From: a virus
Lineage: Duplodnaviria; Caudoviricetes
IMG/VR virus record: IMGVR_UViG_3300020460_000013
Coordinates: 1-64,000 of that record
Length of the DNA: 64,000 nt
Reading direction: 5' to 3' (one strand)
Each line of letters begins with the position of its first letter. Positions within the stretch are counted from its first letter, which is position 1. The notes beneath the pieces are model-generated. The model saw nothing but the letters and a program-made list of their open reading frames with translations. It did not search any database and had not been told where the DNA came from. Positions 1 to 64,000 of this stretch are shown here, one piece after another. The translations under genes and the position numbers were made by a program.

Positions 1-1045
1 CTGTTGCTAATGCACTACCTTCATCTTTTATTGTTATTGCAGAACCACCACCAGATGATGCAATTGTTATTGAATCAGTACTAGCATCTGTAGTAAGTGT
101 AATATTAGAACCAGCAACTAATGTTAAAGTGTCAGTTGAACTATCTGCCACTACATCACTTTGACCAGAAACTGCAATTGTTTTAAAAGTATTACTTGCA
201 CCACCAGAAGCTGCAGCTTCTAAACCAATCGTACCTGCTGAGTGGTCATATGTCATTACATAGTTGTCTTGTCCAGAACCTACAGATTGATCTGCATCAA
301 ATGTAAAGTTTCCTAATAATACATTACCTGTTCCATGTGGTTCAATATCAATATTTCTATTTGTTGTCGAAACAATTTTATGTGTTACTACATCAAGATT
401 GCCTGCGAGAGCAGGAGTTGTATCTTCTGAAAGAGCATTAATAGAAATTGCTTGAACTCTAGCAGTTGTATGATATAAATTAGTTGAACCTTCAGTTATT
501 GTATCTGTAGTACCAATCGTATTGGTAGTCGCAGCCCAACCCATATATCCATGTGCAGAACATTGATAATACAAAACAGAAGGAGCATTTTCTGCTACTA
601 CAATTTGTGTATATGCACCAGAATTTCCTGGCGTTCCACTTGATGTAACTCCTGTAGTATATGCAGTATTTTTAGCTGCATCTAGATAAAACCTAAGAGG
701 GTGACCAGAGTTACTTGAATCAGATTGATCAAACTTATAAGTGTTCTTTGGAATTAATTTTAGAAATGGAGAAAATACACCATTAATTTTATATTTGTTA
801 CTAGAACCAGTTCCATGATATGGGTGTGCAGCTGTTGAAGTTGCAACTGTTACATATAAGGTTTGAGCAGATGATTCAAACGCTGTTGCATAATGATCTG
901 AAATAGTAACAACATTACTACTTCCATCACGCATATACATTTTTCGGTCATACGTGTTGATAGCAACTTCACCCTCAACCAAATTAGATGTTGTTGGTAT
1001 GGTTGAGTGGGTATGCGACCTTTTAAGTTTTACATCAATAGCCAT
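1..1045 (-). CDS. Tail-fibre-type virion protein, runs off the window start; C-proximal cupredoxin-like module
   Basis: Not in the ORF track. Hand translation from ATG 1045 with GGAG RBS: MAIDVKLKRSHTHSTIPTTSNLVEGEVAINTYDRK...SGHPLRFY...APSVLYYQCSAHGYMG. Confidence 0.85.
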   Translation of the reverse strand, partial: MAIDVKLKRSHTHSTIPTTSNLVEGEVAINTYDRKMYMRDGSSNVVTISDHYATAFESSAQTLYVTVATSTAAHPYHGTGSSNKYKINGVFSPFLKLIPKNTYKFDQSDSSNSGHPLRFYLDAAKNTAYTTGVTSSGTPGNSGAYTQIVVAENAPSVLYYQCSAHGYMGWAATTNTIGTTDTITEGSTNLYHTTARVQAISINALSEDTTPALAGNLDVVTHKIVSTTNRNIDIEPHGTGNVLLGNFTFDADQSVGSGQDNYVMTYDHSAGTIGLEAAASGGASNTFKTIAVSGQSDVVADSSTDTLTLVAGSNITLTTDASTDSITIASSGGGSAITIKDEGSALAT

Positions 1046-1069
1046 TAGGCGTTTCTCCTATGTGACTAT

Positions 1070-2431
1070 TTAGAATGTTCCACCATCAAGGGAACTGGTA
1101 AAACCAAGAGTATCAGAACTACCAGTATATAATAAAACTTTATCATCAGTATTACTTGCACCACCATCTAATGCAGTTATAGTATCTAGTGCATTCGCAA
1201 CTAAAAGAGAACCTTTTGGAATGGTGCTTAATCCTGTACCACCATGATCTACAGTTAACTCATTAGTTACTGTATCAGTGGCTAAATCAACTGAACTGGC
1301 TGCCATCATTGCATCTGTAACACCACCAGCTGCAATTTTAGTACCACTACTACTAATTGCAAGTCCACTAGCAATTCCAGCACCATCTAATTTAACTAAA
1401 AGTGTTGTTCCAGATTGTTGTAAACCATTACCAGCACTAATATTACCAGCACCAGAAAATTGTGTAAATGCTAATGCTGTTGTTCCTATAGTAATTGTAC
1501 CATTATTTGTTAAAACAAAACCTTGATCAGCATTATTTCCTTCTTCTACAAACACAAATGCACCAGCAGTAATACCAGCACTACTATCAAAGTCAGATGC
1601 TCTTGATGGAGCTCCACTTGCGTTTACTGTGTAGACACCATTTTCTGATTCTGAACCAGTTTGTTGATCTTTGATAAGTATTCTATCTCCAGTTGCAACT
1701 GTTACACCACCAACTGTTTGTCCATTTGCAAACGCAGTAGATAGAGTTCCATGTGCAGTTGTAGCAGCTCTTACAGAACCTTTAACATCTAAACCTTGAA
1801 CCAATCCATCAACATAACTTTTATTAGTAGCGTCACTACCATTCTGTGGAGTTGCAACTTGAGTAATTCTTTTATTAGATGCACTAATTGTTACACCAGT
1901 TCCATTTGCGTCTAATACTAAATTTCCAGTTGCAGAAATAGTATTACCATTTATATTAACATTATCAACATCAAGAGTTGATAAAGTTCCTACTTCAGTA
2001 ATATTATCAAGATTTCCTGTAGTAATTACTGTACCAACATTATTAGTTAATGTGGTGGGTAATGTTATATCAAGATTATTACTAAGAGTAGCTGCACCTT
2101 TTAGAGTTATTGCATGACTACTATCATTATCATCAAAGACAATATTACCTGGCGTTTGATTATCAGCACCTTTTAATTTAATAGTGTCTACTTTACTATT
2201 TGTATCAGTAACTATTGCTGATGATGCAGTTAATGTTCCAAGTGGATGATCCAACATATTTGTAAAATATTGACCACCAATAACTGTTTCAGTTGATCCA
2301 TCACCTATGAATAATCTTTTTCCATTGTTTGCTTGTGTTCCAGCTCCATGTGTATACGCTAATTCACCATCTGCAAGGTTTGATGGTGCTGTAGAAGCTG
2401 TAGATTTTTTTATCTGTATTGTAATTGCCAT
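1070..2431 (-). CDS. Tail fibre / virion structural protein (453 aa)
   Basis: N-terminal IQIKKS...LADGELAY, the fibre motif DATNKSYVD...KGSVRAATT, and C-terminal LDGGTF. Confidence 0.8.
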   Translation of the reverse strand: MAITIQIKKSTASTAPSNLADGELAYTHGAGTQANNGKRLFIGDGSTETVIGGQYFTNMLDHPLGTLTASSAIVTDTNSKVDTIKLKGADNQTPGNIVFDDNDSSHAITLKGAATLSNNLDITLPTTLTNNVGTVITTGNLDNITEVGTLSTLDVDNVNINGNTISATGNLVLDANGTGVTISASNKRITQVATPQNGSDATNKSYVDGLVQGLDVKGSVRAATTAHGTLSTAFANGQTVGGVTVATGDRILIKDQQTGSESENGVYTVNASGAPSRASDFDSSAGITAGAFVFVEEGNNADQGFVLTNNGTITIGTTALAFTQFSGAGNISAGNGLQQSGTTLLVKLDGAGIASGLAISSSGTKIAAGGVTDAMMAASSVDLATDTVTNELTVDHGGTGLSTIPKGSLLVANALDTITALDGGASNTDDKVLLYTGSSDTLGFTSSLDGGTF

Positions 2432-2445
2432 TTTTTATATCCTCT

Positions 2446-2688
2446 CTAAAAACTTCCAGAATTTAGCGTAATGTCCGCTGTTGTATCTAGTTCATTTCGT
2501 GCTGTCCACTTTTGGGTGGTTGAATTATATTGTAGTATTGCACCATTTTGTAATCCTACAGTTGTAACATCAACATTACTAATGTCATTCAAACTAATGG
2601 TAGCAGCCGCAGCTGCACCAGCAGATGGGCCTTGAGGGCCTGGAACTGTAACACGAATTACTTGTGGTTGATTTGTAACTATTGCCAT
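2446..2688 (-). CDS. Small fibre connector (80 aa)
   Basis: GPQGP collagen-like triplet, LxDVD..NGAILQYN...KW fibre motif, ends LNSGSF. Confidence 0.7.
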   Translation of the reverse strand: MAIVTNQPQVIRVTVPGPQGPSAGAAAAATISLNDISNVDVTTVGLQNGAILQYNSTTQKWTARNELDTTADITLNSGSF

Positions 2689-2700
2689 CTTTAACTCCTA

Positions 2701-3039
2701 TTATGCCCTTGATACACTAGGATTGACATTTGCAATCCCTTCTACTACTCTTGTTTTTGTTCCCCCAGGCAAAGTCAAATTAACATCATAAACATATTTA
2801 CCAGATTCAAGTGCAGATGTCTGTGCATCAGTTAACGAAATTGTTACTTGTCCATTTGTTCTTGGCGTTTCAAATGATACATTAAAAGGTACTGAAGTTA
2901 TTGACTCATACGTTTTTCGTAATTGTGCAATTCCAGAATATCCTGTTAGATCTAAAGCTGTTCCATTTCCATCTGCAACACTTATTGTTGTTGTGAATGT
3001 TGTGCCTTGATCTATAAATAAATTTGATATTGTCGCCAT
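2701..3039 (-). CDS. Conserved small virion protein, Ig-like (112 aa)
   Basis: NLFIDQGTTF...DLTGY...GKYVYDV...RVVEG motif typical of T4-like marine phages; late promoter upstream. Confidence 0.8.
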   Translation of the reverse strand: MATISNLFIDQGTTFTTTISVADGNGTALDLTGYSGIAQLRKTYESITSVPFNVSFETPRTNGQVTISLTDAQTSALESGKYVYDVNLTLPGGTKTRVVEGIANVNPSVSRA

Positions 3040-3064
3040 AAAACAAAAAGACTCCTTCTTTGTC

Positions 3065-3072
3065 TATTTATA
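3065..3072 (-). promoter_or_regulatory. T4-type late promoter TATAAATA
   Basis: Exact motif in the intergenic gap upstream of the ORF starting at 3039. Confidence 0.75.
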
Positions 3073-3085
3073 ATGTTTAAACCCT

Positions 3086-6000
3086 CTATGCAATCGCAAG
3101 GAAGATATATCTTGCACCATTTATATTAATTGGACACCCACCATTTTGAGGTAAACTTTGTGTTGCACCATTTGTATATGAGTTTGCCTTCACTGTAAAA
3201 CCATTTGCAAATGGATCTATAACGTCTTGAGTAGCTGGTTGATCAGTTCTATTTAAATATGTGAAATAATCAGAAGCTCCAGTTCTAATATTAGATTGAT
3301 AATAACTGGTACTTGCTTGATGTGCATCTCCACTTTCAAATACTATCCACGGCCCTTTATCATCTTCTCTTTTAATTAATATAAATCTTGCATTACCAGA
3401 AAATCCACAATTAACATTTACATCACTTGTACCAGTTCCAAGATAATATCCAACTTTACTTACACCAGGCAATGTTGCAAACATTATACACTGATGATAA
3501 TAAGGATCACTGCCACCATTATTAGCTGCCTTACCACCACCAAGTGTTATATCTGTAGATGATACTGAAAGACCAGCCGAAAAATGACTACCAGATGCAT
3601 CATCAGCAGATCCAACAGAAATACTTCCATCTCCTACATAATTTGGTGTATTTGTGTTTGTAAATGAATCATCTGCTCTATATGTTCCAAACCCATTATT
3701 ATCGCTTGTGTGTGATCCAGTTCCCCTATTAAACATCATTTTCATGGAAGTCCAATCACCAGAACCAGCTGGTGTCATATCTTTATGATAAACTTCCCAA
3801 CCAGTATTTAAACTACCAAAACTACCAACACCAGTGCTATAATTTGAAAAAACTTGAAACCTTGCCATCTTAAATATTAACATCTCTGGAGCTACACCCA
3901 ATGCATGAGGTTTTGTCATAGTTGTACCACCCCCACGATAATGAATAATATCCATAAAACCTCTTGCTCTTTTAAACATATGAGCATACATTCTAGAATT
4001 TTGATAGTTTGTATTTGTTGGATTAACAACATTCCATGTTTGTGATGTTTGTGGATAAGTCAGACCAAAACCAGAGGACATACTAAAAGGATTAGTTCCT
4101 TTGAAGGTTGTATAAGGAAACAAATCACTTTGAACACGATTATCACGAGCGTCTAAAGTTGATGGAGCATATTTACCCCAACCTCTTGTCATAATTCTCA
4201 TATGATTGTAAGTACTACTATGAATATTCGCATCATTAACTATAACTAAATCTGGTTTGAATAAATTAGGAACTTTGTGATCATTATGTATTGATGTAGA
4301 TGAAATTGAACCAAAAGTTGCAGCTTGATGACCAATAAGACTAAGAGGACTACCAATACTAAAATTATCGCCAACTATTGGATGACTATCTTTTGCTCTA
4401 GAAATAGCATAAACTTGTCTACCTTCGGTTGGAGATAATTCATCTCTACGAATAGCTACGTACAAATACTTAATACCGCCTCGATTCCAATTCCAACTAT
4501 TATACTGTCCATTAGCATAACCATTTTCTCCAGTTGCACTTGTGCCATTTCCTATTCCTCTTACCTCAAAACCATTTGCCATTGGGTGACCAACATCTGA
4601 ATGATCGTGATATTTTCCTCTATCAAATATTGGATCACTACCGATTGAGTGAAATCCTTGCAAATTATATTGAAATGTTGCATCATATCCTTCACCTTGA
4701 GTCCAATCCCAACCTCTTGTTGTATCAAATATAGTCCATCCACCATCACCATCCATAGCTTTAATTAGTACCCATTGAGGCTCCCAACCCAAATCAACAA
4801 ATACACCACTATCGTATGGACTAGGCCCATATGAATTTACAACACCAGGCGAAACATAAGACGCTACTCTTTCATGACCTAGATTATTAGTTGTTGCACT
4901 TGACCAACCATTTCCAGTATAAGATCCTACTGCAATGTTTCCTGTAGTTCTTTGGTCTGCAAACAAATATGCATAATATTTTACACCAGTATTATTACCA
5001 GCTCTTTTTGTAATATAATTAGGGGGTGTATGATTATTTGGATACCCACCAGAAACACCCTCAGCGTGAGAAACAGTAAAATATGTGCTTGTTGGAGTCG
5101 CAGTATTATTAATATCTCCACCAAAATTTTTATGAGGATGTGCAGTATCATGATAATTACCCCAATTATTAAAAGAATTATATTCAAATGCACCATATCT
5201 ATTTAAAAAACCCATTGCATTTGGCATATCTTTATGCCATACTCTTGGATATTCATCAGAAGCAGTAACTTCACTTATCACAATCATTGCAGGCACAGAT
5301 TGTAAATTATGAGAAATTTGTCTATTAGTAGTTCCATCGCCTGTCCATTCTACAAGATCAAAAAACTTTGGATACGCTTTCATTCCCCAAATACAATATT
5401 TTCCACTATCAGAAGATACTGGTGTTTCTGGATGTATTCCAACTTTAGTTCTATCAAAATATCTAATTCCAGAATCATTAAAATAACCATAAAAAGGACT
5501 AGGCTGTTGAAAAGTTGCATATGCATTTGAAACTTGGTTAGGTTCATCATTATTATTTGAACCTACACTTCCTGTTTGTTGGTAGTTAGCTCTTATAGTA
5601 TCTATAACTTGATTATCACAATGTTTTCTTGTTTGTTGATTAGTGACTGAAGTAACATCAATAGTTTTTTCTCTTTTAATATTACCTAAAAGATAAAAAC
5701 CTCTATTAGAATTTGTATTACTCCAAGTATATTCTGAATCTCTTATTGCTATGTACATAACACTCATATCGGCTGCAAAATAAGCTCCACCACCCTGGCC
5801 AGGTACAGTTTTAAAACCTTGACTATGAACAACTAATGTGTCATTTGCACCATTACCTAAATGCCAATCAGCTATTTGAGAACCAGCGTGTGTACCTGTT
5901 ATCGCACCACTAGTACCATTTCTATCCGAACCACCCCAAACTCTTTTTATATGAGATGACTTATCATAACTATCACTGCCCCAATATAATTTTTTATCCA

Positions 6001-7246
6001 GTAAATTATCACCAGAGTTATGTCCACCTAAGTTTCCACTACTTCTCCAATATGGAAATGTCAGTATTGTTTGAGGACGCCAACCAAGATTTACACTCAA
6101 ACCACCTGTCTGATCTGAAGCACTAACTCCAAAATTTCCCACTTTAATCATAGAAGATGAACTTGTATCATGACCCCATAGATAAGCTATATACTCTACG
6201 TTATTTTCATTTGTATAACCACTACAAAGAACTGGATTAGTATTTGTACTATGACCTACTGTAAAATTTGTAGTAGTAGGGGGTTTAGCATTAGTTCCAT
6301 CCCCCATATTATATTTAAGGTCAAATGTTAAAGTATTATAAGATAAACTATTATTCGATCCTAAGTTGTTTTGTGTGCCAGTAGTTGAATCAAACCATTC
6401 TCCAATTTGATTGTTACCAAGAGTTGTATTGTTAATTCCGCCTTCAAATTGTGGATATAATACATATCTTAAACTGGTAAGTTGACCATTCGCTGATGGA
6501 TCAATAACAAAAAGAGTATCATAACGTAAACCAGATGTGTATGTTCCTAATCTTTTAATTATCATTAATCCTGGCTGACATTGTAGACCATGTGATATTT
6601 GACGATCTAAAGTTCCATCGCCTGTCCATTTGACTACATCAAAAAACTTAGGTTTTGCTCTAAAAGTATAACCTAAATATGTTTGACCATCTGTATTTAA
6701 ACAATTAGTTGCTTGTGCTTGTCCATATCCCCATTTATAACCACTTGTTGTATATTGAAAAAAATTAGAGTTCCCTTCTAATGTTGTTTCTTCTGGATAA
6801 TTATTACCTGGCCCGCCATTTGTAAAGAAAACTTTTGAATTTCCTCTTTCTGAATCTAGAAACATAGGAGAAGTTTCCATGTGTCTATTACTATTAGTAC
6901 CTTGTTGTTTTTGTTCTCCATAACCTTTAATAAAAGTCATAGTTTTATTATTAACCATATCAATACCATTGACAATCTCTTGTCCATATGGTGATTGACC
7001 TGTCCACATATCTACAGAATAATAATCATCAATATCAGTAGATGGTGTTCCAGATAAATCAACTCCTGTATCTATTTCTCCTACAGATTGTGGACTTCTA
7101 ACCTCTCCATAACTACCAGTAGTACCACCAAATTGATAAGTAGAAATGTTAAAAAGACCAGTACTGTTACCACCTTCTCCTAAAGGACTACCTTGACCAG
7201 TTTGAGAAACACCAGATGTTGGAAATATTTTTTTCGATTGACTCAC
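3086..7246 (-). CDS. Large putative adhesin / receptor-binding protein with three DUF7483-like repeats (1386 aa)
   Basis: Three FxDxxxW/YxG..H.L...P units; G/N/S/T/Y-rich; GTG start overlaps the upstream TAG. Confidence 0.7.
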   Translation of the reverse strand: MSQSKKIFPTSGVSQTGQGSPLGEGGNSTGLFNISTYQFGGTTGSYGEVRSPQSVGEIDTGVDLSGTPSTDIDDYYSVDMWTGQSPYGQEIVNGIDMVNNKTMTFIKGYGEQKQQGTNSNRHMETSPMFLDSERGNSKVFFTNGGPGNNYPEETTLEGNSNFFQYTTSGYKWGYGQAQATNCLNTDGQTYLGYTFRAKPKFFDVVKWTGDGTLDRQISHGLQCQPGLMIIKRLGTYTSGLRYDTLFVIDPSANGQLTSLRYVLYPQFEGGINNTTLGNNQIGEWFDSTTGTQNNLGSNNSLSYNTLTFDLKYNMGDGTNAKPPTTTNFTVGHSTNTNPVLCSGYTNENNVEYIAYLWGHDTSSSSMIKVGNFGVSASDQTGGLSVNLGWRPQTILTFPYWRSSGNLGGHNSGDNLLDKKLYWGSDSYDKSSHIKRVWGGSDRNGTSGAITGTHAGSQIADWHLGNGANDTLVVHSQGFKTVPGQGGGAYFAADMSVMYIAIRDSEYTWSNTNSNRGFYLLGNIKREKTIDVTSVTNQQTRKHCDNQVIDTIRANYQQTGSVGSNNNDEPNQVSNAYATFQQPSPFYGYFNDSGIRYFDRTKVGIHPETPVSSDSGKYCIWGMKAYPKFFDLVEWTGDGTTNRQISHNLQSVPAMIVISEVTASDEYPRVWHKDMPNAMGFLNRYGAFEYNSFNNWGNYHDTAHPHKNFGGDINNTATPTSTYFTVSHAEGVSGGYPNNHTPPNYITKRAGNNTGVKYYAYLFADQRTTGNIAVGSYTGNGWSSATTNNLGHERVASYVSPGVVNSYGPSPYDSGVFVDLGWEPQWVLIKAMDGDGGWTIFDTTRGWDWTQGEGYDATFQYNLQGFHSIGSDPIFDRGKYHDHSDVGHPMANGFEVRGIGNGTSATGENGYANGQYNSWNWNRGGIKYLYVAIRRDELSPTEGRQVYAISRAKDSHPIVGDNFSIGSPLSLIGHQAATFGSISSTSIHNDHKVPNLFKPDLVIVNDANIHSSTYNHMRIMTRGWGKYAPSTLDARDNRVQSDLFPYTTFKGTNPFSMSSGFGLTYPQTSQTWNVVNPTNTNYQNSRMYAHMFKRARGFMDIIHYRGGGTTMTKPHALGVAPEMLIFKMARFQVFSNYSTGVGSFGSLNTGWEVYHKDMTPAGSGDWTSMKMMFNRGTGSHTSDNNGFGTYRADDSFTNTNTPNYVGDGSISVGSADDASGSHFSAGLSVSSTDITLGGGKAANNGGSDPYYHQCIMFATLPGVSKVGYYLGTGTSDVNVNCGFSGNARFILIKREDDKGPWIVFESGDAHQASTSYYQSNIRTGASDYFTYLNRTDQPATQDVIDPFANGFTVKANSYTNGATQSLPQNGGCPININGARYIFLAIA

Positions 7247-7821
7247 TACTTCAGATCCTGTCCTAATTTAAATGAATATACTGTCGAACCACCATCATGT
7301 GTATAAAATCCAAATAAATCATGAGCTCCTAAAGTATTTGTAATAGTAGGTGCATTTGAACTACCACCAGCCCAATAAAATTCATGATCTGTGGTTGGAT
7401 TAGAAACCCAACTTATTGTTTGTAAAGTTCCAGATGCTGGTTGTTTTAATTTCAAGGTAAAGAAAAATGCAGTTCCATCTCCAGTGTTTGGAGTATTATC
7501 TGGTGCAGGCACATTTGTTAAATCTATACTTGTTACTGAATCACCACTTGCATTTCCACCAAAATTGTGATAGAAGTTATTTCCATTACTAAAATCTAAA
7601 GTAAGAACTCCACTATTAAAAGTTGCAGCTTGAAAATTTTCTACGATACCACCACTTCCTTTTAAATCATTTGCAAAATCAAATGCAGTTGATAATGCAA
7701 GTTTTGCTGGTGTTACAGCAGTATCTTGTATTTCGGCAGTTGTAATTGCATTTGCAGCTACATCTTCTGCAACAATAACATTTGCACCGATTGCTCTTGA
7801 GTTAATTTTTCTAATAGGCAT
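7246..7821 (-). CDS. Short fibre/adaptor protein (191 aa)
   Basis: AVTxAK repeats plus a C-terminal domain shared with three paralogues in this window. Confidence 0.75.
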   Translation of the reverse strand: MPIRKINSRAIGANVIVAEDVAANAITTAEIQDTAVTPAKLALSTAFDFANDLKGSGGIVENFQAATFNSGVLTLDFSNGNNFYHNFGGNASGDSVTSIDLTNVPAPDNTPNTGDGTAFFFTLKLKQPASGTLQTISWVSNPTTDHEFYWAGGSSNAPTITNTLGAHDLFGFYTHDGGSTVYSFKLGQDLK

Positions 7822-7855
7822 TTTCTATTATCCTGTTTTTATCTATTTATTTCTT

Positions 7856-10654
7856 CTATTCATCTACAAAAGCAAGAAATATTCTTCTTGTTTGGTGTGT
7901 TGAATTGTAAGTTCCTTCATTAAATTGTCCTGTTCTTACAACAGTAAATCCACCAGCAGGCCCACCATAAGTAGGATGTGGTCTTATAGTTTCATGACTT
8001 ATATTATTAGTATTACCAGTTTCTTCATATTGAGTATTATTCCTAAAATGATCAAATCGTTGAAGTCTAGTTAAATATCCACCATTACCATCATTTGCAG
8101 ATGCACTATAATTACCACCACCATATATTGAACCAGATGATTTTGTCCAAAGATAAGGAAAACCATGCTGATCCCATCTCCAAACCATAACAAATTGTGG
8201 TTGTTTATTTCCAAATCCACAATCTACATCATTATGACCAGTATGGCCAGGAATGCTAGCCCAATTAGGATCTATCATATCAAAGTAACCTACTTTACTA
8301 ATTCCAGGCAGAGTTGCGAAAAGATACACAATATAAGGTTTTGGTATACCACTACTGCCACTTCCACCAGCTGTATGATTAAGAGCAGTTTGATAAGATG
8401 TATTTCCTAAGTATATGTATTTTTCTGGTTCTGGGCCTCCAGTTAAGGTATCATAAGAAGGTAAATATTGATCATTTCCCATATCTGATGTTGGCCAAGT
8501 GTTATTCGTGTTGGTCAAATTATTTTGATAGTTACTCATTAACATATTTGAATTACCACCAGTATTTCTGTGAGAAAGATACTCTGGTAAAACTTTATAA
8601 TCTTTATGCCATAAATACCACGGCGAGGTATGTGCAGTAATACCATTAGCTTGATATGTGTTATAAGTTTGCCACATTTCATTTGATAGAGGTTTAATAA
8701 TAATTAATTCTGGTTTTACACCTAAGTTATGAGCTAATGCTCTGCCTGGAGCTGACGAATAAGTTTGACCATCACCTATGTAGATAAAAGAGTCATAAAA
8801 ACCTTTTCCTCTTTTTAAAAGAAAATTTACCCAATTTTTTGAAGTATCACCAGCCGAAGAATTTGCATCAAGTTCAACTAACTGATCTGGTTCTTTATTT
8901 GTTTCATCATTTTGAGCAGATAACAATGAAAAAGGAGATCCACGAAATTCGTATCTAGTAGGCCCATATCCTACTCCATAACCAGAACCTTCCTCTTCGT
9001 TCCTAACTGGTCTTAAACTTCTACTAGATCTTAGTCTATCAAAAATATGTGTTGCTGCATTATAAGTAGATCCAACTGTATCTCTTGGTACTCTCCACCA
9101 AGTATCAGAACTTCTTAATCTTTGATTAACATTTGCAGGCCAAGGTGATGACCAAGCACTATCAGCAGACGATTTAAAAACTTGAGCGATTGAAGTTGGT
9201 TGAGGCATTGATTTTTTTATTGCTAACCAACATACAGTATATGTGTGTTGAGTATCTCTACCCTTTAATACAGAATTTTGATCAAAATGGTTTGTGCCTC
9301 CAATTTTAAATCCTCTTGGATAAATTATTAAGTTATTACAACTTCTAGCTTGATTTCCTATATCATAACCAGTATGATCTCCAAATGAGAAAAATGGATC
9401 ATTGAAATGGTCAGTACCAACTGCTCCAGATGGTGGATTTGCTATTTCTGTGTGTCTATGCCATGCACCATTCATACCACCAAGTTCATTATCAAAAAAA
9501 TAAAATTGAGAAAAATATTGAGTAAACTGATTAGTTAGAGATCCAGTGGTCAGATCTATGGGTCTATTGATTGCTCTTACCATTAAAAAAGATGGTTCAA
9601 ATCCAATATCAATGTAGTTATCATTAGAATCACCCATACCAAGGCCTGCTCCACTATTACCATATGGATTAGTAGCAGTAGAAGTAGCATTTCCATAATA
9701 ATAATAACCAGTTCTTATAATACTGTCTGTAGATGTATCATTTGCCCATAAGTAAGCAACATACTTTCTACCAGAGGTATTTGTATGTGCATGACCTACT
9801 CTAAATTTATATGCATCTGGTAAACTTGTTCCCCATATATTATTAAAGGTAGCTAAACCATTATAATTAAAAGTTCCAGTATTATTCCAACCACCAACAA
9901 AATTAAGTGCAGAGTTAACAGAATCAGTTTGATTACCATTAAAACTAGTATTGCCATAGTCTGAAAATCTACATGGAACAAAAGCAGGATTTGCTGAAGT
10001 AGATGTTCCTGTGGCTTGTACTTCTCTATCAAAAATTATCATAAAACCTGGCGTTACACCTAATCCATGCTCAAGTTCTTGATTAGTTGTTCCATCGCCA
10101 GTATATGTTATAACATCAAAAAACTTTTCGGCACGTCTAAAGGTGAGTGAATGAAAAGATGGTCTATTAGTTGCAGTTACATTACTTACATCTACACTAA
10201 GTTGTGATCTATTTACTTGCGGCCATGTTCCTAACTGATATCCATTGGTATAGAATTGTTTTATTGCTTCGTTATTAGAAATTTCAGTATTTGAACCAGA
10301 TGCATAAGTAAAGCCTGGATTGTTTGTAGCACTTCCAGTTGTTGGATAATAAGTACTGGTAAGGCCTGGTAAAGGAAAAGCTCTATCTCCACCTCTTTCT
10401 GTGTCAATAAATGACCAAACACCCATGCTAGAATTAATTGATTGTGTTGCAGTATATTCACTCCAAGCATCCATAAGTTTAGTAATAACTAAACCACCAT
10501 TATCTAATAAATTTACATTATTGTGTATGTCTAAAGCTGTATTGTTAGTTGATCTGTATGTAAAAGATGAAAATACTTCACCACTTTCACCAGATGTTGA
10601 TAAAGGGGCAATACCACCAGAACCACCTTTTGAAAATTTTCTCCATATACTCAT
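7856..10654 (-). CDS. Large putative adhesin with two DUF7483-like repeats (932 aa)
   Basis: FFDVITYTGDG..HGLGVTP and FYDSFIYIGDG..HNLGVKP; shares FATLPGxSKVGY with the 1386-aa protein. Confidence 0.7.
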   Translation of the reverse strand: MSIWRKFSKGGSGGIAPLSTSGESGEVFSSFTYRSTNNTALDIHNNVNLLDNGGLVITKLMDAWSEYTATQSINSSMGVWSFIDTERGGDRAFPLPGLTSTYYPTTGSATNNPGFTYASGSNTEISNNEAIKQFYTNGYQLGTWPQVNRSQLSVDVSNVTATNRPSFHSLTFRRAEKFFDVITYTGDGTTNQELEHGLGVTPGFMIIFDREVQATGTSTSANPAFVPCRFSDYGNTSFNGNQTDSVNSALNFVGGWNNTGTFNYNGLATFNNIWGTSLPDAYKFRVGHAHTNTSGRKYVAYLWANDTSTDSIIRTGYYYYGNATSTATNPYGNSGAGLGMGDSNDNYIDIGFEPSFLMVRAINRPIDLTTGSLTNQFTQYFSQFYFFDNELGGMNGAWHRHTEIANPPSGAVGTDHFNDPFFSFGDHTGYDIGNQARSCNNLIIYPRGFKIGGTNHFDQNSVLKGRDTQHTYTVCWLAIKKSMPQPTSIAQVFKSSADSAWSSPWPANVNQRLRSSDTWWRVPRDTVGSTYNAATHIFDRLRSSRSLRPVRNEEEGSGYGVGYGPTRYEFRGSPFSLLSAQNDETNKEPDQLVELDANSSAGDTSKNWVNFLLKRGKGFYDSFIYIGDGQTYSSAPGRALAHNLGVKPELIIIKPLSNEMWQTYNTYQANGITAHTSPWYLWHKDYKVLPEYLSHRNTGGNSNMLMSNYQNNLTNTNNTWPTSDMGNDQYLPSYDTLTGGPEPEKYIYLGNTSYQTALNHTAGGSGSSGIPKPYIVYLFATLPGISKVGYFDMIDPNWASIPGHTGHNDVDCGFGNKQPQFVMVWRWDQHGFPYLWTKSSGSIYGGGNYSASANDGNGGYLTRLQRFDHFRNNTQYEETGNTNNISHETIRPHPTYGGPAGGFTVVRTGQFNEGTYNSTHQTRRIFLAFVDE

Positions 10655-10656
10655 AT

Positions 10657-11181
10657 CTATCCAGCTGCATCTATTGATCTAATACCATAATAGGTTACCC
10701 CACCATCTGTAGTGAAAAATTGTAAAATATCTGTTTCTCCATTTGCTGGAGTTGTCGGTGTATTTCCACCTTCCCATTTTATGGCACCATTTGTTGTATT
10801 ATCTGCTTGTTTAAAAACATAGGTCACAGTATGAGCACCACCAGCGGTAAGTTTTAACGTAAATCCCTGTGCAGTTCCACTTGCTGGTGGATTGTTTATT
10901 GTGAGTGTAGTAGTACCACTTGTTGTTAAATCAAAAACATTTCCAGTTCTCATATCTAATGTAGGAGTTGTTCCAGATAATGTTTGTTTAGTTTCGTGAT
11001 ATCTTCCAGACTTTATAATTCCAGTAAAATTGTAATCATTTGCAAGATTAACCTCTGAACTACCAACAGCATCAGCTGCAATTTCAGAAGAACCTACTGC
11101 GTTTGTAGCAATCTTTGCAGAAGTAATTGCATCATCATCTATATCTAAAAGCATTGTTGGTGTTTGTCCTATAAATGGCAT
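10657..11181 (-). CDS. Short fibre/adaptor protein (174 aa)
   Basis: MPFIGQTP start, AITSAKIA repeats, shared C-terminal domain. Confidence 0.75.
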   Translation of the reverse strand: MPFIGQTPTMLLDIDDDAITSAKIATNAVGSSEIAADAVGSSEVNLANDYNFTGIIKSGRYHETKQTLSGTTPTLDMRTGNVFDLTTSGTTTLTINNPPASGTAQGFTLKLTAGGAHTVTYVFKQADNTTNGAIKWEGGNTPTTPANGETDILQFFTTDGGVTYYGIRSIDAAG

Positions 11182-11190
11182 TTTACTTTC

Positions 11191-11496
11191 CTAACTAGGT
11201 TTGGTTGGCCAATCTGAAGATTCTAAATTAGGCCAGTTTTTGTGTGTCGGTAAATCTCTTAAAGCTTTTCTATATGTTTTCATATCAGATGACATAGTAA
11301 CATCTGAATTTGCTGTCCAATCAGTTTCTTGTAACAACTGATTTCTTCTATCTCTGTTTGTAATCTCTAATAATGCATTTGTTTCTTCTTCTGAAGGAGA
11401 TTTATGAATATCATAAGTTGTAGTTCCTATAAGATAAGATTTTGCATCATCTTCAATTTCAATTATTTTATTATTATGTATTATAGTTTGAACCAT
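11191..11496 (-). CDS. Tail fibre assembly chaperone-like protein (101 aa)
   Basis: RNQLLQETDW...YRKALRDLP...WPTKP motif of Tfa/APC-type chaperones. Confidence 0.8.
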   Translation of the reverse strand: MVQTIIHNNKIIEIEDDAKSYLIGTTTYDIHKSPSEEETNALLEITNRDRRNQLLQETDWTANSDVTMSSDMKTYRKALRDLPTHKNWPNLESSDWPTKPS

Positions 11497-11497
11497 A

Positions 11498-12442
11498 CTA
11501 ATCTCTCCTTAATATTCTAATATCGCCTGACATATTTTGTGTAGAAAGGAATAATCTTACTTTATCTACATTAGTACCAAGAGTTCCATTAACAGTTAAA
11601 TAAGTTGTTTGAACTGTATAAGTTCCAGCTGCATAATTGTGATACATACCCCACATCGCTGGATGACTAGTTCTAGTTAAGGAGTTATTTGTTGTATTAT
11701 GTTGAAAATACTGCCAAGTTCCATGAACACCATATGGCCCCTCACCACTTGTCGAGTTAAGAGTACCTATTGGATCACTTGTTGGATTTGTAAGTATTCC
11801 TGTGGTACTCGCACCACCTTGTGATCCTTGATATAGAGCAGCCTGTCCACTTCTTCCTATTCTACTATAAATAGTATTAATATTAAAAGTACTGTTATTA
11901 ACATCACTAAATTCACAAGCAAAATAAGTAGCAGAACTAGTAGTAGCATTTGCAGAATATATATCTGCTTCAATTACATATCTTTTATTTGGAACTACAT
12001 CAAAAACTAATTCTGTTGCATTACTTAAAGGATTACCATTTGCTTCTGTAAATTCTGAAACAATTGCCCAATTTTTAAGAACTGATGGCGAGGCCCAAGT
12101 TAATCCCCCAGTATTTCCAGATTGTGCAGTTAAAACATAATCATTTACTGGTGCATTACTTACTTGTAACTTTGCTTCGTTTATTGCTTGATCTGCAATT
12201 TTTCCTTGTTCAACCGCTAAATTATTAATTTTATTTGTAGTAACTGCATCATTAGCTAATTTTGCATCTGTAACTGCACTACCATTTATTTTATCAGTAG
12301 TGATTGCATTATCTACAATTTCAGTAGAATTAACTGCATTGTTTGACAGTTTTGCATTAGTGACAGCATCATCTGCAATTTTATTTGTAGATACTGCATT
12401 ATCTTTTATTAGATTTACTGGTTGTTTTCCTAAGTAAGGCAT
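11498..12442 (-). CDS. Tail fibre protein (314 aa)
   Basis: MPYLGKQP start, 10-aa AVTxxKIAxx repeats, YVLTAQSGNTGGLTW, distinct C-terminal head; followed by a chaperone gene. Confidence 0.75.
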   Translation of the reverse strand: MPYLGKQPVNLIKDNAVSTNKIADDAVTNAKLSNNAVNSTEIVDNAITTDKINGSAVTDAKLANDAVTTNKINNLAVEQGKIADQAINEAKLQVSNAPVNDYVLTAQSGNTGGLTWASPSVLKNWAIVSEFTEANGNPLSNATELVFDVVPNKRYVIEADIYSANATTSSATYFACEFSDVNNSTFNINTIYSRIGRSGQAALYQGSQGGASTTGILTNPTSDPIGTLNSTSGEGPYGVHGTWQYFQHNTTNNSLTRTSHPAMWGMYHNYAAGTYTVQTTYLTVNGTLGTNVDKVRLFLSTQNMSGDIRILRRD

Positions 12443-12451
12443 TTTAATTTC

Positions 12452-12955
12452 CTATGAAAGAGTAGGCCAATCTTCTTCTTTTAAATCAGGCCAATTTTTA
12501 TGTGTCGGTAAATCTCTCAAAGCTTGTCTATAAGTTTTTACTTTATCACTCATAGTTACATCAGATAAACCATAATAATCAGTTTTTTCTAATGTTCTAT
12601 TTCTTCTACTTCTATTTTCAGCTGCAATATTATCAGATTTTGCTTTATTCCAAGCATCATCTTGAGATTTTTTTGTTACTGTTTTTCCATCACCATCTTT
12701 ATATGCTTTATGTCTATCTGCAACTAACCATTTTTTTACCCATTGGTTTTGTTCATTTTTTTCTATTCCATCTTGCACAAGAATTTTTAGATCTGAAGTG
12801 ATAGCAGGAATTTCTCCTTGATGCAATAATTCCCAACCAAAACTTTTCGCAATATCCTCTGATGGAGTTGATGGAAAACTTGTATTTGGATTTGCAGACA
12901 CAATGTCTGACCAACTTCCTACCTTTTTAGTCGTTTCATTGTAATATTCTGACAT
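12452..12955 (-). CDS. Tail fibre assembly chaperone-like protein (167 aa)
   Basis: NPNTSFP N-terminal motif and RNRTLEKTDY...YRQALRDLP...WP C-terminus. Confidence 0.8.
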   Translation of the reverse strand: MSEYYNETTKKVGSWSDIVSANPNTSFPSTPSEDIAKSFGWELLHQGEIPAITSDLKILVQDGIEKNEQNQWVKKWLVADRHKAYKDGDGKTVTKKSQDDAWNKAKSDNIAAENRSRRNRTLEKTDYYGLSDVTMSDKVKTYRQALRDLPTHKNWPDLKEEDWPTLS

Positions 12956-12979
12956 TTTTAATTTCTCCTAATTTTATTC

Positions 12980-12987
12980 TATTTATA
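12980..12987 (-). promoter_or_regulatory. Late promoter TATAAATA
   Basis: Exact motif at the end of the upstream gene, 25 nt before the next ATG. Confidence 0.65.
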
Positions 12988-15900
12988 CTGCATCCCATTC
13001 CATTCTGGATTGAGGCATATTTCCACAAACAGTTCTTACGTGTCTAGTATGTCCAGATAAAGTATTATTTGCTTGTGAAGTGTAAAGACCACCACTCCAA
13101 GTGACACTTGAATAGTTTGAATTAAAAACAACTTGTAAAATTCTAAACTGAAGAGTTGATGCACTTGGATCTTCATAGTCCAGTATGGCCCATATTTTTC
13201 CAGTAGAAGTTACAATCATTTGTTTTATCTGTCTACCATTTGGATTTAAACTAGATGGTGCAACAAAAGGTTCTCCACCTAATAGTGGTGGTGAATTACC
13301 ATTCGTGTTTATTATTTGTCTTGTTCCTAAATTAATTGTAAGAAATCCAGCATTATTATATCCACTATCTTGTTTTGGTATACAGAGTATTCCGCCTGGA
13401 GCAAGACACGCAGCCCAATCTGCGTTTTCACATCCTTCTGCTGTTCCTATTTTTGTATTTTGTCCGTTAATAACATTATTACTAGATGCAACAGCAGACT
13501 CACATTGACTAACATAGTGAGTTATATTATTTGAATTAGAATTTTCTCTTATGTGTGATGGCTCAGGCATATAAACATAAGTTCCTTCATTATATGTCGT
13601 TACACCATGAAATGCACCTTTATAATACCAAACACATTTTAAACCCTCTTCATTATTTGCACCACCAGAACTTGTTTGTTTTAAATTTAATTCTGCATGA
13701 TATAGACTATAAAATTGTGGATAACCACCAGATCCATAAGTACTATTACCTTGCAATGCATGAGGCCAATGTCTTAAATTTACATCTCCATAAAAAGGAG
13801 TTGTGCTAGATTGCCTTAAATCTTTAGGTAAAGCACCAAATCTATTTGTTCCCTTAGACCAACTACCATTACTACTTGTCACAGGAGAGTTCATTAAAGA
13901 TGTATTTACTGTAAATTGAGTTGCATCTAATTCTGATCCAGAAAAATACATTTGAGGGCCTTTCATTCCAGCAAAAGGAGAACTATTATCACTGTGTGTA
14001 TCTGGACTATAGTGAGCTGGATAATTATTGCCTGGTGCATATGAATACTCGTTACCAATAGCTGTTTTACCATTTTGAGTAATGTTTCTCGCTTCTCCAG
14101 CAACAAATCCATTTCTTTCATGTCCATTTGGATTATCTGATGTTGCAGAATTTTTTATATCATTAAACATAGTAGTTATAGTTGATCCATTAGTATTTGT
14201 ATGAACTTGACCTAATTTTCCATAGGTTCTTCCACCATGACCAGTATTATAATCTGCTCTCACAGTAGAATTACTACCACCTGGCCATCTATATCCACGA
14301 CTTCCTTGATAACCAGCAATTGGTGTATTATATGAATCAGATACTGCAACAGCAGTTATACAAGAGTAACCAGCCCAACCAGTTGAGTCCGCTCCTGCCT
14401 CTCTAGAATAATCTCTTCTTGCAACTGCAAAAACACTACATCTTTTATTATCAAACATTAAGTTTACGTGATTCCAGTAATGAGGATAACCACTACCATT
14501 TACATAATAAGATCTTCCAGATATTGAATCTTGATTAGTACCAGGCGAACCACCAAAATTTGTTATTAAATTAATCCAATAAAGTTCTGAATAATTTTCT
14601 TGGTTGTTATCATTATGTCTACTCACACCTTGATTTGCCCAAGAACCACTATATCCTATTTGAAGTTTATCTCCAGCAGTACCTGTATAAAATCTTACAA
14701 GAGCATAATCCAAGTTAGATCCTGAATGTTGGTTTTGTCTGGCAGTAAGTGCAAGATATACTCTTCCATCATCACCAAAAATCATATCAAAAGTTTTATA
14801 TCGTTCATTTTCTGGAACGGCATCATTATTTGTTGCACTGGCATTTTCACCACCAGCATCAAAAGATAAGTAACCACCAGATTGTTGAACATGATTATCA
14901 TGTATGATCTGTGTTAAACTATTACCATTTGAATCACTACTTGGATTATTAGCAAAATTTATAGATGTCACATTAGTTCTAGTGTTTGGGTTAATAGCAT
15001 ATATGGTTTCATTTTCTCTAAGATAAATTATATCAGTAGGTACATCTTTTATAAAATTTCTACCATAATCTAACCATCTTGTTCTTGCAATAGAGGTAAA
15101 ATCTGCGTGTTGTTGTTTTGGGTTAGGCATATTACCTATTGTTGTTTTAATAATTGGCGCTGCTTGATAACCCTGATCAATTACATAACTATTTCCCCAA
15201 GTTATACTTCTTGCAAAATGATTATTAGGATCAGCTGCACTAATAAAAAGTTCATGTATTCTAAAACCACCATAAGTGTTTCCCATTGTTTGAGGATTTT
15301 CATATCCAGTAATTCCAAACAATCTACCACTTGCAACTTGGACAATTTTTTCTATAGGTTTATCGTTTGGATTTTGTGATTGTGATAGATAACTAGGCCC
15401 AGGCCAAGTATTAAGTGCTGTTCCCCCATTGGGATAATAAAGAGGATTACCACCAGCTCCTCCGCCTTGTATTCCCCCAACTCTATTATCTAAATCCATA
15501 AATCCTACAGTTTTCTCCTGATATCCTCCAGATGGATTTTGTCCACCATTGTAATAGGCAATCAAAAGACCGCCGTTAACAGAACCAGATGTTACAAAAG
15601 ATCGGAGCATATTGTTGCCTGAATAGCGATTATTTGAAAAAGATCCAAGATATTGTGGCCAACCAGTATCCTCTGGACACATCCAGACATTACGATTCAA
15701 ATCAAGTATATAATACATTCCAGGCACATTATTGTTTTTGTTTCCAGGCCTATAAAATACCCTCATAATCCCAAGAGGTTGATTTCCACTGCCTGTAGTA
15801 TTATAATATGTTCCCCACTGATACGCATTAGGAGCATGACCACCTATTATTCCATAGTTATTAGGCGGTAATGATACTCCAGACATATTAGTAAATGGAT

Positions 15901-16927
15901 TTTCTGGTGCAGATAAAGCTGGAAAATAATCACCAAAATTTTGATTTAAGGCAGGCGATGCATTTGTATTTCCACTATATGCTGTACTATAATATATACT
16001 GTTAGGTGAATATGTTCCACCAGCACTTGCTGAATGTGGATAATCAGAATAGTATGGTTCAGATGAATATGCATATCTAAAAGTCAAAGCTTGATCATTA
16101 CTATGGGGCGCGACAGATGCTCCAAATTGATCAGTTCCATTAGTAACAAAGGATGTTGCAAAGTAAGAACTGCTCATTGTTGTCGTAGTATGATCGGTAG
16201 GACTTGTAACCAAATTACCTGTTTTTGCAAAAGGCCCGTAGTTTACACCAGTAGGATTACTAGAACTATTATAAAAACCAGATTTAAATGCATTTACACC
16301 AGTTGATGGCCAAGAAGTAACTCTTAGTGTTTGAGTGGGTGATGAATGAGTTGTAACATTACTACCATAATAAGTACCACTTACTGTAGAATACCCTCCA
16401 ACTGCTATTGAATTTGATGGTGAATGAATACCTATATTATCAATATAAGAGGTCATATTTCCATCATCAGATGGAGCAAATAGATCATAAAAATATCCAG
16501 GCTCACCTGTTAATGTCTTAGAATTAAATTTCATCAAAATAGTAGTAAGTTGATGTCCTTCTATATGATTGTATACTGCATCTCTTAAATTGTGTGTGCT
16601 TGCTAAATTAGTAGAACTACCAATATAATAACTTCCATCTTCATCTAAATATGGATATGACCAATAGGTAGAAACCAACCCAGTTCCATAATTTCCATGA
16701 GATGGAAGAAATATGTTTTGTCCAACACCAGTAGTTTCATTCATAGTATCTGAATAAAAATTAAATGTGTTTTGACCTAATGTCACATTTCCAGTATCAA
16801 CATTGATTGAATTTAATCTTTGTTGACCGCCTGAACTGGATGTGTGACTTGTTTGTGACATATACAATATTTGATCACCAACCACTTGACCAGCAGCTGC
16901 GTTGACCAATTTCATCATATTACTCAT
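12983..16927 (-). CDS. Large putative adhesin, probably two tandem beta-propeller-like units (1314 aa)
   Basis: Shares both N- and C-terminus with the 544-aa protein; the ..SGK/R...GNMP motif occurs twice internally. Confidence 0.6.
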   Translation of the reverse strand: MSNMMKLVNAAAGQVVGDQILYMSQTSHTSSSGGQQRLNSINVDTGNVTLGQNTFNFYSDTMNETTGVGQNIFLPSHGNYGTGLVSTYWSYPYLDEDGSYYIGSSTNLASTHNLRDAVYNHIEGHQLTTILMKFNSKTLTGEPGYFYDLFAPSDDGNMTSYIDNIGIHSPSNSIAVGGYSTVSGTYYGSNVTTHSSPTQTLRVTSWPSTGVNAFKSGFYNSSSNPTGVNYGPFAKTGNLVTSPTDHTTTTMSSSYFATSFVTNGTDQFGASVAPHSNDQALTFRYAYSSEPYYSDYPHSASAGGTYSPNSIYYSTAYSGNTNASPALNQNFGDYFPALSAPENPFTNMSGVSLPPNNYGIIGGHAPNAYQWGTYYNTTGSGNQPLGIMRVFYRPGNKNNNVPGMYYILDLNRNVWMCPEDTGWPQYLGSFSNNRYSGNNMLRSFVTSGSVNGGLLIAYYNGGQNPSGGYQEKTVGFMDLDNRVGGIQGGGAGGNPLYYPNGGTALNTWPGPSYLSQSQNPNDKPIEKIVQVASGRLFGITGYENPQTMGNTYGGFRIHELFISAADPNNHFARSITWGNSYVIDQGYQAAPIIKTTIGNMPNPKQQHADFTSIARTRWLDYGRNFIKDVPTDIIYLRENETIYAINPNTRTNVTSINFANNPSSDSNGNSLTQIIHDNHVQQSGGYLSFDAGGENASATNNDAVPENERYKTFDMIFGDDGRVYLALTARQNQHSGSNLDYALVRFYTGTAGDKLQIGYSGSWANQGVSRHNDNNQENYSELYWINLITNFGGSPGTNQDSISGRSYYVNGSGYPHYWNHVNLMFDNKRCSVFAVARRDYSREAGADSTGWAGYSCITAVAVSDSYNTPIAGYQGSRGYRWPGGSNSTVRADYNTGHGGRTYGKLGQVHTNTNGSTITTMFNDIKNSATSDNPNGHERNGFVAGEARNITQNGKTAIGNEYSYAPGNNYPAHYSPDTHSDNSSPFAGMKGPQMYFSGSELDATQFTVNTSLMNSPVTSSNGSWSKGTNRFGALPKDLRQSSTTPFYGDVNLRHWPHALQGNSTYGSGGYPQFYSLYHAELNLKQTSSGGANNEEGLKCVWYYKGAFHGVTTYNEGTYVYMPEPSHIRENSNSNNITHYVSQCESAVASSNNVINGQNTKIGTAEGCENADWAACLAPGGILCIPKQDSGYNNAGFLTINLGTRQIINTNGNSPPLLGGEPFVAPSSLNPNGRQIKQMIVTSTGKIWAILDYEDPSASTLQFRILQVVFNSNYSSVTWSGGLYTSQANNTLSGHTRHVRTVCGNMPQSRMEWDAV

Positions 16928-16939
16928 AAATAAATTCTC

Positions 16940-17845
16940 CTATGGTGATGCTGGTGCTTTTATATCTTGTCCGACAGTAAACCCATAGATATTACCACCA
17001 CTACCTGTAGCACCACTTTTCATAAAAACAAATTGATCTATAGCACCATTAGTTGATGAAAGAGTTGGTTTTTGTCCATTAGGCCAATGAACATTTGTGG
17101 GATAAACTACTGAATAATTTGATGATCCTTGTATAATAGTTATTGTCCATAAAAAAGTTTCTGTTGTTGAAGTAGGAACATTAGTAAATATAATGTCAGA
17201 ATTTTGAGTAAGTGTTATAGTAAAACTGTTAGCATTTGATAAATTCAAACTAAAATCATTTGTTCCAGATGTATAAGAAACAGATTGATGAACATCAACT
17301 AAAGGTTGATTTATACTTATAGTTGCACTAGATCCTTCTCCTTGCGTATGAGATACACTAATACCAGTACCAGCAGTAACATTTGACATATAATTACCAG
17401 TAGTATGAGTTCCTAATGTTATTGAATCATTTGCTGGTGAATATGCTATGGATGCAGTAGATCCCTCTCCTTGCGTATGTGTTATAGTAAGTCCACTAGA
17501 GCCAGGAGCAGGGATAATATCTAACACATAGTTACCAGTGGTATGTGTTCCTAATGTTATTGAATTATTTACAATTTGATCTGCACCGACAGAATCATTT
17601 GCAAGTTTATCAATAGTTACACAATCATTTGCAAGATCGGCAGTTACAATTGTTCCATCTGCTATTTTAGCAGAAGTAACTGCACTATCTAATATTTTAA
17701 TTGTTGTCACAGCATCAGTTGCAAGTTCATTTACTGTAACTGCATTGTTAGCTATATCATCTGCAACTACAATATCCTGTGCAATCTTTGATGATATAAC
17801 TGCATTATCAGCAATACCACTTGTATTAATTTTTGAAATAGGCAT
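16940..17845 (-). CDS. Fibre/adaptor protein (301 aa)
   Basis: AVTxxKIA repeats, duplicated SITLGTHTTGNY..HTQGEGS unit, shared C-terminal domain. Confidence 0.75.
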   Translation of the reverse strand: MPISKINTSGIADNAVISSKIAQDIVVADDIANNAVTVNELATDAVTTIKILDSAVTSAKIADGTIVTADLANDCVTIDKLANDSVGADQIVNNSITLGTHTTGNYVLDIIPAPGSSGLTITHTQGEGSTASIAYSPANDSITLGTHTTGNYMSNVTAGTGISVSHTQGEGSSATISINQPLVDVHQSVSYTSGTNDFSLNLSNANSFTITLTQNSDIIFTNVPTSTTETFLWTITIIQGSSNYSVVYPTNVHWPNGQKPTLSSTNGAIDQFVFMKSGATGSGGNIYGFTVGQDIKAPASP

Positions 17846-17848
17846 TTA

Positions 17849-18187
17849 CTAAGTCCTCTCCATTACTCCTAAAAATGCATCTATAGCAGTTCCAGTTCCA
17901 GCTTGTACTTTTAATATATCTCCTGCTTCTAATACATATTTTTGTCCACCCAATACTTCTAGTGTAGTATTTGCTGGAATACTTACATTTTCTAAAAGTT
18001 GAATAGTAGCACCAGTTCCAGCTGCAGTTATTTGTACTATTACTGTAACAGCAGAAGTTGTTTTGTTTGCAAGTGCAAGACCAAGAATTATACCAGCATT
18101 ACCAGAACCACTTGGTGCAGTATATAATGAATCGTAAGAACCATTACTTACATTTGATTTCATTGCATTTTTAAATGTGTTTGCCAT
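17849..18187 (-). CDS. Small virion connector protein, MANTFK type (112 aa)
   Basis: Paralogue of 19628..19975 (GQKxVL..D motif). Confidence 0.75.
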   Translation of the reverse strand: MANTFKNAMKSNVSNGSYDSLYTAPSGSGNAGIILGLALANKTTSAVTVIVQITAAGTGATIQLLENVSIPANTTLEVLGGQKYVLEAGDILKVQAGTGTAIDAFLGVMERT

Positions 18188-18201
18188 TTTATTTTCCTAT
18201 T

Positions 18202-18810
18202 TTATCCTAACGCAATTGCCAGAGCCGCAGCTTCATCATCTGGATCAAAGTTTAATTTAGCTCTAGTAACTGACCCATCTGCAACTGTATTTATTACATT
18301 TGTCATAGCAACATCAAGTTGCAATACTTGAATATTATTCGTTCCAGCTGGTGGAGCACTTGTAAATGTAATAGTAGAACCACTTACTGTATATGCATAT
18401 GAAGATCCATATCTTTGATATACATTATTAACAAAAACCATAAATCTACTTGCAGATGGAGTTCCTATCGGAGTTTTAGTTAAAGTAAACGCAGTTGTTG
18501 ATCCATTACCATTAAACTCATCTATGTGTGGTGTTATTTCTGGTTGTGTTAATAATTGTTTACCCATATAAACAATAAAAATTCTATGACTATTTCCAGG
18601 CGCAGATGTAAAAGTAATACTTGATACACCACCAGCTGAACCAACTGAGTAACCTACATCTGGTTCTAATATAACTCCATTTACACTTACTAATAGAGAA
18701 GCTGCAGAATTTACAACATGATCTAAACTATATTGTGTTGTAGTTCCATTACCAGTAAAAAACTGTTTTTCAAATGCACCATAGGAAGGTTGTGATCCGA
18801 TATATGACAT
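18202..18810 (-). CDS. Virion protein with two FxGxGxTT domains (202 aa)
   Basis: MSYIGSQP start, two GNGxTT..L..V.VN.V....Y....ITFTSAP domains, ends ALAIALG. Confidence 0.75.
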   Translation of the reverse strand: MSYIGSQPSYGAFEKQFFTGNGTTTQYSLDHVVNSAASLLVSVNGVILEPDVGYSVGSAGGVSSITFTSAPGNSHRIFIVYMGKQLLTQPEITPHIDEFNGNGSTTAFTLTKTPIGTPSASRFMVFVNNVYQRYGSSYAYTVSGSTITFTSAPPAGTNNIQVLQLDVAMTNVINTVADGSVTRAKLNFDPDDEAAALAIALG

Positions 18811-18824
18811 TAAATTCTACCTCA

Positions 18825-19628
18825 CTATAATTGATATCTTACTAATATTACTGCACTATTAGCTGGTGCAGAAGTAAAGGTTAATACATTACCGCTAATT
18901 GCATAATCCGTAGTTGGTCGCATCAAACTACCATTAACAAAAACAAAAGCACTATTTGTTGGAATACCAAAATTAGATAACGTAAAAGTAGTATCACTTC
19001 CATCTCCAGTAAAAGTATCTAACTGAAAATCTGTTGATCTGCGAACAATTGAACGAACTGCAAGATGTTTAATTTCTATCTCTGCATTATTATCTGGAGC
19101 TCCAGTAAATGTTAATGTATTTCCAGAAAGAGTAAAGTTCGTTGTTACTTTTTGTAAGATACCATCAACAAATACTAAAATTGAATTTACATTTGGTGGC
19201 GTTTCTGAAAGAGTATATGCAGTTGTTGAACCATCTCCTGTAAATGTATCTGTAGTAAAAGATGTTAAGTTAGGTGCAAGTTCATTTGAACCTACAGAAC
19301 CAGTTGGTGGCTTCATTGAAAATCCACCTATTCCTCTATGAATAACATAAATTGATGCAGTAACAGGAACACTACCTTGAAAATTTAATATTTTTGGTTC
19401 ACTAGATGCATTTGTTCTAATAACATATGCAACATCTGGTTGTTGAATAACATTATCCAAAACAACCATAAGATTTTCTGGATTAGCGCCAGGAACTTCA
19501 TTAGATAGTTCATATGAATTTGCATGACCATTTATCGTAGAAAGATTTGATCCATTAAAATCCTCTTTTATAAAGTTTGGTGAAACTCTATTTACAAATG
19601 GAACTCCAATGTAAGAACTATCTGACAT
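18825..19628 (-). CDS. Virion protein with three FxGxGxTT domains (267 aa)
   Basis: Repeated FTGDGS..L..LVFVDG....LTFT.AP domains. Confidence 0.75.
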   Translation of the reverse strand: MSDSSYIGVPFVNRVSPNFIKEDFNGSNLSTINGHANSYELSNEVPGANPENLMVVLDNVIQQPDVAYVIRTNASSEPKILNFQGSVPVTASIYVIHRGIGGFSMKPPTGSVGSNELAPNLTSFTTDTFTGDGSTTAYTLSETPPNVNSILVFVDGILQKVTTNFTLSGNTLTFTGAPDNNAEIEIKHLAVRSIVRRSTDFQLDTFTGDGSDTTFTLSNFGIPTNSAFVFVNGSLMRPTTDYAISGNVLTFTSAPANSAVILVRYQL

Positions 19629-19975
19629 TATGAAACGCCCTCTAGAATTGATGCAACTACATCTACTGTATTGGCTGTCGCATAAACTTGTATTTTATCA
19701 TCTGCGTTTAAGACTATCTTTTGTCCAGAAACAACTTTTAATGTTGATCCTACTGGTACTGGTGCGCCTTTTATAACATGATATGAAGTTGATGCTGAAT
19801 TATCTCTTATAAGAACTGTAACATTAACTGCACTATTACCTGTATTTGCAATATCAAGTTCTACTAAGATAGAATTAACACCACTACCACTTACAGATGA
19901 AGTATACACATCAGTAGGAGATCCACTATTAATACTTACGTTTGTTGCAAAAGCGTTTTTAAAATTATTTGCCAT
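19628..19975 (-). CDS. Small virion connector protein, MANNFK type (115 aa)
   Basis: Paralogue of 17849..18187. Confidence 0.75.
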   Translation of the reverse strand: MANNFKNAFATNVSINSGSPTDVYTSSVSGSGVNSILVELDIANTGNSAVNVTVLIRDNSASTSYHVIKGAPVPVGSTLKVVSGQKIVLNADDKIQVYATANTVDVVASILEGVS

Positions 19976-19996
19976 AGTCTTTCGTTCCTTTTATCC

Positions 19997-20004
19997 TATT
20001 TATA
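19997..20004 (-). promoter_or_regulatory. Late promoter TATAAATA
   Basis: Exact intergenic motif. Confidence 0.7.
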
Positions 20005-20008
20005 TTCA

Positions 20009-20398
20009 CTAACCAAGTGCAACCGCCATTGCAATTGCAAATCCTTGATCTGCAACACCAGCACCACTTATGTTTCCATTTACTGTTAAATCACCACTTA
20101 TTGTTACATTATTAGGAAGTCCTATTGTTAAAGTATCAGTTGCAGAAACAGTTGCTTCTATTTCATTTGCAGTTCCATTTATTGTCAAGGTATTACCAGC
20201 TTGAAGTGCTTGTGTGTTTGACCCATCTGAAAGAGTAATTCCAGAATTTAGTTGTGTTAATGCCTCAATAATATCTGTAGGATTATTACCACCTACATTT
20301 GGAAGATTACCAATATCACCTACATCAGTTGCAAGTTGATTAAATTCTACTCTCCACTCTTCAAAGGTAAACGAGGCTGGTGCGTTACGATCTGCCAT
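20009..20398 (-). CDS. Fibre anchor protein (129 aa)
   Basis: TFEEWRVEFN N-terminal anchor motif; ends AIAMAVALG. Confidence 0.7.
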   Translation of the reverse strand: MADRNAPASFTFEEWRVEFNQLATDVGDIGNLPNVGGNNPTDIIEALTQLNSGITLSDGSNTQALQAGNTLTINGTANEIEATVSATDTLTIGLPNNVTISGDLTVNGNISGAGVADQGFAIAMAVALG

Positions 20399-20622
20399 TA
20401 TTCTCTATCCACTAGTTTTAATATGAGAGATTTGATTTCATGCATTTCACTTTTTAATGTATTAATTTCTCTTACTGCATCTCTCAGTTGATCTTTTTCC
20501 ATTTTCTTTTTCTTCATAGTTTCCATGTATGTATGATATGATGAACGACTTGTATTAATGATTGCACCACTAGATGTTTCTCTTACAAGTTCTCCATATC
20601 CTTCTACTTTAATTTTATCCAT
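20398..20622 (-). CDS. Conserved small protein of T4-like marine phages (74 aa)
   Basis: KVEG..LVR...GAIINT plus a coiled-coil C-terminus; directly follows the DUF4815 gene. Confidence 0.75.
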   Translation of the reverse strand: MDKIKVEGYGELVRETSSGAIINTSRSSYHTYMETMKKKKMEKDQLRDAVREINTLKSEMHEIKSLILKLVDRE

Positions 20623-20623
20623 T

Positions 20624-23600
20624 TTACAATGCCAATGCTAATACTCTTAGGTTTTTAATTCTTGGTACGAAAACACTATTAGATGATTTCATTTCTATCT
20701 TAATAGCTGCAGATGAAAAAGAATTTAAATCATTAATAGTAAATTCTCTTTCTTTAAATAAGTTTGGATTGTCATCAGAAGAATCCAAATTATCTATTGT
20801 TGCAAGTCTATAAGGTATTTTGTCAAAATCTCTTGTATCACCTTCTTCAACAATCTTATAGTAAACATTTATTGTTGATGAACTTGGTTTGTTTGCATCA
20901 AATAATACTTTTAGTGCAGTTGCTGGATTATCTAAACTAAATCTTTTTGTCATATAGTTAGATGCATTTGATGTTCCAGTTGGTGCAATACCATCAAGAT
21001 ATCTTTCATGTTGAGTAATAGTAGTAGATGTATTAGAAGAATCTGCCGCAGTAGCAGGAGAAACATTAAATGAAGAACCATCATCTGCAACACTAGTAAC
21101 AGTAAAGGTATTGCCATCATTATTACCACCAGATATGGTTATTTCTTTACCTATGTCCAAAGTTTTAATTTCATCTCTAATAGTACCAGATGAACCAACA
21201 GATATTGTACCAGTAGCATCCATAGTAATAGCAGTTGATGCACTTAGAGCTCTATCATCTAAATCAGTATCATTAAATGTTGACCTAGTATAATTAGAAA
21301 TCTTATTAGATGTTAAACATAGTGATATTCTTTCACTATCTAATACAGGTGTTAAAAATGAACTAGTAGATTTCATTGAAGCAACAACATTTGCAGAAGT
21401 TCCAGCAACAAGACTTGAGTTTCCAGTTCTACCACCACTTAAACTATTATTTTGATTGACCTCTGAAGCAACTATTTCTCTTGATGGTGGATAATAACTT
21501 CTATTTTCTGGTATAGATCTAGGACTTTGTTTTGTATAAGATGTATTCATACCTGTCCATTGGTATCCAATAGTTGTGCCAGGAACTTTAATTTCTGATA
21601 CTGCAAGTTGTACAATATCAGCTGCAAGGTTTCTTGTTGCAACAACGCCATTACCACCACTAAATACAGATTTCAAAGCAGGTTTTCCGCCTGGTATATT
21701 AGTTGCAGCTGCATCATCAGTAATAGCAATAATATAACTATCATTATCTGCACTACTAATTGTATGAGTTCCATTTAGTGCATCTGATGTAATACCTTGA
21801 GTTGTTGATTCTGCACCATAAAAACCATTTGCAACATTTGAAATTGTAACTTTATCATTTGCTTTCATTCCATGATTTTGATGAAAAACTCTAACTTTTG
21901 TATCTAAATCATCATTAGTTCCAGTTCCTGTGTTAGTCTGAAATGGATTAAATTTTAAAGTATCAGCAGGAACTGTAGTATTTACAAATGATGGAGTTCC
22001 AGTACCACTTATATCAAAATCAGCACGATATAAAGTAAACTTAACATCACGAGTCTGGTGTGGTGTCCATGTCTGACCATTTTGTGATAAGAATAATGTT
22101 CCTGTTAATGGGTTTGCAGATATTAATCTACTATCAGTTAAATTTGTTCCACCAACTTCAGAGAAAAATACTCTTGTTCCAGGCTCATCAACCTTGATTA
22201 AGATTGCATAATTTATATCGTCCTTTAGATATACAGGTGATGGAAAAGTAAATCGAGTTGCAGATGAAGCATCATCAGATACATTGATATCATCAATCTC
22301 TAATGTTACTTCTGACATTACTTTATTAGATGGAAATCCATCTATTGTATCAGTTATCTGTACTGTTACTGGTCTTGTACCTTTTACACTAAAAAACAAA
22401 TCTACACTAGTAACAAATGCACCTTCTTGTCCTACATTTAAAAATGTTTGTGCGAGAGGATCATGTCTTTGTGGTGGATCTGGTGGTGGTGGGGGTGGAT
22501 CAGCAACAAATGCAGATGCGATTGGTCTAGTACTTGTTTGAACTGCACCATATACAGTTCTATTAACTGTTTGTGTTTCTTCTTTATAATCTCTTTGAAA
22601 GTGAGCCTTTCTTATGTTAAGAATAGTCTGTTCTCTTTCTTCTGCAATACCAGTTGCATTATATTCTCTTTCACCTTTAGTAGACCATAATCCAAATTCT
22701 GTACTATTATTAATATTATCAATTAATCTTAATAATCTTTCACCAGTTCTAAATCTTACTTCTTCTGTATTTGGAATATAAAAGACACCAACAAACTGAC
22801 CATTTGCATTTGTAATCATATCACTAGAATTTGTTTTCATTGTTGGAGCAGATGTTGTAACTGTACTTCCATTAATAGAAGATACAACCATTGTAATATT
22901 TACTTTACCATTAGAAATTTTTGCAATCGTTCCATTTACAGTTTCGCCCACTGCAAATCCATTTAAAACATTTGTTACAAAAACATCTCTTGCAGTTGAT
23001 GTTCCAGGCCCTTGAGTTGCAATATGAGCAGATGCTTGGAGTCGTTGTAAAGTTCCAGTTTGAGCACCAGAAGATGTAAGAGAATTTGATCCATCATCTA
23101 ATCTACCACCACCTATCGCACCAATGGTAACTATTTTAGTTGATGAGTCTACAGCAGTTACAACATAGTTATTATTTCTTGATACAGTAAAATTTAATTC
23201 TGTAGTTCCAGTTAAACTGCTTAACTGGATATGATGACCAGGCTTTATTTCATCAACACTTGCAACTGTAACTTGTGCAGAAGTTGTATCTGATCCACCA
23301 GTTCCTGTGAAAGAAACATTAGTAACAGCTGTTGCAGTATGAGTTGAATTTCTAATAATGTCACCAAAACCAAAAGCTTGTACTGCATCAGTAGCACCAT
23401 CCCAAATTCTACCAGAATCAGATGCAGCTGAAGCACCAGGCGTTTCTAATTGATTTGGACTTAATTCTATTGGCCCATTATCAGTTAAAGTTTGTTGAGT
23501 TATTGTAAGATTAAAAATATCTGCTTGTCTAATAAAAGACGTTACATTTTCGTTATCAAAGAAACCATATAACTTTGCATTAGGTTTCATATTTTGAATA

Positions 23601-26600
23601 GAAATACTTACTGGTCTAGAACGAATAAAAGGTATCATAGAAATACCTACAATTCTGTCACCCATATTATGAGTTTCAACTGTAGATTGTAAAGTTGTTT
23701 CTATACCAGAACGAACTTGTCCTACAGTTTGAGAAAATACTTCTCTACTTTGACTTGTTTCTGTAGTTGTTGTAACTGTACCACCAGACACCCTTGTTGA
23801 TGCTGTTGATTGAGTACTACCCAAACTTTGAGTTCCAGCAGATACTGGAGAACCATACCAATTATCTTGCCAACTTTCCCATACAACACCAGTAACACCT
23901 GTTTCATCTGCAATTTCTTTAATCGCATCAAAGTTATTGTCATCATTCACAACAATATCAGGCCTTCTTGTTACATCATTCCAATCATCAGAATATGGTA
24001 CAAGAACAACCTTACCATTGAATGGTGCAACTTTATATGGATTTATATCAAAACTATCAGATGCATATGGATTTTCTACATGAGTTGTTTCTGTATATGG
24101 TAATGTTATAATACCATCATCATGTACTCTATAGTTTGCAGATGTTCTAGATGAATTACTAGAAACAGATTCTATCAATCCCACATTATCACTGAATGCC
24201 ATAGGACGAAGCTCTCTTTTCTTCATGTCTATAGAATTTTTATAATCTGGATTTATAAAATCACCTATTACATGACCAGAAAAGTTATCTACAATAAATC
24301 CATTTTTTAATCTATCGTTACCATCTGAATCTTTAACTGCAAGATCCGCTGTTTCTTTTTCTAAAAGATTAAGAGATGTATAATATTCTAGATTAGAAAT
24401 TCTTTTATCTAGTCTACCTATATCTCTCATAGTATATCTACGATTGTCTAATTTTTTATGTCTTACTTCTTTTAAATTTACAACATAAGGTTCATATGCA
24501 ACTTCAAATAAAACCATACCATTTTCTGGTTCTTGTGGTTTTTCTGGATTTAATGAAGGTACACCTTGTAATACATCAAAACTTCCTAATCTATCTACGA
24601 AAATTAAATCTTTTCTTCCTAAGAAATAAGAAAAGTCTGCTTCTGCATTTGTTCCAAATTTAGGTATTTCTGATAAAATAGCATTAGTGCCAGTAAAATT
24701 TGCACCAGTATCATCTATTCTTGGTCTAAAATCTAAACAATCTCTTAATTCAAATTTTCTTCCATTACCTTGTGTGGAAGTATAACTTGGTATATCTTCA
24801 TAATTTAAAGCATAAGAGTCTACAGAAAAATAATCACCACCACCACTAGAACTATGAGTAAAATAATTAAAGGTAATACGTAATCTTCCAGTTGGAACTG
24901 GTTGACCTGGCTTAAGATTTATTCTTGCAAGATCATAAAATGCATCTCTCTGTCCACCATCAAAAGTATATCTACTTGTAATATCTGGATCTGATGCTGT
25001 TGCATTAGCAGTAAAATCTGCAGCCATCTTTATAGACACTAACTGATAACCATCTGCCTTACCCAACTTTATTTCTGTATTTTGTGATTCTGCTTGTGTA
25101 GATGTATTTTTAATTTCACCACTAACTAAAGTTTTAGTTTTTTCTTGACCTTTTGCACCAGACACTTTTACAGCTGCAATTAATTTATAGGCAGTATTAT
25201 TACCACTAGTAGTAATAACAGCAGTTCTATTTGAATTGCTAAGAGTTATACTAGATGAGGTAAGTATAACTTGATTACCACCATTAGTGCCATTTCCAAC
25301 TACAAGATTATAATTTCCAATATCACTTGTACTTTGAAATTCTTCATTTGGATCTAAGTCAAATGTTACAGCTCCAGTACCACTGGATGTAGCACTGAGT
25401 GTTTTTGTTATTGTATATGTTGTTCCCAATGAGTTGTCTGGATTTGATACTGTATCTCCACGAATTTTTCTAACTCTACGATAATTAGTAGGAAATACTA
25501 AAAGTTTTTGATCTGGTCTAATTAATTTCGCAGAAAACTTTTGTATTTTAACAGCAGTTGCTACAGTTGAAAGTGCATTAGAAGTTAATGTTAATACAGT
25601 ATTACTACTAACAGCATTTACCATACCCATAAAACTACCATCTAAATATACTGCATCTCCAGCTTTAAGTTCTGTTAAAAATGATGAACCAGCAGAACCA
25701 GTAATTTGTGTAGTGCTATTTGATGAAGTAGCTGCACCAGATAATGTAACTAAATCTGGAACTATATCAGCAATAAAATCTGGTAAATTATTAGAACCAG
25801 CGTTACCAGCCCACTGTGTATTAGTATACGTTGAGGAATTGGGAGTACCAGAATCATATCTAATATGTTTTACATCAGAAAAACTTATACCATCATTTAA
25901 TTTAACATCAAAAAGACCAAGTTTAAATTGTGCATTTGTATAACCAGAAGAATGTAAATCGTAAAACCTTACTCTTGCAGTTCCTACTTTAGATCCATAA
26001 CTTGCATAACCAAATGGATTCCTTAACCCATCATATAAATTAACTTCTCCAAATTGACTAATGTTTGGAAGTCCTTTGATTGTGTCAACAATAACATGAT
26101 TACCCACTGGTGTTTGTATTGTTTTATCTTCTACTCTATCAAATGTTCTTGGTTTATCAGTTTTAATAAACTGTGTTGACATGGTTTCTATCTCATAACC
26201 ATCAACATAAGCTTTGCCTGGTTCTACTGCAAATACAATTTTATCAGCATCTCCACCATCAGATGCAGAATAGATACCTCTATTTGTTCCACTCTTTAAA
26301 TGTTCACGTACCTCTGCTAAAAATGGTCTGACTTCATAGTTACCGCTTTCATCAAATGTTCTTCTTGCAAGTGTGTGTTGTAGTTCAGCATAATCTGCAT
26401 TTTTCTTATAAGATTGTACTTTACCATTACTTATTCTTCCAAGTTCAACAAAGTCAGAATCATCAGTTGCACTTAACGATTTCTTTGTTAGCGTTACTGC
26501 GATTTTAAATCTATGAGCGCCTGGTGCATTTACATTAGATGATCCAGTTGCATTATCTAATAAACTGATATCTTCCTCTGGTGTTGTAAAAGTTTCTGAT

Positions 26601-27286
26601 ACAACAAATCCAACACGATATGATGGTGTATTAGTATACTTATCTAAAAGAATAACTTGTTCTGTATTAGAAACAAAATGACCATTAATAAAATAAACAC
26701 CAGCATGAACTAGTACAGCAGAACCAGTACCAACTGGGGTATCAGTTGATTGTATAGTTGCATTTAATTCAGTTGTTTGATTTTCACTTAAACTTGGATT
26801 TACAGTTGTAGTATTATTTGCATTTGTTGATGTAACAACTTCTCCAGATGCAAATTTAAGTGTTGCATTATCTGTTCCACTATCTTCATATTTGATATAA
26901 AGAGTTATAGGATCAGCAGATGTGGTTGATGTTGAACTTGTAGCTGCAACTGTACCAATAACCTTTGCCTTTACACCACTTGTTGCACCTACAATTATTT
27001 TATCTAAAAAACTTGTTCTGTATGTTTCAACTTCTAATGTATTATATGCAGAGTTAACTTTAATATAATCATACTGCATATCAAAGTTAAGATCGCCTGG
27101 AATAACCATAGAACCATTTTGAAAAATATGTTCTCCAAACTTAGTAATTTGATTTTGTAGTATTGTCTGTAGTTGTGTTAATTCACGAGCTTGTACTGAA
27201 TAAGCAGGACGAAACATAACTCTGTGAAAATTCTTTGATGAGTCGTAATCATCATAGTAGGGTTTTACATTAAAGTTTGTAGCCAT
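20624..27286 (-). CDS. DUF4815/VrlC-like large virion structural protein (2220 aa)
   Basis: NVKPYYDDYD..KNFHRVMFRP..VQARELTQLQ, RRYTMRDIGRL, DPLAQTF motifs. Confidence 0.9.
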   Translation of the reverse strand: MATNFNVKPYYDDYDSSKNFHRVMFRPAYSVQARELTQLQTILQNQITKFGEHIFQNGSMVIPGDLNFDMQYDYIKVNSAYNTLEVETYRTSFLDKIIVGATSGVKAKVIGTVAATSSTSTTSADPITLYIKYEDSGTDNATLKFASGEVVTSTNANNTTTVNPSLSENQTTELNATIQSTDTPVGTGSAVLVHAGVYFINGHFVSNTEQVILLDKYTNTPSYRVGFVVSETFTTPEEDISLLDNATGSSNVNAPGAHRFKIAVTLTKKSLSATDDSDFVELGRISNGKVQSYKKNADYAELQHTLARRTFDESGNYEVRPFLAEVREHLKSGTNRGIYSASDGGDADKIVFAVEPGKAYVDGYEIETMSTQFIKTDKPRTFDRVEDKTIQTPVGNHVIVDTIKGLPNISQFGEVNLYDGLRNPFGYASYGSKVGTARVRFYDLHSSGYTNAQFKLGLFDVKLNDGISFSDVKHIRYDSGTPNSSTYTNTQWAGNAGSNNLPDFIADIVPDLVTLSGAATSSNSTTQITGSAGSSFLTELKAGDAVYLDGSFMGMVNAVSSNTVLTLTSNALSTVATAVKIQKFSAKLIRPDQKLLVFPTNYRRVRKIRGDTVSNPDNSLGTTYTITKTLSATSSGTGAVTFDLDPNEEFQSTSDIGNYNLVVGNGTNGGNQVILTSSSITLSNSNRTAVITTSGNNTAYKLIAAVKVSGAKGQEKTKTLVSGEIKNTSTQAESQNTEIKLGKADGYQLVSIKMAADFTANATASDPDITSRYTFDGGQRDAFYDLARINLKPGQPVPTGRLRITFNYFTHSSSGGGDYFSVDSYALNYEDIPSYTSTQGNGRKFELRDCLDFRPRIDDTGANFTGTNAILSEIPKFGTNAEADFSYFLGRKDLIFVDRLGSFDVLQGVPSLNPEKPQEPENGMVLFEVAYEPYVVNLKEVRHKKLDNRRYTMRDIGRLDKRISNLEYYTSLNLLEKETADLAVKDSDGNDRLKNGFIVDNFSGHVIGDFINPDYKNSIDMKKRELRPMAFSDNVGLIESVSSNSSRTSANYRVHDDGIITLPYTETTHVENPYASDSFDINPYKVAPFNGKVVLVPYSDDWNDVTRRPDIVVNDDNNFDAIKEIADETGVTGVVWESWQDNWYGSPVSAGTQSLGSTQSTASTRVSGGTVTTTTETSQSREVFSQTVGQVRSGIETTLQSTVETHNMGDRIVGISMIPFIRSRPVSISIQNMKPNAKLYGFFDNENVTSFIRQADIFNLTITQQTLTDNGPIELSPNQLETPGASAASDSGRIWDGATDAVQAFGFGDIIRNSTHTATAVTNVSFTGTGGSDTTSAQVTVASVDEIKPGHHIQLSSLTGTTELNFTVSRNNNYVVTAVDSSTKIVTIGAIGGGRLDDGSNSLTSSGAQTGTLQRLQASAHIATQGPGTSTARDVFVTNVLNGFAVGETVNGTIAKISNGKVNITMVVSSINGSTVTTSAPTMKTNSSDMITNANGQFVGVFYIPNTEEVRFRTGERLLRLIDNINNSTEFGLWSTKGEREYNATGIAEEREQTILNIRKAHFQRDYKEETQTVNRTVYGAVQTSTRPIASAFVADPPPPPPDPPQRHDPLAQTFLNVGQEGAFVTSVDLFFSVKGTRPVTVQITDTIDGFPSNKVMSEVTLEIDDINVSDDASSATRFTFPSPVYLKDDINYAILIKVDEPGTRVFFSEVGGTNLTDSRLISANPLTGTLFLSQNGQTWTPHQTRDVKFTLYRADFDISGTGTPSFVNTTVPADTLKFNPFQTNTGTGTNDDLDTKVRVFHQNHGMKANDKVTISNVANGFYGAESTTQGITSDALNGTHTISSADNDSYIIAITDDAAATNIPGGKPALKSVFSGGNGVVATRNLAADIVQLAVSEIKVPGTTIGYQWTGMNTSYTKQSPRSIPENRSYYPPSREIVASEVNQNNSLSGGRTGNSSLVAGTSANVVASMKSTSSFLTPVLDSERISLCLTSNKISNYTRSTFNDTDLDDRALSASTAITMDATGTISVGSSGTIRDEIKTLDIGKEITISGGNNDGNTFTVTSVADDGSSFNVSPATAADSSNTSTTITQHERYLDGIAPTGTSNASNYMTKRFSLDNPATALKVLFDANKPSSSTINVYYKIVEEGDTRDFDKIPYRLATIDNLDSSDDNPNLFKEREFTINDLNSFSSAAIKIEMKSSNSVFVPRIKNLRVLALAL

Positions 27287-27303
27287 TAAATCAAATTCCT
27301 AAT

Positions 27304-28842
27304 TTAAAATTCTATAACTATTTTTATATCTTCTGTTTGGTCTGATGCTCTGGAGATTGGTCTACGATTTTCTACATAGATAATATTTCCACTATCATGT
27401 TCTAGTTCTGGTGGTGCATATCCATTTGCAAATGTTATACCAGATAATGTTTGAGATGCAGTACCACTATCTGGAGTTCCATTTGCATTACTTGATGCAC
27501 CAGTAACTAAATGATTAGAACTAAAAGCAACATGATTTCTATATGTTGATGATGAACTATTAGAGTCTATACCATAGTTTTCCCATTGTTCTTGTAAATA
27601 ATATAAAATTTTATTTGTCGCATCCCACTCAACAACTCTACCAGTTGCATTTGTTGTTGCTTGTGTTATTTTTTCGTCAACATCAAATGAACCACTTGAT
27701 GATGTCATTTTAATTGCATAAGTCATTCTTACTTGTGATACAGTAGAAACTGTCGTTCCACCTCTTAGATGTGGATCAACAACAATACCAACTTCTCTGA
27801 AATCGTTTGCAACTGTGAAGTCACCACTTTCTGTTTGTTCTAGTCTTGCATTCATCATAACAAAGTGTCCACCCAGTTCTGCAACTGGATTATGTCCATG
27901 CCCAACTCTTGGTGATATGATTGGAACAACTGTTGAACCACCACCAGATAAATTTGTTTCGTTTTGTGATAACCCAACATCAGTATAACATTTTGTTAAA
28001 TCAATAGTTCCAAAAGTATAACCAACACCACCAGCATGAATTAATGAACCATTTTGACCAAACCTAACAATATTATTACTTGCAACTTTTAATTTAACAA
28101 TACCACCAGTACCATCACCATTTACTGCTGTATAATAATCCGTATTTGCAATACTACCAGCTAAACCACTTCCAGGCGTTATACGAACAACCTGTATTGG
28201 AGCTCCATTAAAAGGTGCAGTATCACCAGATGCAGTTTCAACATCAGTAACCACACTTGCATCAGTTCTAACTGCAACAAAGTCTGTGGTTAAAAACTTT
28301 ATAGTATCAGCAGTACTTAATGTGTACATATATTGAATATAATAATTACCATGAAAAAATGGTGCAGATGCTGTTGATGTTGGTTCTGTAGTTGTATTTA
28401 ATGCAGTACCATTATCATTATCTAAAACTTTATATACTCTGTATGCAGTAGTTACAAAATAAAATGTACTATCATAAAGATTAGTCGCACCACTTGTTGT
28501 TGTATTTAAAGATGATATATCATGTTCATACATATCCAATGTAGTTGCTGTTGTTGGATAGTTTCTACGAGGAATAACAGATTCAACATCTGTAGATGTT
28601 ATCTTTTTGGCAGCTAACATAGAATCCCACTTGTAATTTTCTTCTATGACTCTATCATGTGGATTAGGTGGAGATGCATCAGTACCCCCTGTAGTTTCAG
28701 TATCTGAGTACTTTGTTGTTGTAGTAAAAGGACTTGACTTTCCTACAAACAAATAATAATTAGATGCAGCTGTTTCGGAAAAAGATTCCTTAAATTGGTC
28801 TGCATTGTGTAATCTAAATTTTTCTGTAATAATTGCTGCCAT
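27304..28842 (-). CDS. gp8: Baseplate wedge subunit gp8
   Basis: MAAIITEKFR start, VYKVLDN, SGNIIYVENRRPISRASDQTEDIKIVIEF end. Confidence 0.9.
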   Translation of the reverse strand: MAAIITEKFRLHNADQFKESFSETAASNYYLFVGKSSPFTTTTKYSDTETTGGTDASPPNPHDRVIEENYKWDSMLAAKKITSTDVESVIPRRNYPTTATTLDMYEHDISSLNTTTSGATNLYDSTFYFVTTAYRVYKVLDNDNGTALNTTTEPTSTASAPFFHGNYYIQYMYTLSTADTIKFLTTDFVAVRTDASVVTDVETASGDTAPFNGAPIQVVRITPGSGLAGSIANTDYYTAVNGDGTGGIVKLKVASNNIVRFGQNGSLIHAGGVGYTFGTIDLTKCYTDVGLSQNETNLSGGGSTVVPIISPRVGHGHNPVAELGGHFVMMNARLEQTESGDFTVANDFREVGIVVDPHLRGGTTVSTVSQVRMTYAIKMTSSSGSFDVDEKITQATTNATGRVVEWDATNKILYYLQEQWENYGIDSNSSSSTYRNHVAFSSNHLVTGASSNANGTPDSGTASQTLSGITFANGYAPPELEHDSGNIIYVENRRPISRASDQTEDIKIVIEF

Positions 28843-28864
28843 TGTTTTTTTCCTATTATAGTAT

Positions 28865-28872
28865 TATTTATA
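28865..28872 (-). promoter_or_regulatory. Late promoter TATAAATA
   Basis: Exact intergenic motif upstream of gp8. Confidence 0.75.
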
Positions 28873-28911
28873 CACCATCTTAGATTGATTGTTAATACTT
28901 TTCATTATTTA

Positions 28912-30546
28912 TCACTCATTCCATTCTAGTTTTGATCTAGTTAAATTTCCTATAGCTTCTCTTACAAATACATTCCAACTAGCATTTGCTCCAGAAGATA
29001 TTAAATATGGGTATGTGGAGTCTAAAAATGTACCACCACTAAATGTACAAGTTGTATAAGTTGAATTAAAGTGACATTGAATAATATTGATAATTCTATT
29101 TGTAGAAGAATCATAATAGTCACTTAAAATAAAAATTTTACCAGAATTAGTTACAACACAGTTTACGATTGGAGCTGGAAAATTATAGATGCTAGATATA
29201 TTTGGATGCACAGAGGATGGAATTTCAAAATAGTCTGGTGACATACCATTTCTAGTATTGATATTAGTACTAGTTCCAGTAGCATTAATTAATGTATCTA
29301 AATTATAAACTCTAAAACAAGATCTAGTTCTTCCAGTACCATCATTTAAACCTAGAGCATAACCATTTGGTAATTTATAAATCCCTTGACTAGCAGTAAT
29401 GGAATTGCTACGTTTTGCATTTGTATTTGGATAAGTTGCACCTGCTTGACCACCTTCATCAACACATATTAAGCCTCCAGAATTTCCTCCACTACCTTCT
29501 CTTGAAAAGTAATGATTATTATAATAAAAAATTGCTGGAGCACTATGACCAGTTCCCTGTGGAATATTACTAACACCATAACTTGTATTACTAATATTAG
29601 CTAATTTTAAATTAATATCATCACCAACACCATTTAGTTGTCCATAGTGTCCAGTTGTGTAATCTCCTGCTGGATTTGAACCAGAATTATCTCTATTCAT
29701 ACCATACGCTTCCATAAAGTCGAAACCATGCAACCCATGAATATTTCCATCAGCGTTTTGTAAAGTATCTTCGTGTGTTCCAGCTGCAACATATTCTCTA
29801 TCAGAACCAGATTTTCCATTGGTAGTAATACCATGTTTCTTACCACCAGAATGGCCAGCTATGTAAGCAGTTTGAGAATTTAAACTACTAGTATGATGAT
29901 TTGGTGGTCTATAAACCACTTGGCCTGGATCTGAAGGTTGAGTTATACTTGTCGGCCAATTTTGTGTATCTATTGCAACCACAGAAGGATAATTACTATG
30001 GTGTCCAAGACCACCAGATTGTCCAGCACCAGCAACATATGCACCACGCCCATTAGTTATCCAAAAATGTGATGTTGTATTATCAAACATTGTTCCATAC
30101 TCGTTTGCATTTGATACTGATTGCCAAGAGTAATAATTAAAACCATTTGTTAATTGATGAAACATACTATGATAAGAACCAGAGTCTAAAGTTGTTGAGT
30201 TTTTATGAACTCTAAAAAGACCATCTCTTACATCATATCCACTCTGATTTCCATTAAGATTATTAAGTCTATTAGGATGATGAGTACCAGTAATGTATAT
30301 GTAATCGTCATCACCTAATGTAAGTCTTGCTCGTTCAATACCATAGTTACCCCAACCATAATTATAAGTTAAAGATATGTGTCCTTTTTCAACTCTGTTT
30401 ATTGGATCTATTATAGTAATATAATTTTGAGCGGGCTTGCCACCTGTCCAGTTGGCATTGCTACCATTGTTACCCATTGGCATATAAATTAGATCTTCAT
30501 CTTGTGATCCAGCTGCACCTTGCAATATTTTCATCATATTACTCAT
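28912..30546 (-). CDS. Putative adhesin, single-unit paralogue of the 1314-aa protein (544 aa)
   Basis: MSNMMK..AAG start and VTxxGKI..FNS.Y....SGG..GN...S..EW end shared with 12983..16927. Confidence 0.6.
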   Translation of the reverse strand: MSNMMKILQGAAGSQDEDLIYMPMGNNGSNANWTGGKPAQNYITIIDPINRVEKGHISLTYNYGWGNYGIERARLTLGDDDYIYITGTHHPNRLNNLNGNQSGYDVRDGLFRVHKNSTTLDSGSYHSMFHQLTNGFNYYSWQSVSNANEYGTMFDNTTSHFWITNGRGAYVAGAGQSGGLGHHSNYPSVVAIDTQNWPTSITQPSDPGQVVYRPPNHHTSSLNSQTAYIAGHSGGKKHGITTNGKSGSDREYVAAGTHEDTLQNADGNIHGLHGFDFMEAYGMNRDNSGSNPAGDYTTGHYGQLNGVGDDINLKLANISNTSYGVSNIPQGTGHSAPAIFYYNNHYFSREGSGGNSGGLICVDEGGQAGATYPNTNAKRSNSITASQGIYKLPNGYALGLNDGTGRTRSCFRVYNLDTLINATGTSTNINTRNGMSPDYFEIPSSVHPNISSIYNFPAPIVNCVVTNSGKIFILSDYYDSSTNRIINIIQCHFNSTYTTCTFSGGTFLDSTYPYLISSGANASWNVFVREAIGNLTRSKLEWNE

Positions 30547-30557
30547 AAAGTAATACC

Positions 30558-31448
30558 CTACGATAAATCTTTACCAGCAAACATTCCATAATAGGTTGGA
30601 GTGCCTGCGTTTGGATTTTGTGTTACAAAAACAAATATATCTTCATCACTATTTCCAGATGATAACGTAGGTGGACTTCCATCTTTCCATCTAACATTAT
30701 ATCCACCCCCACCTGTCCATGTTACACTTCGTGTAGTTCCAGATGCTGGTTGTTTTATTTTTACCATAAAAACATATGCACTATTTGTAAGACTAGGTGG
30801 TGAACTAAATGTCACTACAGTATTTGTTGTATTTACTAATTGAATATTAAAAGAATTAGCAGTTGATAAATTAAGAGTATCAGTTCCATCAGATGTTATT
30901 TCTACATGAGCATCTATAAAATTATTTGATTTTATATAACCACTAAATGCATAACTATCTGTAGTATTTAATTCTGAACTTCCAACTTGGTTTGCTCCTA
31001 TTTTATCTGATGTAACTGCATTATTAGCTAATTCGCCAGTTCCAACTGCACCACTATTAATTTCACTTGACTCTACTGCATCTGCCACTATTTTTGCAGA
31101 AGTAACTGCATCATTGTTTATTTTAGAAGTAGTAACTGCATTAGCTACTATTTTATCAGAAGTAACTGAATCAGTAGCAAGAGCGAGTGGATTTACTGAT
31201 CCAGCTGCTAATTTTGCAGAAGTAACTGCATCATCAGCTAATTTTGCAGTGGTAATACCACCATCATATATTTTTGCACTTGTAACTTGTGCATCTGCTA
31301 TTTTAAGACTAGTTACTGCATTATCAGCTAATTTTGCAGTTGTAATTTCTCCAGTTCCTATTTCAGATGCAACTACTCCATCTACAATTTTAGGTGCAGT
31401 AACAGAATTATCTGTAAGTGCATTTGTTCCTATAGTATCAATTCCCAT
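30558..31448 (-). CDS. Fibre/adaptor protein (296 aa)
   Basis: About 14 AVTSxKIAxx decapeptide repeats plus the shared C-terminal domain. Confidence 0.75.
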   Translation of the reverse strand: MGIDTIGTNALTDNSVTAPKIVDGVVASEIGTGEITTAKLADNAVTSLKIADAQVTSAKIYDGGITTAKLADDAVTSAKLAAGSVNPLALATDSVTSDKIVANAVTTSKINNDAVTSAKIVADAVESSEINSGAVGTGELANNAVTSDKIGANQVGSSELNTTDSYAFSGYIKSNNFIDAHVEITSDGTDTLNLSTANSFNIQLVNTTNTVVTFSSPPSLTNSAYVFMVKIKQPASGTTRSVTWTGGGGYNVRWKDGSPPTLSSGNSDEDIFVFVTQNPNAGTPTYYGMFAGKDLS

Positions 31449-31460
31449 TATAGACTCCTA

Positions 31461-32150
31461 TTAAACTATATTAATTGTACCATTCATATTTGCATGAGAT
31501 GTGCATTGATAGTAAAGTGTTGCAGGCGCACTCATTGGTACTTTGAATATAACTGCACCAGAACCAGCATTATTTGTTACACCAACATTATATGCTGTTC
31601 CACTTGAACCTTGTGTTGATTGTATTCTGATTGGGTGACCACCAGAAATATTATTAAATTTATATTGTTCACCTCTTCTTAAATATAAGGTCGGATCATT
31701 TTCTGATGTTGGAAACCAAACATTTCCAGTATCAGCAAAAACATAATGGTTATTTCCACTTGCAGTTATGTTAAAAGTATGCATAATTGTTTTGCCGTTT
31801 ACATCTAAGTCGCCACCAAGTTGGGGCGTAGTATCATCTACAACATTTGATAAACCACCCCCACCTATTCCAAGATTAGCAGGAGTAATCTTTTTTAGTA
31901 CACCACCATCATTTATTAAAACATGGTCTGCATCTGAACTTGATGTTGTAGTTGTGCCTGCATCTGAATTTGCTGTGGTTAATACTGTAGCACTTGCATT
32001 TGGAAATGTTAATGAATATAAATTTGTACCATCTCCAATTTTAGTATAAAATTCATTGAAATTATCGTTTATTTTATCACCAGCAGTTCTTAATGGATCT
32101 CCACTTCCATCATTAGCTGCATTACCTATTCCTATTACTTGTTTTGCCAT
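31461..32150 (-). CDS. Baseplate-anchored fibre with gp9/gp10-like N-terminus and cupredoxin-like C-terminus (229 aa)
   Basis: MAKQVIGIG..ANDGSGDPLR.A..KIN.NF motif; GGHP...LYYQCTSHANMNG. Confidence 0.75.
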   Translation of the reverse strand: MAKQVIGIGNAANDGSGDPLRTAGDKINDNFNEFYTKIGDGTNLYSLTFPNASATVLTTANSDAGTTTTSSSDADHVLINDGGVLKKITPANLGIGGGGLSNVVDDTTPQLGGDLDVNGKTIMHTFNITASGNNHYVFADTGNVWFPTSENDPTLYLRRGEQYKFNNISGGHPIRIQSTQGSSGTAYNVGVTNNAGSGAVIFKVPMSAPATLYYQCTSHANMNGTINIV

Positions 32151-32177
32151 TTTAGAATTTCTCCAAAGGTTTCCTCT

Positions 32178-32185
32178 TATTTATA
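32178..32185 (-). promoter_or_regulatory. Late promoter TATAAATA
   Basis: Exact intergenic motif. Confidence 0.75.
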
Positions 32186-34960
32186 TTACAAATCATCAAA
32201 TGTTCTGGTAGTATCATCCATAGTAACACCTACAGTATCAAGTGTTACTGATCCAGTTCTTCTTAAAATAATTTCGCCTGGTGGTTGAACATTTATTTTT
32301 ACACTCTTTGCAGTTTCTGGAATATCTCCGTTTGAATCACTCACTTGATTAATTCTGAATTGTGAAAACTGTCCAATTGTAAAATATGCACTTTGGTTTG
32401 TATCATCAAGTCTTACTTGTCTTGTAAGGCCTGGGTAGTGTGGAATTGCAACATTTGTTCCAGTTGGTGGTTGTGAAAATGCATACTTAGGTAATAGTTC
32501 TAAAGTAGGACTAAAGACACCAATTATACCACCACCTACTCCAATTTCAAATTCATAAGAACTACTAATAGTTCTTTCACGTTTGTTATCATTATCTAAT
32601 TTATTATTAGGAGAATTTGTTTCCCATATATCTTCAAACTCTGTACTGCTCATTGGATTTGTTGTATTCAATGTTGTACCATCATCAGTAGTACCTAATC
32701 TTCTTCTAAACCTTGCAGAGAATAATGTTCTAAATGTAGATGCAAGTTCTGGTGAGTATGTTGTTGTATCAGAAGTAAAGTCTATAACATCACCAGCAGC
32801 TGGATTTCGTATCTTCATAGAATGAAGTTGTGCTTCTGCAAGAGATGTTGCAATAGATACTTCACCAAATACATTCCAACCAGCAGGATGAACTGACCTT
32901 ATAATACTATCTCTCCAAGTATTAATAGATTCACCAACCTTTACTACATAAGAGTAATCTTGATAAAATCTAGAATCTTGAATCTTCATTTGTTCTTCGT
33001 CAAGTTGTCCTCTTAATCCAGAATAATCGCCACTAGAAATAACTATTGCACCATTATTTGCAGTTGCTTCTGCATGAACACATTGATGAGCAGTTGCATT
33101 TGCACTAGCTGTGGTTATAGGATCACCTTCAGTAAAGTGTTCTATTTCAGATTTTATTTCTAATAACTGTGTTGTACTATCGTAGGATTCTACAGTTCCA
33201 TCAAAGTCTAATATTATATCACCTTTATTAAAAGTACCACTTACATTTTTTACAATTACATTTTTATTGAAAGTAACAGTAGGTGGACGAACATAACCTA
33301 CACCATAGTCTTTCATTTGTATTTCTAATATTCTTCCAACACCATCAGTTGTCGTAGCAAAAACTTTTGCGTTTGATCCTGTAGAAGATGTTATTGTAAC
33401 ATCTGGAAGTTTTGTATAACCATTACCCTTTTTAGTAACTCTTATTTTTCTTATTGACGTTCTTTGTGCAGAAGGTAGAGTTTCACTTTCTAAAATAATA
33501 TTGTGACCATTTTCTAATAGAAGTCCACTATTATCTCCTAGTTGTTCTTCTTGTTGTAACTCATGCAGTTCACCATTTGCGTCTTTTATAATTAACTTGT
33601 TATGATCTGATGATCCCTCTAAGACAATATTGTCTGGATATGTATCGTTTTCTATTGTTAGAATACCACCCAATACAGCTATATTAGCAGTTGCATCAAC
33701 TCCATTTGTATTTGCATTGTTAAAAGTTACAGTATCATTGTATGTATATCCTGTACCACCATCTTCAACATAAACATCAGTTACGCCACCAGTTCCAATA
33801 CTTCGTACTTCACCTTTAACACCAACCGAAACATCTTGTGGTAAAGAAAAATGAATAATATCATTAACTCTATAATATTGTCCTCTACTAGAAAGACTAA
33901 TATTATTTGTAATACCAACAACTCTTGCAGTAATAGTAAGATCTAAAGTATTAGAAACGCCAGTAACAACCTCTCCTATAGAACCTTCTTCTCTTATTTG
34001 TTCACCACTTTCTGTAACAAGATTATCTCCATCTTCTGATAAAAGTAAATCAGCACTACCAGAATCAAAAGTTCCTAAGATTGTTCCACGATCTAAATTC
34101 AATTCTGCAATAACATCTGCACCATAAATAAATTTAGTAACACTTTGTACAACAGCTGTTGCACCAGATGTTTGTCCAGTAATAGTTTTTCCAACCAGTT
34201 GAGAAAAATCTGAATTACCATCTTCTCTAACTCTCATAAGATAATCAGTACTCCACTGACCATCAGAAAGTTTCATCATATTATCTTTTGGATATAGTAA
34301 ACTAGATTCTTGATCAAATAGTATTCTAAAAAATAACTTATGACCTTCTTCTGTACCTCTTGCTTCGTATAAATCTTTTACACTCTTAATTAAATTTCTT
34401 ATATCAATATTGTCTGTAATAGACTCAGGCAAAGATTCTAAAAATGATTTTTTAAATTTATCAAAAAAAGTATAAACTGTATTATCTATATCTGCATACG
34501 CTAATAATTGTTGTATGTTTTGTATAGGATTACCTTGATAGTTTGTAATAACAGCTTTTGCACCAGAAGTTAATCCAACTACGTTTTCACCTTCTGAAAA
34601 TTTTTGTTGTGAACTAATATAAAGTTTACCAGTAGAATCATAATCATCTACCAGTATCGTTGCAGTATATCCACTTTTATCTCCACGAATAGTTTCACCC
34701 TCATGAAACTTACCCACAGAACTTTCAAGAACAATTTTATCATCATTGTTATCAAGGATTAAATTATTGGTAAGCGTTTCTTGTGCTAAGTATTCATTAG
34801 AACCACCTAATGTTAAACAACCAGCTTCTAAAAATTGATAGTAGTGTTTAACGAAAGTTGCAAACAAAGGATGTTCAGAACGAACAAACTCTGGTAGTTG
34901 TTCCTCAATATGAGGAGATACTTTACTTTCTAATTTAGATGTTCTAGGACAGCCTGACAT
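32186..34960 (-). CDS. gp7: Baseplate wedge initiator gp7-like (924 aa)
   Basis: QLPEFV..FVKHYYQFLE, LYEARGT..LFFRILF, IQDSRFYQDYSYVVK..HPAG; follows gp6. Confidence 0.8.
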   Translation of the reverse strand: MSGCPRTSKLESKVSPHIEEQLPEFVRSEHPLFATFVKHYYQFLEAGCLTLGGSNEYLAQETLTNNLILDNNDDKIVLESSVGKFHEGETIRGDKSGYTATILVDDYDSTGKLYISSQQKFSEGENVVGLTSGAKAVITNYQGNPIQNIQQLLAYADIDNTVYTFFDKFKKSFLESLPESITDNIDIRNLIKSVKDLYEARGTEEGHKLFFRILFDQESSLLYPKDNMMKLSDGQWSTDYLMRVREDGNSDFSQLVGKTITGQTSGATAVVQSVTKFIYGADVIAELNLDRGTILGTFDSGSADLLLSEDGDNLVTESGEQIREEGSIGEVVTGVSNTLDLTITARVVGITNNISLSSRGQYYRVNDIIHFSLPQDVSVGVKGEVRSIGTGGVTDVYVEDGGTGYTYNDTVTFNNANTNGVDATANIAVLGGILTIENDTYPDNIVLEGSSDHNKLIIKDANGELHELQQEEQLGDNSGLLLENGHNIILESETLPSAQRTSIRKIRVTKKGNGYTKLPDVTITSSTGSNAKVFATTTDGVGRILEIQMKDYGVGYVRPPTVTFNKNVIVKNVSGTFNKGDIILDFDGTVESYDSTTQLLEIKSEIEHFTEGDPITTASANATAHQCVHAEATANNGAIVISSGDYSGLRGQLDEEQMKIQDSRFYQDYSYVVKVGESINTWRDSIIRSVHPAGWNVFGEVSIATSLAEAQLHSMKIRNPAAGDVIDFTSDTTTYSPELASTFRTLFSARFRRRLGTTDDGTTLNTTNPMSSTEFEDIWETNSPNNKLDNDNKRERTISSSYEFEIGVGGGIIGVFSPTLELLPKYAFSQPPTGTNVAIPHYPGLTRQVRLDDTNQSAYFTIGQFSQFRINQVSDSNGDIPETAKSVKINVQPPGEIILRRTGSVTLDTVGVTMDDTTRTFDDL

Positions 34961-34962
34961 TA

Positions 34963-36924
34963 TTAATAACCACTAGATGAAGATGAACTACTTGATGATG
35001 ATGATGAACTTGATGATGAACTACTTGCAGTACTAGCCACAGATGTTGTTGATGTTGTTGTTCCAAATGTTACTGTGCCAGTTCCTGTAGTTGTTCCACC
35101 AAAAGAACCTACATTAGTATGAGAACCAACTGATGCAGTTGTTCCATTCTGATCTGTTTGTGCAGTTATAGAAGAACCACCAAGATCAATAGAGATAAGT
35201 TGATTTCTTACTGGAATAATATCATTTGAATCTGGTATAGTAAATATATGAATCGTACCATTTCCATTAACAGTAGATGTAACATTTAAATCTGTAATAC
35301 TAATCGCACCTGTAGTATAATTAATAGTTCCAGCATTATTGTTTACATATGTTCTGGTATCTGCAACCATTCTATAAAGTCTAACAACACCAGAACCATT
35401 ATCATCTAAGAAGTGTGTTTCAGTAGAACCAGCAATTGTAAATCCTGTAGAAGATATAACAGGAGATTCATTACCATCATATGGATGATATATTTTATTA
35501 TAGAAATTTACGTCATATTGTTTTGATGTTGATATGGTAGGAGTAATGGCTTTATATAATCTTATATTCATAATGTTACTTAAAATAGAACTATCAGAAT
35601 TATCAACTAGTCTAGATAATTCTGAATATCTAAACATACCATCAAATTTTTCTAAAGTATCTCCACTATAATTACTTACAATAGTGTCAATACTACTTTG
35701 TAAATCAGTAGCAGTTTTTACAGTTTTATTAGGATCATATCTAAAGTCTATGTCTACAATAACATATAAAACTTCTGGATCTACTATTACTGGTCTTACT
35801 GATGCAATATTATATTGTTTTAAATCTGAAACAATATTTGCCTTTTGTGTTTGTGTAAGACTTGTTCCAGCGGTAGGAGATATTGAAACATATACCTGTC
35901 CATATATTGGTGGATCATTATCTTCTCCACCCCATACTTGAATACTTTTTACATTTGGATAAACTTTCGGAATAAGTGCTTTGTAATCAAATGCAGTAAC
36001 AGCTCTATTTTGTGCAGTATAACTTAATGGTGCATAATACTTTATTGATTGTATACTTTCTGGAATATCACCACCAGTTGCCTCTGCAATAGTTGTCACA
36101 GTTCCACCACTTTGTCCACCGATACTTGGTGAAGAAAATATAGATGATCCATTAGCTTCTTTTTGATTTGTAACAACATATTCTAATATAACAATATTAC
36201 CATCTACTAAACCTTGACCTAAAACATTATCACCAAAGTAAACTTCAAATTCTCCATGATGATCTTCCTGTAAAAAGTATACAGGAGATGTTGCAGTAAC
36301 ATTTGTTAATTCATTTGCAAGAGTATATGTAGTAAGTGATGTATCAGTTGCAGATGTTTGAACTGAAACTTTTAATGTTGTTGTATCAGCTCTATTACTT
36401 GTAATAATAAATTTCTTATCTGGATTGTTACTGTCTACAGTATACTTTGCTGTTGCAAGTGTACCTTCATAGATAGGAACATTTACAAAATTAGCACGAC
36501 TACCAGATACTGATGCTGTTATATCTTCATTTACTAAAAACCCATAAGTTGTTCCATCAAAATTTGTTGTAAACCTTGTTCCTTTACTCATAGTAACAGA
36601 AGTAATATTTCCATTAGTTACTGGTACAGATACATCAATAAATGCTTTTGGAGCTCTTGCAGAACGAGGAGTATACCCTAATGTTTTTGCGTGTGATACA
36701 ACGGAGTCACGAGTCGTTGCAGTATCTAAAAACATTTCATTTGTAAAATAGTTTGCATTCATCGCCAAGTAATGTGTATTATATGCGAGAAGATCTACAA
36801 GAGTAGATAAACCAGAACCTTCAAAATTATAATCTGAAAATTCACTTTGTCCTTTTAAATAGGTTTTTAAATTTGTTTTGATGTTATCAAAATCTAATTC
36901 TGTTACTTGTAATTTACCAGCCAT
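34963..36924 (-). CDS. gp6: Baseplate wedge subunit gp6
   Basis: LDFDNIK..FSDYNFEGSGLS..LAYNTHY, QNRAVT..DY; Ser-rich tail. Confidence 0.95.
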   Translation of the reverse strand: MAGKLQVTELDFDNIKTNLKTYLKGQSEFSDYNFEGSGLSTLVDLLAYNTHYLAMNANYFTNEMFLDTATTRDSVVSHAKTLGYTPRSARAPKAFIDVSVPVTNGNITSVTMSKGTRFTTNFDGTTYGFLVNEDITASVSGSRANFVNVPIYEGTLATAKYTVDSNNPDKKFIITSNRADTTTLKVSVQTSATDTSLTTYTLANELTNVTATSPVYFLQEDHHGEFEVYFGDNVLGQGLVDGNIVILEYVVTNQKEANGSSIFSSPSIGGQSGGTVTTIAEATGGDIPESIQSIKYYAPLSYTAQNRAVTAFDYKALIPKVYPNVKSIQVWGGEDNDPPIYGQVYVSISPTAGTSLTQTQKANIVSDLKQYNIASVRPVIVDPEVLYVIVDIDFRYDPNKTVKTATDLQSSIDTIVSNYSGDTLEKFDGMFRYSELSRLVDNSDSSILSNIMNIRLYKAITPTISTSKQYDVNFYNKIYHPYDGNESPVISSTGFTIAGSTETHFLDDNGSGVVRLYRMVADTRTYVNNNAGTINYTTGAISITDLNVTSTVNGNGTIHIFTIPDSNDIIPVRNQLISIDLGGSSITAQTDQNGTTASVGSHTNVGSFGGTTTGTGTVTFGTTTSTTSVASTASSSSSSSSSSSSSSSSSSGY

Positions 36925-36925
36925 T

Positions 36926-37369
36926 TTATCTTAATCTCTCTAAAAGTATATTCATTGATTGAACACCACTAGGTGAATTTATCAAAAAGAATGTTATCGT
37001 AACATTATAAGTGTTGTTATCAAAATCCTCAGTAGTATCAACACTTACTAATTCTGCTCTTGGTTCATAGGTTTCTATCAAATCTCTCACAAATGTTTTA
37101 ATAGAACTTGATACTGCACTTGTCATTGGTTCAAAAAGAGCTTTACGAATATCAGAACCAATATCTGGTTGGAATGGTCTTTCTCCTTTATTCGTATTAA
37201 TTAAATTTCTTACACTTGCTTTAACAGCTTCTACATTTGATAGTTTTGCAATATCACCAGTAACTGGATGCCTAACCATATTTAAATTTAAATCAGTAAA
37301 TACTTGTGCATTTCTAGTAGAGTCATTAGTACTCTCTGCGTCTTTAAATGCATTTGGATTTGCAACCAT
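36926..37369 (-). CDS. gp25: Baseplate wedge subunit gp25
   Basis: AVKASVRNLI.T.KGERPF.P.IGS...YEPR motif. Confidence 0.92.
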   Translation of the reverse strand: MVANPNAFKDAESTNDSTRNAQVFTDLNLNMVRHPVTGDIAKLSNVEAVKASVRNLINTNKGERPFQPDIGSDIRKALFEPMTSAVSSSIKTFVRDLIETYEPRAELVSVDTTEDFDNNTYNVTITFFLINSPSGVQSMNILLERLR

Positions 37370-37387
37370 TACGTTTCTCCCTATTTG

Positions 37388-37395
37388 TATTTATA
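37388..37395 (-). promoter_or_regulatory. Late promoter TATAAATA
   Basis: Exact intergenic motif upstream of gp25. Confidence 0.75.
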
Positions 37396-37402
37396 ACGAT
37401 TT

Positions 37403-37798
37403 CTACAAATCATGATACCTACGATTTATAATATGTTGTTCTGCAATCTCTTCTTTAGATTGTCCATGATATTCTACTGCATGATGTTCTTCAATCATCT
37501 TTTTATTGACGTTAGTATCAAACACCCACAGTTCGCCAAGTATTCTACCAAACTTTCCTCTTCCATCTTTATGAGTTTTGATTGTAACATCTCCACCATC
37601 TAACCATTTTTTTAAAAATTCAGTTGCAGCTTTTCCATATTGTTTTTCAAATGGATCACTTGTTCTTGACTCTGGTGTATCAATACCATATAGTCTAACT
37701 CTTTGATCTCTTAACCATACACCAAACCCCAAGTCAATGTCTACATCAACTGTATCACCATCAACCACCTTTGTAACTTTACATTTGTATTCAAACAT
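37403..37798 (-). CDS. Thermonuclease (SNase family)
   Basis: VVDGDT, RVRLYGIDTPE and GKFGRILG catalytic motifs. Confidence 0.92.
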   Translation of the reverse strand: MFEYKCKVTKVVDGDTVDVDIDLGFGVWLRDQRVRLYGIDTPESRTSDPFEKQYGKAATEFLKKWLDGGDVTIKTHKDGRGKFGRILGELWVFDTNVNKKMIEEHHAVEYHGQSKEEIAEQHIINRRYHDL

Positions 37799-37808
37799 TT
37801 TATTTCCT

Positions 37809-38135
37809 TTAGTTTACACTTACAGTAGAAGCACCACCTGTCATTTTACCATTTGGCAATCCAGCATCAACACCATCTCCAACTCTTGCAACAGCTTTAC
37901 CTACAACAAAAACATTAGGACTACAAGTACCAACTATTTTTGAAGTATGTTCTATACAAGTATCGCCTACTAAAATTTCATGAGAGTCAGTAGGATCTTC
38001 TTTTCTTGCAACAAGTTTACCTTCAACAAAAACAGTTGTGTTTGCAACCTCTGATGAAGGTGCAGCTAATTTACTAGTCGCATCACAGGTATGTCCTGTG
38101 TTAAGCGGATCTTCTTCTCTACATATCTTAGGCAT
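37809..38135 (-). CDS. PAAR spike-tip protein (gp5.4-like)
   Basis: TGHTC, VFVEGKLVAR.ED..H, VFVVGKAVARVGD; likely start MPKICR at 38135. Confidence 0.88.
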   Translation of the reverse strand: MPKICREEDPLNTGHTCDATSKLAAPSSEVANTTVFVEGKLVARKEDPTDSHEILVGDTCIEHTSKIVGTCSPNVFVVGKAVARVGDGVDAGLPNGKMTGGASTVSVN

Positions 38136-39900
38136 AATACTGTGCAATCTGTCCTAATTCGGTTGTTGTTTTTCCATTGTATTGTGTTATCATATCTGAT
38201 CTATTACCAGACTCCTTACAACCAAGATGAATCCAAGGCATACCAGAACCAGTAGTTCTATATTGTAATATAATAGAATCGTGTGGTAAGTTTTCTCTAA
38301 TCCATATTGCAATCTCAAAGTATTCTCCTTTACTTGCATCTGCAACCTGTATGTCAACTGCTTCACCCAATGAATGTGCAGAAGATGTACCAGGCCTTGA
38401 TTCAAAATATCCCATGTTAATTCTTAGTTTAGGATATTCTGCAAGTAATGGATCTAAACAATTAACTGCAAGAACTCTTAAATTATTAATAATCTTTTCT
38501 GCTTCTTCTTTACTTTTGTTTATTTTCTGACCTACAGGTGGTGCAAGTGTAAGTTTAGAAAGTTTATACTTGGAAGATATGTACATATTATAATCTATAG
38601 ATCCATCATCTGGAAGTTTTATCAATGAAGGTTTTACTACTGATGTAACCTTTGCGTTTTCTGTATAAAGTAATTCTGATTGTCCAGTTGAATATCCATG
38701 TTCTTTTGGAAAGTCTGGAACTGCTGGAACTGATATTAATGGTCTTGATGCACTTTCCGAATTATAGTTACCATCAATAGAATTATAACTATAATCTGAA
38801 GATGAAGAAGGTAATGCATTTCCAGATGCAACATCAGCTTTAATATCTGCATCTGATTTCGGAATATCATCTTCACCATATACAGATTGTTCATCTGCTA
38901 ATGCACTTAAATCTTTTGCATCTAATACTGTAGCTTCTACAGGTGCGTCAACTTCTTTACCTTCACTATATAAATTTACACCAGAACTATCTCTATATTT
39001 TGTATCTTCTGCATCTTGCACAGTTCCAACACTATCACTAGGATCATTTAATTTTATAGAACCACCCACAAGCGTCAAATCATTTGTTGATAGGATATCA
39101 ATCTCACTACTTGTTTTTACTGTTATTTTAGATTTTGAATTTAAAGTAATATGATTATCAGAAAGAACTTGACTATATCCTTTTATGTTGGTAAGGTAAT
39201 TGCCTTCTGCATTAATATTCATATCTGCTAAAGATTGTAATGTCATCTTTGCCACAGATGTTGCAGTTAATTCTTTCTGTGATGTAAACTCTATAGAGTC
39301 ATTTGCATAAAATCTCATATTCTTACCAGCATGAATATTAATATTCTTACCAGCGTGTAAATCTATATTCTCGTCTACCTGTCCTGTCAAAGAACCACGC
39401 ACATATAAATCTGCATCACCATCACAGTAGACTTCAATATTTCCTCTTACTCTTAACTTTTTATTCTGATGCACAATCTCATAGTCATCACCGATAATCT
39501 TTGTAACCTTTGTACCATCTGGATGTACTTCGTAAAAAGTACCAGACCTATGATATTCATGTATACGTTCATGGCCTGGAGTATCATCAAACTCTACGAT
39601 ATGACCAGACTCAGTTTCTTTTACATGATTGTATGGATACTTTGATGCATACTGTGTTTCTGGTTCTCCTACCAGATCATCTACTCTTTGTCTTTTAAGA
39701 TTGACCACAGGGTGTTGTTTAGTTGCATCATTTACTGCAAGTCTGTTTGTATCAACTTCATTAACTCTACGAGGATAAAAAGAACGAGGATCAGCAAAAC
39801 CATTAAGAGATTGTTGAGTAGAAACTTTTAGATTTACCTCTGTACCTTTTGCTGGTGGTTTATCAAATTTGATTTTTCTTTCTTCTATTTCATATGCCAT
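38128..39900 (-). CDS. gp5: gp5 C-terminal part: beta-helix spike plus M15A-type peptidase
   Basis: GFADP..YP, YPYNHVKETESGHIVEFDDTPGHERIHEYHRSGT, beta-helix repeats, SAHSLGEAVD...WIH. Confidence 0.88.
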   Translation of the reverse strand: MAYEIEERKIKFDKPPAKGTEVNLKVSTQQSLNGFADPRSFYPRRVNEVDTNRLAVNDATKQHPVVNLKRQRVDDLVGEPETQYASKYPYNHVKETESGHIVEFDDTPGHERIHEYHRSGTFYEVHPDGTKVTKIIGDDYEIVHQNKKLRVRGNIEVYCDGDADLYVRGSLTGQVDENIDLHAGKNINIHAGKNMRFYANDSIEFTSQKELTATSVAKMTLQSLADMNINAEGNYLTNIKGYSQVLSDNHITLNSKSKITVKTSSEIDILSTNDLTLVGGSIKLNDPSDSVGTVQDAEDTKYRDSSGVNLYSEGKEVDAPVEATVLDAKDLSALADEQSVYGEDDIPKSDADIKADVASGNALPSSSSDYSYNSIDGNYNSESASRPLISVPAVPDFPKEHGYSTGQSELLYTENAKVTSVVKPSLIKLPDDGSIDYNMYISSKYKLSKLTLAPPVGQKINKSKEEAEKIINNLRVLAVNCLDPLLAEYPKLRINMGYFESRPGTSSAHSLGEAVDIQVADASKGEYFEIAIWIRENLPHDSIILQYRTTGSGMPWIHLGCKESGNRSDMITQYNGKTTTELGQIAQYYA

Positions 39901-40964
39901 TAAATTGACACTCCTCTTTCTCTCGCATACTTGGTAACAGACTTCTTTCCTATCCTTACAGCCTTTGGTGGATACTTTGGAAACTCTGATGGATAAAAGT
40001 GACCCATATCATTTGGAATACTATTCTGCATATTGAAAGCTTTAAATGCAGAACGAGCTCTTCCTTTATAGTTACTATCTCCTCTTCTTCCATCATCATA
40101 AGAACCATCTGCTCTAAATATTGTTACATCAACTGCACACGCAAAGTTGTGCCAAGAGAAGCCAGGTTTTGCAGCTTTACCCATTCTACCTGCTTTATAT
40201 TTGTTATACAATTCTTGTTGTTGTGCGTTTGTTCTATATCCAGAACCTATGCTTATATCCCAACCACTATTAGATTGAAGAAAACTATTAATACCTTTTG
40301 CAATCCTATCTCTTACAAATGGTAATAATTTATTTAATGCATTTGCAGTTGTAGTTCCTCTGGTAGATAATGGAAAGTCATTTTTAGTATATGTTCTTGC
40401 ACCAGAAAATTCTGCCGTAGAAACTTCAGTATTCATAAATGAAGAGGGTGGTGCGTTTGTTGCTTTATCTGGTATACCATCTTTAGTTACTAATACTGTA
40501 GAGTCTTGAGAACTTGCTGGTAGATCAAACTCTGATGTAACCCCATCTGCAATTACTGTGTTCTCACTTATCGTGCCTGGTTCACGATTTTGATCTTGTG
40601 AATAATCATATGGAGCTCCACCTTGAGGAGCACCATTAGGGCCTATATAGCCAGGTATTGTTCCAAACACCATAGGTTCTTGTAGAAAGTCTGGATCTCT
40701 CCAAAAACCAATTACCCATGTTCCTTCTATTGGGCCTGTCGGAGAAGTTCCTACACCACCAGCGGAAGCAGATGTACAAGGTTGAATACAAAACGCCCAC
40801 GGCAAATCTTCTGTCGCAAGTTTTGTTTTATCTGATGTATGATAACCAAATACTCTAACTCGTACTCTTCCTAGTGACATAGGATCTATACGATCTTCTA
40901 CAACACCAACCCACCAGAGAAATCCATCTCTACCAGAAAAATATGATAGTCTTTGTGTTTGCAT
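39900..40964 (-). CDS. gp5: gp5 N-terminal OB-fold plus M15B/C-type peptidase
   Basis: WWVGVVEDRIDP..LGRVRVR..G.H..LPWA; SGYRT..QQ.LY..AKPGFSWHNFACAVD...DMGH. Confidence 0.88.
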   Translation of the reverse strand: MQTQRLSYFSGRDGFLWWVGVVEDRIDPMSLGRVRVRVFGYHTSDKTKLATEDLPWAFCIQPCTSASAGGVGTSPTGPIEGTWVIGFWRDPDFLQEPMVFGTIPGYIGPNGAPQGGAPYDYSQDQNREPGTISENTVIADGVTSEFDLPASSQDSTVLVTKDGIPDKATNAPPSSFMNTEVSTAEFSGARTYTKNDFPLSTRGTTTANALNKLLPFVRDRIAKGINSFLQSNSGWDISIGSGYRTNAQQQELYNKYKAGRMGKAAKPGFSWHNFACAVDVTIFRADGSYDDGRRGDSNYKGRARSAFKAFNMQNSIPNDMGHFYPSEFPKYPPKAVRIGKKSVTKYARERGVSI

Positions 40965-41001
40965 AAAAAAATCCCTTTGAAGTATTTATACTGCAAAGGG
41001 A
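40965..41001 (-). terminator. Hairpin plus U-tract containing the late promoter and RBS of gp5N
   Basis: UCCCUUUG-C-AGUA-UAAA-UACU-U-CAAAGGGA-UUUUUUU-AUG; TATAAATA at 40983-40990. Confidence 0.7.
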
Positions 41002-41032
41002 AAGTTATAGTTAAGAAATCAAAAAGGAAAAA

Positions 41033-41311
41033 TTAATCACATTGTAGTTTGTTTACAATTGTACCATTGGAATTATACTTTTGAGAAATCCAACACATTC
41101 TTTCATGTTTGTTGGTAGCCCAATTTGCAATCACATTCTTGTTGATATTTGTATTACCAACATTTACTTGATTGCCATTAAAGAGTTGGTTTAATAACAA
41201 ACCAATCATTTGTTGTTTAAGTGCATCTTGATTATTCATTCGCAATTCAAATGCATTGAGTGGATGACAACCCATAATAATTAAAGTTATAATAATTAAT
41301 AATTTTTTCAT
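41033..41311 (-). CDS. Hypothetical exported protein or lipoprotein (92 aa)
   Basis: MKK, hydrophobic stretch, IMGC. Confidence 0.6.
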   Translation of the reverse strand: MKKLLIIITLIIMGCHPLNAFELRMNNQDALKQQMIGLLLNQLFNGNQVNVGNTNINKNVIANWATNKHERMCWISQKYNSNGTIVNKLQCD

Positions 41312-41541
41312 GGGTTTAATATCTCCACTTCTGATTTATCAACCCACACAGTAATTAATTTATTATGTAAGTCTTTAATTTTAAACATATCATGTTCGTC
41401 ATTTTTAGAAAGGATAATACCCTCTCTAGTTAATACTTTATGACTACGAATGGGTAAGTCTACAAGACTATATCGACCACCAGGCCTATCCCATGCATCT
41501 AAAGGAAATTTATACTTATATTTTACAAAATACTTTTTCAT
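41308..41541 (-). CDS. Hypothetical protein (77 aa)
   Basis: ATGA overlaps with both neighbours. Confidence 0.65.
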   Translation of the reverse strand: MKKYFVKYKYKFPLDAWDRPGGRYSLVDLPIRSHKVLTREGIILSKNDEHDMFKIKDLHNKLITVWVDKSEVEILNP

Positions 41542-41966
41542 TCTATATTCCCTAGATTCTTTTGTTCTTTGTATGCATCTATTATAATCTTTGTAAAGAC
41601 AGGCTCTAATTCTATCTCATAATAATTAAATTCATTTTGACTTATACTATTCCTAGTATAAGGAGCCCAACCAAAGAACTGTTTGAAATGAGATCTTCTA
41701 TTACACAATCCATTATTAAATAAATCATAGATTAGATTTTGTGCAACTCTAAATTTTTCAAGACACTTGTTAACAGAACGCCCTTGTGGAACTGCACCCT
41801 CAAGTGGAATAAGATCATCTAACTTTTCTGATATATCTTTATAACCCTCATGAAGAGCCCAAGATACATTAAATAAATTTGATTGTTCAGTATAATCATT
41901 TGATTCCAAAACACCACCTATACTCTTATAATATTCTTCATTAAAGGACGACATTATATACTCCAA
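41538..41966 (-). CDS. Hypothetical early protein (142 aa)
   Basis: LIPLEG..LEKFRVAQNLIYDLFNNGLCN, a motif recalled from marine phages. Confidence 0.75.
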   Translation of the reverse strand: MEYIMSSFNEEYYKSIGGVLESNDYTEQSNLFNVSWALHEGYKDISEKLDDLIPLEGAVPQGRSVNKCLEKFRVAQNLIYDLFNNGLCNRRSHFKQFFGWAPYTRNSISQNEFNYYEIELEPVFTKIIIDAYKEQKNLGNIE

Positions 41967-42157
41967 TCTCTCTTAGACCATATAGGGGCAAAATTACGTC
42001 CATAGTCAACATAGACAGTACAAGGTTTACCAAGTTTCTTTGCCATCGCCTTACACTTTGCTAAAGTGTCAGATGTAAAAGTAACAAACTTATCATCATT
42101 TAAAAATAAACTAAACTTTGGTGTTAACTTAACTTTTGGTAATGGTTGTCCAAACAT
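41954..42157 (-). CDS. Hypothetical early protein (67 aa)
   Basis: Start moved to ATG 42157, downstream of the promoter and a GAGG RBS. Confidence 0.65.
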   Translation of the reverse strand: MFGQPLPKVKLTPKFSLFLNDDKFVTFTSDTLAKCKAMAKKLGKPCTVYVDYGRNFAPIWSKRDWSI

Positions 42158-42190
42158 ATTATTATTTCCTCTCTCATTAATTATACATAT

Positions 42191-42219
42191 ATTATACACT
42201 GATTCGTTTTGTATGTCAA
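42191..42219 (-). promoter_or_regulatory. sigma70-type early promoter with YGATTCG in the spacer
   Basis: TTGACA-17-TATAAT, perfect consensus. Confidence 0.9.
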
Positions 42220-42227
42220 GTAAATAA

Positions 42228-42524
42228 TTAAAATCTTGTAAAAAAACAATCATGTCCTAGATCATTATCTTCTAGGATTATATCTCGTACTCTTTCTCTA
42301 TCTAAGGAGTCACCACCACCCCAAGTAATATCGTCACGCAGATCAGCTATATACTTGTGTGTTGCATCTACAACCATATCTTTAGTCAATCCCTCAATAG
42401 GATAAACACCATCAACATGATTGTAAAAAGACCAAACATAACTAACAAACATTTGTGTTTCGTCTGAAACTATATTGAATTTACGATATTCAGTTTCAGT
42501 AAATTTTTCATGTACTAAGTTCAT
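42228..42524 (-). CDS. Hypothetical early protein (98 aa)
   Basis: YVWSFY..G.YP...GGDSLDRERVRDI motif; coupled to the upstream gene. Confidence 0.75.
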   Translation of the reverse strand: MNLVHEKFTETEYRKFNIVSDETQMFVSYVWSFYNHVDGVYPIEGLTKDMVVDATHKYIADLRDDITWGGGDSLDRERVRDIILEDNDLGHDCFFTRF

Positions 42525-42949
42525 TACGCAGCCTCCATAACTTCATAAGATTTATCCCACTTACCAACTTCGATATGCATATAGTATGCAGTATCAAAAT
42601 AATCTGTCATGGCATCTGAATTATCATACCATGCTTTCCCACCATTTAAAGCAGGAGCAACTTTCATAATTCTATAAACTTTATCTAAGATTTTTGCGTT
42701 TTCTATTCCATAGAAATCTGTTGTATAGAAATGATTGATCTGATGATGTTCACCATCATTTAAAGAACCAACTTTCATTTCGCCAGTATATTTATCTCTG
42801 TATTCCCAATCTTTAAAAGAAGGGCCTTTCATAAATGAAACAGTAACACTGTAAATACTATCTCGTCTTACAGAAAATTTATACTGTGGAAATTCTTTCT
42901 TTAAAGTATTTCGGATATGTTTAACATCATTAGTTGAAATATATGCCAT
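42524..42949 (-). CDS. LPD29-like early protein (141 aa)
   Basis: IRNTLKKEFP.YKFSVR...SDAMTDYFD.AYY motif. Confidence 0.7.
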   Translation of the reverse strand: MAYISTNDVKHIRNTLKKEFPQYKFSVRRDSIYSVTVSFMKGPSFKDWEYRDKYTGEMKVGSLNDGEHHQINHFYTTDFYGIENAKILDKVYRIMKVAPALNGGKAWYDNSDAMTDYFDTAYYMHIEVGKWDKSYEVMEAA

Positions 42950-42981
42950 TCGTTTCTCTCTCTTTCTCTTGTTTACGAATC

Positions 42982-43010
42982 ACTATACCATGTTCTGAGA
43001 ACAAAGTCAA
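42982..43010 (-). promoter_or_regulatory. sigma70-type early promoter (repeat copy 1)
   Basis: TTGACT-17-TATAGT with TGn, followed by GATTCG. Confidence 0.85.
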
Positions 43011-43018
43011 GTCTTTTT

Positions 43019-43210
43019 TTAAGAAAAATCAACGAAAGGTTGAACACCAACAATTTTTGCAATTTTATTTAAGGTTTTCTGACCAGAGCTGGACATTCTT
43101 TCAAACTCCCAACCTAAGTCATTGACTAAATCTGGTAAAGTTTTTTTAATTTTAGCAAGTTCACCTAATCTAGATTGAATTTCATTTAATTGCTTTTCAG
43201 TAAGTTTCAT
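43019..43210 (-). CDS. Hypothetical early protein (63 aa)
   Basis: Has its own promoter and RBS; LGWEFERMSSSG motif. Confidence 0.75.
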   Translation of the reverse strand: MKLTEKQLNEIQSRLGELAKIKKTLPDLVNDLGWEFERMSSSGQKTLNKIAKIVGVQPFVDFS

Positions 43211-43242
43211 AATATATACTCTCTTTCTTTTGTTTACGAATC

Positions 43243-43271
43243 ACTATACCATGTTCTGATAACAATGTCAA
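43243..43271 (-). promoter_or_regulatory. sigma70-type early promoter (repeat copy 2)
   Basis: TTGACA-17-TATAGT with TGn, followed by GATTCG. Confidence 0.88.
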
Positions 43272-43480
43272 GAAACTTTTACGGCTATATAAATGCAAAG
43301 TGCAAGGATTATTAATTTACCATAGTCGAGATCAAATCGTGTACCCTCACCATACTGATTATCCCACATCTCTTTCATAGTTTTTCTTTTCTTCTTAATC
43401 TTATAATGTATGGTGGGTTCTTCTATCTGTCCATCATCTAACAGATCTTGGGCTGGTGTTCCAAATGGTTTACTACTCAT
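43268..43480 (-). CDS. Small membrane-anchored protein (70 aa)
   Basis: AGGAG RBS; hydrophobic C-terminus. Confidence 0.7.
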   Translation of the reverse strand: MSSKPFGTPAQDLLDDGQIEEPTIHYKIKKKRKTMKEMWDNQYGEGTRFDLDYGKLIILALCIYIAVKVS

Positions 43481-43494
43481 ACTCTATCTCCTTA

Positions 43495-43836
43495 TTACTG
43501 AGTCATCAAACGATAATAATCATGTAAAGGATCTTTTTCCTCAACATGATCTTCTCCTAATTCATATGCATTGATAGAATACTTCTCTTTGTATTCATCA
43601 TAATACTGCATTGCGTTATTAATCACTTCCCATTTATCATAACTATCTTTACAATGATTCTCTTGCCACCAGAAGAATCCATTAATCAAAAAACAAAAAT
43701 TCCATCTATTTTGTAATTGTCGAAAGTACTGTCTTGCGCTCACAGTTTGATTATTCTTTCCACCAAAGAAAGTATTTACAAAGATACTCCAACTTATACA
43801 AACTCTTCCGAACCATTTTCCGATTTTTTGAATCAT
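43495..43836 (-). CDS. Hypothetical protein (113 aa)
   Basis: N..FGG..NQTVSAR...FFWWQENHC motif. Confidence 0.7.
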   Translation of the reverse strand: MIQKIGKWFGRVCISWSIFVNTFFGGKNNQTVSARQYFRQLQNRWNFCFLINGFFWWQENHCKDSYDKWEVINNAMQYYDEYKEKYSINAYELGEDHVEEKDPLHDYYRLMTQ

Positions 43837-43845
43837 TTTTTTATC

Positions 43846-44349
43846 CTACATTCCACCACTTATATATCCATTCTGACCTCGACACATACTTGCCATCAGA
43901 GCAAAGAGAGGATCATTTTTATTTGCTGGATCGTATCCCATATGATCTATATACTCGTCTTGCAGACGAAACGCATCAGCTTCTAATTGTTGTTTACATT
44001 CCACCACTTCATAATATCCATTGTGATACTGCAAGTAATGTACTAACTCATGTATCAGTACCACTTCGTAAAAATTTTTCTCAATCATACCACCTGTCGG
44101 TTTTGTTGCAATTGCAATAATGTCAGTACGATTATCATAATAGCCTGCAATATCGCATGGGTATGTCAATTTAAACTCTTTACAGATTGATTCGTTTGAC
44201 ATAACTTGTACTGTGGGTAGAGGTGTGCCTGTGTAAGAGTATTCACTATTGTTTTCTATGAACCCTATCAGTTCATACATCTGTGATTCTTTTGCGATTA
44301 TCTCTTGAACTACAAGAACAAAAATTAAAAGTAACAAAGGTTTTCTCAT
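43846..44349 (-). CDS. Exported HExxH protein (DUF6647-like zincin fold)
   Basis: Signal peptide; VLIHELVHYLQ...LEADAFRLQ. Confidence 0.7.
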   Translation of the reverse strand: MRKPLLLLIFVLVVQEIIAKESQMYELIGFIENNSEYSYTGTPLPTVQVMSNESICKEFKLTYPCDIAGYYDNRTDIIAIATKPTGGMIEKNFYEVVLIHELVHYLQYHNGYYEVVECKQQLEADAFRLQDEYIDHMGYDPANKNDPLFALMASMCRGQNGYISGGM

Positions 44350-44762
44350 GGCATTGTGAATAAGGCTCTAATACCCAACTTATCTGCTGGTGTTGTGTGT
44401 ATTGGTGTTCGTGCAAAGACAACCCATTTATAAGACCATGACATTAAATCATTTGGATAATGTTCATCAATAAAATCTATAAAGGATTTACCTGTCGTAA
44501 ATACATCATCTACTAACATTGGCTGATGTGTCGGATCACCTGTCGCATATTTTCTTAATGCATCTGCAAGAGGAATGCCACCTCTAGGAATACCCTCTAC
44601 AGATCTAAATGGTTCTGTCTGATATGTCATAATGATAGAAGCAATACTATTCCAATCTTTCATATCAAACGCATCACACTCTAATTTAAATTTAAGAGTA
44701 TTACCAGAGTGAGAAGTAAACTCACCATATTCAAATAATCTTGCTTCAGTTCTGTGTGTCAT
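44346..44762 (-). CDS. Type I phosphoribosyltransferase (orotate PRTase-like)
   Basis: FTSHSG, GIPRGG, LVDDVFTTGKS PRPP-binding motif. Confidence 0.88.
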   Translation of the reverse strand: MTHRTEARLFEYGEFTSHSGNTLKFKLECDAFDMKDWNSIASIIMTYQTEPFRSVEGIPRGGIPLADALRKYATGDPTHQPMLVDDVFTTGKSFIDFIDEHYPNDLMSWSYKWVVFARTPIHTTPADKLGIRALFTMP

Positions 44763-44955
44763 ATTGACTCTCTGTTCCTTGAACTGTCCATGGCATATCT
44801 TCTGTATCTTCTTTAGGTAGATAGACTAAAACAGAAGCTTTGCATTGTTCATTCGGACATGAGAGATTAGTGACCATAGAATATTCTAACTCATCATCAT
44901 TTGCGTCATGATCGCCGCCCCATATCAACTCTGTATTACAATGCCAACAATTCAT
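44746..44955 (-). CDS. Zn-ribbon protein (69 aa)
   Basis: CWHC..LIWGGDHD..NLSCPNEQC. Confidence 0.8.
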   Translation of the reverse strand: MNCWHCNTELIWGGDHDANDDELEYSMVTNLSCPNEQCKASVLVYLPKEDTEDMPWTVQGTESQYDTQN

Positions 44956-45035
44956 ATATTTTTCTGTATCTTTATTGCATTTATAGATTATGATTGGCTG
45001 CCCAGTTTTAGGGGGGCGGCCGAATCATTTCTATT

Positions 45036-45064
45036 ATTATATCATACTATATAGTGCGTGTCAA
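45036..45064 (-). promoter_or_regulatory. sigma70-type early promoter
   Basis: TTGACA-17-TATAAT with TGn; TGATTCG near +1. Confidence 0.9.
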
Positions 45065-45072
45065 CTCATTTG

Positions 45073-45354
45073 TCAACCCATTGCGTTATAATATCCCTCA
45101 CAAGAACAATGTGTCACACCACCTGATTCGTTTTGCACAACCAACTCTGCACCTGTAAACCAGATACACGCTTCATTATAAGACGCATACATCTCTGTAG
45201 GAATGTAACAAGTAAAGGGCATCTTCCAATCTTTATCATCACATATCTCATCAAACAACTTCTTGTTCTCAGCTTGTTGTAGAAACAAGTCAGACTTCAA
45301 TGCCTCATCAAACTGTAATAGTTCTCCTATAGATGTTTCTTTTGTCATTAACAA
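45073..45354 (-). CDS. Hypothetical early protein (93 aa)
   Basis: DWKMP...ACIWFTG...GYYN motif; GGAG RBS. Confidence 0.75.
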   Translation of the reverse strand: MLMTKETSIGELLQFDEALKSDLFLQQAENKKLFDEICDDKDWKMPFTCYIPTEMYASYNEACIWFTGAELVVQNESGGVTHCSCEGYYNAMG

Positions 45355-45590
45355 CTCCTCAATCTCTTTCCTAAATCATTATCATTGTAGTCACCCTTAC
45401 TCGCCCAATTGCGAAATGCAGAACATTCTGTGATGTTCTGCATACACTGGAGAGAAAGAGGACACGAATCACAAGGACAATTTTTCTTATTCTCTGGCCC
45501 TGTGTGCATCTCTGTAGTATTATAGACAGACTCCGAATCACTCGAATCTCTACCCATATAACATTCTGAATCCCAATCGGATATAATCAT
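45348..45590 (-). CDS. Cys-rich hypothetical protein (80 aa)
   Basis: CPCDSC..C..ECSAF; promoter and AAGGTG RBS upstream. Confidence 0.7.
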   Translation of the reverse strand: MIISDWDSECYMGRDSSDSESVYNTTEMHTGPENKKNCPCDSCPLSLQCMQNITECSAFRNWASKGDYNDNDLGKRLRSC

Positions 45591-45624
45591 AATCGAATCA
45601 CCTTATATCATTCCTAGCATAGTC

Positions 45625-45653
45625 AGTATATCAACTTGTCAAGAGTTTGTCAA
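45625..45653 (-). promoter_or_regulatory. sigma70-type early promoter
   Basis: TTGACA-17-TATACT with TGn; CTCTTGACAA is duplicated. Confidence 0.85.
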
Positions 45654-45736
45654 GAGATATTTGATAATAATATGGCCGCATACACACCCACAATTATTAA
45701 CCACATGACTATTGCTACTATTAAAAATCGAATCAT
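45650..45736 (-). CDS. Putative leaderless 28-aa transmembrane peptide
   Basis: MIRFLIVAIVMWLIIVGVYAAILLSNIS; the ATG is 7 nt after the -10 box. Not in the ORF track. Confidence 0.5.
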   Translation of the reverse strand: MIRFLIVAIVMWLIIVGVYAAILLSNIS

Positions 45737-45742
45737 ATTCAT

Positions 45743-45771
45743 ACTTTACACCGATTCGTTCTCTCTGTCAA
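45743..45771 (-). promoter_or_regulatory. sigma70-type early promoter with CGATTCG in the spacer
   Basis: TTGACA-17-TAAAGT; spacer AACGAATCGGTG resembles that of the 42191 promoter. Confidence 0.8.
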
Positions 45772-45784
45772 GTGAAAAAACCCC

Positions 45785-45813
45785 TTGACAAAAAAAAATT
45801 TTCGTGATAGAAT
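45785..45813 (+). promoter_or_regulatory. Divergent plus-strand sigma70-type promoter
   Basis: TTGACA-17-TAGAAT with TGn; no credible plus-strand CDS follows. Confidence 0.8.
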
Positions 45814-45846
45814 ACACCCTTTAATGCACAAAAGAAAACACCTAAC

Positions 45847-45922
45847 TACCTTTTTTTATACCTTTTTTAATATTGTACGCAAATCCCATTTTATCCCACG
45901 ATTTCCCATGAATCTACGCAAA
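45847..45922. repeat. Short phased repeats: TACCTTTTTT x2, TCCCA x3 at 10-bp spacing, TACGCAAA x2
   Basis: TCCCA at 45884, 45894 and 45904. Confidence 0.6.
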
Positions 45923-46507
45923 GTTTCTTCTCTCTGTAGGAGTGATGTTATATCCGAATATATGGCCATCACTTATTTTCATTTCTTTAACTTGATCATA
46001 ACATTTTTTATGAGAAAAATACTTGTTTTTGGTTTTATATCTTTTTATAACGTCTTTACTCACTACAATGAGTTTATTTCGTTCATAGTTCATATACACC
46101 ATAAGAAAACGAGGATCATCTTCTAGAAAATGATCTTTTCTTCCTAGAAAATGAAGATGTTTATAGTATGAAGGCCAATCACCTTTCCATTGTGACCATC
46201 TTTCTACGTCTATATGAAGAAGTCTTTTATCATCATTCACAAGAGCGAGATCAATACCATACTTACCATCTGGTTTGATTTTCCATCTGCAATGAGGCCA
46301 TTGTTTCATATGGAATTGTACTGATGAGCATGAATTGACATATCGTAGAATATAGGTTTGAAGATCACGATTGTTCTTTGTATGTTCAATAAAAGTTTCG
46401 CAATCTGAATCGTCATCATAATTGTTTTGTCGGTCTGAATAACTACCCCATTTATTTTTCATTTGTTTGGTCACTTGCATATTAATAGTTCGCCTCCCAT
46501 GAGTCAC
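45914..46507 (-). CDS. Hypothetical protein, possible PD-(D/E)xK nuclease-like fold
   Basis: KYGIDL...IDVE pattern; the true start is probably a later Met. Confidence 0.55.
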   Translation of the reverse strand: MTHGRRTINMQVTKQMKNKWGSYSDRQNNYDDDSDCETFIEHTKNNRDLQTYILRYVNSCSSVQFHMKQWPHCRWKIKPDGKYGIDLALVNDDKRLLHIDVERWSQWKGDWPSYYKHLHFLGRKDHFLEDDPRFLMVYMNYERNKLIVVSKDVIKRYKTKNKYFSHKKCYDQVKEMKISDGHIFGYNITPTERRNFA

Positions 46508-46712
46508 ATATACTTCTTAATGTCATACTTACATATCCTTCATAACAATCATCACTCTCTGCAAAGGTAGATATTTCATCAATTTGTTCTTGATTCAACT
46601 CTTCTACTTCTTCGACTCCATATTGTTCTCTGATATCTTCCCATACCCAATCATATGTAAGTGATTCTATTTGATCTTGTAACTTATGCATTTTGTTCAC
46701 TTTAAATGTCAT
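46482..46712 (-). CDS. Acidic hypothetical protein (76 aa)
   Basis: GAGG RBS; fits the operon spacing. Confidence 0.7.
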   Translation of the reverse strand: MTFKVNKMHKLQDQIESLTYDWVWEDIREQYGVEEVEELNQEQIDEISTFAESDDCYEGYVSMTLRSICDSWEANY

Positions 46713-46717
46713 ACTTA

Positions 46718-46909
46718 TTACCTCTTCTGGTCTGTTATTACTGTCGTAAATGCACCGATAGCTGCACCCTCTTCACACTTACCAAATGCGACTTCACCTA
46801 ATATACATCCAGCAGCTGTATTTCCTAGTAGTCTTTGACCCTCTTTGGTTACATAGTTTGTACTACACGCACCTAATAATAGTCCTATTAATATACAGTA
46901 TTTCATCAT
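46718..46909 (-). CDS. Small lipoprotein with glycine-zipper-like segment (63 aa)
   Basis: LLGAC lipobox; GxxxG helices. Confidence 0.7.
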   Translation of the reverse strand: MMKYCILIGLLLGACSTNYVTKEGQRLLGNTAAGCILGEVAFGKCEEGAAIGAFTTVITDQKR

Positions 46910-47511
46910 GTTATTCTCCTTTCACTATAATGATAATTTTTTGTTGCACTTGTATCGAAATCAAACCCCCAATAGTCTATGTCCTGTTTATACCAATCAG
47001 CGACTATTTGTATGGTTTGTTCGTTATTATAATAATCTTGGTAATTTCTTGTATAGTCACCTACATTTTCTATGACAATATATGGTGTATTCAGATTCAG
47101 ATAAGGACTCAATTCGTCATCAATAAATTCTAATCTTAATATATCACAGCGTACTATACCACTCTCGTCACAGACATAATCATATTGTGTACTCCAGCTT
47201 CTGATGGGATCAACAACTGAATGTATATCGACTTTCCATACATATCTGGTTTCTAGAAACTCTTCAAAAGTATTCCATTTTACTCCATGATCATTTGTAT
47301 TTGAAGTAGGTATTCCCATGACATATCTTGATACCATTCTGGCCCAAGGATTACGAATCACTGCAAAAGATTGATATATGTATCGTATATCTCTAGGAAC
47401 ATCTCTCCATCTATAATGACCGAATGAGAGTGCGTTTGTCATTTCTTTGTGTACTGACGTTCCACCATTCTTGGGTATGTGTATGAAGAGTCTTTTTACT
47501 TCTTTTTCCAT
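46906..47511 (-). CDS. Sulfotransferase family 2 protein
   Basis: FIHIPKNGGTS (5'-PSB) and IRNPWARMVS (3'-PB) motifs. Confidence 0.85.
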   Translation of the reverse strand: MEKEVKRLFIHIPKNGGTSVHKEMTNALSFGHYRWRDVPRDIRYIYQSFAVIRNPWARMVSRYVMGIPTSNTNDHGVKWNTFEEFLETRYVWKVDIHSVVDPIRSWSTQYDYVCDESGIVRCDILRLEFIDDELSPYLNLNTPYIVIENVGDYTRNYQDYYNNEQTIQIVADWYKQDIDYWGFDFDTSATKNYHYSERRIT

Positions 47512-47732
47512 AATCTCTTCTCTAGTTCATTGTATCCACCAATGTATTCGTCATCAATGAAGATCGCTGGTACTTGTTTGATGTTGGGGTAATTGTCTTT
47601 GAACTCTATCAGATGATTGATATCGTCTAGGAGTTTTTCTTCGTATTCGACTCCATAATAATCTAACATAGACTTGGCTCGGACGCAGAATTGACAAGGT
47701 GGTTTGCGTCTGGAGTACATCAATATTTTCAT
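47496..47732 (-). CDS. Glutaredoxin
   Basis: CQFC, QVPAIFID..IGGY. Confidence 0.92.
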   Translation of the reverse strand: MKILMYSRRKPPCQFCVRAKSMLDYYGVEYEEKLLDDINHLIEFKDNYPNIKQVPAIFIDDEYIGGYNELEKRLWKKK

Positions 47733-47965
47733 GTATCATCCTCTATCATATAATTTTTAAGATCCATGATCTTTTCGTGTTCAATCAATTCAAGTATTGT
47801 TTCTGTGATCTCTTTTTCTTTTCGTAGGAAGAAGAGTTTTTCTTCGATAATCTTGAGCTGACTTTCGTACTTCTCAATCTCTCGTTGTTTTTGTAACTTA
47901 CTTTCTATTAGATCTGTGATAAAAATAATCTTTTTACTTTTGTTATTCGTCATCATACATTGCAA
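47729..47965 (-). CDS. Coiled-coil hypothetical protein (78 aa)
   Basis: K/E-rich heptads; ATGA overlap. Confidence 0.7.
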   Translation of the reverse strand: MQCMMTNNKSKKIIFITDLIESKLQKQREIEKYESQLKIIEEKLFFLRKEKEITETILELIEHEKIMDLKNYMIEDDT

Positions 47966-48032
47966 TCCATACTAACCAAGCCAATATCCATGTTATACCC
48001 ATAAAAATGATAAGATAAAAAATTATCATCAT
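47943..48032 (-). CDS. Putative 29-aa transmembrane peptide
   Basis: MMIIFYLIIFMGITWILAWLVWIAMYDDE; fills the gap with an ATGA overlap. Not in the ORF track. Confidence 0.55.
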   Translation of the reverse strand: MMIIFYLIIFMGITWILAWLVWIAMYDDE

Positions 48033-48208
48033 CTTATATCATACCAATGCACCCTATCATTAATATATACCACCACAGGTATCAATAAACATACCAACAT
48101 ACACCAATTTAGACCATCCCAAGGCACGAATAGATGATACCAAAAGTCAAAATGAAATGGGTGCATTGTTCCATAATCAGTTCCCTCGTAGTAATAATTC
48201 GTTGTCAT
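48029..48208 (-). CDS. Small membrane protein (59 aa)
   Basis: Probable start MTTNYY after GGAG; hydrophobic C-terminal half. Confidence 0.55.
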   Translation of the reverse strand: MTTNYYYEGTDYGTMHPFHFDFWYHLFVPWDGLNWCMLVCLLIPVVVYINDRVHWYDIR

Positions 48209-48536
48209 AGTGTTTGTTCTCTCTCCATTCTTGTCCACCATACGGACTTATTGGTCGTTTATATAGAGGATTGAAGTCCTTGAGTTCTGGTTTTGTGTCT
48301 GTAGAAGATTGTGTTGTTGCATGAACACAACCCATTTCGACTACGTGCATTCTAGATTTGTAGGTATTTTTTGCATACTGTAACACACCAGAATGTAGAT
48401 TGACCTCGTTTCCACGATAAAATGACTCGCATTGAGCCTGATTATCAAACGTCAAATTCCAACTGATTAAGAGTTCGGTGTCCTTTACAAACCCCTCATA
48501 ACCCATGATTGCATAAAATATAATAGCCCATTTCAT
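48177..48536 (-). CDS. Hypothetical exported protein (119 aa)
   Basis: Hydrophobic N-terminus; F.....C...C pair. Confidence 0.7.
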   Translation of the reverse strand: MKWAIIFYAIMGYEGFVKDTELLISWNLTFDNQAQCESFYRGNEVNLHSGVLQYAKNTYKSRMHVVEMGCVHATTQSSTDTKPELKDFNPLYKRPISPYGGQEWRENKHYDNELLLRGN

Positions 48537-48802
48537 TTCTTTTTCGCTTCCTTTTTATCCCACTTTTCTTTATCTCTTCGTCTATCGAATGTCAGTTCTT
48601 GACGCATTTTTAGTTGATTCATAAACTTATCTTTGATCTTTGGATTGTTACCAGATGCACTGATAAACCAACGAATGGCCTCATACGAGAACCCTTTGAA
48701 CAGTAATTTTTCACCTCTGTACAGTACTCCTGTTGCATTTTCTAACTCTAATTTGTACTCACCATAGTTATAATAAAGCGTTCTATGCCCCGTTATACCC
48801 AA
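48533..48802 (-). CDS. Hypothetical protein (89 aa)
   Basis: Overlaps both neighbours in the operon. Confidence 0.65.
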   Translation of the reverse strand: MGITGHRTLYYNYGEYKLELENATGVLYRGEKLLFKGFSYEAIRWFISASGNNPKIKDKFMNQLKMRQELTFDRRRDKEKWDKKEAKKK

Positions 48803-48977
48803 AGTATTCTATTCCCCCACCATGTTGATCATAGTCATATTTGTTCTCAATACGTGCAATCTGGTCTTTCAACACCAACTTTTCTTTCTTAATATCTCTA
48901 CGTTCTTCATCTGTTAATATATCGTTTTCTAGTCTTTCTTCCAATTTCTGATGTTCTTTTCGTAGAGCATTAAGCAT
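48783..48977 (-). CDS. DUF465-like coiled-coil protein (64 aa)
   Basis: EH..L...IKKEKLVLKDQI motif. Confidence 0.7.
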   Translation of the reverse strand: MLNALRKEHQKLEERLENDILTDEERRDIKKEKLVLKDQIARIENKYDYDQHGGGIEYFGYNGA

Positions 48978-48986
48978 ATGAATCTC

Positions 48987-49238
48987 CTATTTTTTCTTTT
49001 TGGTTTTCTTCAGAGCGGCTCGTAACGCTCTCTGAAAGTTGATTTCTTCTTGGTCTATTTCTTCATTAGATATAGGTTTAGGTTCTTCCGAAACACTCTT
49101 TCTTGTTCTCGGAACAACCTCTTCTGGTATCTCGACAATCTCGTTCTCGTTATTATCACCATATAAATGTTTGTGTTTTCGTTTGAATTTTTGTATACGA
49201 TACTTGAGCTGTCTAACTCTTTCATCCATATCATACAT
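48987..49238 (-). CDS. Hypothetical charged protein (83 aa)
   Basis: ORF in operon context. Confidence 0.65.
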   Translation of the reverse strand: MYDMDERVRQLKYRIQKFKRKHKHLYGDNNENEIVEIPEEVVPRTRKSVSEEPKPISNEEIDQEEINFQRALRAALKKTKKKK

Positions 49239-49249
49239 AAAAGTATTTA

Positions 49250-49453
49250 TTAAGTTAGGTACTCCTCTTCTGTACTATCAATGTAGTCATTTTGACCCAT
49301 GAACTTTCGATTAACTGTGACTCTTTTTACTCGTACATTACCATCCTCTTCTTCTAGTATGTACTTTGTATGTTCCTCTTTAATGAGTTTACCATTCTGT
49401 TTACTCATGAATCGGTCATGACCCCATATGTCAATTACATTATCGTCACTCAC
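49250..49453 (-). CDS. Hypothetical protein (67 aa)
   Basis: GAGGAG RBS, GTG start. Confidence 0.7.
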   Translation of the reverse strand: MSDDNVIDIWGHDRFMSKQNGKLIKEEHTKYILEEEDGNVRVKRVTVNRKFMGQNDYIDSTEEEYLT

Positions 49454-49456
49454 AAT

Positions 49457-49831
49457 TTATCTCCTCTTACCAGTGGCCGAATTTTTTGCGTCAACACTAG
49501 ATAAAACTTGGAGTCCACCCTTGTTGTACGCTTGTCCTATGACCACATTTCCTTTATATATAGGAGTTTCTTTGACAAAACCATTACCGATTGCGTCAGA
49601 TGTCTTGACCTTTGCAGTATATGTCCGCTGATCTATCGTACCACCACGACCTTTGACAGTGGTTTTACCATGTTTATACGCAACAAACTCCTCTAGTGTC
49701 AACATAGGGAGTTTCATACGTTTCAAAAACTTGTTGTGTTCACGCATTTCTGACTCGTACTTGCGTGTGTCTACTCTCTTACGCTTGCGTTTGAGATTAG
49801 TAGTCGTATAGTAGATAGGTAATATGTGCAT
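49457..49831 (-). CDS. Conserved T4-like hypothetical protein (124 aa)
   Basis: MHILPIYY start; IGQAYNKGGLQVL motif. Confidence 0.8.
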   Translation of the reverse strand: MHILPIYYTTTNLKRKRKRVDTRKYESEMREHNKFLKRMKLPMLTLEEFVAYKHGKTTVKGRGGTIDQRTYTAKVKTSDAIGNGFVKETPIYKGNVVIGQAYNKGGLQVLSSVDAKNSATGKRR

Positions 49832-50029
49832 CTATCTACTAATAGGATGAATACAAATTGCAGTAGTTATGGCCGCAAGACCATAACCAAACCATGCAAA
49901 CATTTCAGATAAAGTAAGTGCATTGTCCATACACTTACCATCACAATCTGCACCAGCAGTACCAAGTATTATGAGAATACCTATGATACCGATACTCCAA
50001 GACAGTATAACTCTAAAATTATACCACAT
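49832..50029 (-). CDS. Two-TM membrane protein (65 aa)
   Basis: Two hydrophobic helices around a DCDGKC loop. Confidence 0.7.
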   Translation of the reverse strand: MWYNFRVILSWSIGIIGILIILGTAGADCDGKCMDNALTLSEMFAWFGYGLAAITTAICIHPISR

Positions 50030-50313
50030 TAAGCAGCCTCCAACATTGTAAATGGAACTTGATATGTTGCAGTTTCGCCAGTAATTGGTGATCTTACCAT
50101 ATCGACAAGTGCTCTTGTCTTGTTGATTTTGACCACAGTACCAGGCGTCTTTTTTGTTTTCTGAACAACATAGACTCTCATACCTACTTTTATGTCTGAT
50201 TTTGCTTTCATAGTCTTGATATCTCTACACATACCCATAACTTCAGTTAGTTCACTAGGTGTCATAGTGTGTAGTATTTCTGATACTTTTCTCATGTTAG
50301 TAATAGTAACCAT
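50029..50313 (-). CDS. SH3-like early protein (94 aa)
   Basis: VGMRVYVVQKTKKTPGTVVKIN.TRALV...YQVP. Confidence 0.75.
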   Translation of the reverse strand: MVTITNMRKVSEILHTMTPSELTEVMGMCRDIKTMKAKSDIKVGMRVYVVQKTKKTPGTVVKINKTRALVDMVRSPITGETATYQVPFTMLEAA

Positions 50314-50507
50314 TATATATTCTCCTTGTTATCAAAATCTTCAATTACTAATTCATCTTCATAATCTTGCAGACTTGATGCAACTGCGAACTCTAGACGC
50401 AATGCAACATATGGACTTGTTTTTACAAGTTCTGCAGCCATATTCTCTATTTCTATAGGACTTAAATTTTGTAGTGTCTTTACTGCAAGTTTAGTTCTTA
50501 CTGACAT
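50313..50507 (-). CDS. Hypothetical early protein (64 aa)
   Basis: First gene after a promoter; GAGG RBS. Confidence 0.7.
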   Translation of the reverse strand: MSVRTKLAVKTLQNLSPIEIENMAAELVKTSPYVALRLEFAVASSLQDYEDELVIEDFDNKENI

Positions 50508-50530
50508 TTTTACCTCTCTGTTTACGAATC

Positions 50531-50559
50531 ACTATATCATATATATTGTTTCGTGTCAA
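50531..50559 (-). promoter_or_regulatory. sigma70-type early promoter
   Basis: TTGACA-17-TATAGT with TGn, followed by GATTCGTAAACA. Confidence 0.88.
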
Positions 50560-51095
50560 GTCCTATATAGACCATGTGCATAAACCATATTGATATTTTT
50601 AACCAAGTCTGCATATGAGTCTTGATTGGCCTGATATAGAAACCCTATTCCACCAGCTTTTTCCCACTTCTCAATGTTACTAGGTTTATCATCAACCAAA
50701 ATATTTGGTGAACCATCAATAGGATTGGTTGCATATTGTTCTTTCTGACGAGTGAATATTAAATTCTCAATCGCAGGGGGCATCAAATCATTGTCCTCTA
50801 ACCACCTTCTCTTGTGGTATGCAGAGTTATCCCTATCACCCCTTAATGGTGACGAACATATTCCCCACTGACCTTTTGACCTTGTTTCTACAAAGTTTAC
50901 TAAATCATATGTATCTTCAAATATTGATAGTGTGTAAAAGAAGTCAGTACCTATGAGTTCTTGTAATGACTTGTCTTTTCTTGGAATCTCTTTCCAATGA
51001 TCTCTATTGAACTTCTTTGCAAATGCACCAAAGAAGTCTGCAAGGACTCCGTCCATGTCTAAGTATAAAATTGTTGCATTTCCTACTTTTTTCAT
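50556..51095 (-). CDS. HAD-family 5'(3')-deoxyribonucleotidase-like protein
   Basis: YLDMDGVLADF, SSP, K..WL, ILVDD motifs; start moved to MKKVG after GGAG. Confidence 0.88.
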   Translation of the reverse strand: MKKVGNATILYLDMDGVLADFFGAFAKKFNRDHWKEIPRKDKSLQELIGTDFFYTLSIFEDTYDLVNFVETRSKGQWGICSSPLRGDRDNSAYHKRRWLEDNDLMPPAIENLIFTRQKEQYATNPIDGSPNILVDDKPSNIEKWEKAGGIGFLYQANQDSYADLVKNINMVYAHGLYRT

Positions 51096-51096
51096 A

Positions 51097-51261
51097 TTAT
51101 ATTTTCTCCATAGTAATTTTTTTATCATCCCACTTGAGAAGTTCTAAATTAAACATTGGAAAACAATGTTTAAAGTTTTCCATCTGTGACATTTCTTTTT
51201 TGGTCAAGCCAGTTATTGTCATGATGGTTTTTTTACCAATTGTCTTTGTTGTAATTTTCAT
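51097..51261 (-). CDS. Small early protein (54 aa)
   Basis: MKITTKTIGKKTIMTITGLTKKEM...; has a promoter and AAGGTG RBS. Not in the ORF track. Confidence 0.6.
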   Translation of the reverse strand: MKITTKTIGKKTIMTITGLTKKEMSQMENFKHCFPMFNLELLKWDDKKITMEKI

Positions 51262-51289
51262 AACGAATCACCTTTCTCTCTATACTATT

Positions 51290-51318
51290 AATATACCTGT
51301 TTTCATAACAAATGTCAA
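51290..51318 (-). promoter_or_regulatory. sigma70-type early promoter
   Basis: TTGACA-17-TATATT, T-rich upstream element, TGATTCG at the RBS. Confidence 0.85.
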
Positions 51319-51323
51319 CCCCT

Positions 51324-51357
51324 AAAAACAAAAAAACCTCAAAAAGATGAGGTTTTT
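51324..51357 (-). terminator. Intrinsic terminator between the late OMP gene and the early block
   Basis: AAAAACCTCA/TGAGGTTTTT inverted repeat with U-tract. Confidence 0.75.
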
Positions 51358-51382
51358 CTGAAAAATATATTGATGTATTATA

Positions 51383-51778
51383 TTAGAATGATATAGTCGC
51401 ACCTAACTTAATGTCTTTTCTTTCTGACGCATCAATATCCCAGCTTGTTTTACCATATACTTCTACAGGTAATGGAATCATATCACCCATATCGTATGTT
51501 AACTCTAGATTAATGTTTGGTCTATTTCCCTCATCTAAAGTGTCAAACAACATAAAACTGTCGGTTGCAGAGGAGTCGTATATAGAAATAAGTGTACCAA
51601 TTGATAGTTCTAACTGATCATGATTCCACTCAATTTCTGGTTCATACTTCATGATTGTATTTTCATTGTCAACTGAATATTCAGCTGTAACATCATGACT
51701 ATGAGAAAGTTCTGCAACTGTATACGTTGCAAAGAGTAACACAGCGAGAAACGCTGTCAGACTTGATAGTAATTTCAT
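51383..51778 (-). CDS. Small outer-membrane beta-barrel-like protein (131 aa)
   Basis: Signal peptide, alternating beta pattern, C-terminal LGATISF. Confidence 0.65.
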   Translation of the reverse strand: MKLLSSLTAFLAVLLFATYTVAELSHSHDVTAEYSVDNENTIMKYEPEIEWNHDQLELSIGTLISIYDSSATDSFMLFDTLDEGNRPNINLELTYDMGDMIPLPVEVYGKTSWDIDASERKDIKLGATISF

Positions 51779-51826
51779 GTGAGATTTTCCTTATTCTATT
51801 TGTGGACATTGTGTCACACAAAGACA

Positions 51827-51834
51827 TATTTATA
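51827..51834 (-). promoter_or_regulatory. Late promoter TATAAATA
   Basis: Exact intergenic motif. Confidence 0.7.
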
Positions 51835-51835
51835 A

Positions 51836-52501
51836 TTATCTTTTCTTTAATCTTAACTGTTTAGATATCCAAGACTTAGCGATTGTATTATTCACTTTCT
51901 TCTTAACAAGTATCATACATCTCTTCCATACTTTCTTGAATACATCTTCACCAGCATCATTGTTGTCTACAACTATAAAATTACTTGAACCAAATAGTGT
52001 TTGAAATTTACCTATGTTATTTTGAACTGCATTCCACATCTTCGCAACTTGAACTTCTGGTAGAGTTCTAGACCTCATCTTATTTCTTTCTTGTGCAGTA
52101 TCTAGTGATGTATTAACAAATATCATGTATGTTTCATATCCTAATGCACGTAATCCTCTTACTTGTTGTGATATTTTATCATACTCTCTACCTGTACCAT
52201 CAATGATAACTCCTAGTCTACCCTTTAGAAAGTTCCCTTGCATACGGGCCGTAACCTCTTTCGCTTTAACTCTTATATCTTGACCTTGATCAGAATATAT
52301 ATCCTCTGGTGTTGTTTCCAACCCAGCGTCCTTTAACATCTTTTCGTATATATCGTCAGAGTTTACAATCTTCATACCCAATCCACCTGTAGATCTTCTT
52401 ACTACATATGACTTACCAGATCCTGGCCCGCCTGCAAGAAATATCGCTTTAAATATATTGGGGTCGTAAACTCCTTCCTGTATTTGTTGAAATGTTTTCA
52501 T
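51836..52501 (-). CDS. Zeta-toxin-like P-loop kinase
   Basis: FLAGGPGSGKS, VNSDD, IIDGTG, A.ERN..R.R motifs. Confidence 0.82.
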   Translation of the reverse strand: MKTFQQIQEGVYDPNIFKAIFLAGGPGSGKSYVVRRSTGGLGMKIVNSDDIYEKMLKDAGLETTPEDIYSDQGQDIRVKAKEVTARMQGNFLKGRLGVIIDGTGREYDKISQQVRGLRALGYETYMIFVNTSLDTAQERNKMRSRTLPEVQVAKMWNAVQNNIGKFQTLFGSSNFIVVDNNDAGEDVFKKVWKRCMILVKKKVNNTIAKSWISKQLRLKKR

Positions 52502-52646
52502 GTTTTATTCCTAACAACTCCATAGTTTGTTCTTTATATAATTGTTCATAGTATTTAGTTTCCTCATTATCCTGTGTCTGTATTGTTCGATTGGTTTGTT
52601 TTTGAAACGTCATTTTGTGTACACGATTTTTGAGTTTTGCTGTCAT
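52449..52646 (-). CDS. Hypothetical protein (65 aa)
   Basis: GAGG RBS, but a long overlap with the kinase start. Confidence 0.45.
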   Translation of the reverse strand: MTAKLKNRVHKMTFQKQTNRTIQTQDNEETKYYEQLYKEQTMELLGIKHENISTNTGRSLRPQYI

Positions 52647-52706
52647 GGTAGCCTCTTTCTATGGTTAATAAATTATCATAACGAATGAGTTGTTATCATC
52701 TCCTTT

Positions 52707-54140
52707 CTAAAATGTTACTTCTGAAGGATCTTCAGAACCTAGTGGTATTCTATAGTCACCCTCGTTACCTTGATCTTTAATGGTAACTCCAGAACTTGGG
52801 AATGGTGACTTAACTGTATCTCTTACACAATCCATTACTATTCTGTGTATAGGAGAACCTTCTGCATATGTAAATTTATGTAATAAATTTCTGATTAGAT
52901 ACTTTCCTGTCATACTTTCATCAGATAAATCTAGACCTATGAGATCACCTACTTGTAATGTTGTGTTGCCTGGAATTGTAACTCTTAATGATAGTGCAGA
53001 GTCTAAAGATGCAAATCTAGATGATCTTCTTTGTAACCATTGGTCTGTACCCATATAATCATATTGTGATCTCTCACCCCAAGCTGGATTAAACATACCA
53101 TTTGCAACATTTCTTTCTATCATCTGCACATGAAGAACAGAGTCTGGATAATCTCCAATTTGTTTACCATACTGATCCATTGCAGTAGACGCTACTGGAG
53201 ATTTAGTAGATCCATATTTATTATATTGATCGACATGAATATCCCTGTCAAAATCCTGTAAATAATTGTAATCAAACTCTTGGTAATCTTTATTAAAAAT
53301 ATCTAACAACACTAGTCTTGACCCATACATACCAGACAATCTACTTGACATAGTGTCGGTTGTTGACATTACTTGTATATCTAGAATATTTGTTAATTTA
53401 GCAATAACTCCCTCTTCATTATCCCTTAAATCTATTTCTTGTGGTGATACTTCACGATAGACACCTTTTGGATTTTTTCTATCCATCATACTGTCTATTG
53501 TTCTAAAAAAATAACCTTTGGTTGTTTCATAGAATAAAAATGATGGTGCATAGTCATATTCTTTGGATAAACATCTTTTCGATAAATTTACTATGAAATC
53601 AAATGGGTGCATATTTGGTGAAACAAGTTTAAAATGATTATTCGTAACTTCATAATAAAATTCTTTTTTAGATGCAATTAAATCATCATCTCTTAAAATA
53701 TTTTGAATGATATCTTCTGATGGCTCACCCTCATATGATTTGACAACACGCACATGATTATTTCTGATAAATTCTGGTGTAGTAAAGTGCAACATAAATG
53801 CATCTGTATTTTCATTGACTCCAACTTTATCGTCAATTTTATAAACGTATAATGGTGTTTCAGTATAATTAATGATACGATTTCTATCACCTGTATCATC
53901 AGCGTTCGGTGTTGACAGTTTAAGTTTAAGTTTTTCTTGACCTATAATACCTATATCTTTGTTACCTAATAAATTATTAGTGTCTTGGAAAGATATAGTT
54001 CCACTTACAGATGTAGAGAAAAGATCTTCATATATGTTTATATCTGCAACTAGTTCAGTTAAGTCAAGTTCTAAACCACTTACTGTACAAAGTGTACATT
54101 CTTCTAGTTGAAATTCACCAGCGTATTGTATGACAGCCAT
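52707..54140 (-). CDS. Baseplate hub / tail protein, gp27-like (477 aa)
   Basis: INIYEDLF..SG.I..D, FLFYET..G.FFR.I, IPGNTTLQVGD; follows gp53. Confidence 0.75.
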   Translation of the reverse strand: MAVIQYAGEFQLEECTLCTVSGLELDLTELVADINIYEDLFSTSVSGTISFQDTNNLLGNKDIGIIGQEKLKLKLSTPNADDTGDRNRIINYTETPLYVYKIDDKVGVNENTDAFMLHFTTPEFIRNNHVRVVKSYEGEPSEDIIQNILRDDDLIASKKEFYYEVTNNHFKLVSPNMHPFDFIVNLSKRCLSKEYDYAPSFLFYETTKGYFFRTIDSMMDRKNPKGVYREVSPQEIDLRDNEEGVIAKLTNILDIQVMSTTDTMSSRLSGMYGSRLVLLDIFNKDYQEFDYNYLQDFDRDIHVDQYNKYGSTKSPVASTAMDQYGKQIGDYPDSVLHVQMIERNVANGMFNPAWGERSQYDYMGTDQWLQRRSSRFASLDSALSLRVTIPGNTTLQVGDLIGLDLSDESMTGKYLIRNLLHKFTYAEGSPIHRIVMDCVRDTVKSPFPSSGVTIKDQGNEGDYRIPLGSEDPSEVTF

Positions 54141-54141
54141 A

Positions 54142-54669
54142 TTATTTTCTCAATAGTTGTTGTATTTCTCTCTTTATTTGAGGAATATATTCTGGTTTTA
54201 TAACTCTTATTTGTCTTTTATTATCCTCTGCTCTTTCTGCATAATTATAGTTTGTAACTATAACTGCGTCCTCTGGTATGGTATTTGCAGAGTCACTTGG
54301 TATTTCTATTACTTTAGTCGTATCACCAGATGTTTGTTTCACTTCATAATGATGAACTGCATCTGGATTATCATACAGTTCTTGTAAGTTTCTGTCAAAT
54401 GTTGCATTTGTGAGTGGCCAATCATGATAATAATCCATTACATCATTTGCAAGTAATAGAACCCAATGAAGTTTTTCGTCATTGTAAAACGCTTTCGCTA
54501 AAAATTCTGGAGTCTGACCAGATTGTACATCATAGTAATCAAATGTAACATTGTATCTTTTAACAAGATCTTTAAATCTAACTTTTCTTGTTATTTCTAA
54601 AAAAGTAGTCTTTGTACCATTATCTAATACATCTACTTCTATAGTAGGAAAATTTGAAAAAAATGACAT
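54142..54669 (-). CDS. gp53: Baseplate wedge subunit gp53
   Basis: FFSNFP, G.TPE.LA..Y.D..LHWVLLLAN..DWP, VHHYE. Confidence 0.9.
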   Translation of the reverse strand: MSFFSNFPTIEVDVLDNGTKTTFLEITRKVRFKDLVKRYNVTFDYYDVQSGQTPEFLAKAFYNDEKLHWVLLLANDVMDYYHDWPLTNATFDRNLQELYDNPDAVHHYEVKQTSGDTTKVIEIPSDSANTIPEDAVIVTNYNYAERAEDNKRQIRVIKPEYIPQIKREIQQLLRK

Positions 54670-54671
54670 GA

Positions 54672-55553
54672 TTAAAAACCTTCTGCAATTTTCTCTTTTG
54701 TTATGATACCAAGTTCTCTAAACTGTAAGGTTAGTTCTGTTTCCACTGGTTGATCATCAACAAAAAATTGTGTTCTTTCTCCACCATATTTTACCTGTAC
54801 TGACTCTAATGCACATTCGTCAATTCTATGTAAGTGTCTGCCAGGTACATATGAAATATCAAATGTGGATGGTACTTCCATTGTTCTACCACCAACACCA
54901 CCCTCTACAGGAAATTCAGGCATTGCATGATATCGAAATAATGTAACAATTTCTTTAATTATTTGTGCTTCTTCTGAACTTTTTGGTAACATTCTAAAAG
55001 TAAATGCAAATGCTCTCCTATCAATACCTTCAAACTTTAATTCAGTTCTATTGTTTGTAACTCTTCCTTTACCCAATTCTAAAGCTGCTTTTGCACCTGT
55101 TACACCAAGTCCTTCAGCAACATTTGCAACTAATCTTGATCCTTCTGCAGCCACAGCACTTGCAACTCTATCAGCAGTTTCTTTTGAGTTTATATTATCT
55201 TGATTTATTGCATTACCAGCTGCAAGTAATCCAGCGACTATTAACCCTATCTCTGTGTCTGCATAATTTACTTTGTGTGATACTTCAATAGTGGGTGGCA
55301 TCTGTATTTGAATTGTTGAATTTAAAGTTTTTCTAGGTGGTCTTGGAACTGTTATATATTCATTACCACCAATACCACTTGCGTCTATTGCTCCACTACC
55401 ATAACTTATAGTTGGTTGTTCTCGTACTCTTATTTGAAATTGAATGTAATGACTACTACTTTTACCATCTACATCTAGTGGATATTGATAAGAAGTCCTA
55501 TTTGCAGTGATGTGTGATTTTTGTCCATCAGTTCCTATGATTAATTGAGCCAT
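54672..55553 (-). CDS. gp48: Baseplate tail-tube cap gp48
   Basis: N..ELKFEG..R.F.F.F...PKS..EA..I..I...FR; LTLQFRE. Confidence 0.88.
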   Translation of the reverse strand: MAQLIIGTDGQKSHITANRTSYQYPLDVDGKSSSHYIQFQIRVREQPTISYGSGAIDASGIGGNEYITVPRPPRKTLNSTIQIQMPPTIEVSHKVNYADTEIGLIVAGLLAAGNAINQDNINSKETADRVASAVAAEGSRLVANVAEGLGVTGAKAALELGKGRVTNNRTELKFEGIDRRAFAFTFRMLPKSSEEAQIIKEIVTLFRYHAMPEFPVEGGVGGRTMEVPSTFDISYVPGRHLHRIDECALESVQVKYGGERTQFFVDDQPVETELTLQFRELGIITKEKIAEGF

Positions 55554-55595
55554 ATAAATAGTCCTAAATATATTATGGTTTCAATAGTATTTATA
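55553..55595. promoter_or_regulatory. Face-to-face late promoters
   Basis: TATAAATA on + at 55553-55560 and on - at 55588-55595. Confidence 0.75.
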
Positions 55596-55599
55596 CATC

Positions 55600-56028
55600 A
55601 TGACATACAAAGGTAGATATATTCCCTCAAAACCTAGAAAATATAAAGGTGACCCATCAAACATAATTTATAGAAGTTTATGGGAACGTAAATTTATGGT
55701 CTATTGTGATAGAAATGATGCAATATTAGAGTGGGGCAGTGAAGAAATAATCATACCATATAAGTCACCTCTTGATGGTAGAATACACAGGTACTTTCCA
55801 GATTTCTATGTAAAAGTAAAACAAAATGATGGTACTATTAAAAAGATGATTATAGAAGTTAAACCAAAGAAACAATGTAAACCACCTGTCGGTAAAAAGA
55901 AAACCAAATATTATATAAAAGAAGTTCAGACATGGGGTGTTAATAAAGCCAAGTGGGAATATGCGTTAGAGTGGTGTAAAGATAGAAATATGGAATTTAA
56001 AATTCTAACAGAAGATCATCTTGGTTAA
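55600..56028 (+). CDS. gp4: Head completion nuclease gp4
   Basis: KYKGDP.NI.YRSLWE..FM..CD, HRYFPDF, IEVKP. Confidence 0.95.
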   Translation: MTYKGRYIPSKPRKYKGDPSNIIYRSLWERKFMVYCDRNDAILEWGSEEIIIPYKSPLDGRIHRYFPDFYVKVKQNDGTIKKMIIEVKPKKQCKPPVGKKKTKYYIKEVQTWGVNKAKWEYALEWCKDRNMEFKILTEDHLG

Positions 56029-56032
56029 GTCA

Positions 56033-56040
56033 TATAAATA
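56033..56040 (+). promoter_or_regulatory. Late promoter TATAAATA
   Basis: Exact motif, but only 5 nt before the ATG. Confidence 0.6.
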
Positions 56041-56045
56041 GGAGT

Positions 56046-56618
56046 ATGACAGAATTAATTGAAGGTATACTAAAGAAAACTGGTGGTAAAGATAGATCAA
56101 TTCGTTGGTTTCGTGAGAAAGTCAAAGAGTTGGGTGAAGTACCACCACAAAGACTTATTCGTGAAGGAATAGTTACAGCCAGACCTACGTTTGGTACTAT
56201 GAACTTTTTTATGTATAGTCCTAAGAATAAAGACAATGTTGACATACTACCATATTATGATAGATTTCCTTTAGTCATGCCCATTGAACAATATAACAAT
56301 GGTTTTCTAGGTTTAAACTTTCACTACCTATCCATACCCATGAGATTAAAACTTCTAAACATCATTAGTGAATATGCAAGTAATGATAAGTTAGATGAAA
56401 CTACTAGAATAAGATTAACATGGAATAGAGTAAAAAGAAATCCAATTGTAAAACCTACAGTAAAAAGATATCTTGCAGATCATGTAAGAACTGCATTTCG
56501 TAGAATTAATGCAGATGAAATGATGGTTGCAGTTTTATTACCTGTGCAAAGATTTGTAAGAGCAACTGAAACAAAAGTTTATGCAGACTCAAGAATGTCT
56601 GCAAATAGGAGAGGATAA
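56046..56618 (+). CDS. gp2: DNA end protector gp2
   Basis: LPYYDRFPLV, FLGLNFHYL, VKRYL..HV. Confidence 0.93.
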   Translation: MTELIEGILKKTGGKDRSIRWFREKVKELGEVPPQRLIREGIVTARPTFGTMNFFMYSPKNKDNVDILPYYDRFPLVMPIEQYNNGFLGLNFHYLSIPMRLKLLNIISEYASNDKLDETTRIRLTWNRVKRNPIVKPTVKRYLADHVRTAFRRINADEMMVAVLLPVQRFVRATETKVYADSRMSANRRG

Positions 56619-57262
56619 TGGCTGCACTAGATGAATTTATTGCAAGTTTTAGTAAGTATGGTGGACACGCACTTGCAAATAGATTTGAAGTAAAAATAAC
56701 ATCACCACCAGCGATAAGAGATCCTAACGCAGATAAACACGTATCATTTAGAGTTGAAGCGTTCACCATGCCAGGTAAAAACATAAGAACTGTTACAAAT
56801 GAAACAGTATATGGCCCAACTTATGAAATGGCTCAAGGATTGACATATGCAGAAGATATAAGTATGACATTTTTTCTATCAGCAGAACATTTTGAAAGAC
56901 AGTATTTTCTAAAATGGCAAGATCTTGTTGTTAAACCAAATAATTACAATCTAGAATATTATAATGAATATGTTACACCAATAGAAGTTTTTCAATTGGG
57001 AAAAAATGGTTTACCTCTGGCTGGTCTTAGACTAAATGAGTGTTTTCCAAAAACAGTTGGTGCAATAGAGTTCAGTGCTCAAAACATGGACATTGCAAGA
57101 CAAGAAGTTTCTTTTGTTTTCAAAGATTTTGTTTTTATAGATGCAGATGGAAAAGTAATGGATAATAGTGATAATAGAAAATTTGCAACTACGAATGCAC
57201 CCATAACTAAAGCTGGGCCTAAACCAACAAATCTTGGAACATCACAAATTCCATATCGTTAA
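56618..57262 (+). CDS. gp54: Baseplate tail-tube initiator gp54 (gp19-like fold)
   Basis: A..NRFEV.I..P, YYNEY..I.VFQL, L.E.FPKT. Confidence 0.82.
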   Translation: MAALDEFIASFSKYGGHALANRFEVKITSPPAIRDPNADKHVSFRVEAFTMPGKNIRTVTNETVYGPTYEMAQGLTYAEDISMTFFLSAEHFERQYFLKWQDLVVKPNNYNLEYYNEYVTPIEVFQLGKNGLPLAGLRLNECFPKTVGAIEFSAQNMDIARQEVSFVFKDFVFIDADGKVMDNSDNRKFATTNAPITKAGPKPTNLGTSQIPYR

Positions 57263-57283
57263 ATTATAGGAGAAAATTAAATT

Positions 57284-57988
57284 ATGGCGTTACCAAAGTT
57301 AGCAACCGCTAAATATGAATTGACATTACCCTCTACAGGACAGAAAGTAGAGTTCAGACCCTTTCTTGTAAAAGAAGAAAAAATGTTAATGTTAGCACAA
57401 CAAGAAGGAAGTCAACAATCTTTAATACGTGCAGTACAGGATCTTATTGATGCGTGTACGTTTGGTAAGTTAGATTCAAAAAAATTACCAACATTTGATA
57501 TAGAGTATGTATTTTTACAGATTAGATGTAAGTCTATTGGAGAAACAGCTACTGTCACAGTAATTTGTCCAGATGATGAAGAAACAAAAGTAAAAGTAGA
57601 TGTAAATCTATCAGAAGTGCAATGTGTTAAAGACAAGAATCATACTAACGATATAAAAATTAGTGATGATGTAGGAATAATATTTGATTATCCAGAAATA
57701 AGTAAAGTTGTAAAAATCACAAGTGGAAAAAATGATGCAGCTGCAACTTTTGATGTTATTAAAACTTGTGTTAATCAAATATATGATACAACAAATGTGT
57801 ATACTAGAAATGACATAGAGGATAAAGATTTAGATGATTTTATTGAATCAATGTCACATGAACAATTTATGAAAGTGCAAAGTTTTTTTGAAACTATGCC
57901 TAAAGTGAAACATAAAATAACTGTAAAGAATCCTAAAACTGAAGTTGTAAGTGATTTAACATTAGAAGGACTACAAGATTTTTTCTAG
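57284..57988 (+). CDS. gp26: Baseplate hub assembly chaperone gp26
   Basis: MALPK..Y.L.LPS..FRPFLVKEEK, DIEY.FLQIR.KS.GE, LEGLQDFF. Confidence 0.92.
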   Translation: MALPKLATAKYELTLPSTGQKVEFRPFLVKEEKMLMLAQQEGSQQSLIRAVQDLIDACTFGKLDSKKLPTFDIEYVFLQIRCKSIGETATVTVICPDDEETKVKVDVNLSEVQCVKDKNHTNDIKISDDVGIIFDYPEISKVVKITSGKNDAAATFDVIKTCVNQIYDTTNVYTRNDIEDKDLDDFIESMSHEQFMKVQSFFETMPKVKHKITVKNPKTEVVSDLTLEGLQDFF

Positions 57989-58182
57989 TAGCCCTCTCTC
58001 ATAATACGTTGGAAAACTATTATCAATTAAATTTCCAACTTATGCAACATCACAAGTATTCTTTAACAGAACTAGAATATATGATGCCATGGGAGAGGGA
58101 GATATACACTAAATTACTTCTTCAATGGTTAGATGATGAAAAAACCGCTGAAAGACAAGCGAAAGCAGATGGAAAAAGATAA
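57985..58182 (+). CDS. gp51: gp51-like baseplate hub assembly catalyst in the -1 frame of gp26
   Basis: LVALSHNTLENYYQLNFQLMQHHKYSLTELEYMMPWEREIY...; no good RBS/start of its own. Not in the ORF track. Confidence 0.85.
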   Translation, partial: LVALSHNTLENYYQLNFQLMQHHKYSLTELEYMMPWEREIYTKLLLQWLDDEKTAERQAKADGKR

Positions 58183-58201
58183 ATAGAACAAGGAGAACAC
58201 T

Positions 58202-58324
58202 ATGGATTGTACTTGTAATAATAAATGTAAAAAATGCAATCATGAATGTCATTGTGAAAAACAATGTGAAGAATGTGTTAATGATGTTTGTACTGGTTGC
58301 GAATGTGATAATTGTAACTGTTAG
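58202..58324 (+). CDS. Metallothionein-like peptide (40 aa, 13 Cys)
   Basis: MDCTCNNKCKKCNHECHCEKQCEECVNDVCTGCECDNCNC; AGGAGA RBS. Not in the ORF track. Confidence 0.75.
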   Translation: MDCTCNNKCKKCNHECHCEKQCEECVNDVCTGCECDNCNC

Positions 58325-58377
58325 TGGTAGACTTTATATCACTCAAACATCACTTGGATTATAGAGAGGAAAGTAAA

Positions 58378-58704
58378 ATGGCTGCACAAAAGAAATTAGA
58401 AAAAGGTTCACAATATGCAGATTTTGATGTGGACGGCGATGGAATAGTAAGTGATGAGGAAATTGAGATGAGCAAAGAAATGATGAGATTAGAGAATGAA
58501 GATAAAAAGGCCGATGCACAACGTAACATGGCGTGGTTTGCATTGTTTGGTATGTTGTTGTATCCTTTTTCAGTAGTTCTTGCAGAGTGGATTGGATTAG
58601 ATAAAGCGAGTGGTATACTAGGTGATATGGCTCCAACATATTTTGTATCAGTTGCAGCCATAGTCGCAGCTTTCTATGCAAAAGAAACCTTTGCGAAAAA
58701 ATAG
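58378..58704 (+). CDS. EF-hand-like loop plus two-TM membrane protein (108 aa)
   Basis: DVDGDGIVSDEE followed by two hydrophobic helices; GAGGA RBS before ATG 58378. Confidence 0.75.
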   Translation: MAAQKKLEKGSQYADFDVDGDGIVSDEEIEMSKEMMRLENEDKKADAQRNMAWFALFGMLLYPFSVVLAEWIGLDKASGILGDMAPTYFVSVAAIVAAFYAKETFAKK

Positions 58705-58713
58705 GACAGAGAA

Positions 58714-60588
58714 ATGGTAGAAGTAAGTTTTGGTGGCGCTAAAGATTTCAAAACCTTAGTTTCAGAACAACAAGCAAACAATAAAGGTCAAGAAGGACTT
58801 TTGAAAGTATTAGAAGATATATCTGATACTCAAAATCAAATGGCCCAAGCACAAGGTGTTGAACTGCAAGACAAAAACAAAACTGATGCAAAAGAAACAG
58901 AAGATAAAAGAGAACAACTGTCAATATTTAAAGTTATAAAAAAAGGTATCTTTAGTGTTACCAGTGGTGTAGGTAATCTAACTGGTATTATAGAAAAAAG
59001 TGCATTAGATTCTGCAAAAAAAGCAGGTACTAGTCTTTTAGGTATTGCAAAAAAGTTCTTGTTTGGTGGTGCTCTAATTGCATTATTAGGGTTTCTGGAT
59101 AGTGAGGAATGGCCCAAGATAACAGAAAAAGCACTTGCAATTGCAGATGGTATAAAAAAGTTTGTTTTAAGTCCTTTTTGGCCTGCACTAAAAGATTTTG
59201 TATTTTCACCATCATGGGAAGAATTAAAAACTTTATTTAGTGATTATACTGTTGAAATGGGAACAATAAGTGCAGTTGTAGGTACTTGGGCGATAGTTAA
59301 AATAGTTGGTATCGTAACAAAACTTGGTGCAGCTTTTACTGCAATCGCTGCTGGTCTAACTGCGATTGGTGGAGTCATAGGATTAGGTGCAGCTGCTACT
59401 GGTGCAGTTATCGTTGCAATAGTAGCAGGAATTTTGTTAACTGCAAAAGGATTGTATGATGCATTTAAAAGTTTTATGGATACTTGGAAAGAAACTGGTA
59501 GTATTATGGAAGCGATAAAACAAGCTGGTATAGAATTTTATTCTACTATCATAGGACTTCCACTTGATTTATTAAAAGATCTAACGTCTTATCTCTTAAA
59601 TGCACTTGGATTTGAAGAGATAGCTGCAAAACTTGATAGTTTTTCTTTTGAGGATATTATCAATGGATTTCTACAAAATGTAAGTGATTTTATTAGTAAT
59701 ATGTTTACTGCAGCCATAGCTGCATTTACTCCATCAGATGCATTTATTGAAAGAATAACTGGTATATATGATGACCTTGTAGGATTTTTTACCTCTATAC
59801 CAGACACAGTAGGTCAAAAAATTGAAGATATAAGAAGTTTCTTTGCAAACCTAAATCTTTTTGGTAGTATTAGAGAGTTCTTTGAAAACCTAGATCTTTT
59901 TGGTGATATTAGAGAGTTCTTTGCTAACTTAGATATTTTTGGTAGTTTACGAACTTTTTTAACCACATTTGACCCATTTAAAGATGTAAGAGATGTATTA
60001 GCTAACTTAAAACTACCAGAACTTCCAGACATAAGTGAATTGTTTGAAAAGACAGTAAAAAAAGTTACAGATTTCTTTGGTGGTTTATTTGATATAAATG
60101 TTAAAGATATTGCAAGAGCAGTTATACCAGACTTTTTAGAGGGGTACATACCATTTTTGAAAAATGATACACCAGTTGAAGAAACAGTTCAAGAACCAGC
60201 TGATGTTGAATTAGAAGAATTAGTAAAAACACCAACTGATGAACAAAAAAGGATTCAAGTTCAAACAGAAATACAAGAAGCAAAAGATAGAATTGCAAGA
60301 TCAGAGTCTGGTGAAAATGTTTACAAAGGTCTTGATTACAAAGGAAGAAATCAAGATAGAAAACTTGTCGAACAATTAACTACAGAGTTAAAAACACTAT
60401 TAGGTAGTGCAGTTGCACAAGCAAATAATGAACTTGCAGAAGAAAAAAGAACTGGTGGTGGTAGTCCAATAATTACTAATAATAATGTTGTAAATAATAA
60501 TAATGTAAGTGGTGGTGGTTCTGGTGGCCCAGCTGTTCCTTATCCTGTTAGAGATTTAACCATTCCTAATTTTACATTTCCTATTTAA
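58714..60588 (+). CDS. Probable tape measure protein (gp29 equivalent, 624 aa)
   Basis: Helical, hydrophobic G/A-rich segment, aromatic periodic repeats, N-rich C-terminus; downstream of gp26/gp51. Confidence 0.65.
   Translation: MVEVSFGGAKDFKTLVSEQQANNKGQEGLLKVLEDISDTQNQMAQAQGVELQDKNKTDAKETEDKREQLSIFKVIKKGIFSVTSGVGNLTGIIEKSALDSAKKAGTSLLGIAKKFLFGGALIALLGFLDSEEWPKITEKALAIADGIKKFVLSPFWPALKDFVFSPSWEELKTLFSDYTVEMGTISAVVGTWAIVKIVGIVTKLGAAFTAIAAGLTAIGGVIGLGAAATGAVIVAIVAGILLTAKGLYDAFKSFMDTWKETGSIMEAIKQAGIEFYSTIIGLPLDLLKDLTSYLLNALGFEEIAAKLDSFSFEDIINGFLQNVSDFISNMFTAAIAAFTPSDAFIERITGIYDDLVGFFTSIPDTVGQKIEDIRSFFANLNLFGSIREFFENLDLFGDIREFFANLDIFGSLRTFLTTFDPFKDVRDVLANLKLPELPDISELFEKTVKKVTDFFGGLFDINVKDIARAVIPDFLEGYIPFLKNDTPVEETVQEPADVELEELVKTPTDEQKRIQVQTEIQEAKDRIARSESGENVYKGLDYKGRNQDRKLVEQLTTELKTLLGSAVAQANNELAEEKRTGGGSPIITNNNVVNNNNVSGGGSGGPAVPYPVRDLTIPNFTFPI
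59833..59949 (+). repeat. 39-bp (13-aa) tandem repeat x3 in the tape measure candidate
   Basis: RSFFANLNLFGSI / REFFENLDLFGDI / REFFANLDIFGSL. Confidence 0.85.
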
Positions 60589-60589
60589 T

Positions 60590-61072
60590 TTACCAAAGAC
60601 CTCTTCTTACACCAGCTGCATAAATGAGTAAACCCATTGCAGTAGCAGCGATTCCTAATACAACTACAACTGCGATTATCTCAATAACTTTTCTTCTCAT
60701 CTCTTGTTGTGCATAAATCGCTTGTTGTCTTTTCTTTCTAATATCTGCTTCAGTTCTAACCAATTCATCCCATGCAGACATACCTCTTGAAAGTATAATG
60801 ATTTGTTTGAGTTGATCTCTCATATCTTCTGCTTTTTTCTTCGCCATGAATGTTTGCATAGCCTCTTCTTCAACTGAACCAGCGGCGAACAGTTTTTTAA
60901 ATAGTGGTGGTCTTTTACTATATTCCTCACACTTCTTAATATCAGATACAGCGCCCATCCAACGTGACAAATCACCAGCCATGGACTCTACATCTCTTCC
61001 GACTTCAAAACCTTTTTTAATTGTTGTGAAGGCAGCTGTGGCAGCTGCCAAAGCTGTAACTGGATCTATCAT
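60590..61072 (-). CDS. Conserved membrane protein (160 aa)
   Basis: MIDPVTALAAATAAF..IKKG...GRDVESM motif; C-terminal TM. Confidence 0.8.
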   Translation of the reverse strand: MIDPVTALAAATAAFTTIKKGFEVGRDVESMAGDLSRWMGAVSDIKKCEEYSKRPPLFKKLFAAGSVEEEAMQTFMAKKKAEDMRDQLKQIIILSRGMSAWDELVRTEADIRKKRQQAIYAQQEMRRKVIEIIAVVVVLGIAATAMGLLIYAAGVRRGLW

Positions 61073-61107
61073 CCTCTCTCCTTTAGATCACAGTACTATT
61101 TAGGGAT

Positions 61108-61141
61108 AAAAAAAAGTCAGAGATACTCTCTCTGACTTTTT
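61108..61141 (-). terminator. Intrinsic terminator after gene 32
   Basis: AAAAAGTCAGAGA/TCTCTGACTTTTT inverted repeat. Confidence 0.85.
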
Positions 61142-61168
61142 GTCACATTATTTTGTTTTGATAACGAA

Positions 61169-62059
61169 TTATTCGTTAGCAAGTTTCTCAAAATAGTTCA
61201 TTGCATCATCATCTTCACTTGTTGATGCAAGTTCTGGAGCTGGTTCAGATTTAAATGTTGGTTTAAAATCTGTACTATCTTCCTCAACCATTTGAGCAGC
61301 AGACTTACCTGTAGTTACAGAACCTGTAAGGACAGCATCAAGACGAGTCTTCAACTCATCATAAGATTTGAAATTAGATGGTGCAGTAAAATCTTTTAGT
61401 GAATACTGTGTATTCCAGATCTTTTCCATCTCATCATCACTATCGTTTAGTTTAGATGGTTTATCAAATTCTGATTTATCATAGTTCCAATAACCATCAA
61501 CCTTACGAATTTTCAATTTGAAATTTGCACCTTCCCACAAATCAAATGGATTGATAGGAGTTTCATCTTCAAATGCAGGCTGCATCGCTTCACTAAGTTT
61601 GTCAAATATTTTCTTTCCATATCTGAAAAGAAATACTTTACCTTGATTACTAGGATTTACACTATCACTTACTACATAAATGTTTGAGTAGTATTGTAAT
61701 TTGCGTTTTTGTTTACGAGCAATTTCTTTATCGCTCTCAACACCAGAGTTCCACAACTGTGTGTTATACTCTGAAACAGGGTCTTTCTGATTAATGGTGG
61801 TAAGAGAGTTCTCTATATACCATTGACCAGTAGGCCCTTGAAACGCATGATTCCAAACACGAACCCAAGGCATTTCCTCATCCTTAGATGCTGGTAAAAA
61901 TCTTATAACTGCATAACCATTTCCAGCTTTGTCAACTTGTGGTTTCCAAAGTCTTTCATCTACATAAGATTTTTTATCTGTGGTTGGGGTTTCGTCCTTT
62001 TGGACTTGTGCAAGTAATTTGTCCAGACTACTCTGGTTTCTAAGTGCTGAAATAGACAT
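61169..62059 (-). CDS. gp32: Single-stranded DNA-binding protein gp32
   Basis: DKAGNGYAVIRFLP, WYIENSLTT, FRYGKKIFDK, acidic YFEKLANE tail. Confidence 0.96.
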   Translation of the reverse strand: MSISALRNQSSLDKLLAQVQKDETPTTDKKSYVDERLWKPQVDKAGNGYAVIRFLPASKDEEMPWVRVWNHAFQGPTGQWYIENSLTTINQKDPVSEYNTQLWNSGVESDKEIARKQKRKLQYYSNIYVVSDSVNPSNQGKVFLFRYGKKIFDKLSEAMQPAFEDETPINPFDLWEGANFKLKIRKVDGYWNYDKSEFDKPSKLNDSDDEMEKIWNTQYSLKDFTAPSNFKSYDELKTRLDAVLTGSVTTGKSAAQMVEEDSTDFKPTFKSEPAPELASTSEDDDAMNYFEKLANE

Positions 62060-62129
62060 ATTATTCTCCTATGTTAATATATGTTTTTCGTATGTTTAAA
62101 TATGTCACTTGATTCATAATATATAACTT

Positions 62130-62160
62130 TATTTATATCATTTACACAATTGAATGTCAA
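62130..62160 (-). promoter_or_regulatory. Overlapping sigma70 and late promoters for gene 32
   Basis: TTGACA-17-TATAAA, whose -10 box extends to TATAAATA. Confidence 0.8.
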
Positions 62161-62166
62161 TATATT

Positions 62167-62523
62167 TTAGTCATCTTTTTCGTGTAATGATGGGGTATTT
62201 TCGTATGTACCAGTAAACTTAATTCCAAGTTCTTGTGCTTGTTCAAAAGTTAACTTGTCAAATTTCTGAAAATGTTCTTCTTCCCTTTCTACAAGAGCTT
62301 CTTGAATTGACTTATCCGATTGAACATCATGATTAGTACCAATTCTTTCTAGTGTATCTTCTACAGATGGTTGATTGTCATGACTTGCAGCCCATTCTGC
62401 ATAAGTCAATCCTTCTGTTATCTTACGAATTTTTATATCTTCTATAGTTTGTTCTATGAACGAAACTTCTTCTTTTATTTTTTTAAGACTTAATCTAAGT
62501 CTAGTGTATTCATCTCTTTCCAT
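62167..62523 (-). CDS. Hypothetical protein (118 aa)
   Basis: GGAG RBS; coiled-coil N-terminus. Confidence 0.7.
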   Translation of the reverse strand: MERDEYTRLRLSLKKIKEEVSFIEQTIEDIKIRKITEGLTYAEWAASHDNQPSVEDTLERIGTNHDVQSDKSIQEALVEREEEHFQKFDKLTFEQAQELGIKFTGTYENTPSLHEKDD

Positions 62524-63250
62524 TTAAATTCTCCATCATTGGAAATATTTTTGAAATTTCGATTGCACAACCTTCTGCAACTTGCATATGTTCTTTCTGT
62601 GTACCATTTGCAGTTCTTAACTCTATGTAGTGTACCCATGATCTTAGTGTTCCATTCATAAGTATTCTACTCTTAGTCAAACCCTCTGGTAATACTACAC
62701 GAGCTTGTTCTTTTGCAATACCATTTTTTATCGCCCATTCATAAACTTCTTTAGATTGTTTGATAATACCATGTTGTTTGCGTTGCCATTCAGTTATGAG
62801 TTCTTGTTTTGATTGATCCAATTGTATTGATGGATCATTTTCTATTTCTATAGAGTTTTGTCTATTAGTACTGTCTTGTAATCTACACTCACGTACAGTA
62901 AATGCATCACCCATATCATTTGGATTTGCATATCTTTGACTAAACTCTTGAAATGAGAAACTTCTATGTCTTACAATTTGGTGTGCGATATCTCTTGTTG
63001 TTTCTATCTCTATGCAAGCGCTAGCCATCTCCAATGGCGACCAGTGTTTGTGTTTAATGAGATATAAGATAAGTTTCTGCGCTGTCTTTTTGTTAAATTG
63101 GTTTGATGGATTGGAAACACGAGCACAGTACGAAATGAGATCTTGTACATCTGTTAATCCTTCTTCTGAAAAATTTTCTGTTGGTGTCGAGTACGACACT
63201 AGTTTTACGTTTGGTGTCAAGTTATTTATTCCTTGTTTTTCGGTCACCAT
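62510..63250 (-). CDS. thyX: Flavin-dependent thymidylate synthase
   Basis: HWSPLE, QIVRHRSFSFQEFSQRY, EQARVVLP. Confidence 0.95.
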   Translation of the reverse strand: MVTEKQGINNLTPNVKLVSYSTPTENFSEEGLTDVQDLISYCARVSNPSNQFNKKTAQKLILYLIKHKHWSPLEMASACIEIETTRDIAHQIVRHRSFSFQEFSQRYANPNDMGDAFTVRECRLQDSTNRQNSIEIENDPSIQLDQSKQELITEWQRKQHGIIKQSKEVYEWAIKNGIAKEQARVVLPEGLTKSRILMNGTLRSWVHYIELRTANGTQKEHMQVAEGCAIEISKIFPMMENLNGKR

Positions 63251-63253
63251 ACT

Positions 63254-63451
63254 TTATTTCGCCTCTTCACAACTTAACTGTACTGTGTAATATTCATTAG
63301 TTTCCCACCAAGACCAATTATCTAGATTGGCCTTTTTATTACATTTTTCAATAGTCATAGGTTCATTTAGAACATATTGATTTCCTATATAGACCCAATC
63401 AGTTCCATTATTACCCCATAATGAAACTACAAGTACAAATAATTTATCCAT
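63254..63451 (-). CDS. Hypothetical exported protein (65 aa)
   Basis: GAGG RBS; hydrophobic N-terminus; Cys pair. Confidence 0.7.
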   Translation of the reverse strand: MDKLFVLVVSLWGNNGTDWVYIGNQYVLNEPMTIEKCNKKANLDNWSWWETNEYYTVQLSCEEAK

Positions 63452-63460
63452 TATAAATCC

Positions 63461-63673
63461 TCAATTAACCTTTCTTTTTTGTTTAAAAGATCTTAAAGAA
63501 GTTATCTCTTCAACTCTTTTAGATAAAACTTGATCACGTTTAATTAATTCTGCATTATCATATTCCAGAGTTTTTATCCTACCTTTTAGCTCATTCATTT
63601 TTGCACGATAAAAATCTCTTTCTCTAACAAGTTTACTTTTATTATTAGAGTGCATTTCTTTTTCCACGATCAT
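63461..63673 (-). CDS. Coiled-coil hypothetical protein (70 aa)
   Basis: Start moved to MIVEKE, which has AAGGAG and an ATGA overlap with gp59. Confidence 0.65.
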   Translation of the reverse strand: MIVEKEMHSNNKSKLVRERDFYRAKMNELKGRIKTLEYDNAELIKRDQVLSKRVEEITSLRSFKQKRKVN

Positions 63674-64000
63674 ATCTCCTTTAGTAATTGTAGAAGTTTC
63701 ATTTTGCATTTTTGTTTGTCAAAGCATAAAAATGAACTGTACTTTGTAACCATTCTTCTTATATCTGGCCATATTAAGTCTTGTTTTAAATCTCTGTCAA
63801 ACTGTTTCATGTAGTTGACCAAACTTTGTAGTATCACCATAGTTTCCAAACTAATTCTTTTTGCAAGATAAGATTTGATAAGAGTTGGATGTTTACCAGA
63901 CTCGCACTTAAATATGTTATCAAAACTTTCTTGAGAAACTAAATGTGACATATCTCTAATAAAGTTATATGTCAACGATTGTTGATTTTTAGACCACTCT
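63670..64000 (-). CDS. gp59: Helicase loader gp59, C-terminal part (5' end outside the window)
   Basis: QSLTYNF, HPTLIKSYL...ISLET, KYSSFL; frame is open to the window edge. Confidence 0.85.
   Translation of the reverse strand, partial: EWSKNQQSLTYNFIRDMSHLVSQESFDNIFKCESGKHPTLIKSYLAKRISLETMVILQSLVNYMKQFDRDLKQDLIWPDIRRMVTKYSSFLCFDKQKCKMKLLQLLKEI

Follow-up and report, generated by a model that had tools for sequence, protein, structure and literature searches.

The window analysed here, a stretch of 64,000 nucleotides covering positions 1 to 64,000 of virus record IMGVR_UViG_3300020460_000013, raises the question of why each of four short fibre genes is followed at once by a gene for a large protein, and whether the two products form one appendage. 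The fibre genes P0001 to P0004 (191, 174, 301 and 296 aa) all lie on the minus strand, and their open reading frames exist as described in the first-pass annotation. They carry AVT..KIA-type stalk repeats of varying length and share a C-terminal domain of about 110–120 aa (blastp E 3e-7 to 4e-28), in which alignments A1 and A2 show 12 invariant columns, including N..F, P, W..G..PT, D..F and Y. The partner genes P0005 to P0008 start at −1, +2, +12 and +11 nt, respectively, relative to the stop of the preceding fibre gene, and encode proteins of 544–1386 aa in which G, N, S, T and Y make up 44–48% of the residues. Their N-termini are MSQSKKIF in P0005 (from a GTG start), MSIWRKFS in P0006, MSNMMKLV in P0007 and MSNMMKIL in P0008, and can be written as MS..[KRM]K[ILF]. 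The first-pass annotation had noticed both the common fibre domain with its repeats and the partner that directly follows each fibre with a similar N-terminal peptide, and these observations hold. It had further suggested that the fibre domain acts as a socket for the peptide, or plug, and we use these terms below.

The pair at the highest coordinates consists of P0004 (30558–31448), with its stalk repeats and a C-terminal knob, the putative socket, at about 30561–30962 (profile E 1.4e-57), and P0008 (544 aa, 28912–30546), with the plug MSNMMKILQGAAG at 30508–30546 and a G/N/S/Y-rich body that may be a beta-propeller, although this is a weak lead. P0003 (16940–17845), with a socket at about 16943–17320 (pLDDT ~95), precedes P0007 (1314 aa, 12983–16927), whose plug MSNMMKLVNAAAG lies at 16889–16927; this is the only pair in which fibre and partner are in frame. 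Both ends of P0007 are conserved in its homologue at another viral locus (L003) and the middle is variable. P0002 (10657–11181) has its socket at about 10660–11043 (residues 61–174, pLDDT ~90, nine strands) and is followed by P0006 (932 aa, 7856–10654), with the plug MSIWRKFSKGGSGG at 10616–10654 and two DUF7483-like modules. Lastly, P0001 (7246–7821; socket about 7249–7692) precedes P0005 (1386 aa, 3086–7246), in which the plug MSQSKKIF at 7208–7246 is followed by three DUF7483-like modules, and the GTG start of P0005 overlaps the TAG stop of P0001 by 1 nt. The partners, like the fibres, are all on the minus strand. All four fibre genes stop at TAG, which is unremarkable because TAG accounts for 17 of the 53 stops in the window.

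The partner bodies fall into different types. P0005 is a DUF7483 protein (PF24299; 91.2 bits against a Pfam cut-off of 27), and P0006, for which there was no direct Pfam match, is linked to DUF7483 through its homology to P0005 (E 2e-19) and through a custom profile built from alignment A6 (iE 3e-18). P0007 and P0008 did not match DUF7483; they share the N-terminus and one C-terminal region. Sequence searches of the PDB with the socket, DUF7483 and P0008 returned nothing meaningful, and in the ESM Atlas the only leads for P0008 were weak ones to propellers, while P0005 gave no match other than DUF7483. No near-identical phage was found when 17 kb were compared with cultured phages by megablast. 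We also considered whether the basic, Ala/Gly-containing N-terminus could be a signal peptide or SAR anchor and rejected this by reasoning, as the tract is too short, too polar and too variable (e.g. KFSKGGSGG).

Other genes around the pairs help to place them. A fifth fibre (314 aa, 11498–12442, minus strand) has the same stalk repeats with another tip and no socket, and in place of a plug protein it is followed by a Tfa-like chaperone (101 aa, 11191–11496, minus strand); the region 11191–12442 is thus a contrast to the socket pairs within the same window. A Tfa-like tail-fibre assembly chaperone of 167 aa (12452–12955, minus strand) lies directly after P0007, and a 112-aa protein of the phrog_3304/1084 family (‘L-shaped tail fiber protein assembly’; 2701–3039, minus strand) directly after P0005. 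Directly upstream of P0004 is a gp9/gp10-N-like baseplate connector (229 aa, 31461–32150, minus strand; PF07880), which shares 68% identity with Melnitz_162 over its N-terminal 44 aa and is the probable attachment point of the P0004 fibre. The P0004/P0008 pair had initially been read as a mobile cassette inserted among baseplate genes. Synteny with the related phages Melnitz and Mosig does not support this reading, and we rejected it: in both, a connector and fibre occupy the same slot between gp7 and gp8 and the distal module alone differs, so that the pair lies at a conserved position for a baseplate fibre.

The pairs had also been described as two co-varying subtypes, and the 2+2 pattern is real in the window, but with just two lineages it is indistinguishable from the duplication of whole pairs. 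Other viral loci provide a broader comparison. A test pattern derived solely from the four window peptides was applied to loci found via the socket and matched 26 of 52 non-redundant downstream ORFs as opposed to 7 of 380 control ORFs (Fisher p 3.5e-21, a value that ignores the relatedness of the loci), and a further ~14 of the 52 are variants of the pattern with one residue inserted or deleted. Judged from sequence, the similarity of the window plugs exceeds chance. Loci found independently via the DUF7483 body, scanned with a four-sequence alignment because a six-sequence alignment was too divergent, have a socket-ending ORF just upstream in 56 of 69 proteins (81%). Of the other 13, the strict pattern is present in two, another two or three are plug-like, and most have different N-termini. 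About one fifth of terminal sockets are followed by other genes, including Tfa-like chaperones, a homing endonuclease and proteins with other N-termini; CRP-603 gp57 and P-TIM68 gp021 are examples of the last. When a single weight matrix was trained on DUF7483-type plugs, just 7 of 44 partners ascertained by their socket scored above the 99th control percentile, and since the matrix misses most partners, the plugs form several classes.

Plug divergence follows the divergence of the upstream socket (r 0.77, partial r 0.78, permutation p 5e-4, in statistics that ignore shared ancestry), whereas it is unrelated to divergence in the adjoining 120 residues of the plug’s own protein (r 0.02). Where a genome has several pairs, the sockets are of different types and each type goes with a particular plug type. 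The same combinations are seen again on other contigs, three-step daisy chains among them. Identical plug classes are found on unrelated bodies (DUF7483, SPRY, DUF285 and SBBP propeller). In the wider data the socket–plug pairings are type-specific, and the body type, such as DUF7483, is not bound to the socket type. Plug charge was not correlated with the charge of the socket tail (Spearman 0.07, p 0.42); a MDPIT plug with a TRYRG socket tail is a single anecdotal charge match. Because the same gene pairing recurs in many unrelated phages, it looks like a widespread, so far uncharacterised mode of attaching adhesins to fibres. Cultured carriers include roseophages CRP-4 (gp53/gp52) and CRP-9 (gp45/gp44), phi92 (gp140/gp141) and rV5-like phages (ORF42/41).

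The socket domain has no Pfam model, yet its family comprises 13,224 clusters at 50% identity (E ≤ 1e-3). In 148 of the best 150 proteins, no more than 15 residues follow the last socket copy, and the stalks of socket carriers range from 103 to more than 2000 aa. Some long fibres hold in-line internal copies, so a fibre can extend from the C-terminal face of the socket. AlphaFold2 models of the socket (pLDDT 90–95) predict a 9-strand beta-sandwich, one face of which has a conserved D-G-G / Y-G-F hairpin. The best structural match is the trimeric C-terminal knob of Pa223 gp52 (9ny6_C residues 196–294, Z 9.2, rmsd 2.8 Å over 97 residues), followed by a Klebsiella KP1 baseplate protein (Z 8.5), Solidus gp83 (Z 8.1) and domain XD1 of CBA120 TSP4 (7rej_A 79–180, Z 8.0). 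The top matches are all phage appendage domains, and weaker fold matches were obtained to the glycan-binding domains of StcE and CpaA (Z 5.5–6.1). These models support a trimeric knob or hub type of fold for the socket. The P0003 domain also matched Phapecoctavirus gp248-type proteins (tblastn E 2e-9 to 4e-9), and with the match between the family representative P0019 and phi92 gp140 (E 6e-10), phi92 gp140 belongs, at the sequence level, to the socket family.

Gene neighbourhood and co-variation across ~140 non-redundant pairs, together with the fold, strongly support the earlier proposal that the fibre domain receives the N-terminal peptide of the adhesin. Physical binding is what we infer from them, and we think it reasonably likely that the peptide docks on the knob of the preceding fibre. 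A single-chain AlphaFold2 run used the natural-frame read-through of the P0003 stop (socket, TAG as Q, ENLF and 20 residues of P0007) and modelled the plug as a helix at pLDDT 58–64. No confident docking was seen in this run. This may fit another reading, in which the knob itself is the receptor-binding tip, lectin-like or TNF-like, and the large downstream proteins are separate virion or accessory proteins that attach elsewhere through their conserved N-terminus. Such a reading would also agree with the resemblance of the fold to the knob at the free end of Pa223 gp52 and to the StcE and CpaA domains, and with the sockets that are followed by just a Tfa-like chaperone (L012, L073 and L088), an arrangement usual for receptor-binding tips. 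Still, a knob acting as the tip leaves three things unaccounted for: the co-variation of the next gene’s peptide with the knob and not with the peptide’s own body, the position of 81% of DUF7483 proteins directly behind a knob gene, and the fixed pairs in which genomes retain several different types of knob and peptide. Conservation is also higher in the socket than in the bodies of the partners, and this would be unusual if the socket were a receptor-binding tip; we consider this explanation unlikely.

Somewhat less probable again is that the end of the socket and the start of the plug are inherited together as one recombination module, with exchange at the conserved body start (..LNVEDVF..), and never touch. 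Mantel-type statistics like ours cannot separate co-inheritance from co-evolution, and the conserved motif could serve as a crossover point, but the plug is also kept on unrelated bodies that do not have LNVEDVF, and plug similarity is at the protein level, with different codons in P0007 and CRP-603 gp52. A breakpoint right after a peptide of 8–25 residues in many lineages argues that the peptide belongs functionally with the upstream gene. The place directly downstream of a fibre gene is the usual one for chaperones, and the partners could on this ground be assembly chaperones for the knob fibres that stay outside the virion, like T4 gp38 or Tfa. We regard this as very improbable given partners of 544–1386 aa with repeated lectin-like or propeller-like modules. 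P0005 to P0008 had no Tfa match in Pfam or PHROG and no PHROG chaperone matches, and true Tfa-like genes (101–167 aa) are present separately nearby.

The four short proteins are most likely trimeric stalks that belong to the tail and baseplate fibres of a marine, uncultured T4-like myovirus, and the small beta-sandwich knob at the end of each stalk is the probable docking platform. If docking is the correct reading, the plug would be the first 8–13 residues of the next gene’s protein. The prediction for this peptide is an amphipathic helix with the residue order small-x-x-basic-basic-aliphatic-aliphatic, and in most cases an Ala/Gly/Ser-rich linker comes after it. The large, variable, non-fibrous body of the partner would then be the host-binding part carried on the virion, consisting of DUF7483 repeats in two partners and a possible propeller in the other two. 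Such fibres would be put together from parts that fold separately and join in the order of their genes, and tight coupling of translation would keep the two in step. A wider picture, which we put forward as speculative, is that the knob and peptide are a general portable connector in thousands of phage lineages, from marine podoviruses to phi92-/rV5-like coliphages. Mutually exclusive socket and plug types might then sort adhesins onto stalks in gene order, including multi-segment daisy chains, and the adhesins might be non-fibrous, possibly monomeric, and held on flexible linkers with up to three per trimeric knob.

Should the pairing be physical, a simple sequence rule, a gene for a knob-ending fibre followed by a gene with a matching peptide, would point to the true host-recognition proteins. 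The rule would reach many uncultured marine phages, where the current annotation of DUF7483, propeller and SPRY proteins is ‘hypothetical’. The pairing would likewise give a role to phi92 gp140 and related proteins, which a 2026 cryo-EM study neither characterised nor placed; the function of these and of the rV5 ORF42-like small tail fiber proteins is stated as uncharacterised (PMC13450770). The logic of an anchor, a branching domain and a conserved peptide, known in a few enterobacterial phages, would be extended to a much larger and different domain family, and the apparent cognate types would offer a natural system for studying how phages with several fibres avoid mis-assembly.

The known system first brought up for comparison was that of T2 and S16, in which the adhesin gp38, whose gene directly follows that of the fibre, sits on the tip of the trimeric gp37 fibre and attaches via its N-terminus. 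The functional analogy stands, but homology was looked for and not detected in either partner, and P0005 to P0008 had no gp38 match in Pfam or PHROG. The gp38 adhesin is a small protein that has glycine-rich motifs and attaches by means of a folded N-terminal domain. With regard to the socket, T4 gp9, gp10 and CBA120 TSP4 have the same 9-strand mixed beta-sandwich and are trimeric hub proteins that hold other fibres. The likeness to XD1 is at the level of the fold only (Z 8.0), and neither a Pfam gp9/gp10 model nor a sequence search matched the socket. The socket is terminal on short fibres and XD1 is internal in hub proteins. The authors of the TSP4 structure describe XD1 as a spacer, not a docking site, and assign docking to XD2/XD3 (PMC8825819). 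Pa223 gp52 is a capsid spike whose knob carries no partner, and both points count against docking on the window socket. The phi92 gp140-like and rV5 ORF42-like proteins have a similar layout, a small protein followed immediately by a large ‘tail protein’ of 865–958 aa, although the downstream peptide is of another class (MSRIKHxIDNVFQLI).

In Klebsiella phage KP32, experiments have shown that a conserved N-terminal peptide docks onto a fibre domain, and the docking domain is described as T4 gp10-like (PMC13352976). As with the putative adhesins of the window, the receptor-binding protein there is encoded directly downstream, has a short conserved N-terminal peptide and is paired with a small beta domain of the preceding fibre, and the peptide is movable between different bodies. 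Conservation of the peptide and adjacency of the genes are found in the window as well, and docking would follow by analogy. We take the KP32 domain to be of the XD2/XD3 type, an attribution of our own from TSP4 and gp10. No sequence similarity was found between the KP32 and window systems, in a comparison that leaves the plug motifs aside. The KP32 domain lies between the anchor and the protein’s own enzymatic domain, giving a branched complex, whereas the socket is not a gp10-like jelly roll placed before a receptor-binding domain of its carrier. It is of the XD1 or knob type and sits at the extreme C-terminus of a carrier made up of stalk and knob without a receptor domain, which would give an end-to-end arrangement. 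The branching domain and conserved peptide of KP32 are a closer precedent than gp37–gp38 of T2/S16; docking of a peptide on a fibre domain is already known from KP32, and the domain and its position are what differs in the system proposed here.

Four adaptor–partner pairs were present in the window as the first-pass annotation had described them, with a shared domain, stalk repeats, G/N/S/Y-rich partners and similar partner N-termini. The four short adaptor fibres (P0001–P0004) have a C-terminal domain in common, here called the socket (pairwise blastp E 3e-7 to 4e-28; 12 invariant columns in the domain alignment), and all carry AVT..KIA-type stalk repeats of varying length that match tail-fibre PHROGs and the fibres of many cyanophages and actinophages. 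Their respective downstream partners (P0005–P0008) start −1, +2, +12 and +11 nt from the adaptor stop, are large with a G+N+S+T+Y content of 44–48%, and begin with the peptides MSQSKKIF, MSIWRKFS, MSNMMKLV and MSNMMKIL, which we call the plug. P0005 and P0006 are homologous, with three and two DUF7483-like modules, and P0007 and P0008 have their first ~25 residues and one C-terminal region in common. TAG is the stop codon of every one of the adaptor genes (7246–7248, 10657–10659, 16940–16942 and 30558–30560), which is probably not meaningful since TAG already makes up 17 of the 53 stops of window ORFs.

The 80 viral loci fetched with a socket profile held 67 non-redundant socket copies (57 terminal, 56 with a downstream ORF). 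Outside the window, the ORF after the domain matched a plug pattern built solely on the window's own four peptides (^M[SGTA]..[KRMAT][KR][ILFMV]) in 26 of 52 cases, against 7 matches among the 380 control ORFs of these loci (Fisher p 3.5e-21, uncorrected for relatedness), and ~14 further downstream N-termini were one-residue variants as judged by eye (MSTVAKKVIMGSGAV, MTIARLMQMAAGAVGGGG and others). Exceptions after terminal sockets were Tfa-like chaperones, a GIY-YIG endonuclease and proteins with other N-termini. The endonuclease-like ORF (MSGEFYVYALENPITGLPFYIGKG.., locus L041, ~6290–7180) is of the homing type and sits directly after the socket gene, in the usual place of the plug protein. 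A second, socket-independent sampling used 80 loci fetched via the DUF7483 body. Of the DUF7483 proteins recovered, 69 were non-redundant, complete and preceded by enough sequence, and in 56 of these a socket-ending ORF lay directly upstream; the strict plug pattern was found in 36 with an upstream socket and in 2 without. The other 20 socket-associated proteins had recognisable variants (MDPITQQAVLAAAG, MSNTKTVMSQAAN and others), and most of the 11 with neither socket nor strict pattern had unrelated N-termini.

Identical plug classes were found on DUF7483, SPRY+DUF7483, DUF285 and propeller bodies. For 54 non-redundant DUF7483 pairs, plug distance (first 14 residues) correlated with the distance of the upstream socket (r 0.77; partial r 0.78 with body controlled; permutation p 5e-4) and not with that of the protein's own body (first 120 residues; r 0.02, partial 0.15), although co-evolution and co-inheritance cannot be fully separated by these statistics. 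Where a genome has several pairs, their socket tails are of distinct types, each matched by a plug type of its own, and these combinations reappear across contigs, such as the tail ..TRYRGAxLxDYVN with the plug MDPIT... The plug thus appears to belong with the socket rather than with its own body, and a docking peptide would leave just such a module boundary as is seen in many lineages, directly after a peptide of 8–25 residues. Four contigs have a three-step chain, in which the first socket precedes a protein that itself ends in a socket of a second type; a third type comes next, and a DUF7483 protein closes the chain. The arrangement resembles a fibre put together segment by segment in gene order. 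The three successive socket-ending genes in these contigs (L103, L123, L133 and L138, ~4500–9000 of each locus) differ in tail type, and the plug classes MANNKDFLLKN.., MANDKSFKIKN.. and MSNVARVAGQAAN.. occur one after each socket.

The two co-varying subtypes of the first-pass annotation hold within the window, where DUF7483-like partners go with P0001 and P0002 (..GN.F, T.DGG) and MSNMMK partners with P0003 and P0004 (..ANSF); whole-pair duplication would suffice to explain these two lineages. Outside the window bodies of many kinds follow the common T.DGG socket type, and roseophage CRP-603 has an MSN..KKL plug on a DUF7483 body, therefore body type is not dictated by socket type. Judging from the sequences compared, it is plug type that tracks socket type, and body type does not.

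Pfam has no model for the socket domain. A profile built from the four window copies and searched against 1.84 billion representatives matched 13,224 clusters (50% identity; E<=1e-3), and in 148 of the 150 best proteins, with lengths from 103 to >2000 aa, the last copy lay <=15 residues from the C-terminus. Some long fibres hold two to five in-line copies, showing that a fibre can continue from the C-terminal face of the domain. At least 290 predicted viral structures in BFVD have the socket fold, nearly all unnamed, on stalks as diverse as collagen repeats, Mtd-N domains and YadA-like heads. The AlphaFold2 model of the socket is a nine-strand beta-sandwich (pLDDT 90–95), and the solved structures matching it best are all phage appendage domains: the C-terminal knob of Pa223 capsid spike gp52 (Z 9.2), a Klebsiella KP1 baseplate protein (Z 8.5), Acinetobacter phage Solidus gp83 (Z 8.1) and CBA120 TSP4 residues 79–180 (Z 8.0); CpaA (Z 6.1) and StcE (Z 5.5) also matched. 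TSP4 residues 80–178 are the XD1 domain, a fold also found in a T4 gp9 domain, in gp10 XD1 and in glycan-binding modules of CpaA and StcE (PMC8825819), and the gp52 knob is, according to the Pa223 preprint, a terminal domain that forms a trimer. At the sequence level the socket is homologous to phi92 gp140 and to the gp140 relatives of rV5-like and phAPEC8-like phages. The resemblance of gp140 to Pa223 gp52 was noted in a 2026 cryo-EM study of phi92, which called the function of gp140 uncharacterised and could not place the protein in the map (PMC13450770). In phi92 (L091, 6806–10155), the rV5-like JES2013 (L172, 4614–7881) and anhysbys (L002, 6830–10179), the socket carriers (phi92 gp140, rV5-like ORF42, phAPEC8-like gp248) are followed at 0–2 nt by a 865–958 aa 'tail protein' whose conserved N-terminal peptide, M(S)RI[KQ]HxIDNVFQ[LM]I, differs from the window plug.

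Pairs are also found in cultured roseophages: CRP-4 (gp53 then gp52, MATKKKMLQAAAG), CRP-9 (gp45 then gp44) and CRP-603 (gp53 then gp52, MSNVKKLMMTAASAG). In the database protein P0024 (595 aa) a socket, 'GQV', MAIKKKLLQVSG and an SBBP beta-propeller lie in one chain, a natural read-through or fusion; the Q at the expected stop position could reflect either gene calling or a change of the stop to Gln. Since P0003 and P0007 are the only in-frame pair, the window's own read-through could be modelled, as the P0003 socket, TAG as Q, ENLF and P0007 residues 1–20, with an alignment of unpaired and a few naturally paired rows. In this single-chain AlphaFold2 model the socket had pLDDT ~95 and the linker and plug (residues 124–140) formed an alpha-helix of pLDDT 58–64, which supports a plug that would be helical and amphipathic; docking was without confidence, and a single chain cannot show an inter-subunit site of a trimer. 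Comparative evidence, from gene adjacency and plug–socket co-variation, supports well the proposal that an N-terminal adhesin peptide fits the adaptor domain, and the plug probably docks on the socket.

We infer that the partners are adhesins, as their bodies are large, non-fibrous, built of repeated modules, members of families typical of binding proteins and strongly variable between relatives. P0007 (12983–16927) and its closest homologue (L003, 789–4595) share ~80% identity in the first 22 residues and ~85% in the last ~240, falling to only 25–35% across the middle ~thousand; such conserved ends around a variable centre are unusual for an N-terminally attached protein. Small chaperone-like genes directly follow P0007 and P0005, which would be compatible with more than one oligomeric state.

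The window stems from an uncultured T4-like myovirus, of which it comprises the tail and baseplate module (source contig 101 kb, ~63% complete, ~33% G+C). Among cultured phages, Methylophilales phage Melnitz comes closest by gp8 identity (54%), followed by the Pelagibacter phages Mosig (43%) and HTVC008M (39%). Every gene of the region is on the minus strand, in the transcription order split gp5, nuclease, gp25, gp6 and gp7-like protein; a gp9/gp10-N-like connector (229 aa), P0004 (296 aa) and P0008 (544 aa); gp8, a DUF4815 protein (2220 aa) and several small proteins; next, P0003 (301 aa), P0007 (1314 aa) and a Tfa-like chaperone; then a fibre of 314 aa, to which a second Tfa-like chaperone belongs; and finally P0002 (174 aa), P0006 (932 aa), P0001 (191 aa), P0005 (1386 aa) and, last, a small protein of assembly type. 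P0004/P0008 had been proposed as a mobile cassette inserted among baseplate genes, but synteny rules this insertion out: in Melnitz and Mosig the same gp7–gp8 slot holds a homologous connector (N-terminal 44 aa 68% identical) and a fibre with the same stalk repeats, a different tip and a small chaperone. The socket was absent from the 41 kb searched of each phage. The slot is conserved, and the exchange is confined to the distal module. Elsewhere in the window, the two Tfa-like chaperones (101 and 167 aa; 11191–12955), the first after the 314-aa fibre, which has the same stalk repeat as the adaptors and is socket-less, and the second after P0007, are 67% identical across their last 52 residues. 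Further paralogue pairs occur in the fibre region at 17849–20398 (112-aa/115-aa proteins, E 1.5e-14; 202-aa/267-aa, E 2.8e-19), and a partial ORF (2–1045) has a 78-aa stretch in common with the connector (31461–32150). The N-termini MPIxKIN, MPFIGQ and MPYIG turn up again in fibres of Melnitz and CRP-9, a hint of possible further docking peptides.

Related logic is known from CBA120 TSP2/TSP4, T4 gp10 with gp11 and gp12, T4 gp9 with gp34, and T2/S16 gp37 with gp38. We found no paper assigning a docking role to the socket family. The C-terminal head D31 of RBPseg class TC8, which contacts an unassigned density in Bas49 and Bas54, may be a further copy of the domain. The closest working precedent for the plug and socket pairing is Klebsiella phage KP32, where gp38 carries a conserved N-terminal peptide that docks on the gp37 branching domain, and assembly is lost when either is deleted (PMC13352976). 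The window domain is of the XD1 or knob type, whereas that of KP32 is of the XD2/XD3 type (an attribution from TSP4 and gp10), and it sits at the extreme C-terminus for end-to-end assembly instead of the branched arrangement in KP32; the very wide distribution and probably the plug motif set the system further apart. Docking of the plug on the socket would likely extend the known peptide-on-fibre-domain logic to a different domain and position.

Follow-up and report, generated by a model that had tools for sequence, protein, structure and literature searches.

A central spike encoded by two overlapping genes

The window, the whole 64,000-nucleotide stretch of DNA analysed here, belongs to a T4-like marine myophage, kin of the OM43 phage Melnitz and of the pelagimyophages. 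Its central spike protein gp5 is encoded by two genes on the minus strand, gp5N and gp5C (Table 1). They overlap in the TAATG that a preliminary description of this DNA had read between them, the TAA stop of gp5N (39902-39900) sharing a nucleotide with the ATG start of gp5C (39900-39898).

The OB-fold of gp5N matches Pfam Gp5_OB (E 4e-17, 63 bits against a cut-off of 25) and PHROG 430 (E 6e-42). The Gp5_OB profile is interrupted, its first part lying in gp5N and its last part only in gp5C, where residues 103-133 of T4 gp5, which hold the GFSDPTGQYPRR motif, align with residues 24-55; the GFxDP..YP motif does resume in the second protein, as had been proposed. Only about 20 residues separate this linker from the start of the helix, and a T4L-like lysozyme domain is absent there. 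Residues 76-145 of gp5C then match T4 gp5 residues 375-444 (PDB, E 7e-23), while the Gp5_trimer_C and DUF2345 matches in the same protein fall below their Pfam cut-offs. The C-terminal 220 amino acids of gp5C gave no match in a PDB sequence search or in Pfam. The LAS-like domain recognised at this end through PHROG also terminates the unsplit gp5 of two relatives, L061 and L073.

Table 1. Features of the two-gene spike and of the fibre-like proteins that carry the reference domain
Feature	Coordinates	Strand	Description	Basis
gp5N gene	39900..40964	-	354 aa; OB-fold, N half of small domain, linker, M15 peptidase	ORF list; Pfam Gp5_OB, VanY; PHROG 430 baseplate hub
OB-fold core of gp5	40644..40943	-	gp5N ~residues 8-107	Gp5_OB positions 10-72 at residues 44-107; PHROG 430 at residues 10-106
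N half of split beta domain	40464..40565	-	gp5N residues 134-167, predicted strands 1-3	hhalign columns 2-35
M15 (LAS/VanY-type) zinc peptidase domain	39903..40412	-	gp5N residues 185-354, nested between the domain halves
AGAGGAG Shine-Dalgarno of gp5C	39911..39917	-	10 nt upstream, within last gp5N codons	sequence
TAATG stop/start overlap of gp5N and gp5C	39898..39902	-	same or equivalent junction in all relatives	sequence
gp5C gene	38128-39900	-	590 aa; strands 4-6, linker, beta-helix, second peptidase
C half of split beta domain	39817..39900	-	gp5C residues 1-28, predicted strands 4-6	hhalign columns 39-62
GFADP..YPRR linker (after OB-fold in unsplit gp5)	39712..39816	-	gp5C residues 29-63	Gp5_OB positions 76-109; T4 gp5 alignment
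C-terminal trimerisation domain start and triple beta-helix	39031..39675	-	gp5C ~residues 76-290	T4 gp5 in PDB; Gp5_trimer_C, DUF2345
Second LAS-like peptidase domain, gp5C C-terminus	38155..38517	-	residues 462-582	PHROG 894 endolysin, E 3.5e-8
Two tail-fibre-like proteins with five intact copies of the reference domain	18202..19628	-		Pfam DUF4183, Phage_T7_tail; AlphaFold2; Foldseek

An M15 peptidase at the end of gp5N

The peptidase previously read between the two halves of the small domain is borne out by sequence and by model. The region matches Pfam VanY (27.2 bits, cut-off 25), AlphaFold2 models gp5N residues 185-354 confidently (pLDDT 80-95), and a Foldseek search with the model returns the Ply500 endopeptidase 2vo9 as best match (E 2e-7), along with LysB4, VanXY and ChiX. 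Residues H272, D279 and H322, invariant in 21 sequences, we take to be putative zinc ligands by the known SxHxxGxAxD...H motif. The same linker-plus-M15 module, at 37% identity, terminates two unrelated, non-gp5 phage proteins, P0336 and P0363, and a third, P0251, has it close to its end; the module is normally C-terminal. This is indirect evidence for the earlier suggestion that the gene break provides an extra C-terminus for an enzyme.

The flanking segments match complementary halves of one domain

The reference for the small domain is a unit of about 65 residues that is repeated in the fibre-like proteins at 18202-18810 and 18825-19628. AlphaFold2 models an intact copy with six strands, and Foldseek matches that model to CBA120 TSP4 and to the N-terminus of T7 gp17. 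In the modelled copy the loop that aligns with the gene break has strands 1-3 before it and strands 4-6 after it. Our domain profile comprises 48 intact copies drawn from a protein search, a scan of IMG/VR with the 267-aa fibre protein having given six close relatives only; the half-domain profile comprises 27 non-identical half pairs from relatives.

The segment of gp5N that follows the OB-fold and the segment that opens gp5C align with complementary parts of this domain (hhalign, E 4e-6 and 8e-6 respectively), in agreement with the original reading. When the family profiles of the two halves are joined, they align with columns 3-62 of 65 at a probability of 95.8% (E 6.9e-9); none of 60 column shuffles scored above 15 (E 0.019), and reversing the alignment gave 11.8. 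With hmmsearch, 23 of the 27 joined pairs outscore the best of 517 residue shuffles. This phage's own joined pair is among the weakest: it scores 12.8 bits, where the best shuffle reaches 10.9. It matches nothing in Pfam, and with a four-sequence seed HMM it reaches only 2.2 bits. Its own halves match weakly; the case for homology is made on family profiles, and the signal needs the family or a richer domain profile. The joined halves of one relative, L041, match Pfam TIG (22.4 bits, cut-off 20.9) and share with the intact copies sub-threshold matches to Phage_T7_tail (E 0.005) and DUF2460. In the phage studied here predicted strands 3 and 4 are separated by about 187 residues and a gene boundary, and the domain is not one continuous chain.

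The split is conserved

Every one of the approximately 50 relatives found as IMG/VR loci (47-99% identity) is split, as is cultured Melnitz. Three junction types occur among them, TAATG, TAAcATG and ATGA, which place gp5C in frame -1 relative to gp5N for TAATG and ATGA and in frame +1 for TAAcATG, and the C half always lies exactly at the N-terminus of gp5C. Judged from these sequences, the gene split is real, conserved and old. The preliminary description had named an assembly or sequencing error as what would undo its reading. Some 50 metagenomic contigs of independent origin have the same break, and so do four cultured isolates of Melnitz; both frames are intact and conserved. This conservation and the differing frame offsets of the junctions refute both an error and a pseudogene, and we put the chance of either at next to nothing.

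The overlap in TAATG might also permit programmed frameshifting or read-through, in which case a single fused gp5 would be made and the domain would be unsplit in the protein. However, gp5C has its own ATG and Shine-Dalgarno sequence, no slippery run was noticed at the junction when it was read by eye, and the same start methionine is given by every gene caller across many independent assemblies. Moreover, the split is conserved while the frame relation between the two reading frames is not. We have rejected this explanation as very improbable.

A search of 5.8 billion proteins, bounded by length, gave no fused gp5N-gp5C; all 101 full-coverage gp5C matches in it are 343-687 aa long, and a fusion would be about 940 aa. 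Neither a fused form nor an unsplit ancestor appeared when 1.84 billion cluster representatives were searched by profile, or in a local domain-profile scan of all retrieved gp5 proteins. Several proteins that seemed to extend beyond the OB-fold (P0236, P0271, P0279, P0312 and others) hold ordinary GFxDP linkers or unrelated inserts. A megablast of the split-gp5 locus against the phage collection gave no match, and an ESM Atlas feature search with the half-domain-plus-M15 region gave no usable match. An unsplit homologue with the intact domain, which the preliminary description had proposed seeking, was thus not found in these protein and representative sets, and in calling the domain split we infer from its homology to the fibre copies.

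Proposed pairing of the halves in trans

The preliminary description went further and proposed a domain re-formed in trans that clasps the two chains together. Two lines of evidence point this way, the conservation of strand-core residues in both halves and a complex prediction. In the gp5N half all of 21 relatives have G141, F146, P149, D154, V159 and G163, and in the gp5C half Y3, I5, F12, P16, G19, E21 and V26 are invariant among relatives; each half shows an alternation of hydrophobic core positions that do not vary. The two halves have column identities of 0.69 and 0.72, the M15 domain has 0.69, and the flanking linkers have 0.59 and 0.63. On this pattern of residues the halves appear to be conserved in the manner of a folded domain.

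Predicting gp5N residues 125-175 together with gp5C residues 1-35 gave ipSAE values of 0.42, 0.35 and 0.42 against 0.02 for the best control, with a partner pLDDT of 66-70 and at least 91% agreement of contacts between runs, a result graded as weak support; according to the prediction tool, most passes at 0.42 are false unless the guess was likely beforehand. Of 80 solved complexes 58 pass the ipSAE mark, as do 2 of 110 mismatched pairs, figures that hold only roughly here, our own alignments having been used, and the range up to 0.60 contains only 7 of the 80 solved complexes and both of the passing mismatches. When gp5N was modelled alone, residues 1-179, the OB-fold included, stayed below pLDDT 50, and the model is uninformative about the half domain.

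The halves could instead be relics, left when an enzyme module that brought its own stop codon landed in a loop of the domain and broke it; they would then form no domain or contribute little, with gp5N held on the spike by contacts of the OB-fold, gp27 and the beta-helix in the manner of T4 gp5*. Two further gp5 lineages, the L066 type and the L089/P0235 type, are broken at the same topological point and manage without the split domain, and in T4 gp5* and gp5C associate non-covalently and stay together with no split-domain clasp (PMC3004832). The modest grade of the complex prediction also fits relics. Yet relics should decay, whereas here the strand cores of both halves do not vary between sequences of about 50% identity, the halves are as well conserved as the enzyme domain and better than the linkers next to them, and the position of the C half never varies. 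We regard this explanation as unlikely. The two other lineages, whose gp5C (L066 type and L089 type) carries long N-terminal extensions where the half domain would be, do mean that a clasp is not a general requirement for a two-gene spike, and it may not be essential here.

A different pairing is also conceivable, either a swap between neighbouring subunits of the trimer or completion of one half by strands of another baseplate protein such as gp27. The spike is trimeric and brings three copies of each half close together, and this type of domain is found by Foldseek in fibre and spike structures of T7 and CBA120, where such domains dock fibres and spikes to other proteins. However, the two halves cover the whole domain profile with nothing missing, and the pairwise prediction joins them reproducibly. 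We consider such a pairing distinctly improbable.

The explanation that we think probably correct is a split gp5 with a nested M15 domain, the halves of which pair across the chains. In detail, gp5 is permanently split into two translationally coupled genes, and the OB-fold is followed, ahead of the GFxDP linker, by a small beta domain of the six-stranded type of the T7 gp17 N-terminus and the CBA120 TSP4 'XD' modules. The loop between strands 3 and 4 holds an M15 peptidoglycan peptidase module, with the gene break directly after it, such that gp5N consists of the OB-fold, strands 1-3 and M15, and gp5C of strands 4-6, the linker, the beta-helix and the second peptidase. Three strands from each chain would then most likely pair into one domain and fasten gp5N, with its enzyme, to the needle protein gp5C, giving a (gp5N-gp5C)3 spike. 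The arrangement may have originated with the insertion of a C-terminal enzyme module that brought its own stop codon. Of the proposal that the domain re-forms and clasps the chains, the complementary halves and their conserved strand cores stand; the function as a clasp is suggested by these and by the prediction.

A more speculative extension, to which we would give only a small chance, is that the six-stranded domain is an obligate two-gene heterodimer that serves as a latch, released by mechanical force. While the phage assembles, the latch would keep gp5N and its M15 domain attached to the needle; it would unzip as the spike is driven across the envelope, and the peptidase and the OB-fold hub would then come away from the beta-helix. 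The latch would be a genetic stand-in for the proteolytic maturation of T4, made by inserting a C-terminal enzyme cassette in a domain loop.

Significance and comparison with known systems

Spikes of the gp5 type are the best-studied membrane-piercing devices of phages and type VI secretion systems, and the accepted route to a mature spike of two chains is proteolysis. Here gene fission inside a folded domain would give the two chains, and across a whole clade. The split-gp5 phages are abundant in the ocean and infect OM43 and, probably, hosts of the SAR11 type. Should the halves refold in trans, they would constitute a natural three-plus-three strand complementation system, of interest to those studying phage assembly or joint domain insertion and gene fission, and to engineers wanting small self-assembling tags.

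Melnitz genes 154 and 155, annotated as 'OB domain protein' and 'baseplate hub subunit/tail lysozyme', have the same architecture, the TAATG junction and the half domains, at 52% identity, with a longer gp5C of 667 aa. The pair is annotated as two unrelated-looking genes, and the terms 'gp5', 'baseplate hub' and 'OB domain' are absent from the text of the Melnitz paper. Our analysis corrects this annotation: in Melnitz-like phages the 'OB domain protein' and 'baseplate hub' genes are parts of one spike.

With T4 gp5 the pair has in common the N-terminal OB-fold, the GFxDP..YPRR linker, the YPY..ETESGH segment and the triple beta-helix, and like T4 gp5 it carries a tail-associated cell-wall enzyme. 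T4 gp5 matures by a cut at Ser351/Ala352 to two chains per subunit, gp5* and gp5C (PMC3004832). The two chains of T4 therefore come from proteolysis of one polypeptide, whereas those described here come from two genes. The break also differs in place, lying before the GFxDP linker and inside a small beta domain, which T4 is without; in T4 the helix and the enzyme lie on either side of it. Here it falls upstream of the residues that align to T4 103-133, some 220 residues ahead of Ser351 in T4 numbering, and a position near the T4 maturation site does not hold. As enzyme the pair has an M15 peptidase upstream of the linker rather than a lysozyme downstream of it, and a second peptidase follows the helix.

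Enzymes are inserted at the same point, between the OB-fold and GFxDP, in the unsplit gp5 of Ochrobactrum phage vB_OspM_OC (p064) and in P0264. These are single polypeptides without the half domains, and their enzymes are others, Peptidase_M15_3 plus Phage_lysozyme2. The modules of the T7 gp17 N-terminus and the CBA120 TSP4 XD type (Phage_T7_tail, DUF4183), which the intact copies in the fibre-like proteins match, are each a continuous single chain; in the spike the domain is interrupted by the nested enzyme and the gene boundary. A further parallel is the donor-strand complementation of chaperone-usher pili, in which an Ig-like beta sandwich, otherwise complete, receives one strand from a second polypeptide. 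In contrast to the pili, here three strands would come from each of the two gene products, and the pair would be the halves of one former gene.

Results

In the window the T4-like central spike gene gp5 is divided into two minus-strand genes, gp5N carrying the OB-fold and gp5C the beta-helix. The gp5N stop codon TAA (39902-39900) gives its last A to the gp5C ATG (39900-39898), and the gp5C Shine-Dalgarno sequence, AGAGGAG, lies 10 nt upstream, within the final gp5N codons. The preliminary description had placed an M15 peptidase and this TAATG overlap between two halves of a small domain, with the GFxDP motif resuming in gp5C, and we find the same. The Gp5_OB match is divided between the two proteins, so the gp5 OB model itself is interrupted by all the intervening sequence. 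In agreement, a profile of gp5C residues 1-150 searched against PDB sequences aligned residues 24-55 with T4 gp5 residues 103-133, the GFSDPTGQYPRR segment directly past the OB-fold, and residues 76-145 with T4 residues 375-444 (E 7e-23).

Features of the divided gp5 locus and of other loci discussed
Feature	Position	Strand	Description
gp5N	39900-40964	minus	354 aa ORF
gp5C	38128-39900	minus	590 aa ORF
Gp5_OB profile positions 10-72	gp5N residues 44-107		Pfam
VanY/M15 domain	gp5N residues 220-281		Pfam
Gp5_OB profile positions 76-109	gp5C residues 29-63		Pfam
Gp5_trimer_C and DUF2345 beta-helix signals	gp5C, after Gp5_OB remainder		Pfam
Second LAS-like peptidase domain	38155-38517	minus	C-terminal end of gp5C; SxHxxGxAxD...WIH motif
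PAAR-motif protein	37809-38147	minus	112 aa from TTG start in ORF list
Staphylococcal-nuclease-like gene	37403-37798	minus	Pfam SNase, E 1e-15
Small paralogue pair, 112 aa and 115 aa	17849-18187 and 19628-19975	minus	Both begin MAN.FKNA
L066-type split gp5	L066:3980-7325		OB-fold and VgrG3-like enzyme (369 aa), then 744-aa protein
L089/P0235-type split gp5	L089:4001-7807		OB-fold and Peptidase_M15_4 (314 aa), then 952-aa protein

Sequence comparison shows that the gene split is real and old, and not an assembly or sequencing error. Full gp5N was found in ~50 IMG/VR loci at 47-99% identity, split in every one, and the closest named relatives by tblastn, four isolates of the cultured Methylophilales phage Melnitz (52% identity), have two CDSs alike with an identical TAATG junction. 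None of 'gp5', 'baseplate hub' and 'OB domain' occurs in the text of the Melnitz paper. A conserved frameshift joining the two genes is ruled out, as the frame offset varies among junction types: TAATG in most of the loci, TAAcATG in L017-L019 and ATGA in L047/L048. Unsplit homologues with the same domain content, which the preliminary description had suggested seeking, did not emerge. gp5C residues 1-100 searched against 5.8 billion proteins, limited to lengths of 324-1033 aa, gave 101 full-coverage matches, all of 343-687 aa where a fusion would be expected at ~940 aa. Among 1.84 billion cluster representatives searched with a profile, where the clade is reduced to one representative plus fragments, no protein united OB-fold, M15 domain and helix. 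A scan of the retrieved gp5 proteins with the domain profiles revealed no intact domain copy in gp5 outside the clade.

Residues 134-167 of gp5N and 1-28 of gp5C together show the pattern of the ~65-residue domain present in five copies across the proteins at 18202-18810 and 18825-19628, which match Pfam DUF4183, Phage_T7_tail and DUF2460. We compared 27 non-identical N-half/C-half pairs from relatives with a 65-column profile of 48 intact copies (at most 80% identity), which were drawn from proteins homologous to the 267-aa fibre protein. The joined halves matched columns 3-62 (score 43.8, E 6.9e-9, probability 95.8%), and the halves alone matched complementary parts, as had been proposed: columns 2-35 for the N half (28.0, E 4e-6) and 39-62 for the C half (26.3, E 8e-6). 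In swapped order only the C half aligned (columns 39-62; 26.1, E 6.3e-5), while the best of 60 column shuffles scored 15.0 (E 0.019) and the reversed alignment 11.8 (E 0.099). By hmmsearch the joined pairs scored up to 29.4 bits (median 18.6), and 23 of the 27 outscored every one of 517 residue shuffles, of which the best reached 10.9 bits. At 12.8 bits, the pair from the window itself is among the most diverged. It has no Pfam match; the joined halves of the relative L041 hit TIG above cut-off and Phage_T7_tail and DUF2460 below it. The AlphaFold2 model of the intact protein has six strands per copy, with the break aligning to the loop after the 'VDGILQK' strand, and its structural neighbours are the N-terminal modules of CBA120 TSP4 and the N-terminal domain of T7 gp17. 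Each small MAN.FKNA paralogue adjoins one of these fibre proteins, which suggests a duplicated gene pair.

The preliminary description further proposed that the domain re-forms in trans and clasps the two chains. The alternating hydrophobic positions of the strand core show no variation in either half (I138, F146, V157 and V159 in gp5N; Y3, I5, F12, V22 and V26 in gp5C), and the halves are as conserved as the enzyme domain (mean column identity 0.69 and 0.72, against 0.69), above the flanking linkers (0.59 and 0.63). Two-chain prediction of gp5N 125-175 with gp5C 1-35, using alignments we built, gave ipSAE of 0.42, 0.35 and 0.42 against 0.02 for the best control, with partner pLDDT of 66-70 and contact agreement between runs of at least 91%. 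Of 80 solved complexes, 58 attained the prediction mark, as did 2 of 110 mismatched pairs; just 7 of those 80, plus both mismatches that passed, scored 0.60 or less. The prediction is graded as weak support, and with the conserved cores it suggests that the domain may re-form in trans.

Discussion

The confident fold of gp5N residues 185-354 (AlphaFold2, pLDDT 80-95) best matches Ply500 L-alanoyl-D-glutamate peptidase (E 2e-7), with LysB4, VanXY and ChiX also matched, and H272, D279 and H322 are invariant. The linker and M15 module recurs in the non-gp5 phage proteins P0336 (37% identity over 154 residues), P0363 and P0251, at or near the C-terminal end in the first two and ~80 residues before it in the third; their N-terminal parts are unrelated and partly helical. 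The module looks like a mobile enzyme cassette common to marine phages. Its usual C-terminal, or nearly C-terminal, position suggests that the split would have arisen when such a cassette, carrying its own stop codon, was inserted in the domain loop. The LAS-like domain ending gp5C matches PHROG 894 (endolysin) and has no match in Pfam or among PDB sequences. It also ends the unsplit cyanophage-like gp5 proteins L061 and L073, and is therefore older than the split.

The OB-fold/GFxDP boundary is a site at which wall-degrading domains are inserted generally. Single-chain proteins with enzymes at this place are Ochrobactrum phage OC p064 (808 aa) and P0264 (670 aa), and two further gp5 lineages, the L066 and L089/P0235 types, are split there. 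Their helix proteins have long uncharacterised N-terminal extensions, of ~210 residues ahead of GFVDP and ~420 ahead of GYHDP respectively, and reading both by eye revealed no half domain. In Ochrobactrum phage vB_OspM_OC (L002), the adjacent genes p065 and p064 share the annotation 'baseplate hub subunit and tail lysozyme'; p065 has no OB-fold motif on reading, was annotated after HHpred matched it to chain D of PDB 1WTH and may be the gp27 homologue. Of the two, only p064 is gp5.

The genes around gp5 fit a baseplate module. The PAAR gene shares 20 nt with the gp5C end, and ~300 residues come after the gp5C helix, which bears on how a PAAR cap would sit at its tip. The nuclease-like gene lies within the baseplate block, and the equivalent place in Melnitz holds a 'nuclease-like protein'; further downstream are bigger ORFs, where L089 carries gp25- and gp6-type genes.

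T4 gp5* and gp5C stay associated after cleavage at Ser351/Ala352 without a split-domain device (PMC3004832). Given this, the enzymes carried at the same site in one chain and the splits in which no half domain was seen, the split domain is best seen as a particular solution of the window phage's clade and not as a requirement. The window spike works like T4 gp5, with two chains made by genes rather than by proteolysis and an M15 peptidase in place of lysozyme. The T4 break falls after the enzyme, whereas that of the window falls ahead of the linker, within a small beta domain that T4 gp5 does not have, and the window spike, unlike that of T4, bears a second peptidase beyond the helix.

Follow-up and report, generated by a model that had tools for sequence, protein, structure and literature searches.

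In the uncultured marine T4-like phage studied here, the word TGATTCG is placed at fixed positions in nearly all strong sigma70 early promoters, and judging from the sequence it is rather likely that these words are boxes for the host regulator GcrA. The window (the whole stretch of 64,000 nt that was analysed, part of a 101-kb contig) contains 14 copies of YGATTCG, namely 13 TGATTCG and one CGATTCG. All of them are confined to positions 42,200–51,270, with none in 1–42,199 and none in 51,271–64,000.

Distribution of the word and its promoters

The 14 coordinates given by the initial annotation matched ours exactly, and the zero count in 1–42,199 bears out its by-eye observation that the 41-kb structural block lacks the word. 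In 100 dinucleotide shuffles of the window, the mean number of copies was 3.59 and the maximum was 9. A Markov model predicted about 5–6 copies per 101-kb contig, or about 0.5 per 9 kb, so the earlier guess of 1–2 chance copies was generous. The comparison of k-mers by region that had been proposed (42–52 kb vs the rest of the contig) ranked CGAATCA/TGATTCG first among all 7-mers, and GTGATTCG occurred eight times in 42–52 kb vs zero times elsewhere. Outside the window, the contig adds four copies (69144, 69769, 69986 and 73136), all four in consensus promoters of the two classes A and B listed below. Depletion of GANTC looked suggestive under a low-order model; under a maximum-order Markov model the observed/expected ratio in the phage was 0.89, which is no clear depletion, and it was dropped as evidence.

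The promoter scan used only the −35/−10 hexamers and recovered eight minus-strand promoters. All eight have TTGAC(A/T), a 17-nt spacer and TAnnnT, and all eight carry YGATTCG, as had been claimed. Numbering takes the −10 hexamer to begin at −12, so that start positions are assumed from the −10 box. In the following list, the −35 element of each promoter starts at the higher coordinate.

42191–42219, minus strand: P1, class A; TTGACA, 17-nt spacer, TATAAT; antisense box in the spacer (CGAATCA on the non-template strand, 42200–42206), centre −19
42976–43010, minus strand: P2, class B; TTGACT, 17-nt spacer containing the near-palindrome TGTTCTCAGAACA, TATAGT, then GATTCGTAAAC; sense box 42976–42982 abutting the −10 box, centre −4
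43237–43271, minus strand: P3, class B, a near-identical paralogue of P2; sense box 43237–43243 abutting the −10 box, centre −4
45021–45064, minus strand: P4; TTGACA, 17-nt spacer, TATAAT; sense box 45021–45027 downstream, centre +5
45594–45653, minus strand: P5; TTGACA, 17-nt spacer, TATACT; sense box 45594–45600 in the leader, centre +21, 3 nt upstream of the ATG of an 80-aa ORF
45729–45771, minus strand: P6, two boxes; TTGACA, 17-nt spacer, TAAAGT; antisense spacer box 45752–45758 (centre −19, reading CGATTCG on the plus strand) and sense box 45729–45735 (centre +4)
50525–50559, minus strand: P7, class B with an unrelated spacer; TTGACA, 17-nt spacer, TATAGT, then GATTCGTAAAC; sense box 50525–50531 abutting the −10 box, centre −4
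51264–51318, minus strand: P8; TTGACA, 17-nt spacer, TATATT; sense box 51264–51270 in the leader, centre +16, 2 nt upstream of an ATG
44188 (plus), 45124 (plus), 45465 (minus), 45534 (minus) and 47354 (minus): the five YGATTCG copies away from recognisable promoters

Contig-wide, five spacer boxes are centred at −19 and five boxes adjoin the −10 hexamer (centre −4), three of the latter in the window. The five non-promoter copies are about the number that chance would give across the contig; those at 45124, 45465 and 45534 are retained in a relative, G001. P5 overlaps an alternative promoter, TTGATA/TGATAT, for which the box would lie at about +3. Downstream of P4 there is a conserved structured RNA element, predicted to be driven by P4, for which an E-value search found no credible Rfam family.

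Each promoter has one asymmetric 7–9-mer without a dyad partner, and only P6 has two, 23 bp apart. Neither the dyads nor the paired half-sites at fixed spacing that define a dimeric-repressor operator were found. Because the sites are single and asymmetric, they fit a monomeric reader. The region has the organisation of T4-type early promoter cassettes, in which promoter-plus-leader units in front of small ORFs are repeated within a hyperplastic region. Class A and B cassettes are repeated at 42–51 kb and 69–73 kb and also in relatives, and the class A promoters have about 70 nt in common, leader included.

Conservation of the boxes and lineage of the phage

We compared 12 distinct class A promoters and found that AACGAATC plus GT was invariant, while the first spacer bases varied. 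Among 10 class B promoters, GATTCGTA was invariant over four unrelated spacers. The box was present in 13 of 14 near-consensus promoters of relatives with at least 82% identity, and it was retained with varying flanks in relatives at 82–91% identity. Outside the hexamers, the box word was the most promoter-enriched 7-mer, and it was seen in at least six unrelated contexts (class A, the four class B spacers, P4, P5, P6 and P8). The invariance of the word beside variable spacer bases, together with its retention in relatives, indicates selection on the boxes.

With promoters strictly defined, 10 of 17 were boxed in G000 and 9 of 22 in G001, and none in Melnitz (0/34), Mosig (0/16) or HTVC008M (0/15). 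On these counts the promoter boxes are specific to the clade of this phage. The absence of promoter boxes from the two cultured Pelagibacter myophages is a point against GcrA.

In IMG/VR, the class A architecture was found in 93 stretches belonging to 48 sequence families. Two control patterns gave 41 stretches in 23 families and 27 stretches in 15 families, so that class A is over-represented; it spans lineages differing in G+C content. A 12-contig box family was akin to the Pelagibacter podophages HTVC115P, 103P and 104P, and HTVC115P itself had no class A-type promoter. No informative cultured relatives were found for the high-G+C box families, and a search of five box-rich IMG/VR contigs detected neither a GcrA gene nor an alpha tmRNA.

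The nearest relatives of the phage are Melnitz and the Pelagibacter myophages. Melnitz, the nearest cultured one (gp6 identity 56%), infects OM43, a host outside the Alphaproteobacteria. The contig encodes an alpha_tmRNA (RF01849, 116.7 bits), and this gene and the pelagimyophage kinship tie the lineage to Alphaproteobacteria. The alpha-type tmRNA was rejected as a host marker: Melnitz carries one too, so it marks ancestry and not the present host. The correlation of oligonucleotide avoidance was 0.61 with Melnitz, 0.51 with Mosig and 0.40 with HTVC008M, an ambiguous result slightly nearer to Melnitz. The baseplate protein gp6 had no match in 401 Pelagibacterales genomes, which means that the single-cell assemblies contain no phage contigs. 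A BLAST search of the phage tmRNA against 61 SAR11 genomes matched only a conserved stretch of 33 nt. On the GcrA reading the host would be an alphaproteobacterium, probably SAR11.

The initial annotation had noted that the window shows neither a methyltransferase nor a GcrA gene; our search found none there or in the whole contig, which is about 63% complete. No GcrA-like or GcrA-DBD-like ORF was detected in the contig, and 30 early ORFs, most of them without a recognisable family, had no DNA-binding Pfam domain. The search for ccrM and gcrA homologues, empty for the contig itself, did find a beta-class adenine methyltransferase gene in the close relative G001 (95% complete), in a part missing from this contig. 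Its homologues, about 40% identical, occur in phages with many different hosts. It aligns to CcrM only over the catalytic motifs and is not a CcrM orthologue, so that this homology gives no guide to its specificity.

The GcrA reading and its alternatives

SAR11 bacteria and their kin rank among the ocean's most abundant cells, and phages are hard to link to them as hosts. We found GcrA in 79 of 81 Pelagibacterales genomes (78 of 80 leaving out the unpublished G081). With the contact residues taken from Wu 2018 (PMC5887438), W3, W15, R33, N34, I37 and G38 are conserved in SAR11 GcrA, the methyl-reading residues are identical, and the zinc-finger sigma-binding domain is kept. SAR11 also has a CcrM orthologue (471 bits to 6PBD). 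YGATTCG occurs at 17–21 sites in SAR11 genomes vs 78–91 for the reversed word, a four- to five-fold avoidance; the phage has 18 copies per 101-kb contig vs about 19 per 1.4-Mb SAR11 genome. In one SAR11 genome, the 19 sites were mostly near gene starts, where promoters were not reliably callable. The strict class A pattern was absent from 61 SAR11 genomes, an observation that counts against GcrA.

The GcrA consensus is TGATTCG or, more broadly, YGAKTCK (Haakonsen 2015, PMC4647560). GANTC with such flanks is what we found, since TGATTCG makes up 13/14 copies in the window and 17/18 in the contig. Known boxes mostly lie in the spacer, at −20 ± 1 or −30 ± 2, or between +5 and +30 (PMC9976885), and the phage boxes at −19, +4/+5, +16 and +21 fall into these classes. 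The five contig boxes at −4 lie outside the described positions, which is a further observation against GcrA. In the cryo-EM scaffold of PcsM (TTGACA-N7-CGAATC-N4...), GAATC occupies spacer nt 8–12 with GATTCG on the template strand (PMC9976885). In phage class A, GAATC is at spacer nt 9–13 in the same orientation, offset by 1 bp. Housekeeping sigma70 −35/−10 elements are present at 8/8 promoters.

GcrA is a monomeric cofactor that sits on sigma70 domain 2 of the alphaproteobacterial RNA polymerase and reads N6-methyladenine in GANTC. If the GcrA reading is right, the injected DNA would have been GANTC-methylated by the CcrM of the previous host or perhaps by an enzyme of the phage. RNA polymerase holoenzyme carrying GcrA would then prefer the boxed phage promoters over host promoters, and closed-complex and open-complex formation would be faster at boxed promoters. 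That replication, by diluting the methyl marks, might time early transcription is pure speculation. We regard as doubtful the still wider idea that a whole guild of uncultured marine and aquatic phages, this SAR11-lineage myophage among them, uses GcrA as an early-gene switch, in which fully methylated TGATTCG from the virion would capture GcrA-RNAP, replicated unmethylated DNA would lose this advantage, and the passage from early to late would need no phage regulator.

The initial annotation raised the possibility that early phage transcription hijacks host epigenetic cell-cycle control by recruiting GcrA-RNAP or sensing methylation, and the sequence supports this in part. The word, its position and orientation, the single asymmetric sites, its conservation, the alphaproteobacterial ties of the lineage, and the GcrA and CcrM of SAR11 speak for this proposal, and the non-alphaproteobacterial host of the nearest cultured relative speaks against it. 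Moreover, the promoters are so close to the sigma70 consensus that an activator seems unnecessary. Such consensus-strength promoters suit negative control, and the main rival explanation is that the word is an operator of a DNA-binding protein unrelated to GcrA, either an early phage protein that silences early promoters or another host factor, possibly of an OM43-type host. The positions at −19, −4 and +4 to +21 vary, all within the footprint of RNA polymerase, like repressor operators on strong constitutive promoters; a novel binder could hide among the early ORFs without a recognisable family, and the OM43 host of Melnitz would agree with the second variant. However, a coincidence would be needed for an operator to equal the top GcrA consensus at the GcrA spacer position and orientation. 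The sites are also unlike typical repressor dyads, the architecture recurs across lineages of different G+C content, pointing to a shared host factor, and the search gave no candidate protein. We think an operator unlikely.

Early promoters of the T4 type are spread by duplication within hyperplastic regions. The word might thus be frequent only through the copying of a few ancestral promoter cassettes and be functionless itself. The sequence common to class A promoters, the near-identity of P2 and P3 and the cassettes at both loci agree with this, and box repetition does come partly from duplicated cassettes, which is again an observation against GcrA. However, the variety of unrelated contexts, the constancy of the word next to varying spacer bases, its persistence in relatives and its rank among promoter-enriched 7-mers make hitch-hiking improbable. 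Methylation could also act without GcrA: methylated GANTC adenines at −5/−3 or in the spacer may alter melting or sigma70 contacts directly, or may let some other reader tell parental from replicated DNA. The melting region (−6 to −2) contains the five class B boxes, and m6A there would make the duplex less stable; the close relative G001 also encodes an adenine methyltransferase. However, the T that precedes GATTC and the G and T that follow it are conserved beyond the needs of a GANTC methyltransferase and match the preference of the reader, and the phage enzyme shares only catalytic motifs with CcrM. This explanation also appears to have only a slim chance of being correct.

Comparison with known systems

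No publication was found that describes GcrA-type boxes in phage early promoters. If GcrA does read them, we could find no earlier example of viral core promoters that incorporate a host methylation reader, and RNA polymerase would be seized by an epigenetic route. Marine T4-like phages may also have in it a means of timing that needs no regulator, and in uncultured phages the word would mark alphaproteobacterial hosts from sequence alone.

The T4-type early promoter cassettes likewise consist of strong sigma70 promoters repeated before small early ORFs. To our knowledge, no conserved word in the spacer or discriminator has been described for T4-type early promoters. Unlike this phage, Melnitz, Mosig and HTVC008M lack the word in their promoters. 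Marine T4-like phages have no MotA/AsiA-type middle system (PMC9004378).

Mascolo 2022 (PMC9437464) reported CtrA sites in promoters of Alphaproteobacteria phages, which are likewise sites of a host cell-cycle regulator clustered in one region, although the regulator and the mechanism differ from the GcrA reading. The same study scanned phage genomes for asymmetry of GcrA, SciP and DnaA sites and found none. The phiCbK-like Caulobacter phages encode GcrA homologues and rhizobiophages encode CcrM-like methyltransferases (PMC9437464). They likewise engage the GcrA/CcrM module, whereas our phage carries cis sites and no regulator gene was found.

A further parallel is with the GcrA-activated, CcrM-methylated promoters PcsM, PmipZ and ctrA P1 of Caulobacter crescentus (PMC4647560, PMC5887438, PMC9976885), in which the same word TGATTCG occurs in sigma70 −35/−10 promoters. 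There too, a spacer box near −20 has GATTCG on the template strand, and each promoter has one asymmetric site; the downstream boxes of PmipZ are in sense orientation, as are the phage boxes at +4 to +21. Unlike in Caulobacter, the boxes here are found in a phage genome, in near-perfect consensus promoters, with an additional class at −4; the word is also far denser than in a SAR11 genome.

Clustering of the YGATTCG word and its placement in promoters

The window contains 14 copies of YGATTCG, 13 of them TGATTCG and all within 42,200-51,270, in agreement with the count in the initial annotation; dinucleotide shuffles gave a mean of 3.6 and a maximum of 9. The window makes up the first 64 kb of a 101,321-bp IMG/VR contig (completeness rating about 63%). 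Four further copies are located at 69-73 kb in the rest of this contig, for which the Markov expectation is about 5-6 copies. When k-mer enrichment was calculated by region, CGAATCA/TGATTCG ranked first among 7-mers, which bears out the enrichment that the annotation had estimated roughly; GTGATTCG has 8 copies in 42-52 kb and none in the remaining contig.

Promoters were then located from their hexamers alone (TTGACA-like, 16-18 nt, TAnnnT). The scan recovered all eight minus-strand promoters named previously (P1-P8) and yielded four more at 69-73 kb. With the first base of the -10 hexamer numbered -12, from which the start site is assumed, the boxes fall into the following positions.

Promoters (start of the -35 hexamer) and position of the box
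42219 (P1, class A), 45771 (P6), 69788, 70005: spacer box centred at -19, the non-template strand reading CGAATCA
43010 (P2), 43271 (P3), 50559 (P7), 69178, 73170: class B, box centre -4, sense, TGATTCG beginning with the final T of the -10 hexamer
45771 (P6) and 45064 (P4), +4/+5; 51318 (P8), +16; 45653 (P5), +21: box 3' of the assumed start, sense

Of the contig's 18 copies, 13 belong to promoters, and the remaining five are about as many as would be expected by chance. A strict definition (TTGAC[AT], 17 nt, TAnnnT, at most one mismatch) gave 17 promoter-like sites in the contig, of which 10 have the word; GATTCGT was the most frequent 7-mer of these promoters outside the hexamers.

Several other elements adjoin these promoters.

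45785-45813, plus strand: divergent sigma70-like promoter without a box (TTGACA, 17 nt, TAGAAT), back to back with P6
45650-45706, minus strand: hydrophobic 18-codon mini-ORF MWLIIVGVYAAILLSNIS, the sole reading frame between P6 and P5, its 3' end overlapping the P5 -35 box
42990-43004 and 43251-43265, minus strand: near-palindrome TGTT(C/A)TCAGAACA in the spacers of P2 and P3
44940-45027, minus strand: conserved and structured RNA element directly 3' of P4

The near-palindrome, which also occurs in a promoter adjoining the methyltransferase gene of the close relative G001, may be a second, separate operator. The RNA element opens with a hairpin that has the TGATTCG box inside its 5' arm; it matches an intergenic stretch of phage Melnitz (61 nt, 88% identity), recurs in phage Mosig and many relatives, and matched no Rfam family.

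Conservation in relatives and occurrence in other phages

G001, an IMG/VR contig of 145 kb (95% complete), aligns colinearly with our contig (about 80-93% nucleotide identity), and YGATTCG is clustered in it in the same way. The box is present in 13 of 14 near-consensus promoters from five relatives with 82-99% identity in the neighbouring gp5 OB-domain protein. We compared promoters ascertained from hexamers alone and found that class A (12 distinct promoters) has variable bases at the first four or five spacer positions but invariant AACGAATC and GT, and that in class B (10 distinct promoters) GATTCGTA is invariant across four unrelated spacers. Thus, at least six unrelated sequence contexts contain the word.

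In more distant relatives (50-62% identity), the word is confined to the promoter of one conserved RNA element, and no promoter box was found in the cultured relatives Melnitz (0/34), Mosig (0/16) and HTVC008M (0/15). Positions 56-80 kb of G001, a segment absent from our contig, hold about ten good sigma70-like promoters without a box; the phage therefore has both boxed and unboxed sigma70 promoters, which are possibly two temporal classes.

The class A pattern was detected in 93 IMG/VR stretches from 48 sequence families, against 41 stretches (23 families) for the reversed core and 27 stretches (15 families) for the core shifted by 4 nt. A purine directly follows CGAATC in 34 of the 48 families. 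The Pelagibacter podophages HTVC115P, 103P and 104P are relatives of one family of 12 contigs; HTVC115P itself has no class A promoter. Other T4-like relatives are among the box-rich contigs, as is the 65.5-kb contig G407 (42% G+C, the source of stretch L295), with 32 YGATTCG versus 3 copies of the control word. G407 appears to be an unrelated large phage fragment; many of its boxes occupy promoter spacers, and doubled boxes also occur (CGAATCGAATCA). Our literature search found no paper describing YGATTCG boxes in phage promoters; Mascolo et al. tested phage genomes for an asymmetry of GcrA sites and detected none (PMC9437464).

Phage lineage and candidate hosts

Baseplate proteins, gp5 and gp6 among them, identify the phage as a T4-like myovirus, and gene order beside the early region agrees with Melnitz.

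Best cultured matches of gp6
Methylophilales phage Melnitz (best match), host OM43, 56% identity
Pelagibacter phage Mosig, host SAR11, 49% identity
Pelagibacter phage HTVC008M, host SAR11, 45% identity

Just outside the window, at 64,559-65,176 of the contig (L009:559-1176), lies a two-piece alphaproteobacterial tmRNA (RF01849, 116.7 bits; tag ANDNFAPVDYALAA by ARAGORN), adjoined by a manA RNA motif (RF01745, 64.1 bits). Because Melnitz, a phage of OM43, also has an alphaproteobacterial tmRNA, which its authors take to reflect an earlier change of host, from SAR11 to OM43 (PMC9004378), we regard the tmRNA as a mark of ancestry and not of the present host. The oligonucleotide-avoidance profile is slightly closer to Melnitz, and GANTC is not clearly depleted in the phage.

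The whole genome of HTVC008M (KC465899.1) has 43 GANTC sites versus about 250-335 expected, a depletion of about 6-8-fold, and lacks YGATTCG, and Mosig has 21 YGATTCG copies, mostly within genes; GANTC thus seems to matter differently among SAR11 phages. Our contig is deficient in other words, namely GAGAC (0 versus 55 expected), GGACC (0 versus 36) and CAGTC (4 versus 85), and GAATTC, GGTACC, GGATCC and GGAACC have zero counts, which looks like restriction-site avoidance.

SAR11 (Pelagibacterales) genomes were gathered through a 16S probe. Of 81 genomes, 79 gave a full-length match to GcrA (PF07750, about 113-137 bits), the sigma70 cofactor that reads CcrM-methylated GANTC; without the unpublished G081, which enters into no other result, the count is 78 of 80. 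The SAR11 protein retains the CCCH zinc-finger sigma-binding domain and W3, W15, R33, N34, I37 and G38, which recognize the bases together with both methyl groups (PMC5887438). SAR11 likewise encodes a full-length orthologue of CcrM (471 bits to 6PBD), as reported by Gonzalez et al. (PMC3973325). Three SAR11 genomes have 17-21 YGATTCG each and 78-91 copies of the reversed word, so that the phage contig holds about as many as a whole host-type genome. The majority of sites in one SAR11 genome are close to gene starts; the strict class A architecture was absent from 61 genomes.

Candidate readers of the word and comparison with GcrA promoters

The TGATTCG words are probably GcrA boxes. It is the best reading in view of the exact word, its position and orientation in the spacer, the presence of sites that are single and asymmetric, their conservation, and a lineage tied to GcrA/CcrM hosts. 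Its main weaknesses are that the host lineage is ambiguous, with an avoidance profile slightly nearer Melnitz, that GANTC depletion is not clear, that the -4 class is outside the described GcrA positions, and that consensus promoters would hardly need an activator. The main rival, a DNA-binding factor other than GcrA that binds the word, seems unlikely, though not negligible. A search of 30 early ORFs gave no DNA-binding Pfam domain, and most of these ORFs had no family at all. It is more doubtful still that the word is hitch-hiking on promoter cassettes: cassette duplication accounts for part of the repetition but leaves the preservation of the word itself unexplained.

GANTC methylation acting without GcrA is given a similarly slight chance. 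No methyltransferase gene and no GcrA-like ORF occur in the contig, so what the initial annotation had said of the window holds for the whole contig; G001 has no GcrA-like ORF either. G001 encodes a 514-aa beta-class N6-adenine methyltransferase (PF01555, DPPY motif) that contains an insertion of about 270 aa (G001:62414-63754, L091:1342-2886), in a segment missing from our contig. It has the catalytic motifs alone in common with CcrM and belongs to a family found across phages of many hosts. A sigma70 promoter lies 3' of this gene, and TGATTCT abuts its -10 box.

Haakonsen et al. describe the consensus site of GcrA as 'TGATTCG or, more broadly, YGAKTCK' (PMC4647560). GcrA sits as a monomer on sigma70 domain 2. 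Most GcrA boxes are placed at -20±1 or -30±2 within the spacer, or between +5 and +30 (PMC9976885); the phage class abutting the -10 box has a position not listed for GcrA promoters in these papers. The phage boxes 3' of the start are sense, like those of the Caulobacter PmipZ scaffold. The cryo-EM scaffold derived from Caulobacter PcsM consists of TTGACA, seven bases, CGAATC and TATAAT, with a total spacer of 17 nt and GATTCG on the template strand. GAATC occupies spacer positions 8-12 in this scaffold and 9-13 in phage class A, and the strand orientation is identical.

Follow-up and report, generated by a model that had tools for sequence, protein, structure and literature searches.

Results

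A gp26-like gene and its overlapping −1 frame

The window analysed here is a stretch of 64,000 nucleotides from an uncultured marine T4-like phage (record IMGVR_UViG_3300020460_000013, 63% complete). A tube-like protein is encoded at 56618–57262. The window also carries a gp26-like gene (57284–57988; Table 1) whose product of 234 amino acids matches PF12322 (T4_baseplate) with an E-value of 2.2e-65 (residues 9–234 on profile positions 2–218/219) and phrog_150 with an E-value of 2.3e-71; an AF2 model of the protein has a pLDDT of 93. The 3′ end of the gene reads GAT TTT TTC TAG, with GAT at 57977–57979 and TAG at 57986–57988, and a second TAG (57989–57991) lies directly behind the first. The heptamer T_TTT_TTC, in the X_XXY_YYZ phase, can be read directly at 57979–57985, immediately before the stop codon, just as an earlier note on this DNA had described it.

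The same note had claimed that the −1 frame encodes a gp51 motif and lacks a usable start codon, and both statements hold. This frame is closed by TGA at 57952–57954, opens at 57955 and ends with TAA at 58180–58182. The extension behind the heptamer matches phrog_634 (E 1.9e-27, residues 8–73) and also positions 225–276 of the phrog_150 profile (E 1.6e-6), continuing the profile that gp26 itself matches. A tblastn search with the extension returned 542 phage records, in which matches begin at residue 2. The first candidate starts in the window are TTG at 58009 (codon 9) and ATG at 58042 (codon 20), neither of which is preceded by a purine-rich Shine-Dalgarno sequence (SD), whereas the neighbouring genes have AGGAG before 57284, AAGGAG before 58202 and GAGG before 58378. 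Slippage at the heptamer would join ..GLQDFF to LVALSHNTLENYY.., and the products computed from the sequence have 234 and 234 + 65 = 299 amino acids, the latter from 57284–57985 joined to the extension. The predicted junction peptide of the window is ..LEGLQDFFLVALSHNTLENYY...

Table 1. Coordinates of the features at the gp26/gp51 locus within the window
Feature	Position	Strand	Basis
Shine-Dalgarno AGGAG of the gp26 gene	57268..57272	+	sequence; 11 nt before ATG 57284
gp26-like gene, zero frame, baseplate-hub assembly chaperone family	57284..57988	+	ORF; PF12322, phrog_150
SD-like AGAAGGA, possible dnaX-type upstream stimulator	57964..57970	+	sequence; 8 nt upstream of heptamer
Slippery heptamer T_TTT_TTC (X_XXY_YYZ), site of predicted −1 shift	57979..57985	+	sequence; conserved in relatives
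−1 extension, 65 codons + TAA, homologous to T4 gp51 C-terminal helical domain	57985..58182	+	translation, profiles, tblastn, T4 gp51 alignment
Zero-frame stops TAG TAG, also the 6-nt heptamer–stem spacer	57986..57991	+	sequence
5′ arm of long-range stem, CCCUCUCUCAU, extension codons 3–6, A-L-S-H	57992..58002	+	folding, codon and consensus-structure tests
3′ arm of long-range stem, AUGGGAGAGGG, extension codons 35–39, P-W-E-R-E	58089..58099	+	folding, codon and consensus-structure tests
Tape-measure-like gene (gp29 position), presumed chaperone client	58714..60588	+	ORF; several tape-measure PHROGs

The heptamer and the frame relation are conserved

The earlier note had made its reading depend on whether homologues keep the heptamer and the relation between the two frames. 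Both are kept in all 266 evaluable loci, which comprise the window, 7 GenBank phages, 234 IMG/VR loci and 24 metagenome loci, and which span several phage families: Kyanoviridae, relatives of pelagi- and methylophages, and KVP40-like, phiM7-like and pf16-like phages. The pattern NNT_TTT_TTN occurs in the same phase in 266/266. Among the first 242 loci, 199 are distinct, with a gp26 GC content of 27–55%. The codon before the T-run may be AGT, GAT, AAT, TCT, GCT, ACT or CAT, encoding six different amino acids, and ends in T every time. The last base of the heptamer is C in 147 of the distinct loci, T in 38, A in 13 and G in one, so the encoded residue switches between phenylalanine and leucine whilst the T-run is kept. 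A zero-frame stop lies within 0–3 codons of the heptamer in 171/199 distinct loci. The extension is found in the −1 frame in every related locus that reaches far enough, and an HMM of it identified it in that frame in 152/152 evaluable loci of the second set.

The combination of the gp26 heptamer with a long −1 extension is more than chance in the window. A slippery heptamer occurs within the last 5 codons of 2 of the 64 ORFs of at least 100 amino acids, and only the gp26 ORF has a long −1 extension behind it (65 codons, vs 10 in the other ORF). Extension codons 1–19, which precede the ATG chosen in annotations, have entropies of 0.98, 0.70 and 1.38 at codon positions 1, 2 and 3, compared with 0.89, 0.62 and 1.44 for gp26, and residues H6, L9, N16 and F17 of the extension are nearly invariant. 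Judged by this periodicity, the codons directly behind the slip site are under protein-coding (purifying) selection.

A large protein database also holds singleton ORFs of 291–300 amino acids with the exact predicted junction in frame (FFLIALSH, FFRIALSH, FFRVALSH). We set these aside as evidence: the nearest relatives of one such ORF are all of the −1 type, so the singletons are most simply explained as one-base errors in the length of the T-run or as rare variants.

Candidate stimulators of the probable slip

The pairing of CCCTCTCTCAT (57992–58002) with ATGGGAGAGGG (58089–58099) proposed in the earlier note is borne out as an 11-bp stem with one G-U pair that begins 6 nt past the heptamer. 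It closes the minimum free energy fold (−35.7 kcal/mol, z = −5.2, 0/200 shuffles as good), and for the window and its clade the spacing falls within the 5–9 nt expected of a dnaX-type signal. In synonymous resampling of the window sequence, 11 pairs are reached with P = 0.0035, and for the clade the pairs sum to 337, whereas 2000 synonymous resamplings average 254 and do not go above 281. The clade seldom uses the codons found in the stem arms (GCC 3%, CTC 1%, AGG 7%). For the 34 sequences of the clade no consensus structure other than this stem emerges, and in it pair 18/117 is U-A in 17 and C-G in 13; on the tree this compensatory change reduces to a single event or two. The stem arms also encode the conserved peptide motifs ALSH and PWERE.

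The earlier note had suggested covariation of the stem across gp26 homologues as a check. Within the window's clade the rare codons and the single compensatory pair speak for the stem, which is not universal. A KVP40-like phage has a stem of different sequence at the same positions; in the cyanophages the stem is not preserved, their clade keeping 5–8 of the 11 pairs. Over all 70 sequences the pairing of 74.2% is barely above the 72.2% of a shuffled control, and once phylogeny was controlled for, the clades taken together gave no significant covariation (5 independent pairs, sign test p = 1). A scan of 57800–58300 against Rfam gave no match.

Upstream of the heptamer, an SD-like 4-mer is found at −18 to −6 in 183/199 distinct loci. 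Its position overlaps that of an (E/K/R)-Gly motif, which is conserved and which T4 gp26 shares. At the conserved glycine under this element GGG and GGA make up 48% of codons, compared with 32% elsewhere, a modest enrichment.

Relation to T4 gp26 and gp51

The earlier note regarded T4 genes 26 and 51 as separate, and they are indeed divergently transcribed; the −1 ORF of the window, however, matches only the C-terminal ~50 residues of T4 gp51, the remainder of which is a gp26-family domain. T4 gp51 matches PF12322 over residues 1–201 (E 3.9e-52) and phrog_150 over residues 3–248, whereas T4 gp26 spans positions 14–235 of the phrog_150 profile only. In the alignment, the last residues of T4 gp26 (..RGLKEFFEL) fall at the slip site of the window; the T4 gp51 sequence passes this point in frame and goes on into the extension, with which its residues ~200–249 align. 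BLASTP of T4 gp51 (16–244) against the virtual long form (24–279) gives an E-value of 3e-9 across the junction. The C-terminal part of a T4-type gp51 model consists of helices at 208–221, 226–230 and 234–248 (pLDDT 92–94). At the position of the slip site T4 gene 26 reads GAG TTC TTT GAG: the heptamer is broken and there is no T-run.

T4 has two PF12322 genes. A single one is present in the window record and in Melnitz, P-SSM2, phi-pp2 and phiM7; the last four genomes are complete, whilst the window record stands at 63% completeness and this phage might carry another member of the family in the missing part. The T4 proteins gp26 and gp51 are hub assembly chaperones, both of them necessary for the hub to be assembled, and gp51, though required, is absent from the particle (Leiman et al., 2010; PMC3004832). 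The GenBank record of Acinetobacter phage Octan names its T4-type gp51 a ‘tape measure protein assembly chaperone’.

Predicted fold and the downstream tape-measure gene

Among 48,161 PDB representatives, the best three matches to the gp26 model are 3fgx (Z 7.5), 2ob9 (Z 7.5), the HK97 tail assembly chaperone (rmsd 3.8 Å over 84 residues), and 3klu (Z 7.0), which is YqbN; these scores are borderline, as a Z under 8 can reflect a common arrangement. All three fall on gp26 residues 1–95, and the next hit has a Z of 5.0. With the full-length T4-type gp51 model the chaperone-fold match was not reproduced, because the C-terminal helices of this model took up the hit list. Foldseek of the gp26 model against the PDB found nothing, and a search of the PDB by sequence returned no solved structure of gp26 or gp51. 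When all 58 gp26 rows were scanned against Pfam, PF12322 and sporadic zinc-ribbon hits came up but no chaperone family, and hhalign of gp26 against HK97 gp13 gave no link (probability 0.3%).

The tape-measure-like gene downstream matches phrog_58 (E 7e-8), phrog_991, phrog_1272 and phrog_305; IMG/VR contains just two close relatives of it. Two small ORFs occupy the 532 nt between the end of the extension at 58182 and the start of this gene at 58714; in HK97, too, gp13/14 and H are separated by a small gene.

Discussion

Considering these data together, a −1 frameshift at TTTTTTC very probably yields proteins of 234 and 299 residues from this locus. The majority of ribosomes would end at the TAG at 57986, producing the short form. 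In a minority, the two tRNA-Phe paired with UUU-UUC of the U_UUU_UUC heptamer would move one base back, and these ribosomes would read 65 further codons in the −1 frame to give a long form with a small helical ‘gp51’ domain. The 11-bp stem 6 nt downstream and the adjacent zero-frame stop are probable aids to the slip, and the SD-like AGAAGGA 8 nt upstream is a possible one. We infer that the slipping is done by ribosomes rather than by RNA polymerase, and what we say of slip efficiency and of the stimulators is meant in the same sense. On the comparative evidence, the gp26-like gene is with high probability decoded in two ways by a −1 ribosomal slip, as a one-gene equivalent of T4 gp26 (short form) and gp51 (long form) and a proposed counterpart of the G/GT genes.

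The same genes could also be separate, with gp51 made as an independent peptide of 57 amino acids from the TTG at 58009, or of 46 from the ATG at 58042, and no fusion formed; ribosomes terminating at the gp26 stop might then reinitiate. In many GenBank and RefSeq records of relatives a ‘baseplate hub assembly catalyst’ does appear as an ORF of its own, ribosomal slippage being annotated at this locus in none of the phage records inspected, and a methionine is common at extension codon 19 or 20. P-SSM2 has an ATG four codons past the slip site, directly behind the gp26 stop. However, the 19 codons before the common methionine are conserved as protein, and homologues share no conserved start: the position of their first ATG ranges over codons 3–34, and in 10/71 loci this ATG lies past half the domain. 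No SD-preceded start occurs within the first 45 extension codons in 49/71 loci, nor at either candidate in the window, where the SDs of the neighbouring genes are strong. Independent initiation, which we regard as very unlikely, would also leave unexplained both the invariant in-phase T-run behind a variable amino acid and the in-frame fusion of the gp51 domain to a gp26-like body in T4. Still less credible is a decaying, non-functional remnant or a sequencing artefact beside a 234-residue protein that alone matters. The conservation data contradict such a reading: independent samples and cultured, viable phages alike retain the arrangement, in 266 loci altogether, and purifying selection acts on the −1 frame.

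RNA polymerase, rather than the ribosome, might slip on the T6 run, adding one U, so that an unshifted ribosome would make the same long product. The conserved element is a homopolymer run, the protein is identical under either mechanism, the run is T7 in 38/199 distinct loci, and the in-frame-junction database ORFs (P0003, P0010, P0011 and P0023) point to one-base changes in the run, at least in assemblies. Efficient transcriptional slippage in bacteria requires runs of about 8–9 or more, as in the A9 of Thermus dnaX and in IS elements, whereas most of the loci have a run of only 6. The X_XXY_YYZ phase, invariant here, is needed for a ribosomal slip and not for a slip by polymerase, and a structured element 6 nt downstream and a zero-frame stop adjoin the site. 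We consider transcriptional slippage very unlikely and retain the ribosomal −1 shift as the preferred explanation.

Lambda gpG/gpGT reportedly arise by a −1 frameshift that is conserved among tail assembly chaperone genes (Levin, 1993; Xu, Hendrix and Duda, 2004). The same kind of frameshift produces HK97 gp13/gp14 and P2 E/E+E′, the latter with the slip site TTTTTTG, and Mu is another phage with a frameshift of this type. As in lambda, the heptamer in the window lies near the end of the upstream ORF, the −1 extension has no start of its own, the predicted short and long forms share an N-terminal domain, the gene lies upstream of the tape measure on the same strand, and the T4 equivalents are not found in the virion. 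The predicted N-terminal fold of gp26 is closest to that of the solved HK97 chaperone, at the borderline Z of 7.5. The position before the tape measure, the short/long logic with a shared N-terminus and the predicted fold together suggest a T4-group counterpart of lambda G/GT. The analogy drawn in the earlier note gains strength from T4, where gp51 and gp26 correspond to the long and short forms, from the gene count (one vs two) and from the N-terminal fold resemblance, and the gp26/gp51 pair may by this analogy act on the tape measure as a G/GT-like chaperone. There are differences: no sequence or profile similarity to G/GT is detectable, two small ORFs precede the window's tape measure, the gp26 body is larger (234 amino acids) with extra beta/zinc-ribbon-like and helical parts, and the extension is short (65 amino acids). 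The T4 proteins are moreover described as baseplate-hub chaperones and not as chaperones of tube polymerisation.

The possible three-part layout, with an SD-like element 8 nt upstream, a heptamer and a stem 6 nt downstream, resembles that of E. coli dnaX, in which A_AAA_AAG is accompanied by an upstream SD-like element and a downstream stem-loop. Unlike the local dnaX hairpin, the stem in the window pairs over a long range, with 86 nt in the loop that it closes, and the SD-like element is inseparable from a conserved Glu/Lys-Gly peptide motif. The shift also has the opposite outcome, a shorter product in dnaX and a longer predicted product here.

T4 gp26 (208 amino acids) and gp51 (249 amino acids) belong to the same PF12322/phrog_150 family as the window gene, gp26 being the counterpart of the short form and gp51 having the same body with the C-terminal helical domain, as in the long form. 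In T4 they are encoded by two divergent paralogous genes with ~20% identity and no T-run, whereas the window has one gene and a predicted recoding signal; the N-terminal 234 residues would hence be identical in both predicted products and their ratio would be set by translation. We found no report of a frameshift at gp26/gp51 in the open full-text literature, the scope of which included PMC5009743, PMC3004832, PMC9024508, PMC5587285, PMC11915804 and PMC11821841; an earlier description in a subscription journal is possible.

Atkins et al. (2016; PMC5009743) name T4 as the exception to the tail-chaperone frameshift that long-tailed phages otherwise conserve. A frameshift at gp26/gp51 in most of the T4 superfamily would fill this gap, with T4 itself making the same two products from two genes. 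On balance we lean slightly towards the wider view that gp26/gp51 is the missing G/GT chaperone of the whole T4 superfamily, ancestrally a single frameshift gene that was resolved into two paralogues on the branch of T4 proper. If this is true, cyanophages, pelagiphages and KVP40-, phiM12- and pf16-like phages keep the ancestral frameshift, T4 gene 26 corresponds to G and gene 51 to GT, and a short/long chaperone pair would be universal in long-tailed phages. The ‘catalytic’ gp51 would then be the rare long form, through which gp29, the tape measure, is linked to hub or tube. The finding would offer gp26 and gp51 a concrete function, as a chaperone pair for the tape measure or hub made at a set ratio, and would correct the annotation of several hundred phage genomes in which the extension is either left without annotation or begun at an arbitrary internal start. 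It may also provide a case from nature in which gene duplication took the place of a recoding signal, or a recoding signal that of a duplication.

Anatomy of the gp26/gp51 locus

The gp26-family gene ends in a heptamer at which tandem slippage would shift ribosomes into the -1 frame, where the reading CTA GTA GCC CTC TCT CAT... continues the chain as ..GLQDFF-LVALSHNTLENYY.. to give a product of 299 aa. The 65-codon extension matches phrog_634 'baseplate hub assembly catalyst' (E 1.9e-27) and also the gp26 profile phrog_150 at positions 225-276 of 282 (E 1.6e-6), a first sign that some family members hold both parts in one chain. The earliest start codons inside it, TTG 58009 and ATG 58042, both lack a Shine-Dalgarno (SD) sequence; the SDs of the flanking genes are strong. 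Every element read from the sequence in the earlier note, namely the heptamer, the open -1 frame and the start codons without SD, was found where described. Among the window's 64 ORFs of 100 aa or longer, two end in a slippery heptamer, and of these only the gp26 gene has a long -1 continuation.

Coordinates of the gp26/gp51 locus and its downstream neighbours
Feature	Position	Strand	Remarks
gp26-family gene	57284-57988	+	234 aa; PF12322 E 2.2e-65, phrog_150 E 2.3e-71
Shine-Dalgarno AGGAG of gp26 gene	57268-72	+	read in sequence
Slippery heptamer T_TTT_TTC, X_XXY_YYZ phase	57979-57985	+	gene end reads GAT TTT TTC TAG TAG
-1 frame ORF	opens 57955 after TGA 57952-54, closes TAA 58180-82	+	translation
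40-aa ORF, 13 Cys (CxC, CxxC spacing)	58202-58324	+	AAGGAG SD, strong; between gp26/51 gene and tape measure
108-aa ORF	58378-58704	+	directly upstream of tape measure
Tape-measure gene	58714-60588	+	13-residue repeats at about 59830-60025

The source record is a 101-kb IMG/VR virus, 63% complete, and relatives of the window include Methylophilales phage Melnitz and the Pelagibacter phages Mosig and HTVC008M (Kyanoviridae-like marine T4-like myophages). The local gene order runs from a DNA end protector through a tail-tube-like protein, gp26/51, the Cys-rich ORF and the 108-aa ORF to a 624-aa tape-measure-like protein, identified by several tape-measure PHROGs and with only two close relatives in IMG/VR. 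The latter carries a hydrophobic Gly/Ala-rich stretch (residues ~185-245) and five tandem repeats, IRSFFANLNLFGS, IREFFENLDLFGD, IREFFANLDIFGS, LRTFLTTFDPFKD and VRDVLANLKLPEL. Pfam and PHROG searches gave no match for the Cys-rich ORF and no family match for the 108-aa ORF, which has a canonical EF-hand calcium-binding loop, DVDGDGIVSDEE, at residues 16-27 and, beyond it, two hydrophobic segments.

Conservation of the proposed slip site and coding character of the -1 frame

Homologous loci were taken from GenBank (Melnitz, ACG-2014i, P-RSM1, P-SSM2, KVP40-like phi-pp2, Sinorhizobium phiM7 and Pseudomonas pf16), from IMG/VR with four different gp26 queries, and from JGI, ENA and Tara metagenomes. 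Where the gp26 frame ends, all 266 evaluable loci share the pattern NNT_TTT_TTN in identical phase, bearing out the predicted conservation of TTTTTT(C/T) and of the frame relation, except that the last base can also be A or G (C 147, T 38, A 13 and G 1 among 199 distinct sequences). Across these 199 the preceding codon is AGT, GAT, AAT, TCT, GCT, ACT or CAT, six amino acids but always ending in T, and the first Phe codon of the heptamer is always TTT, against 74% elsewhere in these genes. The residue at the last codon alternates between Phe and Leu with the T-run unchanged, and the GC content of the gp26 genes ranges from 27 to 55%. Selection here acts on the nucleotide run itself and not on a peptide. 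The zero frame meets a stop 0-3 codons later in 171/199 distinct loci. The extension HMM matched in the -1 frame at all 152 evaluable loci of a second set, and tblastn with the extension matched 542 phage records; in 502 of these the match takes in at least 80% of the query, beginning with residue 2 directly at the slip site, where it overlaps the end annotated for gp26. In the locus of Vibrio phage phi-pp2 (positions 656-1504 of that locus) the gp26 body is 282 aa long, with an acidic insertion of ~45 residues, and retains GAT TTT TTC.

Two other routes to a gp51-like product can be considered. A small gp51 protein might be initiated separately, and start codons do occur within the extension. 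The absence of an SD-preceded start described earlier holds in the window, and the relatives have no conserved one: among 71 distinct loci the first ATG ranges from codon 3 to codon 34, and 49 have no SD-preceded start within the first 45 codons. Extension codons 1-19, all upstream of the Met usually picked by annotators, have the entropy pattern of coding sequence in the -1 frame (0.98/0.70/1.38 at codon positions 1/2/3, compared with 0.89/0.62/1.44 for gp26), and residues H6, L9, N16 and F17 are near-invariant in these 71 sequences. Independent initiation thus cannot explain what is conserved, and it is contradicted by the in-phase T-run, by coding before any start and by the link to T4 gp51. 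Transcriptional slippage on the T-run would produce the same protein, but is disfavoured by the shortness of the run (6 in most loci), its invariant codon phase and the structure downstream.

Four database ORFs of 291-300 aa (P0003, P0010, P0011 and P0023), all singletons, join gp26 body and extension in one frame with the junction exactly as predicted. The likeliest explanation for them is a one-base length error or a rare variant in the T-run, since the -1 arrangement is what the closest relatives of P0023 show. A large protein database attaches the Pfam accession PF28602.1 to the gp51-like extension; a scan with a Pfam copy lacking that accession gave no match.

Candidate stimulators of the proposed slip

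The MFE fold of the window's locus (z = -5.2) is closed by an 11-bp stem with one G-U pair (57992-58002 with 58089-58099) that begins six nucleotides 3′ of the heptamer. Separate predictions recover this stem in most members of the non-cyanophage marine clade, and RNAalifold gives it as the sole consensus structure for the clade's 34 sequences. Because both arms encode conserved peptides (ALSH and PWERE), significance was assessed by resampling synonymous codons with the clade's own usage: the window's 11 pairs gave P = 0.0035, and the clade total of 337 pairs exceeded all 2000 resamplings (mean 254, maximum 281). The arms use codons rare in the clade (GCC 3%, CTC 1%, AGG 7%). The covariation looked for was found at one pair, 18/117, which is U-A in 17 and C-G in 13 of the 34 sequences with both sites synonymous (Leu CTY with Glu GAR), but this traces to one or two tree events and the all-clade statistics are weak. 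The stem proposed earlier is therefore present in the window and supported in its clade, but not kept in cyanophages, which retain 5-8 of the 11 pairs and have assorted local hairpins instead; it is a credible candidate for a clade-specific rather than universal stimulator. In phi-pp2 a long-range helix of unrelated sequence lies at the same codons. Upstream, an SD-like AGAAGGA 8 nt before the heptamer has similar counterparts in 183/199 loci, and is inseparable from a conserved Gly motif.

Relation to T4 gp26 and gp51

T4 genes 26 and 51 are separate, as the earlier note held, and divergently transcribed. PF12322 matches T4 gp51 (249 aa) too, over residues 1-201 (E 3.9e-52), and this protein spans phrog_150 positions 13-280, whereas gp26 (208 aa) spans positions 14-235 only. 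In a MAFFT alignment the gp26 terminus ..RGLKEFFEL shares a column with the window slip site ..EGLQDFF, while gp51 runs on in frame along the -1 extension, which, with the phrog_634 match, upholds the assignment of a gp51 motif to that frame. BLASTP aligned T4 gp51 16-244 with residues 24-279 of the virtual long form across the junction (E 3e-9). Neither T4 gene has a slippery run, gene 26 reading GAG TTC TTT GAG at the slip position. Each complete frameshift-type genome (Melnitz, P-SSM2, phi-pp2 and phiM7) has one PF12322 gene, against two in T4; the in-frame long form was found in 1375 Straboviridae-type records. The alignment, profile spans and gene counts together indicate that T4 obtains from two paralogous genes, ~20% identical, what the window obtains from one gene and a proposed frameshift. 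In Acinetobacter phage Octan (MT409116.1) the T4-type gp51 homologue bears the product name 'tape measure protein assembly chaperone'; that role had thus been assigned to the long form by at least one annotator.

Discussion

The lambda-type G/GT tail assembly chaperones are likewise a short and a long product of a -1 frameshift. An AlphaFold2 model of the window gp26 from a 58-row alignment (pLDDT 93, pTM 0.86) had no Foldseek match in the PDB. The top three matches of an exhaustive VIA-align search, 3fgx (Z 7.5), 2ob9 (Z 7.5) and 3klu (YqbN, Z 7.0), all cover model residues 1-95 in their alignments and lead the next match by two Z units; 2ob9 is 'bacteriophage HK97 tail assembly chaperone' (rmsd 3.8 Å, 84/104 residues). 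This is the fold family forecast by the G/GT hypothesis, at Z values below the tool's caution line. Since, in addition, the match list of a full-length T4-type gp51 model (pLDDT 94.5) was filled by its C-terminal helical hairpin, and sequence and profile comparison of the gp26 family with tail assembly chaperone families found no link, homology to G is likely but unproven. The functional analogy rests on position, the two-product logic, the borderline fold match, the T4 genetics, in which gp26 and gp51 are both required for hub assembly, and the fact that particles lack gp51 (PMC3004832).

The mechanism itself is of a known kind. A 2016 review of recoding (PMC5009743) described the G-T frameshift as broadly conserved among long-tailed phages, 'except T4', and we found no published report or annotation of a gp26/gp51 frameshift in open-access literature and records. 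The interest of the finding is high because such a frameshift would close the named T4 exception among long-tailed phages and assign to T4 gp26 and gp51 a function open to testing.
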